Positions 1 to 64,000 are shown, counted from the first letter of the stretch. The stretch: 64,000 bases of DNA from Octopus vulgaris (GCA_951406725.2 OX597816.1:45198001-45262000); one strand, 5' to 3'. Numbers and translations: made by a program. Notes: a model not told the origin generated them from the sequence alone.

Positions 1-53
1 TCTCCTGTGTGCGTGTGTGTGTGTGTGCAGACACATACACACACACACATACA

Positions 54-272
54 TGTGGGGCGGGTGCTGAAAAATTCTTGGCTATGAATAAAGGAAAATA
101 CAGGAGGATCAGTTATGATTTTTGCAACACATTCCTCTCCCGGATTCACACACTTATTGCAACAGTCTTTCAGTTTTTCTAAGCCCTGTAAAAGAACTCG
201 GAAGGTTGGACCTACAGCCAGGCCTTTTGTGATACCCTTAAACCCAGGAACCTTTCAGCACCCCGCCTCATA
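54..272. mobile_element. Mariner-type MITE
   Basis: Imperfect TIRs gggtgctgaaaaattcttgg / ccaggaacctttcagcaccc. Confidence 0.55.
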
Positions 273-913
273 CATACATATATGTGTAAGTATATACTGG
301 CTGGTAGCAACAGAATTAAACAAGCAAACATGGTACCCAGTTATATCCGTTCCTTAACTGGTTATGTTTATTTGCAAATCTTACCCACTTTAGCTTGATG
401 ACGTTAAGTACCAAACTGCTTTTGAAACCAGTATACAGTATGATCGCAGTCCAGTGAGTAAAACTAGTATGATAAAAGAATGTGTGTGTCCATGCGTTTG
501 TATATATAACTGTGTGTGTATGTTTGTGTGGTTATCTTTAGAATATGCAACTAAAATGAAGTAGCAAAATTTCGATCTTAGAATTACATACAAATGTAAG
601 TAGAAAACAAAATCTGGAATCTTTTTCCTTTAAGCTGTCATTATATTTCTGTAGACAACATTTCTTACATCCCTGTAAGTTGGTGAACAAAATACCAAAA
701 AAAAAAAAAAAATTACAAAGAAAATAAGTTGAAAACATAAATGTTATTAAATAACATAGAAAATATACATTTTAGAAAAATACACGAAATAAAACGCATA
801 TAAATACACAACCACATTCACACAAAATTTCTTCAGGAATTTTTATAAATTTAACTTTAAAAGAAATTTCTGTACTTAATCAATATATATAAACATGTGT
901 TAGTGTCGGTCCA

Positions 914-1032
<119 letters not shown>

Positions 1033-1265
1033 TATATATATACATATAAATGTGTATATATATATATATATAAATATGTGTATATATATATATATATATA
1101 TAAATGTGCATGTATGTATATATATATACACACACACATACACATGCATACACCCACACGACTGAGCAAATATAATATACCGCTGTATATAAGCAAATGT
1201 GCATGTATTTCCATTTATAAACATACACACACACACACACATACATACATACATACATACATACA

Positions 1266-1297
<32 letters not shown>

Positions 1298-1409
1298 AAT
1301 ATGTGCGCTTACAAATGCATACAAACACACATACCAATTTGCAGGTGTATACATGTAAGTATATGTGTGAACATATATATATGTGTGTGTGTGTGTGTGT
1401 GTATGCATG

Positions 1410-1441
<32 letters not shown>

Positions 1442-1593
1442 TGTATGTATGTATATATGTATGTAAATTTCTGCAAACAGAAAGCAAGTTTTTTACGACA
1501 AGTTATGCTGTATACATTCATATGTACCATATGCATCTTTCTCTCTCTCTTTTTACACACATACACATATATCTATATATCTATCTATATCTA

Positions 1594-1637
<44 letters not shown>

Positions 1638-1638
1638 C

Positions 1639-1709
<71 letters not shown>

Positions 1710-2149
1710 TGCAGATATATGTTGTAGAAATGCTTATGTGTGTACTTCTAAATTTTCATTTCTTTTTCCATTTGCATATGTACCAAGCAAAAGTATATCT
1801 GCACATATGAATGTGTTTACACAACCATACACACACACACACACATGTATATACACACATATATATATACAGACATAGATATATATTTGAATTTGTATTT
1901 GTTTGTGAGAGGGTCTGTTTGAATGCACAAAGTGAGTGCATACCATGCTAATACATGCATGGTCATATTACTGCACACATACACGTAATCACGTGTATGG
2001 AATAGAAAAATAGCCCTCGGATGGATTCAAAATAAAGAATCTAAGTTAAATCAATTTTACATATAAAGAAAAAGTAAAATGTGATGCAAATCAAGACTAA
2101 ATTCAGCTTCGGTTGGGAAATAGTATTAGCATAGATGATTGGCTGCAGG

Positions 2150-2660
2150 AGGGAAAAAAAAGTGTTGAGGTGGGAGAAGTGCAGGGGAATGGGGAGGTAG
2201 TGTGGAGGAGGAGGAGGAGGAGAAGGAGGAGGAGAAAGGAAGAGGAGAAGGATGAGAATGAGGAGGAGGTGGAAGACAAGTGAAGGGCAAGGAAGTTGAA
2301 GAGAAAGAGGGGGAGGGTAAGGATGAAGAACGAAGCAAGTGAGGGCGTGAGGAAGGAAAAGAAACAGGAGGATGAGAATGAGGAGGAGGAGGTGGGGGGG
2401 AGTAGATTGAAGAGGATGAAAGACAAGATGAGTGAGAAGCGAAGAAGAGGAGGAGGGGGAGGCAGCTAAAGATGGAGATGAGTTGAAGGCGAGGAAGGAA
2501 AAGGATGAGAAGGAGGAGCAACAGCAACAGTAGGAAAAAGAAAAGGAAGAAGAAACAGGTGGAGGAGGAGGAGGAGGAGGAGGAGGAGAAGGAGGAGCAA
2601 CAGCAACAGTAGGAAAAAGAACAGGAAGGAGGAGGAGGAGGAGGAGGAGGTAGAAAAAGA
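2150..2660 (+). repeat. Polypurine low-complexity tract with (GAG)n
   Basis: Almost pure G/A strand with short internal duplications. Confidence 0.85.
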
Positions 2661-4221
2661 ATTTGCAGTGGAGCAAGGGAATCCTGAAATGGTGGTTGGG
2701 GGCGGTGACGCAAGGTAGAAGCAGACCTGAGTATCAATGAGGCAGGTGAATTAAATTGCTTCTTAAAAAAATGCAAAAAAGACAAATAAAAAAAGAAATA
2801 CCGTGTGTGGATTAAATGGCTTACCAAATATAATCTCTATGAAATAAGGAAGCCTCTATAGAGTTACTTTACTGGATAGAAAGAGCAGCTAAACTGCCAT
2901 TGAGTCACATCTTACCATCTTAAAAAAAAAATGGAAGGACACCTGGAGTAATGTATTTTTAATGCTGGGTGGTTGGCGTTAGCGGAAGGGCATTCAGCTG
3001 TATAAACCATGCCAAAACTGAAACAGAAGTCTGGTGCAGGTTCATGCCTGGCCAGCTCCGGTCAAACCGTCCAACCCATACCGGCATGGGAGGCAGATGT
3101 TAAATGATGATGATGATGATGATGATGATGTAAAAAACATGGGAGCTTAAAGCTGGAAACCCCTTGATCAAAGACCTACTTGATTCCAGCTGAGTCAGGG
3201 ATAAACACTAACAGCAACAACAAGAAGTTCCAAGAGACTATTCCATTCTCTTCGTCATTCTTTCCCAGCATTCCCATCTGATTTCTAGCCCTTTTTATGT
3301 TCTCCCTATATCCTTTCCCCCTTTTCCTTTATGTACTCTGACTATTTCGCTATCTCACTCCCTCTATGCTTCTTTCTTCCTTCCTTTCTTTCTTCCCTTT
3401 CGTTTTTGTTTTTCTGCTGATGAACAATGATATCTGAAATATTAAAACTCTTTCACCACAACTTTCTCTTACTCCTACTTTCTGTTTCTGTTGTACCTGT
3501 ATTTCAAAGGGCCAGCCTTGTCACACTTTGTGTCATGCTGGATCTCCCCAAGAACTACGTTAAGGGTACACGTGTCTGTGGAGTGCTCAGCCACTTGCAT
3601 GTTAATTTCATGAGCAGGCTAATACCTTATTTGTCAAACTTTGTTCTTTGTGTGTGCATTTGTGTGTGCCTGTGTGTGTTGTGTGTACACACACACACAT
3701 ATCATCATTATCATCATCATCGTTTAACATCCGTTTTCCGCACTAGCATGAGTTGGACAGTTCAACCGGGGTCTGGGAAGCTAGGAGGCTGCACCAGGCT
3801 CCAGTCTGATCTGGCAGTGTTTCTACAGCTGGATGCTCTTCCTAACGCCAACCACTCCGCGAGTGTAGTGGGTGCTTCTTACGTGCCAGGGGAGTCTGGC
3901 AGCAGCCACGATCGGTTGGTGCTTTTAACGTGCCACTGGCACAGAAGCCAGTCAGGGCGGTGCTGGCATCGGTCACGCTCAGATGGTGCTTTTTACGTGC
4001 CACCGGCACAGAAGCCAGTCGAGGCGGTGCTGGCATCGGCCACGTTCGGATGGTGCTTTTTATGTGCCACTGGATATATATATATATATATATGGCAGTG
4101 ATCCAGTATGGCCACAGCCTTAGAGCTGAAACATGTAAAAGAATAAAAGAATATATACCCTAGAATAGAAACAAAATCAAATGTTGATATGCTGGATGCA
4201 TTTAATACATATGCTTCCCAT

Positions 4222-4608
4222 GGTGGTTGGCACTCCGTCGGTTATGATAACGAGGGTTCCAGTTGATCCAATCAACAGAACAGCCTGCTCGTGAAATTAA
4301 CGTGCAAGTGGCTGAGCACTCCACAGACACATGTACCCTTAACGTAGTTCTTGGGGAGATTCGGCATGACACAGTGTGTGACAAGGCTGACCCCCTTGAA
4401 ATACAGGTACAACAGAAGCAGGAAGAAGGAGTAAGAGAAATTTGTGGTGAAAGAGTGCAGCAGGGTTCACCCCCCCCCCCCGCCGGATCCTCATGGAGCT
4501 TTAGGTGTTTTCACTCAATAAACACTCACAACACCCAGTCTGGAAATCGAAACTGAGATCCTAAGACCGTGAGTCCGCTGCCCCAACTACTGGGCCATTG
4601 CGCCTCCA
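4222..4608 (-). mobile_element. tRNA-derived SINE (family C)
   Basis: Head ggaggcgcaatggcccagt...gtttcgatttcc; related pieces at about 3400-3620, 31255-31965, 56400-56692. Confidence 0.7.
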
Positions 4609-4888
4609 CATGTTTCCAGTAGTTACGCAAAATATGTAGGAATTATCTTACATAACCACTGGAAACACATGTACTAAATGCATTCAGAATATAAACATTT
4701 GCTTTTGCTTTTATTCTTGGCATTATGTGACTCTCTTCCATAACAATCTGGCTGTCCTTGCTTTGATAGTATGGTTAATACACCAAGGATATAGGAATGG
4801 AATGTTTTACCAGACCTCAACCCAAAAACTTCTAGTAAAGTATATTGCATCAAAGCATGCCCTTCAGTATATATGTATGTGTGTGTGG

Positions 4889-4920
<32 letters not shown>

Positions 4921-5844
4921 ATGTGTAAGGAGATGTATGAAGATCACATCAAAGGTTCAAATTCTGGACCTGGTGGTTTATTGTGTTCTTGAGCAAGGTA
5001 CTTTATTTCATACTGCTCCAATCTATTCTGCTGAAAATGTGTACCACTTCGGTGCTTCTGCAGACCTTTCTACCTCCACTTGTAACATCCTTGATGTTCC
5101 ACTAAGTCAAGGGTAATAAAGCCATGACTAGTGAAACCATGGTACCAGCTATCAAGTCATAATCACCAGCAAGTGATGGCTATAGTTTATAAAACCATAA
5201 ATATGTGTGCATGTACGTACATATATACAAGCGGTGTATGAAAAGTCTTGAGCCTCAAAAAAGAATATACATACATATATAACATATTATGCTTTACAAA
5301 GCATATGTTATACATGTATGTATATTTTTGTTATTGTCATTTTAGTAAATAAATAAATAAGTTGACATAATATAATGTCTGAAAGTTCATGAACCACCTA
5401 TTGATCCCCTCCATTTTCTTATTGCTCTATAAATTAAAAGTAAAATATCTCTACCTTCACCCATTTAGTACACTTGGTAATGTAATTGCAATGCAATAAA
5501 AAACACTTGTGTATTAATAATTGGGTATTCTACCAGCAGTATATTGGATAGATATTATCCCTTAGGTGGTTGGATTCACAACCTCTAACTTTCTTGGAAT
5601 ATATATATATATATATATTGCGGGTGGCACGAAAAAAGCACCCACTACACTCACGGAGTGGTTGGCGTTAGGAAGGGCATCCAGCCATAGAAACACTGCC
5701 AGATCAGACTAGGCCTGATGCAGCCTTCTGGCTTCACAGACCCCAGTTGAACCGTCCAACCCGCTAGCATGGAAAGCGGACGCTAAATGATGATGGTGAT
5801 GATGATGATGATGATAGAGAGAGAGAGAGAGAGACAGACAGACA

Positions 5845-6610
5845 TATAAAACCACACTGAGCAAAAGGTTTTTCAGAGTTTCCCTGTTGATTTTTGACAA
5901 TGTATCGTCATTTTATATCATTAATTTGACACAAATTGTCCAATTGCTGCTGAATATTTTTTTCTTTACTTTCATGAAAAACATAGAAACATGAATCATT
6001 TATTCTTAAATTTTACAGCTTTGAAAATGAGTGTTGAGAAAATTGCAATTAGAGCCATTTTACACTACTTGTGGGAAAAAATGGACAGAGTGCAAGAGCA
6101 ACATCAAAAGAAATTAATGATCTGGAAGGCCCAAGAACTGTCAATGAATATGTGGCACAAAGTGTTTCAGACATTTCAAGGAAGGTGACACCAGCTTCAA
6201 AGACAAACCAAAGTCTGGGAGACCATCTGTCATGGAAAACGAGGCCTTGCTTTAGATGGTCGGACAACAGCCAAGCACAAGCACTCATATACATTGTCAA
6301 CAGAACTAGGTCCTTCACAAAGCAACACCAATTGATAACTCCATATGATCAGCCTTGTGGACAGACAGTCAAGAAGCTCCTCATGAATTGACCAATGACC
6401 AAGCTCAAGGATGTGTGAATATTTGCCAACAACAGTTGCCAAATCCTAGAAATGCCTGTTTTGAGCACTGAACTGATGGAAAATGGATCTATTTTCAAAA
6501 CCCTAATAAGAGAAATCAGTTGCTTCATTCTGGTCAGGCTTCAGAACCTGGTGTCAAATTGGGGCGATTTGAACTGAAGGTCTTGTTGTGTATTTCGTGG
6601 CATTTTGAGA
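5845..6610 (+). mobile_element. Decayed mariner transposase remnant
   Basis: Frameshifted IRAILHYLW/GQSARATSKEIN..GPRTVNE HTH and (T)DGKWIYFQNP motifs. Confidence 0.6.
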
Positions 6611-7650
6611 GTTGAATGTCTACCATACTTGGGTTTTGTCTTCATTGCTATATGCATGTGAGATTTGGGTTATTTTTCAGAAGCATATGAAAAGACTGGA
6701 GCAATTTCATCAGCAGTGTCTCTGGGTATTTGATGGCAAATGCATGTAAGTGACTTTGAAGACCTCAAAAAGTGCTAGTCTACAAGTAGATTGTCTCTAG
6801 TACTTCAGCACTGATTATAATGGAATGGTTTTGTGGTCAGGATGGAAAGTAATCCCTAACCTTAACCCCAAGCTATTCTTCTATGTACACCAATACATAA
6901 AAACCAAAATTAAGGTATAAGGATGGCATCAAGAATACATTTGAGAAGGTCAACATCATGGAAAATGGATAGGAAATCCTTGCTCTAGATTGTTCATCAT
7001 GCAGGGAAGCAATGCTCAATGAGAGGAGGGAATTCAAACATAAGTGTAGCAAGCATAAAAAGCTCAAGAGAGATTTGAGAAGGTCAACATCATGGAAAAT
7101 GGATTGGAAATCCTTGCTCTAGATTGTTCATCATGCAGGGAAGCAATGCTCAATGAGAGGAGGGAATTCAAACATAAGTGTAGCAAGCATAAAAAGCTCA
7201 AGAGAGATGTTCGTAAAGTTCTTGATGCTAATTTTGATGCTAACAGCCCATTTTAAACCTTTCAATACCAGTCCCCCTGGCACAACCCTTGATTCCATGA
7301 TACAAGCTTCATCTTCTGAAGTGATCTAAATCAAAACCTTTCCTCACAGTTCCCTGTTAATTTATGTTTCAAACACCAGCTTAAATTTGACGGTTATTTT
7401 AATTAATTCTTCATTATTTTCAAAATTAATTAGAATAGAGGCAGTGTATGCCAACAGAAATATAGTACCAAAATTTTTTAAATGTAACAACAGTGGACGT
7501 GTCTGTTTAAGTAACGTAGGCTTTAGAAGTCATCAAAGAATCCACAGATACAGGGAAGGTGTTAACTACACATAATACAGCATCTCTACTTGCAGGGATT
7601 GTGGAAAGGAATGTACATCACGAAGTGGACAGAAATGTAATATAAAGGTT
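6610..7650 (+). mobile_element. Decayed LINE 3' region with C2H2-like fingers, an internal 134-bp tandem duplication and a MITE insertion
   Basis: KPKLRYKDGIKNT; FKCNNSGRVCLSNVGFRSHQRIH and CRDCGKEC motifs. Confidence 0.45.
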
Positions 7651-9429
7651 CATCTAGATCAGGGGTTCTCAACCATTTTTCTTCTACAGGCTCCTTTGAT
7701 TACTATTTCATTCTGGTGGACCCCACAGCCAATCGATGTTTATAAACTAGTTTTATAGATACTTCTTTCAAAATTCCTATTTTGTTTTTCACACATTTAA
7801 CTTGTTAGGGTTGGACTGTGTAAAGCATTTGAGAAAGAAACCCAGCTGTTTCTTGTAATACTTAAAGCAGAATTTTTTCAGGGGCTTTTAAAATACTATT
7901 GTAGTACCAACTGTAAAAGGCATCCATTGTTGCCATGTCTGTACAAAAGAATTTGTAGTCCCAACCAGGACCCAAAAGCCACATCTGTGCTATTCATCTT
8001 GAAGAGAACAAGCAAGAGATGACACTACTTAAAATCGAGTTGTAATTATCAGGCATGTATGTATGTATGAATGTATATATGCAAGTATGTTTGTATGCAT
8101 GTATATTGTGGAGGTGCATGACTTATTGGTTAAGGTGTTGCACTGATGAAGGTATGATTGTGGTTTCCATTCCTGGACCAGGTGATACATTGTGTTCTTG
8201 AACAAAACACTTCATTTCACATTGCTCCACTCTACTCAGCTGGCAAAAATGAGTTATCCTGCAATGGACTGGCATCCCATCCAGGTAGAATGGAATATAT
8301 ATGCCACAGAGTGCAGGAAACCAGTGTTATGAGCCTATGTAGCTTGGAACCTTTGATCCTCCTTTGATGTATGCATATTGAGCAACAGATAGTATCTGTT
8401 GATGTTTCCCTATCAATAAATCATTCACTAACTCTGTATTTTTAAAAATGAGTGGATTGAAAGCTCCCTTTCTTGGAAAAAGTTCAGATTTATGGAAAGG
8501 AAGGGCATCAGGATGCAAAAAACAATGCCTCAGTAATATGTCTAATTAATACTAGCAGACAAACAAAGTGTAGACAACTCTTCTTTTATATTCCTTTACT
8601 TGTTTCATTCATTGGACTGCAGCCATGCTGGGGCACTGCCATGAAAGATTTACTCAAACCAATCGAAACCAGTGCTTATTTTAGGAGTAGTACTTATTCT
8701 GCTGGTCTCCTTCTAGTGTTGGTTTCTTTATGTAGACTTAAAGAAAACAATACCAGCTGACAAACAGAGGAGGGCGACAAACACACAAACAAACTCATAC
8801 ACACACAAACACACATATATGTAATGAGCTTGTTTTAGTTTCAAATTCATTCAAAAGGCTTTTGTTGGCCCAGGGCCATAATAGAAGACATTTGCTCAAG
8901 ATGTCACACAACAGGACTAAAACCAAGACAACACGACTGGGAAGAAAGCTTTTTAACCATACACCCACACCCGTCTTCATCTTTTTTTGATTTTTTATAA
9001 ATTCTCACAGAGGCAAAGTGGTTGAGTTCCTTACGAGTGTTGGGTCTCATGAAGGCAAAGTGGCTGAGTTTGTTTTGGGCATTGAGCCTCACAGAGGCAA
9101 ACTGGATGAGTTCCTTTCAAGTGTTGGGCCTCACACAGGCAATGACCAAGACCTTTGGTGTTAGGTTATGCTTGAGAAGAAGAGCCATCAAGCCAAGTAA
9201 AATCACAGTCATAGCAGATACTGGTGTCACACAAATGGCACCCGTGCCAGTGGCATGTAAACGCACCCATTACACACTTGGAGTGGTTGGCATTAGGAAG
9301 GGCATCTAACCATAGAAAACCATGCCAACTCAGACTCGAGTCTGGTGCAACCTTCCAGATTACCAGCTCTGGTCAAACCATCCAACCCATGCTAGCATGG
9401 ACAATGGACATTAAATAATGGTGATGATG

Positions 9430-9464
<35 letters not shown>

Positions 9465-9747
9465 TGTATGTATTTATGTATGTATGTATATATATATATA
9501 TGTATGTATATATATATATATATATCTCAATGGATGAATGAATTTACCGTTAACATGGAAAATATGTTTACCGTTAACATGGAAAATTCAATAAACCATT
9601 ACTAGGGTAGCAAAATTCACGTCAGAAACACGGTTGAAGCGACCTATCCAAAGGTAGAAACTCCGGGTTAGTGTGCAGTAATTTGTGTGTTATAAATGAA
9701 TAAATAAATAAATGGAGTTGAACGAAGATGTTAATAAAATTCTTTTA

Positions 9748-9828
9748 CTTTCGACATATGTTTCGAAGACAACATGGTTTTATTCCAAAGGAATAAACGG
9801 TGTATATGCAATCTTCTCATCAGGAAAG
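9748..9828 (-). ncRNA. Type I hammerhead ribozyme motif (inverted twin of 9890-9971)
   Basis: Reverse-complement copy with the same intact core and stems. Confidence 0.8.
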
Positions 9829-9889
9829 AAAGAGAGCCTCTCTCAACAACAATTGTTATAACGTCTTGTTGTTGAGAGAGGCTCTCTTT

Positions 9890-9971
9890 CTTTCCTGATG
9901 AGAAGATTGCATTTTACACCGTTTATTCCTTTGGAATAAAACCATGTTGTCTTCGAAACATATGTCGAAAG
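9890..9971 (+). ncRNA. Type I hammerhead ribozyme motif
   Basis: ctttc-CTGATGA-gaaga...tcttc-GAAAC-atat-GTC-gaaag: intact core, 5-bp stem I, extended stem II, palindromic short stem III; predicted cleavage after C9966. Confidence 0.8.
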
Positions 9972-10025
9972 TAAAAGAATTTTATTAACATCTCCGTTCA
10001 ACTCCATTTATTTATTTAATTCATT

Positions 10026-10071
<46 letters not shown>

Positions 10072-10453
10072 AATCGAATGCATCTGTGGAAATTAATACC
10101 ATGCAAACAGAGGAATTTAACTGATTGCATATATATGCAGATATCCATTTGCTTGAATGGTACTATGCTGGTGGTATTAACTTTATTGGCTTTTTGTGAA
10201 GTGACACATTTTAATATATTGAACTGTTTAATATATATGCCTGCATTGAGTGTGAGTGTGTCTGTTGTGGTTTCTTGATGTTGGTTGAGGAGCTGTGGCG
10301 TTCAATATGGAACATTATTGTGTTTGTTGATGTATATTGATTTATATTGTTTATATTGTATTATTGTGTATATGTATATATATGTAAGAATATGAGTATG
10401 TATGCACTCATATTTATATTTATATGTAAATTATTTTAGATTTGTACTCATAC

Positions 10454-10585
10454 TTGCATTAGAATCTCCGAAGAGGCCGTAAGATATTCTTGTTAATGTC
10501 TCATTTATACCTGCAATATATGGCTAATAGGTTAAATGAAACATACCTATCTTCATGGCCGAAACAGCTGTCAGTTATAATGTAA
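10454..10585 (+). ncRNA. Hammerhead-like motif with U4C core variant
   Basis: ttgcatta..ct-CCGAAGA-ggccgtaagata...tatcttcatggcc-GAAAC-agct-GTC-ag..taatgtaa; palindromic stem III ACAGCTGT. Confidence 0.6.
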
Positions 10586-10762
10586 ATGTATTTTTATATC
10601 TTGTATTTATTTAGTTATATCTCACCATATTGATTGTAATTATTGTACTGTATTAATGTCTAATCTCATTGCTATTGTGTAGTGTTTTAATAAAGTATAT
10701 GATTCGGTATTATCTGATAGTTGATGATTGATTTAGATATATTTCTCCATTTTCTCATTTTG

Positions 10763-10800
<38 letters not shown>

Positions 10801-10801
<1 letters not shown>

Positions 10802-13800
10802 GACCTCTCTCTAACTAACCCTATCTCTCTCTCTCTATGTCCCCCCTTCCAATAACCATCATCGCCATGGTTCTCTATGCCCCCCCCCTTCCCAAAACCA
10901 TCATCGCCATATATAAAAGAGCAATCGCATTTATCGTTAACCCCACTCGCTTCAAAATATCTAAAGAATACGCACAGATCATGAATGGCTAAAAGTTAAG
11001 TGAATCGTCCAACCTCGCTACGACTACCTTCTTTCTTGCACTTATTCTTATTCTTTCTCTATTCTTCAATTTCCATCTCATTGTATTGTCCCTCATTCTT
11101 TCAGTATTCCCTCATTACCCTGTCTAGCTCAAACATTTTTTTCGTTTAGACTTGTCTACAGGTTCATAGCCACTCTGATTTTTCAATTTTTCATTTAGTG
11201 TTGTCTCCCGATTCATACAAACCCATTTGCTAGCTCATACGATTAACAGAACCTCTTTACTCAGACACGGTGCACCCGCCCTCCCACCCCCACCACGCAT
11301 GCCGGAAGTTCCTATTCTCTGCCATTCCGGGGTTGCTTCCCATGAAGACTGCAAATGTTCTCACCATCCCTACCCCTCCCTACCCCTAGTCTCGACCTAT
11401 GTAAGGTAATGTTCATACAGTGCAAAATATGAAAGGCTAGCGTTATGCAGGTTGTACTGAAGGCTACTTTACTACTTCATTTCTTGCACATGAATTCTGC
11501 CAAATGCGAGCTTTCTTTTCAGGTACACGAAGCTACTGTCCACCGTCCCAGGGTCTCTAGAGCCCATACCTCCCACACCCTCAGGGTTGGCACCCTCAAT
11601 GTTGGTACTCTGAAAGGTAGGTCTGGTGAGATAGTCGAGATGCTTGAACGGAGATGTGTGGATATATGTTGCATGCAAGAAATAAGGTGGAGAGGAGGAT
11701 CAGCTAGGTTCCTCACAGGCAAGGAACGCAGGTACAAGATTTTCTGGGCAGGGAACACTGACGGGGTTGGTGGCGTGGGTATACTTATCGCTGAGAAATG
11801 GGTAGATAAAGTAATTGAGGTAATCAGAGTATGTGACAGAATACTTAAGATTAGATTAGTGCTTCATCATAGTTTAGCAACCATTATATCAGCCTATGCT
11901 CCTCAGTCGGGGCTACCCGATGGACAGAAAGACCGATTCTATGACACTCTACTGCAGACTACCTCGTTGACGAACGACAGAGACCTTATCTTTGTGGCTG
12001 GTGACTTCAATGGTCACGTTGGACGACATGCTGGGGGCTTCCATGGCATACATGGAGGCTATGGCTATGGCTCCCACAACGAGGAGGGAACCAGGCTGCT
12101 GGAGTTCTGCGATGCAAATAATCTTATGATTTGCAACACTAACTTCAGGAAACCTACCAGCCACCTAGTCACTTACCAATCGGGCCAACATACCAGCCAA
12201 ATTGACTACATCCTTACAAGGCAAAGGGAGAGATGGCTGCTTATAAATGCCAAAACCTTCCCAGGTGAAGAATGTACCCCACAACATAGACTGGTAGTTA
12301 GTGACTTTAGGATCAGGACTAGGAGGACAACCAGAAGACGACAAATATGGAGAAGAAGGATCTGGAAGCTTAAAGATCCTGCAAATGGACAGAGATTTAG
12401 GGACATATTACTTGAAGCCTCTGACGAAGTAGAAGGGGATAGAGCATCACAGGGGGTAGAAGACAGCTGGACGTTTCTAAGGGACAACCTGCTGAGAGCC
12501 ACTGACCAGATCTGTGGCTGGTGCAAAGTCCCCTCTCGACCTAGAATAACGTGGTGGTGGAACAATATTGTAGACAGGGCTATTAGAGAAAAGAGACAGG
12601 CTTGGAAGGTCTGGAAAAATGGGGGTAGCAGGGGATTGTATCAGACTGCCAAAAGAGAAGCTAGGAGACAGGTTTATTTAGCCAGAGGGGAAGCAGATAA
12701 GAAAAAATTTGCCAATGTTCTGCGCCGTGAGGACCAAAGACTGGAGGTGTTTCGTGTTGCAAGACAGTGTGTGAGAGAGAATCGTGATGTGGTAGGAGAG
12801 AAGTGTGTTCGCATGGAAGATGGTTCACTTGCGCTAAATGAGGATGCAAAGAGAGAGGTTTGGAGATGCCACTATGAAAGGTTGCTGAATGAAGAAAATG
12901 AATGGGATAAAGAGAGTCTGCCGAATGTTGACCCAACAGAGGGACCAGCTATCCGAGTTGATAGTTCCGTGGTAGCTAAGGCAATTAGAAGCATGAAGAC
13001 AGGGAAAGCCCCAGGCCCATCAGGAATTACTGCAGAGATGCTCAAAATGTCTGGTAGTGTCGGCTATAGCCTAGTCACCCGTATAGTTAATCAGGTGATA
13101 CACAAAGGGGTCATACCCAATGACTGGTGTAGCAGTATAATAGTCAACTGCTACAAAGGTAAAGGTGATGCCCTAGATACAAATAACTACAGAGGTATCA
13201 AGCTGTTGGACCAGGTGATGAAGGTTACGGAGAGGGTCATAGCCCAACTAATTAGAGAGAGAGTTAGTTTAGATGAGATGCAGTTTGGGTTTGTGCCAGG
13301 GAAAAGTACTACTGATGCTATATTCCTGGTAAGGCAGCTGCAGGAGAAATACCTAGCCAAAGATAAGCCCCTGTACCTGGCTTTTGTTGACATGGAGAAA
13401 GCCTTCGACAGGGTCCCCCGATCCCTTATCTGGTGGGCAATGAGGAAACTAGGGATAGATGAATGGTTAGTGAGAGCTGTGCGGGCCATGTACAGGGACG
13501 CCGTTAGTAGGGTGAGGGTTGGAAATGTGTACAGTGAAGAATTCCGGGTAGAGGTAGGAGTCCACCAAGGCTCAGTACTCAGCCCCCTCCTATTTATCAT
13601 AGTCCTCCAGGCAATAACGGAGGAATTCAAGACAGGATGCCCTTGGGAGCTCCTCTATGCTGATGACCTTGCTCTAATTGCTGAGTCGCTATCAGAACTG
13701 GAGGAGAAGTTTCAGGTGTGGAAACAAGGATTAGAATCGAAGGGCCTCAGAGTCAATCTAGCTAAAACCAAAGTCGTAATCAGTAGGAAGGTAGACAAAT

Positions 13801-15238
13801 CACAAACACCTTCAGGTAGATGGCCCTGCTCGATCTGTAGAAAAGGTGTAGGTAGAAACTCTATAAGATGCACCAAGTGTAAGCTATAGACACATAAGAG
13901 ATGCAGCAATGTCAAAGGAAGGCTAACTAGGAAGATGGTTTTTGTATGTGGCAGATGCTCAGGAACAATAAACACTGAAAATGCTCTGAGACCAACTTCC
14001 GTCACTTTCCAGGGAGAAAAACTAGAAATAGTTGATAGTTTCCGTTACCTAGGTGACCAAGTCAGCAGCGGGGGCGGGTGTGCTGAAAGTGTAACTGCTA
14101 GAGTAAGAATAGCTTGGGCAAAGTTCAGAGAGCTCTTACCTCTGCTGGTGACAAAAGGCCTCTCGCACAGAGTGAAAGGCAGACTGTATGATGCGTGTGT
14201 ACGAACAGCCATGCTACATGGCAGTGAAACATGGGCCGTGACTGCTGAGGATATGCGTAAGCTCGCTAGAAATGAAGCCAGTATGCTCCGATGGATGTGT
14301 AATGCCGGTACTCACACTCGGCAGAGTGTAAGTACCTTGAGAGAAAAGCTGGACCTAAGAAGCATCAGTTGTGGTGTGCAAGAGAGACGTTTGCGCTGGT
14401 ATGGTCATGTGGCGAGAATGGATGAAGATAGTTGTGTGAAAAAGTGCCACACCCTAGCGGTTGAGGGAACCTGTGGAAGAGGCAGACCCAGGAAAACCTG
14501 GGACGAGGTGGTGAAGCACGACCTTCGAACTTTAGGTCTCACTGAGGAAATGACTAGAGACCGAGACCTCTGGAAGTGTGCTGTGCGCGAGAAGACCCGG
14601 CAGGACAAGTGAGTCCATAACCCGTGGCCTTCTACATGGGATGGAGCCAGCCTACGTATGCATACCTTCCCTTCTTGGGACACAAAACTCTACTTGTGAA
14701 GACGTGATGAGGCAAGTGAGGATCAGAATCGAAATCGATCAATGGAAATTGCGGATGTGCTACCAGTGCCGGTGGCATGTCAAAACTCTGCTTGTGAAGA
14801 CCCGTTGAGGCAAGTGACGATCAGAATCGAAATCGATCAATGGAAATCGATCAATGGAAATCGATCAATGGAAATTGCAGATGTGTTACCTGTGCCGGTG
14901 GCATGTAAGAGAACTTTCCGTTTCGCGACCGTTGCCAGCACCGCCCCGTTTCGTGTCCGTTGCCAGCCTCGCCTGGCACTCGTGCCGGTGGCACATAAAA
15001 AGCACCATCCGTTCGTGGCCGTTTGCCAGCTCTGTCTGGCACCAGTGCGGGTGGCACGTAAAAAGCACCCACTACACTCACGGAGTGGTTGGCGTTAGGA
15101 AGGGCATCCAGCCGTAGAAACACTGCCAGATTTGACTGGGCCTGATGAAGCCTTCTGGCTTCACAGACCCCAGTAGAACCGTCCAACCCATGCTAGCATG
15201 GAAAACGGACGCTAAACGATGATGATGATGATGATGAT
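10801..15238 (+). mobile_element. Near full-length RTE-clade non-LTR retrotransposon (LINE), antisense in KIF6 intron
   Basis: About 650 nt putative 5' UTR, single APE+RT ORF, 3' UTR with hairpin repeats, (GAT)n tail ending near 15238; 5' boundary approximate. Confidence 0.9.
11445..14612 (+). pseudogene. RTE ORF (apurinic endonuclease + reverse transcriptase + Cys/His finger), 1055 codons with one in-frame TAG at 13887-13889
   Basis: APE motifs (TLNV, QE, SAYAP, GDFNGH, IDYIL), RT motifs (KAPGPSGI, YRGIKLL, QFGF, DMEKAFD, QGSVLSP, YADD, FRYLG); ORFs 11445-13889 and 13935-14612 are in the same frame with 15 sense codons between. Confidence 0.92.
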
Positions 15239-15444
15239 AATAATAAATATTAGGGAATAAATCCAAATTTACAGGGAAAAAAATCAGATTTAGGATTAAA
15301 TCCAATTTTATAGTAAAATATTATATAATATTAATTAGAGACAAAACCACTATTTTGCAAAACAATATTGACTTTTTATTAAAATTTTATGTATTGATTA
15401 AGTCTTTCCTTGTTTGTTTTGCAAAATAGTGGTTTTGTCTCTAA

Positions 15445-15498
<54 letters not shown>

Positions 15499-15650
15499 CT
15501 CGTGTGGCAAGAAGCTGTGCTTCCCAACCACATGGTTTCAGGTTCAGTCCTGGAGCACCTGGAGCAAGTGTCTTCTACTATAACCCCAAGCCAACCAATG
15601 TCTTGTGAGTCAATTTGGTAGATGGAAACTGAAAGACGCCTATCATTTAC

Positions 15651-15692
<42 letters not shown>

Positions 15693-16247
15693 CTTTGTGT
15701 CTGCATTTGTCTCCCTGCCATTGCTTGACAACCAATGGTGGTGTGTTTACATCCCTATAACTTAACAGTTCAGCAAATAAGAACAATAGAATAAGCACTA
15801 GGCTTACAAAGAATAAGTCCTGGGGTTGATTTCTTTGACTAAAAAAAAAAACCCTTTAAGGCGGTACCCCAGCATGACTGCAGTCAAATGACTGAAACAA
15901 GTAGATGAGTAAAAGAATATAAATAATAGATGTTCTGTGTTACCATTGACAGTAATAGTGTGAACAAAGAAAAAGATAGTTTAATACTCTTGGGAGTGTA
16001 AATATGAAATGTGTAACATAATAGTTACAGTATAATGTAGTCTTTCAGATGACAATGGGATTTATCATTTTGTTATCTGAAGGATATCAAGAAACTTCAA
16101 GAGACAGCAGAATAAAGACAACTTTAAATGGATAAACTCTACTACATGAAATGTACCGAGTACTCAATCTTTTTCTGTGTACTTTCAAATGTGTATACAC
16201 ACACATGCACACATATATGTGTATGTATATATAAATATATATGTGTG

Positions 16248-16323
<76 letters not shown>

Positions 16324-16671
16324 CATAGATATATATAAATGCGTGTATGTATGTATGTGTGTGTGTATGTATGTGTGTGTGTGTATTTATATATATACAC
16401 ACACTGCATGCTCTGTGTGCAACTAATGTACACATACAGACATACACACACAGGCATATACATTTATATACATACACTCACAGACACAGATACAACAATA
16501 TAAATACATATGCATACACACACACACACACACACACACATACATATACACAAAAATGTGTACATATATTCTATGCCATTACACACGTGTGTTTAGAAAT
16601 AACACTCGAATATATGTGCATAAATATCTTAAACATAAGGCACATACATATACCCACACATCTACATCACA

Positions 16672-16757
<86 letters not shown>

Positions 16758-16839
16758 CATACGTACACACACACACATACATGTATGATTTCTGCAAAGA
16801 AGGTTGCCATGGGCAACACACTGCAATTTCTGGCATCAC

Positions 16840-16849
16840 AAAAGGATAT
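16840..16849 (-). other. U12-type (minor spliceosome) AT-AC 5' splice site
   Basis: ATATCCTTTT directly after the QRDNEI codons matches the U12 consensus RTATCCTTT; read-through hits TGA within a few codons and no consensus GT donor lies before it. Confidence 0.8.
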
Positions 16850-17003
16850 TGATTTCGTTATCTCTTTGCATAATGATATTCTTCAGTTTGCTTTCCTCTG
16901 CTGAGAAGTACGGACTCACATCGAGATCTTGGTGGTTGGTTGCGGTGGTTTCTTTACTTCTTGTCTCCGACTGGAACCTTGCTGTTTGCTCTTCAAGCCG
17001 TTT
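16850..17003 (-). CDS. KIF6: KIF6-like exon, 154 nt, phase 0-1, followed by U12-type donor
   Basis: ...ataaacag|AAACGG...GAAATCA|atatcctttt; KRLEEQTARFQSETRSKETTATNHQDLDVSPYFSAEESKLKNIIMQRDNEI resembles KIF6 'KLRDILKQRDNEIN'; phase matches upstream exon. Confidence 0.85.
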
Positions 17004-17454
17004 CTGTTTATAGAAAGAGTTGCAATGTAAACCCAACTGACATTTTACTAAAAGAATGCAATGAAGAAGAAGAAGAAAAAAAAAGTCTAAAATATCAGAT
17101 ATTTTAACTGGCTTTTGTGTCTATGCATATAAGAGATTAAGTATGCATATATGCACCTATAGATATCATTGTAAAAAAAGAATTTATACATATATACATA
17201 AATATATATGTATGTATGTAGATATATATGTGTGTGTGTGTGTGTCTATAACACAGATGTATTAGTACATATAGTAAATGTACACACACATATTCACACA
17301 CACATATGTATATGCATGTATAAATACATACATCTACATGTGTGCATGCATAAATGAAAACATATGCATACATAATTATTTGTATATGTATATCATTGTT
17401 TGTGTTTATATTTTTGAGTGTCTACATACATGTGTATATAGAGATAGATGTATA

Positions 17455-17512
<58 letters not shown>

Positions 17513-17534
17513 TATATATGCATATGCATATATA

Positions 17535-17572
<38 letters not shown>

Positions 17573-17634
17573 TATATATGCATATATATATATATATATG
17601 CGTATATATATGTGCATAGATACACACACACACA

Positions 17635-17687
<53 letters not shown>

Positions 17688-18390
17688 CACATGCTTATAA
17701 ATATGTGTGTGTGTATTGTGTGTATGTGTGTGAGTGTATATTTATATATGTAGATAGACAGACAGAGAAAAATATAGATACAGAAATACAGATATGTAAA
17801 AATACAAACATTGACACACATGTATGTGTGTGTGTGTGTGTGTGTGTGCGCGCGCAGTAATACCAGAAATTAGGACTGATCTGACTTGTTTCAGTACTAC
17901 TCAGACTTTTATAATCATATGACGGGCTTACAGAGGAATTATTTATTCGGACAAAATGAGGCCCATAGCCATTGATATTTTTGAGACTTAAATGCTTGAG
18001 CAGTTAAAGCAGCCAAAATTTTCAACCTGTTTTACGTTGAAAAGGATTAGATCCAGCTTCTCACATCTACCCTACAATGTCATTCTGAACATCAACATTC
18101 ACATCATTGGTATCTTGAGGCCACAAGATAACGCACAATTAATGTGAATGAAGGTGAATAAGTAAACATCTTTTATTCATTATCATTAATGTTGAATATT
18201 AATTTTAAAGGATTTAACATTTAAAATATAAATGCTTGATAAGATATTTAGACATAGGGATAGAAATAAACATGATAATGTAAGAAACTTTTGAGATGTT
18301 GACTGCACAGAAGTAGCCCAGGAGAAGAAAGTGGAGAAGCACAAAAGTAGGGAGAATGGAAAAGAGAACGAGATAAATAAGATAGAGGAA

Positions 18391-18555
18391 GGCACAGGAG
18401 TGGCTGTGTGGTAAGTAGCTTGCTAACGAACCGCATGGTTCCGGGTTCAGTCCCACTGCGTGGCATCTTGGGCAAGTGTCTTTTGCTATAGCCCTGGGCC
18501 GACCAATGCCTTGTGAGTGGATTTGGTAGACAGAAACTGAAAGAAGCCTGTCGTA

Positions 18556-18604
<49 letters not shown>

Positions 18605-18810
18605 TTGTGTGTCTGTGTTTGTCCACCTAGCATTGCTTGACAACCGATGCTGGTGTGTTTACGTCCCCGTCACTTAGCGGTTCGGCAAAAAGAGACCAAT
18701 AGAATAAGTACTAGGCTTACAAAGAATAAGTCCCGGGGTCGATTTGCTCGACTAAATGCGGTGCTCCAGCATGGCCGCAGTCAAATGACTGAAAAAGTAA
18801 AAGAGAGTAA
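18391..18810 (+). mobile_element. tRNA-derived CORE-like SINE (family A)
   Basis: A box ggctgtgtgg, B box gggttcagtccc, cttgggcaagt core, internal (TA)n/(TG)n, (agtaaaag)n tail; more than 15 copies in window. Confidence 0.85.
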
Positions 18811-19149
18811 AGAGAAAGAGAGAAAGATAAAGGTAGAATGGTGGGGGGCGGAAGGAGCTGATGATGGAAAGGTATTAAGGAGTAGGCAGTTTACTGAGTA
18901 AAGGTAACAGTAAAGATGAGAGATATGACTATAATTCTCTTTTCTCCTTTCCTTGTTTCAGTCATTTGACTGTGGCCATGCTGGAGCACCGTCTTTAGTC
19001 GAACAAATCGACCCCAGGACTTATTCTTCGTAAGCCTAGTACTTATTCTATTGGTCACTTTTGCCGAACTGCTAAGTTACGGGGACGTAAACACACCAGC
19101 ATCAGTTGTCAAGCGATGTTGGGGGGGACAAACACAGACAGACACACAA

Positions 19150-19208
<59 letters not shown>

Positions 19209-19210
<2 letters not shown>

Positions 19211-19422
19211 GGAGTAAACACATAAATGTGAAACAAGGTAGAAAAAACAGTACTCAAATACCAGTGGTAGAGTAATATGCTTTATTTAAAGCACCAGAAA
19301 ATTCAACAAAACCTGTTACTCTGAGTTTCATGTTCCCGTTCGTTGGACAGTTTTGTCCGACGAACATGAATGTGAAACTCAGAGTAACAGGTTTTGTTGA
19401 ATTTTCTGCTGCTTTAAATAAA

Positions 19423-19423
<1 letters not shown>
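19209..19423. mobile_element. Small fold-back element in the (TA)n tract of a SINE
   Basis: Palindrome 19280-19423 plus one-sided extension; same family recurs inverted at about 27527-27690. Confidence 0.65.
19353..19390 (+). ncRNA. Minimal hammerhead-like motif with U4C variant, inside a palindrome
   Basis: ttgt-CCGACGA-aca tgaa tgt-GAAAC-tcaga-GTA-acag; degenerate inverted copy at about 19313-19350. Confidence 0.5.
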
Positions 19424-19469
<46 letters not shown>

Positions 19470-20429
19470 TACCACAGGCTTCTTTCGGTTTCCGTCTACC
19501 AAATCCACTCACAAGGCTTTGGTCGGCCCTAAGCTATAGTAGAAGACACTTGCCCAGGGTGCCACACAGTGGGACTGAACCCGGAACCATGTGGTTGGTA
19601 AGCAAGCTACTTACCACACAGCCACTCCTACGCCTATGATAAAGAAAAGCATATAGTAATGAGAAAAGGCTGTAAGAATGAACAAGAAAATATAAGCTGT
19701 ATTAGTAAGTAATTGACTGAAGAGAGAGATAGAAAGAAGCAAGGAAGTTTAGGGGTGGAAGAGATGAACGCATGAAAATATATGCAGAGTGAATGTGTTA
19801 AATTTTGCATAAGGCAGCTGCAGAAACCATGTCAAGGCAGAGAGACAGTCAAGCTTGGTGCAGTCCTCTTGGCTCACCAGCTCCCGTCAAACCATATGAC
19901 CATGCCAGCAGGGAAGATGGACATTATATGACGATGATGATAACGATAACAATGACAGTGGTGGTGGTGGTGGTGGTGGTAGTAGTGCTGATGATGATGA
20001 TGACTGAAGAAAGGAATAAAGAGAAAATATCACTGAAATATAAAGGAGAGAAAAGAAAAATGGTAAGGTGCAATAAATATATATATTGACTGTACAGAGA
20101 GAACAGCTGTTCTTTGCTTTAGTGAAGCAAAAACATTCTATAGATAAAGTTAAATATGAGTTGTTGTTTTTCCAAATATGATTAAAAGAAAAGTCGGTAT
20201 TCCAATAGTTTTCAGTTCCTCTATGAAACACATTTAAACAACATTTAGCTAAAAGTGTGTCTTTAACAAAAAAATGTGTCTTTAACAAAAAGTGCAGATT
20301 AGAAAGAAGTCTAGATACTCATAAGATATCTACATAACTTTAAGGATAGGCCAAAAAAGATAAAAGGATTTCAAAGAAATTCCACCAATACTGAATATAT
20401 TGTAGTTCTAACTACTATACATTCAGCCT

Positions 20430-21025
20430 ATAATAGATTTACTTTGAAGACATTTTCAGATGTGTTCTTTTCTAGAGTTATACAAACAGGACAATCAAGA
20501 TCCCATAGAATATGGTTTTACAAATTCTTCACTTAAAGCATGTGATGTATGATATTTATCATCCTTCAGTTTCTAAATGTACTGTGAAAGAGTAGTGATG
20601 GAAGGGAGTTGGCATTTCTATTCTCTTGGTTCCATAAAGAATATGTTTATTGTATACACCAACTCTTAAAGGTGCATTCAGTTAAGCCGAAATAAATTTG
20701 TTCACGGTAGTCTACAAATTTCGTTTTAGCACAATAGACCTCATGGTGAGATGATATTGGTACAGCTACATTGGAATTGATTACATGATGCAAATCTGTT
20801 ACTGTATTTTATTCCGTAGAAGATGGAAATCAGATTCTTGATGTATCTAGAACAGATGTAACTTACATGCAAGCATAACATCATCACTCGGTTTAATTCA
20901 CCCTGTAGTCTGGGTGTAGCAGCCAATATCACAAAAGCTTATATAAATCTAGAACAGAAGTATTTTCCCACTGGCCATAGACACCAGAAAAAGCTTCAAC
21001 AAAAATTCTCTGAAACTTCTTTACT
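20430..21025. mobile_element. Decayed Penelope-like (GIY-YIG) retroelement fragment with internal inversion
   Basis: Plus 20871-21025: NIITRFNSPCSLGVAANITKAYINLEQKYFPTGHRHQK/FNKNSLKLLY; minus from 20866: VSYICSRYIKNLIS...CSC...YFGLTECTFK...KPYS; resembles the PLE linker and GIY-YIG region. Confidence 0.65.
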
Positions 21026-23099
21026 AATCTTGGCTTTATATTTTACCATCTCCATTTGCTCCTAATATCAAATATATTTCAATTTTGTTGTTTATTATTC
21101 TTTTAATCCTATAAAACTTCCTAATTACCATCCCCATCGCACACAGTCACACACACACGAATTCAAAAATACACTTTCAGTAACATACATTCAAACTTAC
21201 TGACAATATACTAAGCTCATCTCAAGGAAAAGATATCAAATCTAATTTCAAAGAAAAAGAAACCTCTGGAATTTATTTCCAATTCACTATATGCCTGCCT
21301 CATCAAGTAACACATCCAAACACACAAATTCACAAACACATCCAAAGCTAAATGACAAACATTTAAAATTCTTCAAACAGGTACGGCTGTGTGGTTAAGA
21401 AGTTTGCTTTGCAACCATGTAGCTCTAAATTCAGTCCCACTGTGCTGTACCTTGGGCAAGCGTCTTAAATTATAACCCCTGGCCAACCAATATCTTGAGA
21501 GTGAAGCTGATAGATAGAAACTGTGTACAAGCTCATCATGATCATCATCATTCACATTTAATGTCCATCTTCAATGTTGGCATGGGTTGGACAGTTTGAC
21601 AGGAGCTGGCCACTTGAAGAGCTTCCCAGGCTCCATGTCTATTTTGGTAAGGTTTCTATAGCTGGATGCCCTTCCTAATGCCAATATATCTATATTTATG
21701 TATGTGTGAGTCTTTGTGTTTGTATTTGTCTCTCCCATCTCAGCACTTGAAAACAAGTGTTGGTTTGTTTTCATCCCTGTGGCTTAAAGGTTCTACAAAA
21801 GTGGCTGAAAGAAGAAGTACTGGTCTTAAAAAATAAATAAGTACTTGGGGTTGAAAACCCTTCAAGGAATTGCCCCAGCATGGTCATGGTCTAACGACTG
21901 AAGAAAGCAAAAGTAACAAAGTAAAGCATAAAGCCAAAATCAGAATCAAAAGTATCCCTAATAAGGTAAAATTAAACCAATCAGCTTCCCCCACACCACT
22001 GTTTAGGAGCCTCCCAGCCCCTACACACCATCCCTGAACACTGTGTAAGCTTTCTGCTTACCAAACACTTTATCAACTGATAAAGTGTTAGGAGGCAGAA
22101 TTTATTGACCCCCGAAAGGATGAAAGGCAAAGTTAACCTCAGCAGAATTTGAACTCAGAACAAAAAGACAGATGAAATGCCATTAAGCATTTCGCCCAGC
22201 ATGCTAACAATTCTGCCTGCTCACTGGCTTGATAATAATAATAATAATAATAATAATAATATATTCATGTATGTATGTATAAATAGCCAGATAAGTACAG
22301 ATAGATCTATATTTGTCTATATGCGCATGCACACTTACACTCACACACACACACACACACATGCACACAGACGCATACACACTCAAATAGGTACACACAT
22401 ATCATCATCATCATCATTTTTAAGCCCACTTTTCCGTATTCGCATGAGATGGATGGAATTTTGATGAGGAAGATTTTCTACAGGTGGACGCTCTTCCTCT
22501 CCTCAACCCTCGCCCAATTCTAAGAAAGGTAATAGTTTCTCCACAACTGCATAATGTTTTCACAGAAGATTGAAAATGAGAGACATCATTTGCATGTATT
22601 GTGTGCTGCCGAAGCCAAGAGACAGCAACATGCATGCACAGGCACACACACACACAAGATGGGCTTCTTTCAACTTACATCTGCCAAATCTATTCAGAAG
22701 GCTCCGGTTGGCCTGGGGTTATAGCAGAAGATGCTTGCCTAAAGTGCCACACAGTGGGACGGAACCCAGAACCATGTGGTTGGGAAGCAAACTTCTCACT
22801 ACATAGCCATGCCTGTAGAAAATTCTTGTGTTAGCGTATAGATGGGTGTGCGCATATAAATATGTGTGTGTGTGTGTGTTTCAAAAATTTTACAAAAACA
22901 TTACAAACTGAAAATTCATACCATATTCCTCATCAAATTTCGGGCCTTTAACATTGAAATTGTTCACTTTTGGTGTTGCCTGTGGCAGAAAGCCACTGGG
23001 AATAGCTAACAAATATGTGTGTTTGTGTGTGTATATATATATATGTATATATATAGATATATATATGGGTGTGTGTGATTGTGTATAGAAGAATATATT

Positions 23100-23418
23100 A
23101 ATAAAAGGAATTCCAACCTTGTCTGATTTTCACGTTTGATTTACAATCTTATAATGATATAATATAAGATAATATAATATAATAGAATAAAATAAAATAA
23201 TTTTTGACTGTCAAAAATTGTGAAGCATGACTGTCACCGCTACTACATGAACCTGAAGATTGCATAATTTAATGCATGAAAGTACTAGTTCAATCAGAAT
23301 GAACATTTAACATTCTACTATTTTATTTTATTCTATTATATTATATTATCTTATATTATATCATTATAAGATTGTAAATAAAACGTAAAAATCAGACAAG
23401 GTTGGAATTCCTTTTATT
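23100..23418. mobile_element. Fold-back element with about 100-bp inverted arms and central hammerhead, next to (TA)n
   Basis: Arms 23100-23199 / 23319-23418 (aataaaaggaattccaaccttgtctgatttt...). Confidence 0.7.
23248..23292 (+). ncRNA. Minimal type I hammerhead ribozyme motif
   Basis: tgaac-CTGAAGA-t-tgcat aattta atgca-t-GAA-AGTACT-A-gttca; intact core, perfect 5-bp stem I, palindromic stem III AGTACT. Confidence 0.75.
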
Positions 23419-23419
<1 letters not shown>

Positions 23420-23480
<61 letters not shown>

Positions 23481-23541
23481 CACACACATATATATATATG
23501 TATATATATATATACATATATATATTTATATACACACATAC

Positions 23542-23596
<55 letters not shown>

Positions 23597-23605
23597 CACG
23601 TAACA

Positions 23606-23637
<32 letters not shown>

Positions 23638-23649
23638 CATATATATGTA

Positions 23650-23703
<54 letters not shown>

Positions 23704-23735
23704 TGTATGTATATATATATATGTATATATATATG

Positions 23736-23781
<46 letters not shown>

Positions 23782-23847
23782 CATATATATATATATATAT
23801 GTATGTATATATATATATATATATACATATATATATACATATATATA

Positions 23848-23884
<37 letters not shown>
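23420..23884. repeat. Long compound (TA)n/(TATG)n microsatellite (others at 915-1700, 16200-16780, 17440-17680, 30420-30780, 47510-47920, 48470-48940)
   Basis: Seen directly. Confidence 0.95.
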
Positions 23885-23888
<4 letters not shown>

Positions 23889-24552
23889 GTGTTCTATTTA
23901 AAAACTGCTACAAATTGGTTAGTTTAAAAGATGCTGTTTACCTAACCAGCTTCTTATTTAGTGATTTCCTTCGGAAAAACAGTGATATTGCACAAACAAA
24001 TTAAAATTATTCTTACTATATATGGTATCATTATAGATAATTTTAAAAAATTTAATCTTTGCAATCAATAAAGTAAGTATTTACATTTTGGATTAATGTA
24101 TTTAATATCCTTCCATAGCTAATGTTGGCACTAAATCAATAGGACCTATGCCGTCCAGTACAGCTGCTGTACATTCTGTTATTATTTTGGTTGTTTTAGT
24201 TATCAGAGAATAGTCATTCTGGTGCAATGCATCAAAGAGTATAGTCAAATCCAGTACTTAACATTTATATCTGAAAATTAGTCTGTGGATCTGTTTCTGC
24301 CAAGCTGATAACTTACAGAGGATGTAAAACAACCAATAATACTAGTTGTCAAGTGAAGTCTCGGTCACAGCTGGTGCCAGTGACTCATAAAAGACACCCA
24401 GGGCACTTTGTAAAATGGTTGGCATTAGGAAGGGTATCCAGTCATATATAGCAAACCAAAACAAACAAACTGGAGCCTGGCACAGCTCTCCAGCTTGCCA
24501 GTTCTGGTGAAAAATCCATCTAACCCATGTGAGCATGGAAAACAAATGGTAA

Positions 24553-24560
24553 ATGATGAA

Positions 24561-24609
<49 letters not shown>

Positions 24610-24840
24610 ATCATGATGCTCATGATAATGACGATAAAAATGATGATTATGATGATGACAATGATGATGACAACAATGATGACAATGATGATGACAACGA
24701 TGATGACGATGATGATGGTAATAACGATGATGATGACAACAATGACAACAAAAACAATGTTGATGATGACAATGATGATGACAACGGTGATGACAATGAC
24801 AACGAGGATGATGATGGTGATGATGATGATGACAATGATA
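24553..24840 (+). repeat. Expanded degenerate (GAT/GAC/AAT)n tract from an RTE-type tail
   Basis: Directly follows a diverged RTE 3' end (ccatgtgagcatggaaaac). Confidence 0.85.
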
Positions 24841-25478
24841 ATATATATAAATGCTTGTTTATCCATCAAAGTGATGAGGACCATCAAGTCATCCTTAAGG
24901 AGGAATGATGACTTGGCATGGTAACTTTGATGAAAGTGTAAAAGAGTTGCACACCGCCAACCTCACGCTCTTGTCTTTAACCCTCTTCTATTCTGGAGCA
25001 AAACCAGGTAAAGACAACTAAAGACAGAGGCTGATTCATTCAATGACCAAGACATCTTACTTGCCTCATCTTGATCCCTTCACTCCCCGATGCATTGCTG
25101 CAGTCACCTTTCTCTCTGTTGAGCCCTGAAGGCTTCTTTCTCAGAGTCCGTTGGATCCAGTCCTCATGTGTATAGGTAGTCAAGCCTTCACATGCTAATT
25201 AACTCATGGCAGGGACCCTGACAGGTTCTACAACACCGGGTCATAGTAAACCTGAGAACAATAGTGGTCAAGAAATGGTCCTACTCTCCTCAACACTCTG
25301 GACCTCCCAAACCAGGACCCCACTATAAAATGCAGGACACAGTGAAACATAAAAAGAAAAAAACATTCACACACACAAATCCCTACACATTTTTCTTTTG
25401 TTCTTCCTTTATTTTTTTCCTCTCAATCCTTTCTGTCAAGCTCAGAATGTCAAAGACTTTTCCATTTTTTCTGAGCAT

Positions 25479-25534
<56 letters not shown>

Positions 25535-26169
25535 TACACAAACAACAGGTTTCGTTCAGTTTCCATCTTCCCAATCCACACACAAGGTATTGGTCAGCCT
25601 GGGGCTATAATGAAAGACATTAGCCCAAGGGGCCAAGCAGTGGAACTGAACCCAGGACCATGAGGGTGAGAAGCTATCTTCTTACCAAACAGTCAAGGCC
25701 ACACTGTACATGTACAATAATAAAAAAAATTTCTATAGTCTCACCAACATTCTTTTTCAATAAAAGATGGCAGAAGCAAAGAAAACTGCTGGAATGAGGC
25801 CTTAATTAATTAGCAAGGAAAGACAAACAGAAGAAATTCTGTAATTATGGCTGGGGATAAATAGGTTCCTTTACAACTATATGATTCTAGGTTTGATCTT
25901 GGTGTGCAGCAGCCTGGATATTTCATTACTAGCTCTACTAATTAAGTGAAGATGCATGGCTCAGTGGTTAGAGTGTCAGGCTCACAATCATGAGGGCCAG
26001 TCTGGTGGTACTGGCAATGGCCAAGCTTGAAATGGTGTTTTTTACATGCCACCTGCACAGGAATCAGTCCAGCAGCACTGGCAACTATCTCGCTCAAATG
26101 TTTTGTTCCCATGCCAGTAAGGCGACGCTGGTAACGATCACGCTCAAATGGTGCTTTTAATAATAATAA

Positions 26170-26870
26170 TGATAGACAAACAAGAATGCCTAATAATTGA
26201 CGTGGAAGTGCCAGGAGATCAACATATCATCATGAAAGAAAGAGAAAAGTTTGATAAATATGGAGTCCTGAGAATTGAGATTGCTAAGATGTGACAGCCA
26301 CAAGAGTTGAACATAAAGGTTATCCCTACTGTCATTGGAGCATTGGGTTCAATACCACCCAATCTGAAAAAAAACATCTGAAAACTTTAGAAATACCCTA
26401 CAATCTAGGTGTTTTCAAAAGTTGGCATTACTTCGAACTGCATGCAAGAATAGCATAAAGTACTGTCTGTCTGAGGTCCTTGTTGTGAATTGCCAAACAG
26501 TACAAACCCTGGGTAGGTACAAAATTTTCAATCAACAATCTCACAATATTGTATGCTGTGCAATGTCTATAATAATAATAATAAGAGACTATGGAAAGTG
26601 CAAGCAAAATGTTTCCCAGTATTTATAGACGCATTGGAAATTATCCCTAAAGATCTGAGCAGATGGATAGAAGAAATAGGTATAAAACCCAGTTTAGTAC
26701 AGCTGCAGGAAACAGTGTTATTAGGGACAGCTAGAATACTTAGGAGGGTTCTTGGCATCTAAGTTTATTTGCTGTAACCCAATAGGAGGGTTCTTAGCAT
26801 CTAAGGCGAATTGTAGCACGATGTTAAGATTCTTTTCTTTTCCAACAGTCTAATCTGTTGAGCGTATATG
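26170..26870 (+). mobile_element. Two 3' fragments of R4/Dong-like RLE-type non-LTR elements in (TAA)n
   Basis: IIDVEVPGD..KEREKFDKY..L..EI..VIPTVIGALGSIP and RLWKV..FPVFIDALEIIPKDL..LQETVLLGTARILRRVL, each bordered by taataa repeats. Confidence 0.7.
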
Positions 26871-27484
26871 AATAATAATTATGATAATAATAATAATTAT
26901 AATAATAATAAAAATGATAATAATAATAATAATAATAAAAATAAAAATAATAATTATTATTAGTAGTATTGTTGTTGTTTTTGTTATTATTATTATATAC
27001 ATATTTGCTTATACTGTTTTCTTTTCACTTCTCATGTTTCATCACATGCATTCTCTATTTATTTATTTATTTGTTTATTTACTTATCGTTTGTTTATTCA
27101 TCAAGGCTGTTTTTCTTCATCTTACATTAAATAATGCTTTTTCTTCCCCCTTTAGCACATATTTACTAATTTTTGTTTGCAGTGCATTGTTTTATGAGTT
27201 CTTATGAATCAACTTTGGTTTGTATGCTCATTTGCACTATATACATAAGCATGTGTGTGAGATTGTGTGCGTGTGTGTGTGCATGCACACACACACGCAC
27301 ACACACACACAAACATATATAAGTATGTATGTATTACGTCTGGGGAGAGTCATAATGTCTTAATGCTTTATTATCCAACACACTCACCAGTTCGATTTCC
27401 ACTCATTTATATTTTTGCTTCTAAAACTTTTCATTGCTTTTGCAACCTTGTCAACGGATGTTGACTCTTTCTCACTCTCTCTCT

Positions 27485-27526
<42 letters not shown>

Positions 27527-27528
<2 letters not shown>

Positions 27529-27687
27529 TTTATTTAAAAGCAGCAGAAATTCAACAAAACCTGTTACTTGGAGTTTCACGTTCCCGTTAGTTGAATTTCT
27601 GCTGCTTTTAAATAAAGCATATCACTCTACCCCTGGTATTTGAGTACTCTTTTTTTCCACCTTGTTTCACATTTATGTGTTTACTCC

Positions 27688-27690
<3 letters not shown>
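27527..27690. mobile_element. Second, internally deleted copy of the 19209-19423 family, opposite orientation, in (TA)n
   Basis: Shares ctttatttaaa(a)gcagcagaaattcaacaaaacctgttact and the tgtttcacatttatgtgtttactccgg end. Confidence 0.7.
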
Positions 27691-27746
<56 letters not shown>

Positions 27747-28869
27747 TCATCATCATCGTCTAACGTCCGTTTTCCATGCTAGCATGGGTTGGACGGTTCA
27801 ACCGGGGTCTGGGAAGCCAGGAGGCTGCACCAGGCTCCAGTCTGATCTGGCAGTGTTTCTACAGCTGGATGCCCTTCCTAATGCCAACCACTCCGTGAGT
27901 GTAGTGGGTGCTCTTTACGTGCCACTGGCACAGGTGCCAGGGGAGGCTGGCAGCACCCACAATCAGTTGGTGCTTTTTACGTGCCACCAGCATGGAAGCC
28001 AGTCATGGTACTGGCATCGGCCACGTTCGGATATATATACATATATATATATAGCATTTTGGAGGAAATGCTTAGTGGTATTTCGCCTGTCGCTACGTTC
28101 TGAGTTCAAATTCTGCCAAGGTCAACTTCACCTTTCATCTTTTCAGGGTCAATAAATTAAGTGCCAGTCAAGTACTGGGATCGATGTAATCAACTATCCT
28201 CCTCCCCACAAATTCCAGGCCTTGTGCCTATAGTAGCAATGATTATTACTCATATAAGATACTAAGATATTACTTGTTATCTGCAAGTAATAGATGCATT
28301 CCATTAAACTCAGCCCATAAGCTCAAAATAAAGACACATTCATTCATTCTGAAGGTATTTACTTTTCCAAAGTCAATAGCCACTATAATATCAGCAAAGT
28401 TATGTGTAGCAGCGTACACTACACCAACTTCATGGTATGTCTATTGAATATCTTATTATATCTGTTAATAGAGGGAAAGTGTTTAATGCCTTAAAGACTA
28501 TTTTTCGGATATCTGTGGATGAATTCCAAATGGAGCATTGTGTGTATGTGCACATGCATGCTCACACACATTGTTCATTTGTAGACAGGTTCAGTAAATG
28601 AAAGCACTCAATACATTTGAGAGGTGTGAATATTTTCTTTGTAGTATAAGACTAAGGCTTGCCAAATATCTTTTTCTAACATGAAATTTTAGTTGTTGCA
28701 AACAAACTCTTAAGATATGGTATATAAAGTATCCTTGTTTGTAAATATCTGTGTGTGTATGCATGTGTGTATATATATACATATATATATATACACACAC
28801 ACATGTGCATACATATATATATATATATATATAGTTTATAATTAATATATAGATATTATGCATTACATT

Positions 28870-28920
<51 letters not shown>

Positions 28921-29667
28921 TACATATACATCATCTTAATCCTCATTTTTGTATATATGTATAGACATGTATACATATACCAATATAATATATATATACA
29001 TATATGCACAAATATATGTGCATGTATATATAAACAAACAGATATATATAGATAGACACACAGTCACACACACATATTTATACAAAGATAGATTTTCATA
29101 GATAAAATAGATATAAATTTATATATAAATATATTTATTTTATAATGTATTAACATATATTTTTTTTTTCTTTTTATTTATTTATTTATTTATTTTTTTT
29201 TTTTGCTTTCAACTATTATGAATTATTTGACTTATTCCTCATTTTTCTCCACTCCTCAGTAAGAAATATTTTCTTTTAGCAATCCTTCAAGAGATAATTC
29301 CATCATTTTTTACGTCATTTCATCTTTTAATATTTTTTCTTCAATTTTTATGAATTTAATAATTTTTTTTTTGGTTTTTAAAGTTAAACTCAAAGGAAGT
29401 GCAAATTTTCTTTTCTGCATTCTTTTTTTTTTTTTTTTTTTTCTAACTTGCCTTTGTTATTATGAAATAATAAGCAGCATGACAGAGAGAAGAGTATGAT
29501 TACACATACGAAAATTGGCTTTGTGCATACGGAAAGATGGATATTTCTGGAAAGAACTTTTCATAACCAACCAAGGAAGAAAGAAACTAACAAACATACC
29601 TCTCTAACACTCCCCTCCTCAACGCAGATCTTTTATTTCTGATTTTCATCAAGTCATAATATATACA

Positions 29668-29702
<35 letters not shown>

Positions 29703-29786
29703 ATGCATGCATATGTGTGTTACACATACACACACACACACACATACCTATATATATGTCTATATAAATATACCTATATATATGTC

Positions 29787-29833
<47 letters not shown>

Positions 29834-30172
29834 CTATTTATATATGTATATATATATATATATAGAAAGAGAAAGATACATATGTATACACACACACACA
29901 CACATACTTATATAGGTATTATTAAGTTTATTTGATGACACAGACTTCAAAAATTTTCATTTATTTTATTGTATCGTTTTGTTTTTGTTCAATATCTTAT
30001 TTATACATTAATATTTTATTGAAGTTTTTTATTGTTGCTATATTTTTATATGCGGAGAGATTCGTTTTTATTGCTTTTTTAATAAACTTTGATTTTGAAC
30101 TATTATAATATTTATATATAGATATATAAATATTTATATATGTGTGTGTGTGTGTGTGTGTGAATTTATATA

Positions 30173-30215
<43 letters not shown>

Positions 30216-30433
30216 ACACACAAAAAAGAAATTGATATTTTTCAAAAAATATGATGTATAAAACTTAGCTAAAATTACAGCTAATATTTGCTAAGTTTGG
30301 AATTTACACACATACACACACAAGTATACGTGTGCACACACACGCTCTTTCTCTCTTCTCACCTCTATACACAGATACATAGGTATATGTGAATATATGT
30401 TTGCATACATGTGTGTGTGTATATATATTTTTT

Positions 30434-30473
<40 letters not shown>

Positions 30474-30474
30474 C

Positions 30475-30521
<47 letters not shown>

Positions 30522-30598
30522 TAGATAGATAGATAGAAAGATGGAGAGAGAAAAGATACACTCATATAAATATATATATGTGTGTGTGTGTGTGTTTG

Positions 30599-30631
<33 letters not shown>

Positions 30632-30709
30632 ATATATGTATGTATATATATGTATATATATATATCATCATCGTTTAATGATATATATATATATACATAT
30701 ATGTATATA

Positions 30710-30740
<31 letters not shown>

Positions 30741-31339
30741 CATTAAACGATGATATATGTATATATATATATATATACATACACATATACACATACACAG
30801 ACAGACAGACACACAGACAGACAGACAGACAGACAGGGACTTATATTTATTTATGCTCATATACGTAAAAAAAATATAAATCCTGACTTTATTATAGTCC
30901 ATTGTTATTGTTCATGTTGTAGACATTGAATAATTAACTCACTGATACAAGGAGAACAATGCCAGAACAATAGCCACAGAGAGCGGTGGACAACAACCAA
31001 GAAGAAAACAAAGTGGATAAAAAAAAGATATAACAAAACAGAACAAAAACACTGCCAGTAATTCCTGTTAATGGAATTAGAAAAGGGTAAAATCACAGCA
31101 AACAGAGATTGTGACATTTTGTTTAAATTTTTTGCGGATAGTATTTCATTTTAACAATACTGTTGATCATGGATCTTCTGTCAATATCTTTGAACCACGT
31201 TCTCATTACATTGAGGTGAAAGTGGCTGAGTATTCCGTAGACACATGTAACTGGCCCTCCATCGGTTACAACGACAAGGGTTACAGTTGATCCGATCAAT
31301 GGAACAGCCTGCTTGTGAAATTAATGTGCAAGTGGAGTA

Positions 31340-31504
31340 CGAGTGGATGTGTGGTAAGTAGCTTGCTTACCAGCCACATGGTTCTGGGTTCAGTCCCACT
31401 GCGTGGCACCTTGGGCAAGTGTCTTCTACTATATCCCCGGGCCGAACAAAGCCTTGTGAGTGGATTTGGTAGACGGAAACTGAAAGAAGCTTGTCGTATG
31501 CATG

Positions 31505-31535
<31 letters not shown>

Positions 31536-31731
31536 ATGTGTGTGTGTATATGTTTGTGTGAATGTGTTTTGTCCCCCCCAACATCGCTTGACAACCGATG
31601 CTGGTGTGTTTACGTCCCCGTAACTTAGCGGTTCGGCAAAAGAGACCGATAGAATAAGTACTAGGCTAACACCGACTAAAGGTGGTGCTCCAGCATGGCC
31701 ACAGTCAAATGACTGAAACAAGTAAAAGAGT
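31340..31731 (+). mobile_element. Family A SINE nested in another SINE
   Basis: Host SINE resumes after the insertion; aagtgga on both sides is a possible target-site duplication. Confidence 0.75.
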
Positions 31732-32574
31732 AAGTGGATGAGCACTCTACAGACACGTGTACCCTTAATGAAGTTCTCAGGGAGAGTCAGCATGACACAG
31801 TGTGACATGGCTAGCCCTTTAAAATACGGGTACAACTCATTTTAATCGGCTGAGTGAACTGGATCAACGTGAAATAAAGTGTCTTGCTCAAGGACACAAT
31901 GCAGCACCGGGAATTGAACTCATGATCTTATGAGTGTGAACTGACTACCCTAACCACTAAGCCACACATGTACTGTTAACATAATTCCCAGGCTGAATCA
32001 GTATGACAAAGGGGGGAACATCTATTTTTTTCCTTCTTGTAGTCAGGAGGGGTGGCAGTACCCATAATCCTTCAAGGATGACAGTGACTTGTAAGAAGGG
32101 AGCAAGGAATGTATCCTTAAGCTGAAGACCTGACCCAAATCCTTGTAACAGTGTGGACTCCATTAAAGGTACACAAAGTGCCAGATAATAGTGTTAGATT
32201 GGGTGACAGACTAAGTTGCCTCCACTCCCCACCCGGTCACATCTTCACTATTCTCTCTCTCTCTTTCTCACCCTCCTCTTTCTAATTCTCTTCTCTCTCT
32301 CCCCACTTGAGGTAATCATGTTGCCTCTCTAATACAAGATTCTTTTATCTGTTCCTCATTACTACTCTAAACCTCAGTTGAAGGGGTGTTGTTTTGCAAG
32401 CTAGTTAGTGACCTTGCTGCTACTGGTGCCACATAAAAAGCATCCTGTAAAGTGGTTGGCATTAGGATGGGCATCCATCTGTAGAAACCATGCCAAAGCG
32501 GCCAGCGGGGATTGGTGCAGTCTTCTGGCTTGCTGGTTCCTGATGAACCATTCAATCCATGTTAGCATGGAAAA

Positions 32575-32606
<32 letters not shown>

Positions 32607-33419
32607 GGTGGTGATGACGATGAAGGTGACAAAAACATACCACGGTGTGATATGAACTGATAAAGCAAATAGTCAGAACAAATATCACAAAGTATTCAGC
32701 CCATGACCTTACATATCATCATCATCATCATCATCATTATTTAACATCTGTTTTCCATGCTGTTGTGGGTTGAATGGTTTGACAGGATCCAGCAAGCTGC
32801 TAACTGTGCCAAGTTCCAGGGTCAGTTTTGGTATGGTTTCCACTGCAGGATGTCCTTCATAAAACCAATCACAATACATATATATATATCAATCTACTGC
32901 CCTAGATCTGTATTTTTTTTACTCTGAAAGGATAAAAGGTGAAGTTGACCTCAAAGAGATTTGAACTCAGAGAGCAGAGACTTGAAACATATACCACATA
33001 GTGTCCTGTCCAGTACTCTGTCAATTCACAACATATGATGCAGGTACAGTCTATCTGACAGGTTTCCACAAGGTCCAGTTCTTGTTGCAGTGTAGTGACT
33101 TTATGCCTCAATGGTCCTGAGAGCCATGCCAGTGGAGTTCAAGCTCCTGGTAGGGTCTGCCATGCTGAACAGATCAGAGGATTGAGACCAAATCAATACG
33201 GGTCATCTCTTCACAAAAGTAAAATAGGGTTTGCTTAGGGCCAACACCCCCTACCAAGAAAACAACAGTCACAGAATTATTGAATGTAATTCAAAACCAA
33301 CAAGAGCTGAGAGAGGAAGACCATCTCCCAAGTAAATACAGGATGCAGTGCAGCAAAATCTGAAAGGATACTGAGGCAGAGGTTGATAAAGTAGGGATCC
33401 AACTGGACAGATGTGTAGG

Positions 33420-34100
33420 TATATAGCTCAGTGGTTAGAGCGTTGGGCTCATAATCATGAGGTAGTGAGTTCGATTCCTGGATCAGGCTGTGTTGTGTTC
33501 TTGGGCAAGACATTTTATTTTGCATTGTTCCAGTTCATTCAGCTGTAGAAATAAGTTACAATGTCACTGGTGCCAAGCTGTATTGGCCTTTGCCTTTCCC
33601 TTGGGTAGCATCAGTGGTGTGGAGAGGGGAGACTGATATGCATAGGTGACTGCTGGTCTTCTATAGACAACCTTGCCCAGTTGTTTATGCCACTGAGGGG
33701 AACATTCTAGGTACAATCTCATGGTCATTCATGACCGAAGGGAGTCTTTACACACATACATATATATAGATGCATAGTTCAGTGGTTAGAACATCAGGCT
33801 GACAATCATGAGGTAGTGAGATCAATTCCCAGACCAGCTTGTGTTTTGTGATCTTGAGCAAGACACTTTATTTCATGTTGCACCAGTTCACCCAGCTGTA
33901 GAAATGAGTTACAATGTCACTGGTGCCAAGCTGTATAAGCCTTTGCCTTTCCCTTGGATAACATCGGTGGTGTGGAGAGGGGAGGATGGTATGCATGGGC
34001 AACTGCTGGTCTTCCATAAATAACCTTGCCCAGACTTGTGCCTCGAAGGGTAACTTTTTAGGTCTAATTTCATAGTCATTCATGACTGAAGGGGTTCTCA
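33420..34100 (+). mobile_element. Two tandem copies of a tRNA-derived SINE (family B)
   Basis: gctcagtggttagagc..gagttcgattcc heads at about 33425 and 33775 with shared about 330-bp bodies. Confidence 0.75.
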
Positions 34101-34976
34101 GTCAACTGGAGCAATGCAGGAAAGGGAGCCCAAAGTTGAGAGCAGTGGAGAAAAGTCATTGAAGAAGTAACAATCTATTTAACCACATAAATGCTTCACT
34201 ATCAACTAGAAGGGGTCAATGCTGAACCTTTCAGTATTTATATCCTTTGCATTTCTGTGCTATCAGGTCAAGGAATGATTCTCTAAGAAACTCTTTCATC
34301 ATCAGCATTTAGTGTCTGCTTTCCATGCTGGTATGAGTTAGAGGGTTTGAGTGAAACTGTTAAGCTGGAGGGCAACAACGGTTCCAATCTGATTTGGCAT
34401 AGTTTCTACAGCTAGATACCCTTCCTAATGCCAACCACTCCAAAAGTGTAATGGGTGCATTTTACATACCAGTTATGTGACACTGGCATCAGCCATGACT
34501 ATAATTTCACTTGGCTTGATGGGTCTCCTCAAGTACAACATATTGTCAAAGGTCTAAGTCACTTTGCCATGTAATTTTTATGGGAGGATATAAAAGAGGT
34601 TTCTGGTTGCTAACTTTTGGGTATTTATTTACGAGTAGCCATCTTGTTTGCTGAATGCAGGCAAGCTCACTGCACACATCTGAGCCCTCAGAAAGTAAAA
34701 AGTCAGAACAAAAGCCTCCAAACATTTTATCCAACACTCTAAAGTTCCCATCGATCCACAGAATCAATAATAACGATAGAAAAAATGTAAAACAAAAACA
34801 GAAGTTAGAATTGAAACTCAAATTAAAATTCAATAAAGTAACTGAAACTTAAATTCATTTTTTTTTTCATAAATTTCAATAAATATTATCTTTAAACCAA
34901 ATTGTTTTTTTTTTTTTATCAGAATCAGATTTCAATTACATATCTTTTCTTCAACATGATTTTGCTTTCAGTTCTA

Positions 34977-35274
34977 TATTTAAGAGATGAGGAATTATAT
35001 ACATTATTTACATATGCCCATGGGCATATGGCATAGTGGTTAAGAGCGTGGGCTACTAACCCCAAGATTCCGAGTTCAATTCCAAGCAGTGGCCTGAACA
35101 ATAACAATAATAATAATAATAATAATAATAACATCGTAATTTCCCCAAGACACCTGAAGAAAGCTGGAGGGTATATCAGCCGAAACATTGTGTTAACAAC
35201 AGACAAGATGAGGACAAATATCCGTCCAATGTAAATAATGTAAATAATGTACATAATTCCTCATCTCTTAAATA
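34977..35274 (+). mobile_element. Chimeric tRNA-head SINE with hammerhead-bearing tail and 36-bp inverted terminal arms
   Basis: Arms 34977-35012 / 35239-35274; A box (tggcatagtgg) and B box (gagttcaattcc) from 35022; (AAT)n linker; hammerhead-like motif 35149-35194. Confidence 0.65.
35149..35194 (+). ncRNA. Minimal hammerhead-like motif, partly degenerate
   Basis: gacac-CTGAAGA-aagctg...cagcc-GAAAC-ATT-gtgtt; stem I gacac/gtgtt, stem II gctg/cagc; stem III looks like a mutated ACGT palindrome. Confidence 0.55.
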
Positions 35275-38254
35275 CGCTCCAGGTATTTAAAGGCTTTAAT
35301 AAGCATTATCAGCAGTAAATTCACAAAATAGTTGAATCATTGAACAAAATATTGTATAGAACTGCATTATCTAATTGGTACGGAGCCGCCAGCATGGCCA
35401 CAGTCAAATGACTGAAACAAGTAAAAGAGTAAAAGAGTAAGTTAGTATAAGTTGGACAGGGTGCCAGAGACCATTCACTTCTAGGTATGAGTAAAGGTGC
35501 ATGGCTTAGTGGCTGGGCTATTCAATTCATGATTGTAAAGTCATGAGTTTGAAAACTGGTGGCGCACTCTGTCCTTGAGCAAGTCACTTTATTTCATGTT
35601 GCTCCAGTCTACTCAGCTGGCAAAAATGAGTAATGCCTGTAATTCCGTGTCACATTGCATCTCTCTATACACATGTCTGTGGAGTGCTCAGCCATCATCA
35701 TCATCATCATCATTTAACGTCCGCTTTCCATGCTAACATGGGTTGGACGATTTTGACTGAGGGCTGGTGAACCAGATGGCTGCACCAGACTCCAATCTTG
35801 ATGGCAGTGTTTCTACAGCTGGATGCCCTTCTTAACGCCAACCACTCTGACAGTGTAGTGGGTGCTTTTTACATGCCACCGGCACAGGGACCAGTCAGGC
35901 GGTATAGGCAATGACCTCGCTCGAATCTTTTTACACATGTCACTGGCACAGGTGCCAGTAAGGTGACGTTGGTAGCGATCACGCTCGAATGGTGCCCTTT
36001 TACATGCCACGGCATGGGGGTCAGTCAGGTGGTACTGGCAATGATCATGCTCGAATCTGCATGTTAATTTCATGGGCAGGCTGTTTTGGAACCCACGTCA
36101 TCATAACCAATGGAGTACCCGTTCTAGATATGTCAGGAGACCACAACTTGCTTGTATATTTTATTTTGACAATAGGTTTCTCAGTGTGAATGCTCTTCCT
36201 ATCACCCACTACTTTACAGAGAGTATTCAGCACATTTTATCATGGCACCATCACTAAAGGAGCTGTCATATCCTCAGTAACATAGCATACCCCACTCTTT
36301 ACAATACATTTTCTTCACTTATTCACGAATCACATAGACATAAAATTAGTAAATATAATACAATAGAGGAGTCACTCCAAAATGCTCTAAATATAGTCTG
36401 TTATATATGTTCACCTTGGACTAAATTGATCAATGATCTTTAACACAGAGTAAATATATGACTGTGTAGCTGAGAAGCTTGCACTTACGGGATTTAGGCT
36501 TCAGTTAAATTTTTTCTGCAAAAGCCTCATTTTAGTCAACAAGTTCCAGTCTGATTTGGCATGGTTTCTGTAGATAGATGCCCTTCTTAATGCCAACTGC
36601 TGTACAGAGTTGTTGGGTGCTTTTTATATGGCAGCACAGGTGCTTTTTATGTAACACCAGTACAGGTAACTTTTATGTGCACCAACACAGGTACTTCTTA
36701 TATGGCACCAGCATGGGTGTATTTTACATGGCATCAACACTGGTCCCAGGTAACTTTTATGTGGAGCCAGCACAGGTGCTTTTTACATGGCCTTGGTAAG
36801 GGGCTCTTGCAAGGCAAAACCCCCTTCAGCTGGGATGGGAGCATTAACAATTCTGCTATTATGGATGGGGCTTCACAGCAACAGCAAGGTGCCAGATATT
36901 TTGGGGTCCTTTTGACAATAAAAGAGCATTTGACAATTAAAATATTTGGTTCAACAAAGTTACTATCTGACTCGTTACACGCATGGAAAAATGGACATTA
37001 AAATGATGTTATATATCAGACAGATAGGGGAACAGAAAGATTCTGCTAACTTCCAAGCATCACATCAACTAGAAATAGAGCAAAAGGCCAAAATTGAAAC
37101 AGTCTTTCTTTTAGATGATCCTAAAATCGTAAAGGTGATGATGACCTTTACTGAAGATTTTAGATATCAACGAGTTAAGCTTCCCCGCCTACTTTGAAGA
37201 CCAATCTTTTTCAATAGGCTGGGTATAATTAGTGAATAACAGCCTTTGATTCACCAGCTACAAACACGAGCCAATTGGGAATCATCTTTGCAGTTATTCA
37301 TACTGCCAAATCTCGCTTAAATCACATGCTACCATCATAAAATTATAAGGAAATATGGGAAACATAACCCTACTCAAGAGAGTTATGCTTTGGTCTACTT
37401 CATCAGGAATGACCTGATCAAGCAGGTCTATGATCAAAGGATTCCAACACACACACACACACACAGATACAGGTACACACATGCACACACACACATATAC
37501 ACACATGCACACACATGTATTGACAAACTAGAAACAGAAACACTAAAGACAAGATAGAATGACCCAGGATGACCAGGACATAGAATGGTTTGAATGAACA
37601 ACAGAACACACCTGAGTGAAGAATGCAAATTTAAAAAACAAAAAAAAAAACTGTGGTTAACGACCTTGCTTTGCAACCACATGGCTTTGGGTTGGTTCAG
37701 TCCCACAGTGGTTCAGTCCCCATGAGCAAGCATCTGCTACTGTAGCCTGGGCTAATCAATACTTCATGAGTAAATTTGGAAGATGGAAACTGTGTGGAAG
37801 CCGGTTGTATATAAGTATGTGAGTATACAAGTGTGTGTGTGTGAATTTGTAGTTGTCACCACCACCACCACTGCTGTTGGTTTGTTTATGGCCCTGTAAT
37901 ACAACAGTTCAACAAAAAGAAAACCTACAAAATATGAACCTGACTTTAAAAATTAAGTCTTAGGGATCAGGTTAATCCCTCAAGGTGGTGCTCCTGCATG
38001 GCCAGGGTCCAACTATTAACACAAGTAAAATAATTTTAAAAAAACATAAATTATGGCCTTTAGATATTGGAAATTCTAACTGCAAAGTTAGTAAAATATA
38101 AAAACAACAGGTGAAATTTTCAAATGAAGTCTCATTTTTGTTATCTAATATATTTTATACTTCTTTTTATGCTGACCAGCTTTGATAATGGACGGAGTCA
38201 ACAACTTACTCGAAGAGGTTGCAAGACGCAATGAAAATTTCAGGAAAAAATAAA

Positions 38255-38422
38255 TGCAGGAGTGGTTGTGTGGTAAGTAGCTTGCTTACCAACCATATGG
38301 TTCTGGGTTCAATCCTACGGCGTGGCACTTTGGGCAAGTGTCTTCTACTATAGCCTTGGGCCTACAAAGACTTGTGAATGGATTTGGAAGACGGAAACTG
38401 AAAGAAGACGATTGTATATATG

Positions 38423-38483
<61 letters not shown>

Positions 38484-38700
38484 ATATGTTTGTGTGTCTG
38501 TGTTTGTCCCACCAACATTGCTTGACAACTGATGGTGGTGTGTTTGCGTCTCCATAACTTAGCGGTTCGGCAAAAAAGACCGACAGAATAAGTACTAGGC
38601 TTACAAAGAATAAGTCGTCGGATCGATTTGCCCGACTAAAGGCAATGCTCCAGCATGGCCGCAGTCAAATGTCTGAAACAAGTAAAAGAGTAAAAGAGTA
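38255..38700 (+). mobile_element. Family A SINE
   Basis: Full-length copy. Confidence 0.8.
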
Positions 38701-38926
38701 TGCCAAACAAGATGCTTAGCAGCATTTTGTCCATCTTTATACTGTGTTCAAATTCTGTGAGGTTGATTTTGCCTTTCGTCCTTTCAGAGTCAATGAAATA
38801 TGCACCAGAGGAGCACTTGGATCAATATAACCAACTAGTCCCCACCCCAAAATTTCAGGCCTCAAGCCTATGGTAGAAAGGATTATTTTACAGCCAGATA
38901 CCCTTCTTGTCACTAACCCTTGCCTA

Positions 38927-39319
38927 TCTCTATATATATAAAGCTGAAGTTGTCTGTGTATGGCAGGTTTGGTAGCCTTCAACTAACACTATCTCCTCCG
39001 TGACCCTGCGGCGCAAGTTGACCAAAATTGAGAGTATGATAGAAGAAGGCTTGCTCTTCCTTCCGTAGAAGAAAAAAATCAAATCGGACCATGTTAACAC
39101 CAAAAATTATTTACATCAAAAAGGTGCTTTCTTTTCTATGAAAATCCTTATTTTTTATGATTTTTTGACTGCTGTGTCACCATTTTTCGGTGTATTTCAA
39201 CCAGAAAAATGTTCACTTAAAGAGAATAACAAGCTACATAATGCAAAATTTTTACTTTTCAAAAATTCCAATTCTAAAGGGTCGAAACAAACCTGAGCAA
39301 CATTGGGTGATACTACTAG
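38927..39319 (+). mobile_element. Non-autonomous Helitron
   Basis: A|TC start (tctctatatatataaa), subterminal hairpin acctgag..ttgggt, CTAG|T end, no TSD. Confidence 0.65.
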
Positions 39320-39479
39320 TTTTCAGATAAAGGTGCTCTTACTCCACATATCTTTGAAAGCACAAAGTCACCAGACAATTTGTTGACAGGAGAAATGAAT
39401 GAGAACATCACCACCTGCAAACCCAGCAATTTTTGGAGATATATACTCTTTCAAGTACCCAAGTACCCCAAGTACCCCG

Positions 39480-40041
39480 GATCCCAGAACGTCCCGCTGT
39501 GCTTGAGGAGACCTGTTGAGTCAAGTACATGAACATGAACGTCGAAATAAATATCAATGGAAATAGTAGTTGTGATGCCTGTGCCGGTGGCACATAAAAA
39601 GCAGTATCCGAACGTGGCTGATGCCAGCGCCGCCCCGACTGGCTTCTGTGCCGGTGGCACATAAAAAGCACCATCCGAACGTGGCTGATGCCAGCGCCGC
39701 CCCGACTGGCTCCTGTGCCGGTGGCACATAAAAAGACCATCCGAACGTTGCCAGCATACACACGCCTTGGCTGGCTTCCGTGCCGCTGGCACGTTAAAAG
39801 CTCCAACCGATTGTGACCGATGCCGGACCCCCCCTGGCACCTGTGCAGGTGGCACGTAAAAAGCACACACTACACTCGCGGAGTGGTTGGCGTTAGGAAG
39901 GGCATCCAGCCATAGAAACTCTGCCAGATCAGACTGGAGCCTGGAGCAGACCCTGGCTTCCCAGACCCCGGTCGAACCGTCCAACCCGTGCTAGCGCAGA
40001 AAACGGATGTTAAACGATGATGATGATGATGATGATGATGA
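39480..40041 (+). mobile_element. 5'-truncated RTE 3' end (or SINE sharing the RTE tail)
   Basis: Same 3' UTR as 14690-15238 ending in (GAT)n; further copies at about 3700-4075(-), 5620-5815, 9000-9430, 27745-28030(-), 35695-36060(-), 52745-53165. Confidence 0.8.
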
Positions 40042-40788
40042 TACAAATGTAAGCAAGCACAAACACACAAGTGCACCCACACACACACACACACACATGA
40101 ATGAAAATATAAACATGATAGGATACTTTCAATTTCTGTCTCTCAGATCCCCTCACAGGCAAAGGCTATTGTAGAAAACACCCAAGATGCATCATAGTGT
40201 GAGACTGAACCTGAAACCTCTTGATTCAGAAACAAACCTTTTAATCCCACAGCCACACCTGTACCTCATTCATATATCAGAATCAATTAGGGAAACAGGA
40301 AAAAATTTTAAACACCCCTGAATCTTAAATTGAAACTCAAATTAAAATTCAATAAAATAACAGAAACTTAAAAAATACTTTTTGAAAAATCTCAAAAAAT
40401 ATTATTTTTAAACCAAATATTTTTATCTTTTTATCAGAATCAGATTTCAATTACATATCTTTTCTTCAACGTAATTTTGGTTTATGAAAATGTTTCAGAC
40501 TTGTAACTAACTAGACATGTCACAAACAAAAAAATTCTATTAATTCAAATTAAAACTGCCACATCTATAAATTTTATCTAAATGTTTTCTTATTAAAAGC
40601 TTCACCAAAAAAGTATAGAACTGAGCTATTTATTGAAAGCTCTGAAATAGTCAACCTTAATCATATGTATTAGACAAGTAAAACAACACAAACCACACTG
40701 ACACACATACACCTGTACACATGTACCTACACACACACAGAGGTATATATATATATATATATATATGTATATAATCACAAGAATTTAC

Positions 40789-40894
40789 CTTTAATATATC
40801 GAAACACTTCTGTATTTTCCGCATGTCAGCTCCGACATCTAAGACTGCCTCCAATTCAGAATCTTCTAAGTAGTGGTTTACTAAATCTATACAT
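40789..40894 (-). CDS. KIF6: KIF6-like exon, 106 nt, phase 2-0
   Basis: ...ttttgag|ATGTATA...TTAAAG|gtaaat; (Q)CIDLVNHYLEDSELEAVLDVGADMRKIQKCFDILK resembles KIF6 'LEVGADMRKVHHCF'; phase matches upstream exon. Confidence 0.9.
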
Positions 40895-41631
40895 CTCAAA
40901 AACAAAATGGTTGGATGATTTTAATTACTTTTGAGGTTACTGAAATTAATTGCTTTCCAAAACGAAATTCAGGAGGAAAAAAAAAAATAACATATAAACA
41001 AACAATTAAAAATAAACAAATTTATAAATAACTAAAAAAAAGAAAAAGAAATAACAGCCTTAAATCTGCCATATTTTTCACAGAGACTCTATAAAATATT
41101 TTCCTACCCCCAATATATTGCTTGTAAGGTTGCAGAAGTTAATTAGAACTTCTGAATAAAAACTGTAGGTGCGACATAATAAATTGGTATAAGATTTCAT
41201 GAAAATGTATTTAAATTTGTTCAAATTGAAGCAGCATTGCTATAAAATTAACGAGTCTTTACTGTAACTTGTATTGAAAGGTATCAACTCCATTTCTTCT
41301 CGTAAATATGGAAGAGAGAAGGGTGAGCTCTTCTATGCTAACGAGCTTGAGGTAAAACTTCATGAAGATGAAGTTGTTAGTAGTGACCCTTTCACCTGCT
41401 AAAAAACACAGCTTTGTTTTTTGCTTTTTTTTTTTTTTTTTTAAATACTAACTACATAAGAATTTTCTAAAAATATCATTCTTGTAAGGTTGCAGATGTT
41501 AATTAAAAATGTTTGACTAAAGACCTAGGTGATGTAATATAATGAATTGGTTTAAGATTCTAGGAAAGTGGATCTGAATTTGTTTGGAATTTCAACCAAA
41601 CCAACAAAGAAACAAACAAAATGCAATACAT

Positions 41632-41690
<59 letters not shown>

Positions 41691-41944
41691 TATATGCAAT
41701 ACATATATATATATACAAACACAGAGGGAGAGAGAGATAGACAGACAGACAGACAGACAGAGAAAGAGAGAGGGGGAGATACATATATATATACATCTCA
41801 TTTACTCTTTTACTCATTTCAGTCATTTGATTGCGGCCACACTGGAGCATTGCATATATATATGTATGTATGTATGTATGTATGAGGAGGAGGGGGAGGA
41901 GGAGGTGAGAGAGATAGGGAGTGTAGAAGTGTGTTTATACTTAC

Positions 41945-42135
41945 TGCTGTACCTCTTCAGATGTAAGTTCGTCCTCCCGTATATCTCCGGTTCGTAGGGC
42001 TAACTCCTCTTTCAGTTGGTTAACTTCTTTCTTTAGTTTGGAAATCAACAACTTTGGATCAAATTCCTCATTTAGAATGGCCTCATTCTTGATGAGTGCC
42101 ACTCTCTGGGCAAAACGGCAAGTAGAGATTGATTC
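41945..42135 (-). CDS. KIF6: KIF6-like exon (end of motor, neck and coiled coil), 191 nt, phase 0-2
   Basis: ...cccctcag|GAATCA...CAGCA|gtaagt; ESISTCRFAQRVALIKNEAILNEEFDPKLLISKLKKEVNQLKEELALRTGDIREDELTSEEVQ; continues the previous exon in frame and matches the recalled KIF6 sequence ESISTCRFAQRVALIKNEA. Confidence 0.95.
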
Positions 42136-42664
42136 CTGAGGGGCAGCAAAATGAACGGATTGATCAATAAGTAACCAAAAATAAAATAAAGACTAAAGGA
42201 TACTAATAATTGTAATGTTATCATTTACTTGTTTCAGTCATTCAACTACGTCCATGCTGGAGCACCCCCTTGAAGGATTCAGTTGAATAAATTGTACTTA
42301 CTTTCAAGCTTAGTACTTATTCTAGCAGTCCCGTTTTCTGAACTCCTAAGTTTCAGGGATGAAAACAAACCAACATAGGCTATGTAGTGATAGTGAGGGA
42401 CAAACACACGCACACACACAGACATATCTATGCGTCGTTCTGTTTATATGCTAACATCACTTGACAACCGGTATTGGTTTGTTTATGTCTCTGTAACTTA
42501 GTGGTTCAGCAAAAGAAACCAATAAAATAAGCACCAGCCTTTCAAAAAAAAAAAAAATGTACTGGGTGTCAATTCATTTGGCTAAAAATTCTTGAAGGTA
42601 GTCCACCAACATGACTGCCATCCAATGATGGACATAAGTTAAAGATGAAAGATAAAATATAAAT

Positions 42665-43250
42665 ATGAGTGGCTGTGTGGTAAGTAGCTTGCTTACCAAA
42701 CACATGGTTCCGGGTTCATTCTCACTGCATGGCATCTTGGGCAAGTGTCTTATACTATAGCCTCGAACCAACTAAAGCCTTGTAAGTGAATTTGGTAGAT
42801 GGAAATTGAAAGAAGCCCATCGTATATATGTATATATATATATATATGTATGTGTGTGTGAATGTTTGTGTGTCTGTGTTTGTCCCCTCAACATTGCTTG
42901 ACAACCGATACTGGTGTGTTTACGTCCCCATAACTTAGCAGTTCGGCAAAAGAGACCAATAGAATACATACTAGGCTTACAAATAAAAAGTCCTGGGGTT
43001 AATTTGCTCAACTAAAGGCAGTGCCCCAGCATGGCCACAGTCAAATGACTAAAACAAGTAAAGGAGTAAAATATATACATAGGCGCAGGAGCGGCTGTGT
43101 GGTAAGTAGCTTGCTTACCAACCACATGGTTCCGGGTTCAGTCCCACTGCGTGGCATCTTGGGCAAGTGTCTTCTGCTATAGCCCCGGCCGACCAATGCC
43201 TTGTGAGTGGATTTGGTAGACGGAAACTGAAAGAAGCCTGTCGTATATAT

Positions 43251-43284
<34 letters not shown>

Positions 43285-43663
43285 TTGTGTGTCTGTGTTT
43301 GTCCCCCTAGCATTGCTTGACAACCGATGCTGGTGTGTTTACGTCCCCGTCACTTAGCGGTTCGGCAAAAGAGACCGATAGAATAAGTACTGGGCTTACA
43401 AAGAATAAGTCCCGGGGTCGATTTGCTCGACTAAAGGCAGTGCTCCAGCATGGCCGCAGTCAAATGACTGAAACAAGTAAAAGAGTAAAAGAGTAATAGG
43501 CGCAGGAGTGGGTGTGTGGTAAGTAGCTTGCTTACCAACTACATGGTTCCGGGTTCATTCCCACTGTGTGGCACCTTGGGCAACTGTCTTATACTATAGC
43601 CTTGGGCCGACCAAAGCCTTATGAGTGGATTTGGTAGATGGAAACTGAAAGAAGCCTGTCGTA

Positions 43664-43706
<43 letters not shown>

Positions 43707-43976
43707 TTGTGTGTCTGTGTTTGTCCCCCCAACATCGCTTGACAACCGATGCTGGTGTATTTTCATCAACGTAACTTAGCAGTTCATTTGACTGCGGCCA
43801 TGCTGGAGCACCACCTTTAGTCAAGCAAATCAACCCCAGGACTTATTCTTTCTAAGCCTAGTACTTATTCTATTGGTCTCTTTTGCCGAACTGCTAAGTT
43901 ACGGGGATGTAAATACACCAGCATCAGTTGTCAAGCGATGTTGGGGGGGACAAACACAGACTCACTAACATACACA

Positions 43977-44035
<59 letters not shown>

Positions 44036-44162
44036 CGACAGGCTTCTTTCAGTTTCCGTCTACCAAATCCACTCACAAGGCTTTGGTCAGCCCGAGGCTA
44101 TAGTAGAAGACACTTGCCCAAGGTGCCTCACAGTGGGACTGAACCTGGAACCATGTGGTTGG
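42665..44162. mobile_element. Cluster of family A SINEs: three tandem plus-strand copies and one abutting inverted copy
   Basis: Copies at about 42665-43070, 43082-43495, 43499-43785 (+), 43786-44162 (-). Confidence 0.85.
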
Positions 44163-44479
44163 TGGAATTTATAAATATTTAATACAACACTACGTACATT
44201 TCCACAGATCAGATAATTTTAACACCAAAGTTGGTATCCTTGGGATTAGTACAGCACAGCCCATATTATCGTGTGCATCAACAAGGATCCATTTCATCAG
44301 GCGATACTGTATCATTGGAAGAATCACAGAGGGATGTTTATCCCATCTTGCCAGTATGAGGGTCAATCTAGCTGTATAATCTATACTGTACTAATCCCAA
44401 AGATACCAACTCTGGTGTCAAAATCATCTGATCTGTGGAAACTTATGTCGTGATGTATTAAATATCTATAAATTCCATC
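44161..44479. mobile_element. Fold-back element with about 95-bp diverged inverted arms and hammerhead-like motif
   Basis: Arms 44161-44254 / 44387-44479. Confidence 0.65.
44186..44305 (-). ncRNA. Hammerhead-like motif with long stem II insert
   Basis: Minus strand atcgc-CTGATGA-aatggatc...gatctgtg-GAAAT-gtac-GTA-gtgtt; the other arm keeps GAAAC-ttat-GTC-gtgatg. Confidence 0.55.
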
Positions 44480-44679
44480 CTGTTATTATTGTATTTATCC
44501 CACATTACATCGGTATAACAATGATGCAACTCCGAAAATCTAACTCGCTAGTCAGTATCATTAAACGGTAGCTGGCATAATGAAATAGGAGCTCTATTTG
44601 CATGCCCCTAATGTTACTTAAATGAATTTAAAAGATATGTGTGTACAGTATCAAGCAAAAAATGAGAACGATTAATAAT

Positions 44680-45148
44680 GATAATGAAATTAATGTATAC
44701 AGTGCTCAGGTGCACCACAACTTGTCAGAAAATGAGTATAAAGTACATGCAGTAATGTACAAATGTCTGGAAAGCGAACAATGTATGAGTCAGATACATG
44801 CTTGTGTGTGTATGGAGGGGAGAAAATCAGGTGTAGTGTTGGCGAATCTCAGAAAGCATGGAAGTTTTGAAGGATGCAGTGCTCCGACAACTAACCACTG
44901 ATGCCGGCAGTTTGTTCCATGCTTCAGCAACTCTCAGCGTGAAAAAATGTTTCCTGAAGTCATGGGAGCTGTGCTGTTTCCTGACTTTGTAAATATGTCC
45001 ACGGGTGTTAGACAGGTGGAGTTTGAAAAGTTGCTCAGAGTTATTGTTTGTAAGATGGTTGATAATTTTATGGGTGTCTGCCAAGTCAGCTGCCAGACGT
45101 CGGAGTTTCAATGTGTCCATGCCCAGGGAGGTAAGGTGTTCAGAATAA
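44680..45148 (-). mobile_element. CR1/L2-type LINE 3' fragment
   Basis: LGMDTLKLRRLAADL..THKII..TRGHIYKV..RKHFFTLRVAEAWNKLPASVV..FK. Confidence 0.8.
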
Positions 45149-45369
45149 TATTTTTTTAAAATTTTGGAAAAGCTAGTAAACGTACAAATGTGCAATTGGT
45201 TTCATAAATACAGTTCACCATTAGCTGTGGAAAATCTAATTTTGTACAATGGTCTGAATATAAGTTAATAACATTAATACTAGTTTCATCCAAATGTCTC
45301 ATGTGCAAAATAAGAGAATAATCAAACCAAAAAATGCTTTAATTAACTCAAAACCAAAACAATGGTTGA

Positions 45370-46010
45370 AAGAAATGTAAATATGAACTTAGTACAGTTA
45401 ATACGATGTTTGTAGACCTTTGTTGGAGATCCCCTCTGCACATCGATTGCCATAGGATATAACAAGCTTCCTACACAGGTCAGGTGTTACTTTCTTCCAT
45501 TCCTCTTCTAATGTCTCCCATAAATTCGTCATAGTAGATGGTGACCTTTGTGTTACTTTGTCTCCAAGTATCTTCCAAAGGTTTTAAAAGTGGATTTAAG
45601 TCTGGAATTTGAGCTGGCCACTTCCTTACTTGGATATTTCGTTCAAATGTGAGTCCTAACATTAGCATTTAATTCTTTATTATTTAGTTTTTCTCTCAAT
45701 TGGCCCCCGTACTAATGGAACCATCTACTAGTCAAGAACAGAGACTGTGGTTTATCCCCCCACATGAGATTTTCTTTGGAATGCTAAGACCATCTCCTTT
45801 GCATGCTCTTTCCGTCCAACTTATTTTATTTGAGATTTGGTGAGGAAAATTCCAAGTCTTTCTAACCATGCAACAACAACCGTTCTTGTTGTTGCTAATC
45901 TTACTCTCATCTTTCCCGGCAGCTATAACAGACAGGAGTTGCCTGGAGACCTTTCTTGCTTCTACGTTGGGAGTCCATGGCACCAACATCTCTAGCAATG
46001 TTGCTGTGTT
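45370..46010 (-). mobile_element. Tc1-like transposase remnant
   Basis: KWPAQIPDLNPL motif (WPxQSPDLNPIE-like), decayed. Confidence 0.5.
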
Positions 46011-46448
46011 TCAAGAGAGTTTCTCTCTCTCTCTCACACACACACACACACTCTTTCTCTCTCTCTCTCTATAAACATACATATGTACATATTTTTAGGA
46101 ATAAAAAATTAATCTTAATACATAGCAACATATAATATGCATGCATACATGCATCTATGCATACATATATTGTTGTGTTTGTACATGTATGCATATATAA
46201 ATGCATGGTTCTTGCTATCTCTCTCTTTCTCCCTCTCTCTCTCTCTGTATACATACATATGTACATATTTTTAGGAATAAAGAAAAAGAAAATGAATCTA
46301 AATACATAGCAACATATAATATACATGCATCTTTCCATACATATATTGGTATGTTTGTGCATAAGGTTCTCTCTCTCTCTTCCTCTCCAAATGTGTGTGT
46401 TTATATGTGTGTGTGAATGTGTGTGTGTGTATATATATGTGTGTGTGA

Positions 46449-46482
<34 letters not shown>

Positions 46483-46557
46483 TCATCGAGTAATGCATAT
46501 ACATGCATACACATGTATTTTGCGCATGTGCATATTATGTGTTTAGATGCATTTTTA

Positions 46558-46628
<71 letters not shown>

Positions 46629-46636
46629 TCGAGATA

Positions 46637-46670
<34 letters not shown>

Positions 46671-46680
46671 TCGAGATACC

Positions 46681-46749
<69 letters not shown>

Positions 46750-47545
46750 TAAAAATGCATCTAAACACACAATATGCACATGTGCAAAATACATATGTGT
46801 ATGCATGTATATGCATTGCTCACTCTTCCTCTTTCGTTCTCCCCCTCTCTCTCTCTCTCTCTATACATATATATATATGTATATAAACAAAGTAAAGAGA
46901 GGCAGGTATACAGACAGAGATAGAAAGAGTAATATGAAATCAGAGAGAGAGAGAGAGAGTAAACAAAAACAAAGGAAAGAACGAAAAAGAAATGATTATG
47001 ATAAAGCACGACTCTTCTCTCCATATTAATACACACCCCTACATACACACACATCAAACAAGCGCACACATCAAACATGCATACACACACATATATGCAC
47101 CCAAAGAAATCAACACACACATTAGAAGGTTCTTTTTCACCTTATCCATTCCCTGCATGAAAATGCTAAAAAGACAAAAGCAAGTACTTCTTTTTTTTTT
47201 TCCTTAAATCTATTTATATATTGTCAACCTTCTTTTCCTAGAATCTTTGCACCGAAAATAAATAACTAACAAAAGATGGAAAAATAAGTAACAAATACAG
47301 TGAAATACATATAAAAATGTAAAATATAAAATATATATATGTGTGTGTGTGTGTATGTATATATATATGCAGATGACTTTATTTAAATTCCAAGTATTAC
47401 TTAAGTTGTGAGCAAGAATGTCTTATTGATGCTCTGTTACAATAATGCTTTGGGTGAAAATTTTGCATATATCTATATACATACACAAATATATATACAT
47501 ACTTACATTAAAACACACACACACACACACATATATATATGTATA

Positions 47546-47597
<52 letters not shown>

Positions 47598-47804
47598 TAT
47601 ATACAATACATATGTACATATATATAAATATATACTGTACATGAATAAATGTATGTGTGTATATATATATATACATATATATATATACACACATATATAT
47701 ATATACACATATATACATACATATATATACATATATATGCATATATATATATACATACACACATACATGTATATATATATACACATATACACACACATTC
47801 ATAC

Positions 47805-47847
<43 letters not shown>

Positions 47848-48211
47848 CATACATATAAACATATATGTATACATATATATATACATATACACATACATAT
47901 GAATATGTGTGTGTGTACATGAATATCTGTATGTAAGTGTGGATAGATAGATAGATAGATAGATATAATGTTTTTTGCAAGGTGGGACCCAATCTTTTAG
48001 GAGGGTTGGCATCTCCCTTTCCCCCCCCCCCCCTCTTTCCACACATCCCTCCTCCCACTTTTTTTCCTTTCTGGAGGGAAAAACAAAAGCAAATGCAAAA
48101 ACAAAAAAAAAATTAAAATAAAACAAAACAAAATAAATTTTAAAAAGCACAATAACAAAAATCGTATAAAAGAAAAAAAAAATATTAAATAGGAAATAAA
48201 AAAATACTTAC

Positions 48212-48355
48212 ATCAATGTTGTTTTTATCGACTGCACATGTAGCAATCATTGAAGTCATACAGTTGCCACCAAGGCTGTCCCTCAGCACAGATGTCATCA
48301 TGGAATTTCTGTAAGGAATATGGGATCGATTTTTTTCCGAAAGTGCAACGATTAC
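48212..48355 (-). CDS. KIF6: Kinesin-9 family KIF6-like gene, internal exon (motor domain C-terminal part), 144 nt, phase 0-0
   Basis: Minus strand ...ctgctag|GTAATC...ATTGAT|gtaagt; translates [48 protein letters not shown], the kinesin HIPYRxS..LRDSLGGN motif in the KIF6-type form ([19 protein letters not shown]). The ORF track shows this region in a wrong frame. Confidence 0.95.
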
Positions 48356-48471
48356 CTAGCAGTGAAAATAAAACAGCAAAATAAAACAGAAATAAATAAA
48401 TAAACAGAAAAGAAATGTTAAGGTACATTTTTATTTGTATTATAGTATATATATATCTATATTATGATATA

Positions 48472-48518
<47 letters not shown>

Positions 48519-48539
48519 AGTATGTGTGTGTATATATTA

Positions 48540-48582
<43 letters not shown>

Positions 48583-48663
48583 ATGAAGGCATGCATGTAT
48601 GTCTGTCTACATTCATATATAAATATGTGTGAGTGAGTGTGTATATATGTGTATGTATGTATG

Positions 48664-48694
<31 letters not shown>

Positions 48695-48879
48695 ACATAT
48701 ATATATATGTATAAGTATGTGTATATATATGTGTGTGTGTATGCATGTATATATGCATATATTTATACATAAATATATGGATATGTATGTGTGTATATAC
48801 ATACATACACATACACATGAATATATGTATACGTATGTATATATGTATGTATATGTATGTATGTATATATATGTATAAG

Positions 48880-48930
<51 letters not shown>

Positions 48931-51854
48931 ATATATATGAAAACACACTTCCTCTCATTGTGCTTATGAGGCACAGTTTTAGCATTCTTTACTAACATTT
49001 TCCCATAGTATTTTTAGGAGATTTTATTCATTTATTACTATTATTTTTTTCTTTTGTTTTCCTAACTATTAACTCATATCTACCTCTTTTTTTTAAGGTC
49101 TTTTCTTCCACTTTTTATTAGATGTTCTGCTTTTTATCAACATTAGTAGTCCTATATTTTTTTTTCATTGTATTTATTTTCGCTCATTTTTTTTTTTCAT
49201 GTAACCAGTATCACAATCTCATCATCTACCTCACACCCCACTCACCTTTTCTTCTTAAAGCAAAAGGAGGGGATAAAAATTTTACGCTTCCATACACTAA
49301 CTTGCCATTGATGATGAAAACGTTAGCAGCAGGAAGAATACACACACACACACACACACACACAATGTGTGTGTGTGTGTGTGTTTGTATGATGATTTCA
49401 CAGTGATGTGAATGGCAATTAAGTAGAAAGTGTACTCAATATTGCCAGATAGAGCGGAATAACATTATTTATTCAAAGCTGAAGTTTGAAGGAGTCACTA
49501 CTGAGAATTTCTTGTTCCAACACACAGGTGACTGTGTATGTCTGTGTGTGTGTATTACATGTAATATATATAGTGATATGTAAAGATAAGATCCAGGAAT
49601 CAGAGTGTAGGAAGTTAGTAAGTTTTTAGCAGTCTGTAGAAGGTATAAAAAAACAATTTTCAATAACAATAGTGGTTTATTGACATATAAGGTTGTAAAT
49701 TTTTCCCATATCAAAGTTTGATAAGCTGGAAAAAGTTATTTCATAGTTCACAACTGTGAATTTTAATATATATATATATTGGGTTGGTGCAGAATTATTG
49801 CAGCTTTTTTTCAACAAATTTTATTCAACAAAAACAATAACAGTATTTAACAAAAACATCTTTAAATGATGCTCTGACCGTTTGCCAAACAAATGGGAAG
49901 CAGTAATTGAAGTAGATGGTGAATATGCTCCAGAATAATCATTTAAAAATGTTTTTTTATTAGATGTTGTTATTGTTTTTGTTGAATAAAATTTGTTGAA
50001 AAAATATATATATATATATATATAAAATGGGACAGTAACGCAAAACATCCGGACCGCTAGTTGATAGAAAAAGGGACAACAAAACATCTAGATAGACGAT
50101 ACAAAGACAACAAGGATGGGTCATTCGAAGTTTTCTTTCCTCAGTCAAGCACCAGATTATCCTCGCAATTTCAGATGATTATTCTTGAGATTGCTTGAAT
50201 CTGGCCAGCCCCAAGGAAAAACTAAGCTAAGAGTATTAGGTTCCTGAGAAGAAAGCAGTGAATAGATAACAACACCTTCCATGGGTGAAGACCACTTTTA
50301 ACCTGAGGTGCCAGTGTTTTTCCTTTCCCTGCCCACAGCCTTCAGCGCTTGAGATTTTTATAGAGAATCCATTTCTGGTCACCAATCACTATTCAGTCCA
50401 AAAAAGGTTCATTCGTGAGATGTGACAGCAAAGAAGAGCAAACATTCACTCTCTCCACATGATTTGACTTGGAAAGTTTGTGAGGAACCCATTGACCCAA
50501 TTTGCTGACTTTTCTGATGGCAGGCAGGTGCTAGTTCCTCAACAGTTACAATGGGATTTTGTTCCATCAGGGTTTGCAAGACATCCTCATTGAGCTCTAC
50601 AGATCTTCCAGATGAGGCTCAATTCTAGGCAGTAGCTTACAGCTCAGAATTCCTGGAACCACTGTTGACACTGGCTTACACTTATTGTCCAATCCCCCAT
50701 ATACTGCATTAATATTCCTCGCACTTTCCGTTGTTCTTGCCTTTATTCAACTCATAAAGCAAAATATGCCGAATATGCTCCTTTGTCACTTCCATTAGAG
50801 CTTTGAAAAAATTAACTGTTAAAATCGAACTGCACTCTTCAAAACTTGCACTAAGAATAAGGCAGGGAAATATTACTACCTGCTTTTATAGCAAGTTGAT
50901 GCAGGTAATTTATCCTGTCCCCATTTGTAAGTCTAGAACTTTTTCTATTGGTCTCTTTTGCTGAACTACTAAGTTACAGAGACGTAAACACACCAACATT
51001 GGTTGTCAAGCGATGGTAGGGGGACAAACACACATGCACATAAATATATAAATATGTGTGTATATATATATATACAACAGGCTTCTTTCAGTTTCCATCT
51101 AAGAAATCCATTCACAAGGCTTTGATCATCCTGGGGCTATAGTAGAAGACACTTGCCCAAGGTGCCATGCAGTGGCACTGAAACCAGAACCATGTGGTTG
51201 GGAAGCATGTTTCTTCTTATCACACAGCCATGCCTGCTAGCAAAATAAATTAGCTAAATTTTATAGGCAGAAGCATAGCTGTGTGGTTAAGAAGCTCATT
51301 TTGCAACCACATGGTTTGGGGTTCAGTCCCAGTACATGGCACCTTCAGCAAATAGCTTCTATTATAGTCACAAGTCAACCAAAGCCTTGTAATTGAATCC
51401 GGTAGACAAATAATGTGTGGAACCTGTGTGTGTGTGTGTCTTAGAGTTTGCATTTGTCACCTTTTCCACCACTTGACAACTGGCACTGGGGTGTATACAC
51501 TTCCGTAACTTAGCAGTTCAGCAAAACAGAACACTAGAACAATTACCAGACTCTTAGAAAATAAGGACTGGGGTCAAATTGTTTGTCTAAATGTTTCAAA
51601 TAATAGTTTAAGGCAGTACTCCAGCATGGCCATAGTACAATGATTGAAACAAGTAATAAGTAAAAGATAAATCAAGACACAAAAAAATACGCAGAAAACA
51701 TGCCCACAAATGTATAAGATTAGGGGAAACATTTAGAAAAGGTCCAAGAAGCACAAAGAACACTTCAGTGACCCATTGTGGCCTAGACAAACCACTTATT
51801 GTCAACCCCTGTCCTAGAAGCAAGATGACTTAACCTTTTCCTAAGCATATGTAT

Positions 51855-52051
51855 TTTTTACTCTTTTACTCTTTATTTGTTTCAGTCATTTGACTGTGAC
51901 CATGCTGGAGCCCACCTTTAGTTGAGCAAATCAACCCCAGGACTTATTCTATCGGTCCCATTTGTCGAACCGCTAAGTTACAGGGATGTAAACACACCAG
52001 CATTGGTTGTCAAGCAGTGTTGGGTGGACAAACACAGACACACAAACATAT

Positions 52052-52103
<52 letters not shown>

Positions 52104-52265
52104 CAGGCTTCTTTCAGTTTCCATCTACAAAATCCACTCACAAGGCTTTGGTCAGCCCGAGGCTGTAGTAGAAGACACTTGCCCAAGGTACCACACAGTG
52201 GGACTGAACCCAGAATCATGTGGTTGGTAAGCAAGCTACTTACCACACACCCACTCCCACACCTA
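51855..52265 (-). mobile_element. Family A SINE
   Basis: Near full-length reverse copy. Confidence 0.8.
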
Positions 52266-53399
52266 TTTCTATTAATTTTTCAAAATAATTAAAAAATTAG
52301 AGGGTTTTAATAAAACAGTTATGACTTCTTGTATTTCCCAGTTACCGTTGTTAATTTAACCCTAGTATACCTGGGACTACATCAGCTGATATGTCCCTTT
52401 TATTTAAAGATGGTAGTGTGAGATTTATAAGAGATGTGGTTGTTGTTTTCAGTAAGGTGGTATAACCATATAAAGTTCATATGTTATTTCGTTAATTTAA
52501 AAGATCTTTACTTGCAACAATGCCACAATTTTTTAGTTTTCTCAAATCTAACATTATCATTTATGAAACATCTGATGAAATCTAACATTATCGTTTATTT
52601 TTGTGTTCATTGGGATCTTCCATGTAAATACCATTTCGTGCAGGTGATTAATGGTGGGGTTGGCAAAGTGGAACCCGGTAAAGTCATAGATTGTTTGGGC
52701 TTAAAAGAGTTAAGAAGGTATATACCTCATAACAATCCAGCAGAACTGTGGAGAGAACCTGAGGAAGAAGTAGACCCAGGAACACATGAGATGAGGTGGT
52801 AAAGCATGATCTGCAAATTTTAGGCCTTACGGAGACAATGACAAGTGACCAGGACCTTTGACAATATGCATACTTGATACGCTATGTTGGGCCTCATGAA
52901 GGGGATAAGTAAGTGAAACTTTTGGTGATATACCATGCTTGAGAAGGCTTGTCAAGCCGAGTAAAATCGTAGTTGTGACCGATGGCATGTACAAAGCACC
53001 CATTACACTCTTGGAGTGGTTGGTGTTAGGATGGGCATCCAGCTATAAAAACCACACCAAATCAGATTGGAACCTGGTGCAGCTCTCCAGCTTACTAGTC
53101 TCAGTCAAACCGTATAACCCATGCCAGCAAGGGAAGCAGACACTGAATGATGATGATGATGATATGCACATTTTCAAAAACACCTCTAATTAGTTACCAT
53201 CTATGAATACATGCACATCTGTGTAGTTAAGAAGTACTCTTGACAACATTGTACTTCCTAGTTCAATCCCACCAGAGGGTACCTTGGCCAAATATCTTTA
53301 ACCATAATCTTGAGTTGGTCGGTACTTTGTGAGTCAAATGTGGTCAAAGAAAACAGCAGAAACCCATTGTGTATCATGATCGCTGTCTTCCTCATTTAA

Positions 53400-53843
53400 C
53401 CCTTTCGTTACCAACCTGGCTGAAACCAGCTCTGGTTCAGTAGTACAAGCATCTTGTTTTCATAAGTTATGAATTAAAATCTTCCACCAAACCTTAGTCC
53501 CAATTTATGTTCCTAATGCCAGCTTAACCCTTTAGTGTTCAGATTATCCTATCAAACATAATGCTTATTGATTCCCATTGATTTGAATTAATCATGTATT
53601 ATCTCATATCTTCAAGATGTTGATGGTGTAATTACTTAATGTAGAATAACATTGTAGGGTAGGTGTGAGAGCCTGGATCTGGTCAGTTTGAACATAAAAC
53701 AGATTAAATATTTTGGCTGGATATGGCCGGTTTAACTACTAAAGGGTTAATGATAACTAAGTTATTTTACTAAATTCTTTGTTATATTTAAAGTAATTGG
53801 AAGAAACACAGAGTATCACAAAATAAATACGGTAACGAAAGGG
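53400..53843. mobile_element. piggyBac-like MITE with a second piggyBac-like MITE nested at 53528-53746
   Basis: TTAA|ccctttcgttacc...ggtaacgaaaggg|TTAA and TTAA|ccctttagt...actaaaggg|TTAA. Confidence 0.8.
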
Positions 53844-54415
53844 TTAATGTTCACTTTTCCACTCTTACAAGGATCAGACAAAATTTGTTGACACAAATTT
53901 TACTCTGACTGGATGTGCTTCTTGTTACCAACCCTAGCCTGATTCCAGGCAACATATTTTCCCATAGATGGGCATGTTTTTCAGAGAAGACCATAAACGG
54001 ACAACTTCACTTGTATCAGGATAATGGTCATTACAACCATCACATGATGTCTAGAAAGGCATGCACACATGCACACATGGTGCAGGCATGGCTGTGTAGC
54101 AAGAAACTTGCTTCCCAACCACATGGTTCCAGGTTCAGTCCTGTTGCATGGCACCTTGTGAGTGGATTTTGTAGATGGAAACTGAAAGAAACCTGTTGTA
54201 TATATATATATATTTTATGGAGATGTACTTGCATAGCAAGTGACCTGATCTGAGATCATGTGCTAGAATGTGCTACACGGAATTTTGTCAGTGAATAGGT
54301 CGCAGCCTCAAAGCGACAAAAATATTTTAGCAAATTAAATTTAAATGTTGAAGTGAATCTAACGGTTTTTGTGTGTTTCTTAAATGGCTTATAAACACCT
54401 TCCATGCTGCAATTG

Positions 54416-54460
<45 letters not shown>

Positions 54461-56134
54461 CAAATGAAAAACGGAAGATAAAGTATACATATATATATAG
54501 AGAGAAAGGTTATGCGAGGTAATGGTGTCAATAATGGTGTCAGGTAATGCTGAGTAAGTGCCATGGATAGACCATAATTAAACTCCAGGTTTGGTGATTA
54601 TGCGAATAAGGAGTCCAACGTAGGTCATATATTTATGTGTGTGTGTCTATGTCTGTGTTTGTCCTCCCCACCATGCTTGACAACTGATGTTGGTGTGTTT
54701 ACATCCCTATAACTTAGCAGTTCGGCAGAAGAGACCAGTAGAATAAACACCACGCTTACAAAGAATAAGTCCAGGGTTGATTTCTTTGACTAAAAGGTGG
54801 TACTCCAGCATGACCACAGTCAATTGACTGAAACAAACAAAAGAATAAAAGAACATATACAACAAGCTTTTTTCAGTTTCCATTCATAAAATCAATTCGC
54901 AAGGCTTTGGTCAGCCCAGAGCTAGAGTAGAAATAGTTGCCCAAGGTGCCAAGTTGTGGAACTGAACCCAAGACCATATGGTTGGAAAGCAAGTTTTTCA
55001 TCCATACATACACCTATGCATTTATCTGTAGATATACATTATCTCTCTATATATAGATATATATATATAGGGAGAGAGAGAAACAAATATACTTATATAT
55101 TTAGATATGTACATAACTACATCTTCACCTTATGTTAGTGAAGAAAATAAACACTGGTGAAAAAAACCAAAAAACCCTGAAAGACTAGTGCTTTACAAAT
55201 AAAGTCTATTGATATATTTGTTCTGCATCAAGTTACACAAACTCCCTTGCCACTCTTACCATTACATCTACAATGAACCAATGATTGGTCCATTGAAAAC
55301 ATGCAACCAATGATCAGAAACTGTGATATATGATGAAAATATTAATAAATCTATCACAAGTTCTTTCTATTATGGACAATTATTCGACATATGGCTGACA
55401 AAAAGTGTAAAGACACTGGATACAATACAAGCATTTGAATACTATTATGGAGCCAAAAGCACTTAGTTATATTTTATTTGCATCCAAACTTACAACAAAA
55501 TTTCCATAGTGCAAGAAATATTCAATATCAAACTTCTTTACCACATTTTTTTTTTTTTTTTGCATATAATTCTTTATAAATTAAAACAAAAATTTCCCAT
55601 CAAAATACAGTAACGCATATGTACGTGCTTCGTAAAAATAAATACTTGCCAACATACATATTCATACGATTTACACAATTCAAAATTGGCAACTGTAATT
55701 TATTCCACGCATGATTCTCTATACAATTTCATAATTATTAACTTATTCAACACTGTATAGATGTCAAATATTTACAAATTACACAGTTCATTAACTAGAC
55801 ATCAATTTTTGCATAATCTTTCCTTTTATTATTATTTTTTTTTTTTGGCATTTTGATTTTTTTTTTTCTTAGCATTTTCATTTTTATTTTTTAAATAATT
55901 ATTTCTACTTACATTTTTCCAAAAAAAGAGAGAGAAAAATCACTGAAATTAACATAACAAATGACAGAAAAAATATGGTAAGGCACAATGAAGGTTACAA
56001 CAATAACACATTAATAGTGAGTAGAGCTGATAGTAATCACAAATTGACATGTGGGCATTGACATTCAGGCCTTATACATGCATGCATGCATGCATGCATA
56101 CATACATACATACATACATACATACATACATACA

Positions 56135-56165
<31 letters not shown>

Positions 56166-57095
56166 CTATATGTGTAAGTGTTCATATAGGTACAGTAGGC
56201 TGAACAGTTAAGAGGTTTGCACTAACTAGTCTAGAAATCAAACTCAAAGCCTTATGATTGTAAATCCAGCACCCTGACCACTAGGCCATATAACTTAGAC
56301 AGACAAGCAGACATAGGCAGATATAGATAGACAGATAGATGAATAGATACATATATACATACATACATACATACATGCATACATACGTAGATTTTTTTTT
56401 TATTTATGTGCCCTTTTCAAAGCTAGCCAGGTTCATGGGCCCAGTTTCCCAGTTTCTATGGTGTATGTGTTCCCCAGCTGGTCAGGACGCCAGTCCATCG
56501 CAGCATTACTCAAAAAACAGGAAGAGAGAGTGAGAGAAAGTTGTGGTGAAAGAGTACAACAGGGGTCGCCACCACCCCCTGCCAGAGCCTCGTGGAGATT
56601 TAGGTGTTTTCGCTCAATAAACACACACAACGCCCGGTCTGGGAATCAAAACCGCGAGTCCGCTGCCCTAACCACTGGGCCATTGCACCTCCAGCATACA
56701 TAATATACATACATAAATGTGTGTGTGTTGTGTGTTTGTGCATCCATGTGAGGGAGAGAGAGAGTGTATGTCTGTGAAAGTGTATGTGTGTGTGTGTGAT
56801 AGCATTTTGATCACAAATATGTCTTTTTATAAAGTAATTCTACAGACAAAATGAAGAAAACGCTTGTTTTTTTTTGTTTTTTTTTGTAATCTAGGGTCAA
56901 TATTTTTGCAAGCAGTGGTAGGTATGGCTGAGTGATTAAGAAGCTTACTTCCAAACCATGCACTCTCAAGTTCAGTTCCCTGTCTTGACTATCTTGCCCC
57001 TTGGGTAAGTGTCTTTTACTACAGACCAGAGCCAACCAAAGCCTTGTGGGATGATTTGGTAGATGAAAACTGAAAGCAGCTTGTCATATGTATGT

Positions 57096-57162
<67 letters not shown>

Positions 57163-57414
57163 CGTGTGTGTGTGTGTACGTTTGTGTTTATGTGTACTCT
57201 TGTTTCAACATCCTGTAATGGTTGTCAATTAGCATAACCATCATACAAACAATGTTATTCATTTCCAGTCTCCAATGGAAAGTATGTGTGGCCAGGAGAG
57301 ATATTACTTTGATTGGAAACAGGTGAGGTTGGCATCAGGAAAGGCATCCAGCCATAGAAAAATCTGCTTCAATGAATTTCATGTGACTCAAGCATGGGAG
57401 AGTGGGAATTAATA

Positions 57415-57455
<41 letters not shown>

Positions 57456-58089
57456 CAATGATGATGATGATGATGACGATGATGATGAGGATGTTGATGA
57501 CCATGTAAAACCATAATGCTCTTAGCACAATGCATTTAATGCTCCTAATAATGGCTATGCTCATAAGCCAAGCCACCAATCCAATATCTATGAAAAGTGA
57601 CAAGAGTGCCAAGTACTAAGACAGTCTGTTATGCAACTGTAAAAATTACTGAATCATGTTCACTTGATTGTAAATGCAATACAGGAACAATTGTTTTTTG
57701 AGCTGATGTTGTCACTGTCCTTCAAATTCAAAAACATTTCAAATTATTCAGAAGCAAATGTAAGAAATACTATAAAAGTTATTAGGTGAATCAGAAGTTC
57801 TTTTTAATTTTCTAGTTAGAGAAACACCACAGCTCTATCAAACTATGTGGGGCATCTGCAAGAGACACCTACGAATTTTAAAATGTCATTATATATCTTA
57901 GCTGCCAATGACAAATATATTAATAGAAATTCACTAGTAATGTCTAATGAGAAAACATTTCAAATATCCACAAAATCACCAGACATTTTAAGCTGCAAAA
58001 ATTGAGTTAATGCCTGTCACTCAGAAGACAAGTTTTAATTGCATTATAACGGAAAGGCATTCAGATTGGATTAATTCATTACATATAGA

Positions 58090-58310
58090 TTACTCTTTAC
58101 TCTTTTACTTGTTTCAGTCATTTGACTGCGGCCATGCTGGAGCACCGCCTTTAGTCGAGCAACTCAACCCCGGGACTTATTCTTTGTAAGCCTAGTACTT
58201 ATTCTATCGGTCTCTTTTGCCGAACCACTAAGTGACGGGGACGTAAACACACCAACATCGGTTGTCAACCAATGCTAGGGGGACAAACACAGACACAAAC
58301 AAACACACAG

Positions 58311-58371
<61 letters not shown>

Positions 58372-58545
58372 CATATATACGACGGGCTTCTTTCAGTTTC
58401 CGTCTACCAAATCCACTCACAAGGCTTTGGTCAGCCCGAGGCTATAGTAGAAGACACTTGCCCAAGGTGCCATGCAGTGGGACTGAACCCGGAACCATGT
58501 GGTTGGTAAGCAAGCTACTTACCACACAGCCACTCCGCCGTCTAC
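58090..58545 (-). mobile_element. Family A SINE
   Basis: Full-length reverse copy. Confidence 0.8.
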
Positions 58546-58805
58546 AGATTGTTTGCACTGCCAGAAGTTAATCCATTGACATCAAGATGAGGTCAACAGA
58601 AAAACTCCAAGTTGTTCAATTACTGCTGCATCATCTGGCCACATTGAAGCTTTCACCATCAACATCTTTTAAGAAATGCCTTCAGTCATCAAAAGCATTC
58701 AGCACTAAAACCCAATTGAATAATAGCCACCTTGCTGGCTTTTGTTCAACACATATGCTACTGAAGACAGGAAAATGTCATGCTTTGCATGTGATCGGAT
58801 GAATA

Positions 58806-59681
58806 CGAGGTCTGATCAATAAGTATCCAAACTGTTGCCATAGTAACGAAGCTAAAACATGCAGAGTGAAGCTGCTTGGCAGAAATTGATCGTGAACTCT
58901 GTTGTGCATGCACACAAAGTTTTAATATTCTAGCTTACTTCCACTGTTTACAGCAGTGCTTTGAAGGAATGTATGTAGCATGTAATCATTGCATTGACCA
59001 TGACAAGTTGTCATGGCGATACCTGCTCAGAGGCCAACACAAAGTTGAAGAAAGTGTATGGAGAGGGGTGTATGAGCCACACACTGGTTTAGACGTTTCC
59101 AAGATGATGAAAAAAATGTCGATATTCACGAACATTCTGGGAGACCAGCAACCTGCAGAACTGAGAAAAACATTGCAGATGTGCATGCAGCTGTGAGGGT
59201 AAATTGTCGAATCACCACCCTGTGAGTTATCAGAGGATGTACAGATTAGTTGCAGTTCAGTTCAGTCCATTATCACTGAAGATTTGTGTATGAGATGCGT
59301 CTCTGCCAAGTTTGTGCCAAAACTGCTTTCAGCTGACCAAAAGGACACTTGGATTTCAGTTGCATAAGATCTCCTTGATTGTGTTGAGAAAAATGAAAAC
59401 GTTTTAAAAACATTGTGTAGGTCTCTGAGAAGGTATCGCCAAGCTTTTGGCAAAATTTGATGCAGATTCTCTCCTCTACTTTCTCTGTCATGGTCAATGA
59501 GATGATCACACATTACACACCTTCCTTCCAAGCACTGCTGTAAACAGTGGAAGTAAACTAGAATGTTAAAAGTTAGAGCACATGCACAGCAGAGTTCAAG
59601 GTCCGTCTATGCCAAGAGGCTTCACTTGCATGCTTTAGCTTTGTTACTATGACAACAGTCTGGATACTTGTTGATACCCTG
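58806..59681. mobile_element. Mariner-derived element with about 200-bp inverted arms
   Basis: TA-flanked; arms about 58806-59005 / 59485-59681; transposase N-terminus MTEKVEERICIKFCQKLG on minus strand. Confidence 0.7.
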
Positions 59682-59683
59682 TA

Positions 59684-60246
59684 TTGGGTTGTCCGGAAAG
59701 TTTGTGCTGATTTATAGTAGCTTACCTTTCGACTTATTTTAGAACATGGTTGAGTCCATAAAATAGGATTTCACTACACCTCCATTTAGAGCACAGTTTA
59801 AGCTATCTTTTGGTAGAAGGTTTATGTTCCTATAACCTGTGGTAATTCTGTAATCCTTTAAAATGGAAGATAAGAAAGTTCCTTTTCGGCACTTGATGCC
59901 TTGGGAATCAGACAAAAATTGCTGCAGCTCGGCTGGAATGTGTTACCCCACCCTCCATATTCACCAGATAGTGCTCCTTTGGATTTCCACTTATTCAGGT
60001 CTCTGCAGAATAGTCTTAATGGTAAAAATTTCAATTCCTTGGATGACGTAAAAAGATACCTTGATGAATTCTTTGCCAAGAAACCACCTCAATTCTGAGA
60101 AGAGGGTATTTTCAAGTTAAAGGAAAGATGGTTACACATTGTGCAACAAAATGGTTCGTATTTGGTTGATTAAAAATGTAATGGCAAGTATTTATTGACC
60201 TTTTTCTTTCCTTTAAAATTTGGCACGAACTTTCCGGACAACCCAA
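59684..60246 (+). mobile_element. Internally deleted mariner
   Basis: TA|ttgggttgtccggaaagttt...aactttccggacaacccaa|TA TIRs; LGWNVLPHPPYSPDSAPLDFHLFRSLQN motif. Confidence 0.85.
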
Positions 60247-60339
60247 TATATTGGTATCATCGTCATTATCATCATGTCTTTGTCATTATCATCATGTCAT
60301 CATCATCATCATCATCATCTTCTTAAATACACTTTTCCA

Positions 60340-61230
60340 TGTTTTCAATGGTTGTCTGCATCTTCTTCAGCTTAGCATATCACCACTTGTTGCAACTTTT
60401 GCCAGCTCTTTTGTAATGTTCAATTTTCACTACTTTTATCTTCCCTAGATTTCTCCTGCAAGTTCATTCCACTTGGATCACTTCACCTTTTTTTCTTTTT
60501 ACCAAAATGTAATCCTCCATACACTCCACATGTCCATACCATTCCAATTTTCTCATTTACATATTACAGCAGTTTCCTCTTAAACCCAGTTTTTTCTTAC
60601 AAATAATTTTTTTTCAACCTTTCACACATCCACTGCATTCAATGCTTGTGCTCCACTAAATACAATATTGAACTTTGTATACAGTCCACCTTCACATGGA
60701 GAGAGGGTCACATTTTTACCAGCAGGGATGATAGCTTCCAGAACTTTGCCCACTCCATCCTAACTCTAGATAAAAACCACTCTCTCTCTCTCATTCTCTC
60801 TACCACTTATATAAGCCACATAACAGAAGTTATCAACTACTCCTAGAGAACACTCTGAGTATGGTCACTCTTACTGCTAACTCCTGCATGAGTTTGCTTG
60901 TTATCTGATTACATAACTTGTACATCTATTGAACATACTGTTCAGTATTCCAAATTACTCCTTTTCTGTATATTGAACATAGCCACTTCCTGATAGCAGT
61001 AGAGTATTGTCTTCTTTTCTGTTAAATGAAACTTTTGGCACTGCTTTGTTTACTTTAAGACATCTCAACTATTAGCTTTGCTTTCACATCTAGAATATTT
61101 TTCTCTAATTTTACAATAGGTTCAGTTATGAACACTGATCATCAGCATGGAGAAGTTACTTTGAACACACTGTCTAAAACTCATCAGTTATGGCCTGGCA
61201 AACAATATGAATAGAAACTGAAGCCATCAG
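60340..61230 (-). mobile_element. Old decayed RTE LINE fragment
   Basis: Degenerate QAITDEF...LLHADD matching the RT region of the young copy. Confidence 0.55.
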
Positions 61231-61289
61231 CCTTTGCGATCAAAAAAATATAAAAGAAAGAAAGAAAAAAGCATAAATAACATAAGAAA

Positions 61290-62050
61290 AATTTTATTGA
61301 ATCTATCCTCTGACAGGGATGCATTCAATCATGCTTCAGTCTAACAGTGCACACACTACTTCAAAGAAAAATTATACTATGCGGAACAAATCCTTCAAAG
61401 AAGTAGAACTCCAAACATACATCATTTGATTGAACACATTTTAAAGCAGGAGAAGCATGAGTATAACTAGAAATGTCCTGTCATTCATAAAAACAAAAAA
61501 ACATTTCCCTACTAACCATAAATATCACAAGTTCTTTAATGAGAAAATGTAAAAGTCAGCTACAGTTACATGTTTAAAATATCACAACCAAATATCCAGT
61601 TGTAATTGACATTATAAAGCAACAAACATGAAATAATCGCATTGTAGTGGAATTACAGCAACTGCATATCTGGACATTTTGATACAAAAAGCACCACTAA
61701 AACACCAGTATATAAAGTTAGTATAACATCTCCATAGGGTTTTGAAAAGAACTACATGGGACGGACATATGGAGAATACATTTAAAAGCAAGCATACTTA
61801 TTCCTTAATATTCCAAGATAAATAAAATCAACTACACTATATCAATATGTTTCAGAACTGAATTGTTACCATCCCTACAATCCTGTCAATTGCTGAAATC
61901 AGAACACTATATTGCAAGGGATGACAATGAAGCAACATATCTATAAAAGAACCACTAAATGGATAAATATGTCATTTAAAAAATATATTTTATTTAACCC
62001 ACTACACCTAACTTATAATATGTTGTAATAACAACAGAGTAAATAGATCC
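61290..62050 (+). mobile_element. Highly decayed Penelope-like fragment
   Basis: Frameshifted KHFPTNHKYHKFFN..KVSYSY and YMGRT..ENTFK motifs. Confidence 0.5.
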
Positions 62051-62715
62051 TCTTCAATCAACATGAAACCTGAAATTCGCAAACCACGAAGCAAATTCCA
62101 TACAACCAGTGTAACGGACAACTCAAATTGTTACACTGGACACACATGCACAACATTTTCTCATCGATTGACCATGCATTTATAATAAGGAAATAGTGAA
62201 GCTCATTATGATACAGAGCACAGAATATAATTAATTAGAAAACCATTAGTTGATAGCACTGCTGTTATATAAAATTAAAATATAAAATCAAAATATTGAC
62301 TATGGAAGCTTCTACAAACAATTAGAACTATGGAAGCTTTACTAATAGCAAATACAAATCAAAAATTAAAATAGGTACCACACGTTTATATCATGAAATT
62401 TAGTTAGTCATAGCTCTCTTACTCTTTTACTCATTTCAGTCATTTGACTGTGGCCATGCTGGAGCACCACTTTTAGTCGAGCAAATCGACCCCAGGACTT
62501 ATTCGTTGTAAGCCTAGTACTTATTCTATCAGTCTCTTTTGCCAAACCGCTAAGTTACGGGGACGTTAAGATACCAGCATCGGTTGTCAAGCGATGTTGG
62601 GGGGGACAAACACAGACACACAAACATATACACATGCATACATCATCATCATCATCATCGTTTAACATTCGTTTTCCATGCTAACATGGGTTGGACATAT
62701 ATATATATATATGTA

Positions 62716-63612
62716 GGCTGGCCAGATTGGAGCAATCTCAAGATTAATCAGCCAAAATTGCGACGATGATCCGGTTCTTGACTGAAGATTGAAAGCTTTC
62801 TATGTCCCGTCCGTGTTTTTTGTGTCATCATCAAAATGTTTTGCGTTCTTGTCCCAGTTTGTATTTTTTATACATATTTTTTGTACATATATATATAGCG
62901 GTGTACGTACCCTCTCTCTTATATGTAATTACACATTTCTCTAAACTCGGTACAACTCAACAGTCTCTCTCCCCCTCTCCTACATTCATTTGCCTTTCTT
63001 TGCACTTCACTTTGTCTCTGTCCCTTTTTCTCGCTCTCTCTTTTCCTCCTCCTTAATCCCTTGTTCCTCTTTTTCTCTCTCTTCTCCCCCTCCTTGATTC
63101 CTCTGTCCCTCTGTCCCTCTTTTCCTCTCTCTTCTCTTCACACACGACTGACTGACCGACTGCTGGCCTTTCGGGCCTAGCAGCCGTCGCAGTAACACCA
63201 ACATTTATTTTCTCTGCCCCAAGGCATATTCCTAACACGCCAGATAAGCTTAATTCATCCTAGTTGAAAGATGCCTGTTCGTGATGTCCTGTTATTGTTA
63301 TTAATATAATTACCATTGTTTTTACGTATTATCATTATTGTTTTTACGTATTATTTTTGTATTCATATTCGTATAACATCGTCCGTTTTTCTGTCCTTGT
63401 TTTGTATACATTCGAAGCCTTCTTCCAAGGAATCTAATGCACTTAGCTGGGGCTGGCCAGATTGGAGCAATCTCAAGATTAATCAGCTGAAGTTACGAGG
63501 ATGATCCAGTTCTTGACTGAAGATTGAAAGCTTCATATGTCCCGTCCATGTTTTTTGTGTCGTCATCTAAATGTTTTGCGTTCTTGTACTAGTTTGTATT
63601 TTTTATACATAT
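62716..63612 (+). mobile_element. Non-coding element with about 160-bp direct terminal repeats (pLTR-like) inserted in (TA)n
   Basis: ggctggccagattggagcaatctcaagattaatcagc... repeated at 62716-62876 and 63451-63612; diverged minus-strand relative at about 50026-50270. Confidence 0.7.
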
Positions 63613-64000
63613 ATATATACATCAGGCTTCTTTCAGTTTCCATCTACTAAATCCACTCACAAGGCTTTGGTCAGCCCGAGGCTATAGTAGAAGACACTTG
63701 CCCAAGGTACAACGCAGTGGGACTGAACCGAGAACCGTGTGGTTGGTAAGCAAGCTACTTACCACACAGCCACTCCTGCGCCTATCCCATAATTTTTTAA
63801 TCCAGCATAGGTGATTTTACTTGATATAGCAGAGTTATATTTGTTCTATATAACCTAATACAAATCCTGCAAGCTACTCATCATTATTCCCATAACTTCT
63901 TTCTGACACTGCGAAGGGAAAGGTCTTGTAACGTTAATGAACTAATGGATTTGGGAGTACTTCGGTTAAACACAAAACTAAGGAGGTAATATAAAAGTCC

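Follow-up and report, generated by a model that had tools for sequence, protein, structure and literature searches.

Hammerhead-bearing repeats in an Octopus vulgaris locus: truncated ends of Penelope-like elements and a probable tRNA-headed SINE with a Poseidon-type 3' end

A 64,000-nucleotide stretch of Octopus vulgaris DNA (the window) raises the question of what its short hammerhead (HHR) repeats are and by which enzymes they were copied. A preliminary description had listed six HHR elements (E1 at 9.5 kb, E2 at 10.1, E3 at 19.2/27.5, E4 at 23.1, E5 at 35, and E6 at 44.2 kb) and two further ones without a clear core (E7 at 15.3 kb and E8 at 62.7 kb), and had ascribed them to Penelope-like elements (PLEs). 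The PLE origin turned out to be right for all eight elements. The density of about one element per 10 kb did not hold, as the eight families contributed 32 insertions to 800 kb of random DNA, about one per 25 kb. Genome searches gave 253-5,165 candidate copies per family, and the locus sets used here are the best 40 scored of hundreds to thousands of candidates in each.

The HHR motifs in the window elements are real. E1 carries a perfect type I HHR on both arms (+9895 and -9823; stem I 5 bp, stem II 6 bp, stem III palindromic). A strict HHR descriptor matched the window twice, versus one match in 30 shuffles, leaving the window copies of the five other HHR elements (E2-E6) unmatched; in 80 random 10-kb regions it gave 18 matches in 10 regions versus 0-2 per shuffle (10 shuffles). 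Column counts over copies showed an intact HHR with palindromic AACGUU in the E5 family (the window copy is CpG-decayed), an intact core in E4 with U.U at the stem II base in 13/13 copies, an intact majority core in E6 (the window copy decayed), U4 to C in 13/20 copies of E2, with a weak stem I, and U4 to C in 13/17 copies of E3. The earlier observation is confirmed in part, with the perfect fold in E1 and with family cores from column counts, those of E2 and E3 being mostly U4C. Of the two elements listed without a clear core, E7 folded back before reaching the HHR and E8 has no canonical fold. No hammerhead appeared among the 150 of 419 Rfam matches listed for the whole window, or in two targeted Rfam scans. 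Conservation of core over flank, which had been suggested as a check, came out divided (core columns higher in three families, equal in one, lower in two), and we gave it little weight because dead copies drift neutrally. Minimal HHRs of metazoan PLEs have been described as type I, with a base bulged before stem II and a stem III that is small and palindromic; most occur singly or as opposite-strand pairs 100-700 bp apart, and they were ascribed to truncated PLEs (Cervera and de la Pena 2014, PMC4209133); the window HHRs share the type, bulge, stem III and arrangement of that account.

The features outside E5 and E8 are as follows.

9527..10028 (9527-9852 minus, 9866-10027 plus): E1, two head-to-head arms from a Hydra-like PLE 3' end, each with a perfect HHR
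10069..10765, plus strand: E2, last 0.7 kb of a long Hydra-type PLE 3' UTR, variant HHR at 10468-10572
15250..15452, no strand assigned: E7, fold-back PLE 3' end, turned before reaching the HHR
19209..19423, no strand assigned: E3, Hydra-type PLE 3' end in fold-back form, with a U4C variant of the core
20450..20760, minus strand: weak, frame-broken remnant resembling an endonuclease (EN), motif words by eye only
23067..23420, no strand assigned: E4, Neptune-type PLE 3' end in fold-back form, with its HHR core at 23253-23287
27528..27689, no strand assigned: second copy of E3, tip with most of the HHR core absent
44166..44480, no strand assigned: E6, fold-back of a Hydra-like PLE 3' end, older (copies about 80% alike), core at 44294-44300 on the minus strand
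57739..58041, plus strand: Hydra-type EN remnant, absent from the preliminary description, E 7e-8 with our own HMM
61690..61960, plus strand: weak, frame-broken EN-like remnant, earlier placed at 61.3 kb, motif words by eye only

E1-E4 and E6 are 5'-truncated PLEs that show the inverted arm known from the literature and insertion into (TA)n (weak or absent in E6). We read them so because their genomic copies run 5' into ORFs of the Hydra/Neptune-type GIY-YIG EN; an RT/GIY-YIG ORF lies in cis upstream of the HHR end in all five families (RT itself in E4 and partly in E2), and the 5' ends of the relatives are scattered. Their description as short, non-coding, non-autonomous and retrozyme-like was therefore wrong, as the relatives continue into PLE ORFs. 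The E2 relatives L171 and L172 stay collinear over 3,937 nt (95%) and reach an ORF that carries the CxCX5C linker; the E3 relatives L189 and L204 have at least 1,483 nt upstream in common, and the ORF of L314 carries CxCX5C, so that E2 and E3 show the linker and (TA)n insertion of the Hydra clade. The E4 relatives L118, L129 and L174 have RT and EN ORFs with a Neptune-type CX2-5CxxC linker before the C-terminal EN (DKG in L174) and, alone among the upstream ORFs, Pfam support (GIY-YIG, E 3.7e-6); the Hydra-like ORFs gave no Pfam match. The E1 EN is without the CxCX5C linker, yet it is 60% identical to a DKT-bearing ORF. The E6 relatives L176 and L177 have 784 nt in common that end EN-like (tblastn E 7e-15), the linked ORF being a fragment too short to score CxCX5C or DKT, and the E7 relatives L241 and L196 have the HHR just upstream of the part matching E7.

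Inverted arms had been noted in five of the six HHR elements, which we also saw, with none at 10.1 kb. Across the families the inverted arm with one-sided terminal extension was found in 19/29 (E1, where the query was biased toward fold-backs), 34/53 (E3), 6/21 (E4), 8/16 (E6) and 2/19 (E2) insertions; in E1 and E3 the fold-back occurs at varying points. The association with (TA)n stood for E1 (24/25), E2 (15/19), E3 (43/46), E4 (15/19) and E8 (20/24) and was weak or absent in E6 (4/16) and E5 (6/77), against a background of 9.4%; one control SINE had (TA)n at its end in 62/105. Hydra/Neptune-clade PLEs have a C-terminal GIY-YIG EN with DKT and CxCX5C (Hydra) or CX2-5CxxC (Neptune), an HHR close to their 3' end, insertion into (TA)n, truncation at the 5' side, an inverted 5' copy and one-sided extension (Craig et al. 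2021, PMC8557442), and E1-E4, E6 and E7 fit this description, the CxCX5C and DKT motifs aside in E1 and E6. They differ from the PLEs described there in long 3' UTRs (about 2.6 kb in E2, 1.2 kb in E3), in the length of the one-sided extension (66 nt in E3 and about 130 nt in E1 versus 30-40) and in the U4C cores of E2 and E3.

The PLE remnants named earlier at 20.4 and 61.3 kb have EN-like words by eye only, the second sitting at about 61.7 kb, and neither gave a tblastn or HMM match. Seven PLE proteins had no tblastn match in the window; with the EN HMM the reversed window, used as a control, had a best E of 0.28.

The six elements had further been proposed to be retrozyme-like mini-elements mobilised by PLEs, which would be processed into circles by their HHRs. 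Non-LTR retrozymes are tandem units each with an HHR and have no Pol III head in the published descriptions (PMC7761336; bioRxiv 10.64898/2026.07.22.740005), and E1-E6 differ from them in not forming such tandem non-coding units: in the window all six lack a tandem arrangement and, counting relatives, none of E1-E4 and E6 is a tandem array, one E1 locus with two units (L027) being the exception. The real HHRs, the high copy numbers, the locus L238, where the genome does hold a true array of tandem HHRs, and the ORF-less tandem E8 speak for the proposal, which the ORF links of five families with scattered 5' ends largely refute; the U4C core of E2 and E3 also counts against it, as does the fact that E5 5' ends are not enriched where the HHR would cut, and we regard it as extremely improbable for the six.

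62714..63610, plus strand: E8, repeat-body-repeat unit of about 730-nt period, without ORF, in (TA)n

For E8 itself non-autonomy is supported by this ORF-less tandem, with no same-strand ORF upstream in 20 loci plus two extensions. It has HHR-like half motifs in reversed order (GAAA before CUGANGA) and no canonical type I HHR fold in 21 segments; a permuted hammerhead was considered and dropped, having no supported fold. Chlamys non-autonomous PLEs such as MRC1 (PMC8557442) are, like the non-LTR retrozymes, non-coding derivatives of PLEs with the same terminal repeat as their parent, and E8 and the L238 array resemble these and the non-LTR retrozymes, E8 without a canonical HHR.

E5 has another architecture, a unit of about 270 nt (270-351 nt) made of a tRNA-Arg-like head with A and B boxes, (AAT)n, a minimal HHR and a PLE 3' end.

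34969..35013, minus strand: short inverted copy of E5's own 3' end (blastn, tail positions 139-182)
35015..35026, plus strand: 5' boundary with a native palindrome and a leader that the parent PLE 3' UTR also has
35022..35095, plus strand: tRNA-Arg-like head, matching a tRNA-Arg gene from this genome at 48/74 positions
35100..35131, plus strand: (AAT)n spacer, followed in the window copy by a gap of about 34 nt relative to the family tail
35150..35193, plus strand: minimal type I HHR, core at 35154, GAAA at 35182, stem III decayed here
35194..35275, plus strand: PLE 3' end, including most of the one-sided terminal extension of about 30 nt

The head scored 60 against tRNA-Arg, with a shuffled maximum of 44.5 (30 tRNA loci, not all isotypes). 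We take the A box to be 35029-35039 and the B box 35072-35083, placed by consensus; both are retained in the majority of 69 heads, and stem III is palindromic in most copies. ARAGORN called no tRNA in the window, the head included, and Rfam gave no tRNA family for the head in the targeted scans or the window matches listed. Head and tail form one unit, as 28/30 head-picked loci carry the tail downstream, 22/30 tail-picked loci have a head match within 500 nt, and 6/6 heads in 800 kb of random DNA are accompanied by the tail. The earlier reading of this element was probably right as to non-autonomy and failed as to (TA)n; its tRNA-like head and the link to a Poseidon-type ORF had been overlooked.

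Four loci on four contigs (L060, L182, L325 and L399) join E5 to the end of a Penelope/Poseidon-type ORF with the same ORF-head junction, and in L060 the order is RT, thumb, EN, stop, head, HHR. The E5 unit begins about 30 nt after the stop of the parent ORF, and the entire unit, 3' end included, is shared with the parent in the four loci; these make up 4/66 rows, and whether or not a copy is linked to the ORF, its head and tail have the same sequence. The homologue P0001, 61% identical to L060, shows DKG, YVDD and an EN at the C terminus and lacks the CX2-5CxxC linker, and by the motifs of the two the parent would belong to Penelope/Poseidon (C-terminal EN with CCHH, no CX2-5CxxC linker, DKG). 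L060 is broken and 5'-truncated, and the loci recovered include no intact full-length parent. When 147 upstream regions of E5 were screened using two proteins of PLEs and a pair of EN profiles, only L060 and one unrelated match came back, and no locus among them has the E5 tail behind another ORF or without the head. None of 30 genome Pfam GIY-YIG loci, nearly all Neptune-type, matched E5. A further candidate parent, L386, was rejected, its diverged match being an old broken E5 copy.

SINE heads usually originate by fusion to the tail of a partner. This, and the rarity of ORF-linked copies, would suit an order of events in which a SINE with a tRNA head and some PLE tail came first and later joined or replaced the Poseidon-type 3' end, its true partner perhaps being another PLE. 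The identical junction in the four ORF-linked copies and the lack of an E5 tail with a different ORF or no head in the 147 regions argue against this order, which we consider improbable and which would alter the sequence of events only, leaving the mechanism of a PLE-driven SINE unaffected.

E5 is short, non-coding, dispersed and of high copy number, as SINEs are: nine insertions per 800 kb of random DNA give about 31,500 copies (14,400-59,800). Its 5' boundary is sharp, with 29/30 5' ends within 14 nt of the head start and sequence continuing at least 30 nt past the head in 1/30 head-picked copies versus 23/27 for E3 (Fisher p 7e-11). The insertions bear PLE-type ends instead of the target-site duplication and simple-repeat tail of LINE-type SINEs. 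A head-to-head arm occurs in 34/79 E5 insertions versus 3/113 and 4/72 for two control SINEs (p 1e-12 and 5e-8), and all 34 pairs combine an arm ending at tail position 172-182 with one ending at 131-158, one-sided ends that match the PLEs described by Craig et al. (PMC8557442). Of 11 copies, 7 had a usable 3' end, and none of these showed a convincing target-site duplication.

A native 5-bp palindrome lies exactly at the 5' boundary and 38/62 head-start rows fold back there, because of which a reverse-transcription stop could explain the boundary. E5 would then be no separate SINE: a long parent PLE RNA would be copied until the RT stops and snaps back at the palindrome, the tRNA-like insert being a passenger of the 3' UTR. 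The palindrome is present in ORF-linked copies too, the identity of ORF-linked and ORF-less copies in head and tail agrees with this, and no Pol III RNA was seen in RNA-seq of a related organism (unstranded and fragmented), in which E5 reads lie on both strands alike, show no pile-up of ends, and continue into the flanks in 86-87%. Yet in 24/62 rows, which terminate at the head start or close by, there is no fold-back on the head, 29/30 copies would have to be halted by a hairpin of 5 bp, the A and B boxes are kept in most heads, no T4 run occurs inside E5 (5/5 full-length copies), and fold-back in E1 and E3 takes place at scattered points. We rate this reading as less likely than a separate SINE, though a serious rival to it.

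Our best reading is that E5 may have arisen inside the 3' UTR of its parent PLE as a Pol III SINE mobilised by PLE enzymes. Transcription by Pol III would begin several bases upstream of the head and read through the whole unit, which has no internal T4; the PLE RT-EN protein would recognise the 3' part and copy the RNA, and the inverted arm would result from a fold-back of the cDNA end. In the RNA being copied the minimal HHR presumably stays uncut, because its loopless stem III would need a second copy. Against the reading counts the hammerhead fold of an E5 dimer, at -19.5 versus -30.0 kcal/mol for the minimum-energy dimer. None of 137 E5 arms starts at the predicted cut site, and E5 copies as cleavage products were rejected for want of such a 5'-end peak. 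On the whole we find it rather probable that E1-E4 and E6 are 5'-truncated PLE ends and that E5 is a Poseidon-type 3' end with a tRNA-like head, likely transcribed by Pol III and likely reinserted by PLEs as a SINE. The fuller proposal is put forward tentatively, at a little under an even chance: that a tRNA-derived Pol III promoter in a Poseidon-type PLE 3' UTR spawned a SINE of about 270 nt and about 30,000 copies, moved by PLE RT-EN and not by a LINE, a pairing so far undescribed, and that the SINE is a minimal substrate made by nature, with the HHR region as an uncut recognition element.

Among known systems, E5 can be compared with the SINE-like elements Sm-alpha/Sj-alpha of Schistosoma, which carry a hammerhead behind a tRNA-derived Pol III promoter, have copy numbers in the tens of thousands, are often tandem with copies liberated by cleavage, and have no PLE parent named in the accounts cited (PMC6765202, PMC2770079). 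E5 shares the tRNA-like head before the HHR and the copy number; unlike them it is dispersed, monomeric or head-to-head, collinear with the end of a Poseidon-type ORF and apparently copied uncut. The account of metazoan minimal HHRs in PMC4209133 describes no tRNA-headed form. Helenus, Ajax and Cassandra carry small-RNA promoters within their LTRs (PMC10886601) and resemble E5 in having a Pol III-type small-RNA sequence within a retroelement's terminal repeat; they are LTR elements with no hammerhead, and that paper does not mention Penelope. The octopus SINEs OK, OR1 and OR2 are tRNA-derived (Ohshima and Okada 1994, as cited in PMC4758252 and PMC4824008), OR1 and OR2 being cited as CORE-SINEs, and E5 is likewise a tRNA-headed SINE-type repeat of octopus, a likeness by description.

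E5 aside, the finding is an ordinary one and a caution, in that a fold-back hammerhead hairpin in (TA)n is in most cases the end of a truncated PLE. Our search, which covered published papers, found no report of a PLE-driven tRNA-headed SINE. SINEs are generally taken to be LINE-driven. If true, a tRNA-headed SINE with PLE scars and a PLE parent would extend the SINE-LINE partnership to PLEs and would suggest a route of SINE birth from within the partner element. Further, the function of the HHR in EN-bearing PLEs has been called unclear and an in vitro PLE system needed (Craig et al., PMC8557442); with a 270-nt E5, apparently uncut through tens of thousands of copies, whether the HHR acts as a catalyst, a recognition fold or neither would become testable.

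E5, a unit of about 270 nt at 35 kb in the window, runs from a tRNA-Arg-like head through (AAT)n and a minimal hammerhead ribozyme motif (HHR) to the 3' end of a Penelope-like element (PLE). Compared with 30 tRNA loci, not with all isotypes, the head is identical to same-genome tRNA-Arg genes at 47-48 of 74 positions (score 60-60.5, shuffled maximum 44.5 in 200 shuffles), and neither ARAGORN nor Rfam called a tRNA in it. Among 30 loci chosen by the head alone, the tail lay downstream in 28, only in the inverted arm in one and was absent from one; among 30 chosen by the tail alone, 22 gave a head match and 8 were truncated copies. All six heads in 800 kb of random DNA were accompanied by the tail, and the 9 insertions in that DNA indicate about 31,500 copies (14,400-59,800). 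The DNA data sets that contain E5 carry six different organism labels.

The parent of E5 came to light when we screened the DNA upstream of E5 tails (147 regions). In the recovered locus, L060, an RT, a thumb and a GIY-YIG-type endonuclease (EN) are followed by a stop and, roughly 30 nt later, by the E5 head, its HHR and its end; the locus is truncated at its 5' end, where it has an inverted arm. On three other contigs (loci L182, L325 and L399, the last drawn from the random sample) that ORF end likewise precedes the E5 head; 4/66 head-start rows are ORF-linked, some loci giving two rows. At 61% identity, L060 resembles P0001, an RT-EN protein of 582 aa from ENA that has DKG, YVDD and CCHH residues and lacks the CX2-5CxxC linker, which is the Penelope/Poseidon pattern in PMC8557442. 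Among named proteins, one of Octopus sinensis is nearest to the parent ORF (78% identity), and octopus publications therefore served as background for the analysis.

The 5' boundary of E5 is sharp, as only 1/30 head-picked loci ran at least 30 nt past the head, versus 23/27 past E3's own anchor (p 7e-11). Moreover, E5 carries PLE scars: 34/79 distinct insertions are head-to-head, versus 3/113 (p 1e-12) and 4/72 (p 5e-8) in two control SINEs. Each of the 34 has one arm that reaches tail position 172-182 and one that stops at 131-158. One-sided extension of this type also occurs in E1, E3 and E4. No target-site duplication was evident in the 7 usable copies of 11.

We propose that Pol III would start just upstream of the head, that the parent RT-EN would reverse-copy the uncut RNA and that the cDNA end would fold back. 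Arms starting at the predicted HHR cut site numbered 0/137. Being loopless, stem III cannot form within a monomer. For the dimer, the hammerhead fold (-19.5 kcal/mol) falls short of the stability of the minimum-energy structure (-30.0 kcal/mol), which makes even cleavage as a dimer uncertain. A T4 run was absent from 5/5 full-length copies. The main rival is that reverse transcription halts at a native 5-bp palindrome at the 5' boundary, where fold-back occurs in 38/62 rows but not in the other 24. As for a Pol III start, RNA-seq data from a related organism contained 6,233, 4,918 and 4,377 E5 reads of 12.9, 12.0 and 11.5 million, with equal strands, 86-87% continuing into flanks and no pile-up of read ends found; it shows read-through of E5 and is compatible with either side of the question. 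In L033, A>G differences at 1557, 1636 and 1666 (10-33% of RNA reads, near absent in a DNA set from another organism) may reflect either A-to-I editing in fold-back copies or divergence between the species.

E1 (9.5 kb), E2 (10.1 kb), E3 (19.2 and 27.5 kb), E4 (23.1 kb) and E6 (44.2 kb) had been described as short non-autonomous mini-elements. Judged from related loci, they are truncated autonomous PLEs, since their relatives continue 5' into PLE ORFs. The genome that contains the window (2.8 Gb, 227 contigs) gave 253-3,196 candidates per family, of which the best 40 were scored and 20-30 loci fetched. E1 copies L019, L020 and L028 extend into an EN ORF, and other copies end at scattered 5' points. 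For E2, L171 and L172 align collinearly for 3,937 nt at 95%, reaching back into an ORF with a CxCX5C linker; for E3, L189 and L204 have at least 1,483 nt of upstream sequence in common, and L314 has a 243-aa frame with CxCX5C. In E4 loci L118, L129 and L174, frames for RT and EN carry the Neptune linker (Pfam match to GIY-YIG, E 3.7e-6), and the 784 nt common to E6 loci L176 and L177 start in EN-like sequence (E 7e-15). Frames termed Hydra-like, which Pfam did not recognize, are so assigned by the motifs of Craig et al. (PMC8557442) and mutual similarity. According to that source, PLEs insert at (TA)n, are truncated 5' and bear an inverted 5' copy, and one of their ends is extended by 30-40 bp; Cervera and de la Pena (PMC4209133) treat dispersed minimal HHRs, some in opposite-strand pairs, as truncated PLEs. 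Most of the elements in the window are of an already known kind.

Several other structures were also observed. Adjoining an E2 copy, L171:183-4737 is a head-to-head duplication (about 2 kb, 99.5%) of a Hydra-like RT-EN ORF with DKT and without the CxCX5C linker. L308:1245-3587, L309 and L310 represent a young, probably recently active Neptune-type family; open frames of 781 codons are numerous in it, and a frame of about 330-380 codons overlaps them from upstream. Frames directly 5' of the truncated E1 ORF (L175:3740-5353) are, by their motifs, presumably of a Helitron-like helicase. Different PLE families also frequently adjoin in one (TA)n tract (E1 by E2 at window 9527-10765; E4 by E7 and E3 by E7; loci L126, L196 and L182), consistent with repeated targeting of one site.

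E7 (15.3 kb) is a fold-back turning before its HHR. E8 (62.7 kb) is an ORF-less unit of about 730 nt in partial tandems, with no same-strand upstream ORF in 20 loci and two longer extensions, and its HHR-like halves stand in reversed order. Diverged relatives (L114, L239, L267) retain this order. None of 21 segments gave a canonical hammerhead fold, and the motif is possibly a rearranged or decayed ribozyme. The features are as follows.

Window 63396-63560 and 62714-62890: E8 conserved reversed motif, GAAA ... CUGANGA, with several hairpins.
Window 50080-50213, minus strand: additional E8 fragment, missing from the preliminary description.
L238:2097-4768, contig G000:C1 near 20.00 Mb: head-to-head tandem array, 359-nt unit.
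Window 42667-43785: 422-nt tandem, 2.7 copies, starting with a common SINE ((TA)n-ended in 62/105 insertions).

The young L238 array has seven units 97-99% alike, each with a perfect HHR, a longest frame of 68 aa, flanking (TA)n runs and diverged relatives in L142, L026 and L024; by its sequence it is a true non-LTR retrozyme-like array.

The preliminary observation was partly confirmed and its interpretation partly supported. Five elements carry inverted arms, as claimed. A perfect type I hammerhead is present on each of the two E1 arms; the rest of the window copies show decay or variation. Within-family column counts, over 83 distinct arms for E5 and 20 for E6, show an intact core and palindromic stem III in both families; they also show U4->C in E2 (13/20) and E3 (13/17) and a U.U pair at the stem II base in E4 (13/13). 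The counts gave no consistent excess conservation of core over other columns, the check proposed earlier. A strict descriptor found 2 sites in the window, both E1, versus 1 in 30 shuffles; among 80 random 10-kb regions, 10 contained sites, 18 altogether (7 from a single array), versus 0-2 per shuffle (10 shuffles). Association with (TA)n held 3' of E1 (24/25), E2 (15/19), E3 (43/46), E4 (15/19) and E8 (20/24), but was weak or absent 3' of E6 (4/16) and E5 (6/77), against a 9.4% background; one control SINE was likewise linked (62/105). That E5 does not target (TA)n fits the absence of the CX2-5CxxC linker in the parent-type protein. The E1-E8 families together gave 32 insertions per 800 kb of random DNA.

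Schistosoma Sm-alpha, according to reviews, joins a tRNA promoter with a hammerhead (PMC6765202, PMC2770079), PLE derivatives without coding capacity are known (PMC8557442, PMC7761336), and so are small-RNA promoters inside terminal repeats of LTR elements (PMC10886601). In searches of open full-text literature we found no tRNA-headed SINE collinear with a PLE 3' UTR and bearing PLE scars; the E5 family may already be catalogued in Repbase, Dfam or subscription papers. A 2026 octopus repeat annotation (PMC13282606) counts 190 PLE families and, among recently active SINE families, 893 that are unclassified, and 'hammerhead' is absent from its supplement. Further, the parent EN region (L060:524-1518) is 60-74% identical to many ENA proteins (P0001-P0119), which would suggest horizontal transfer should their hosts be only distant relatives of octopus.
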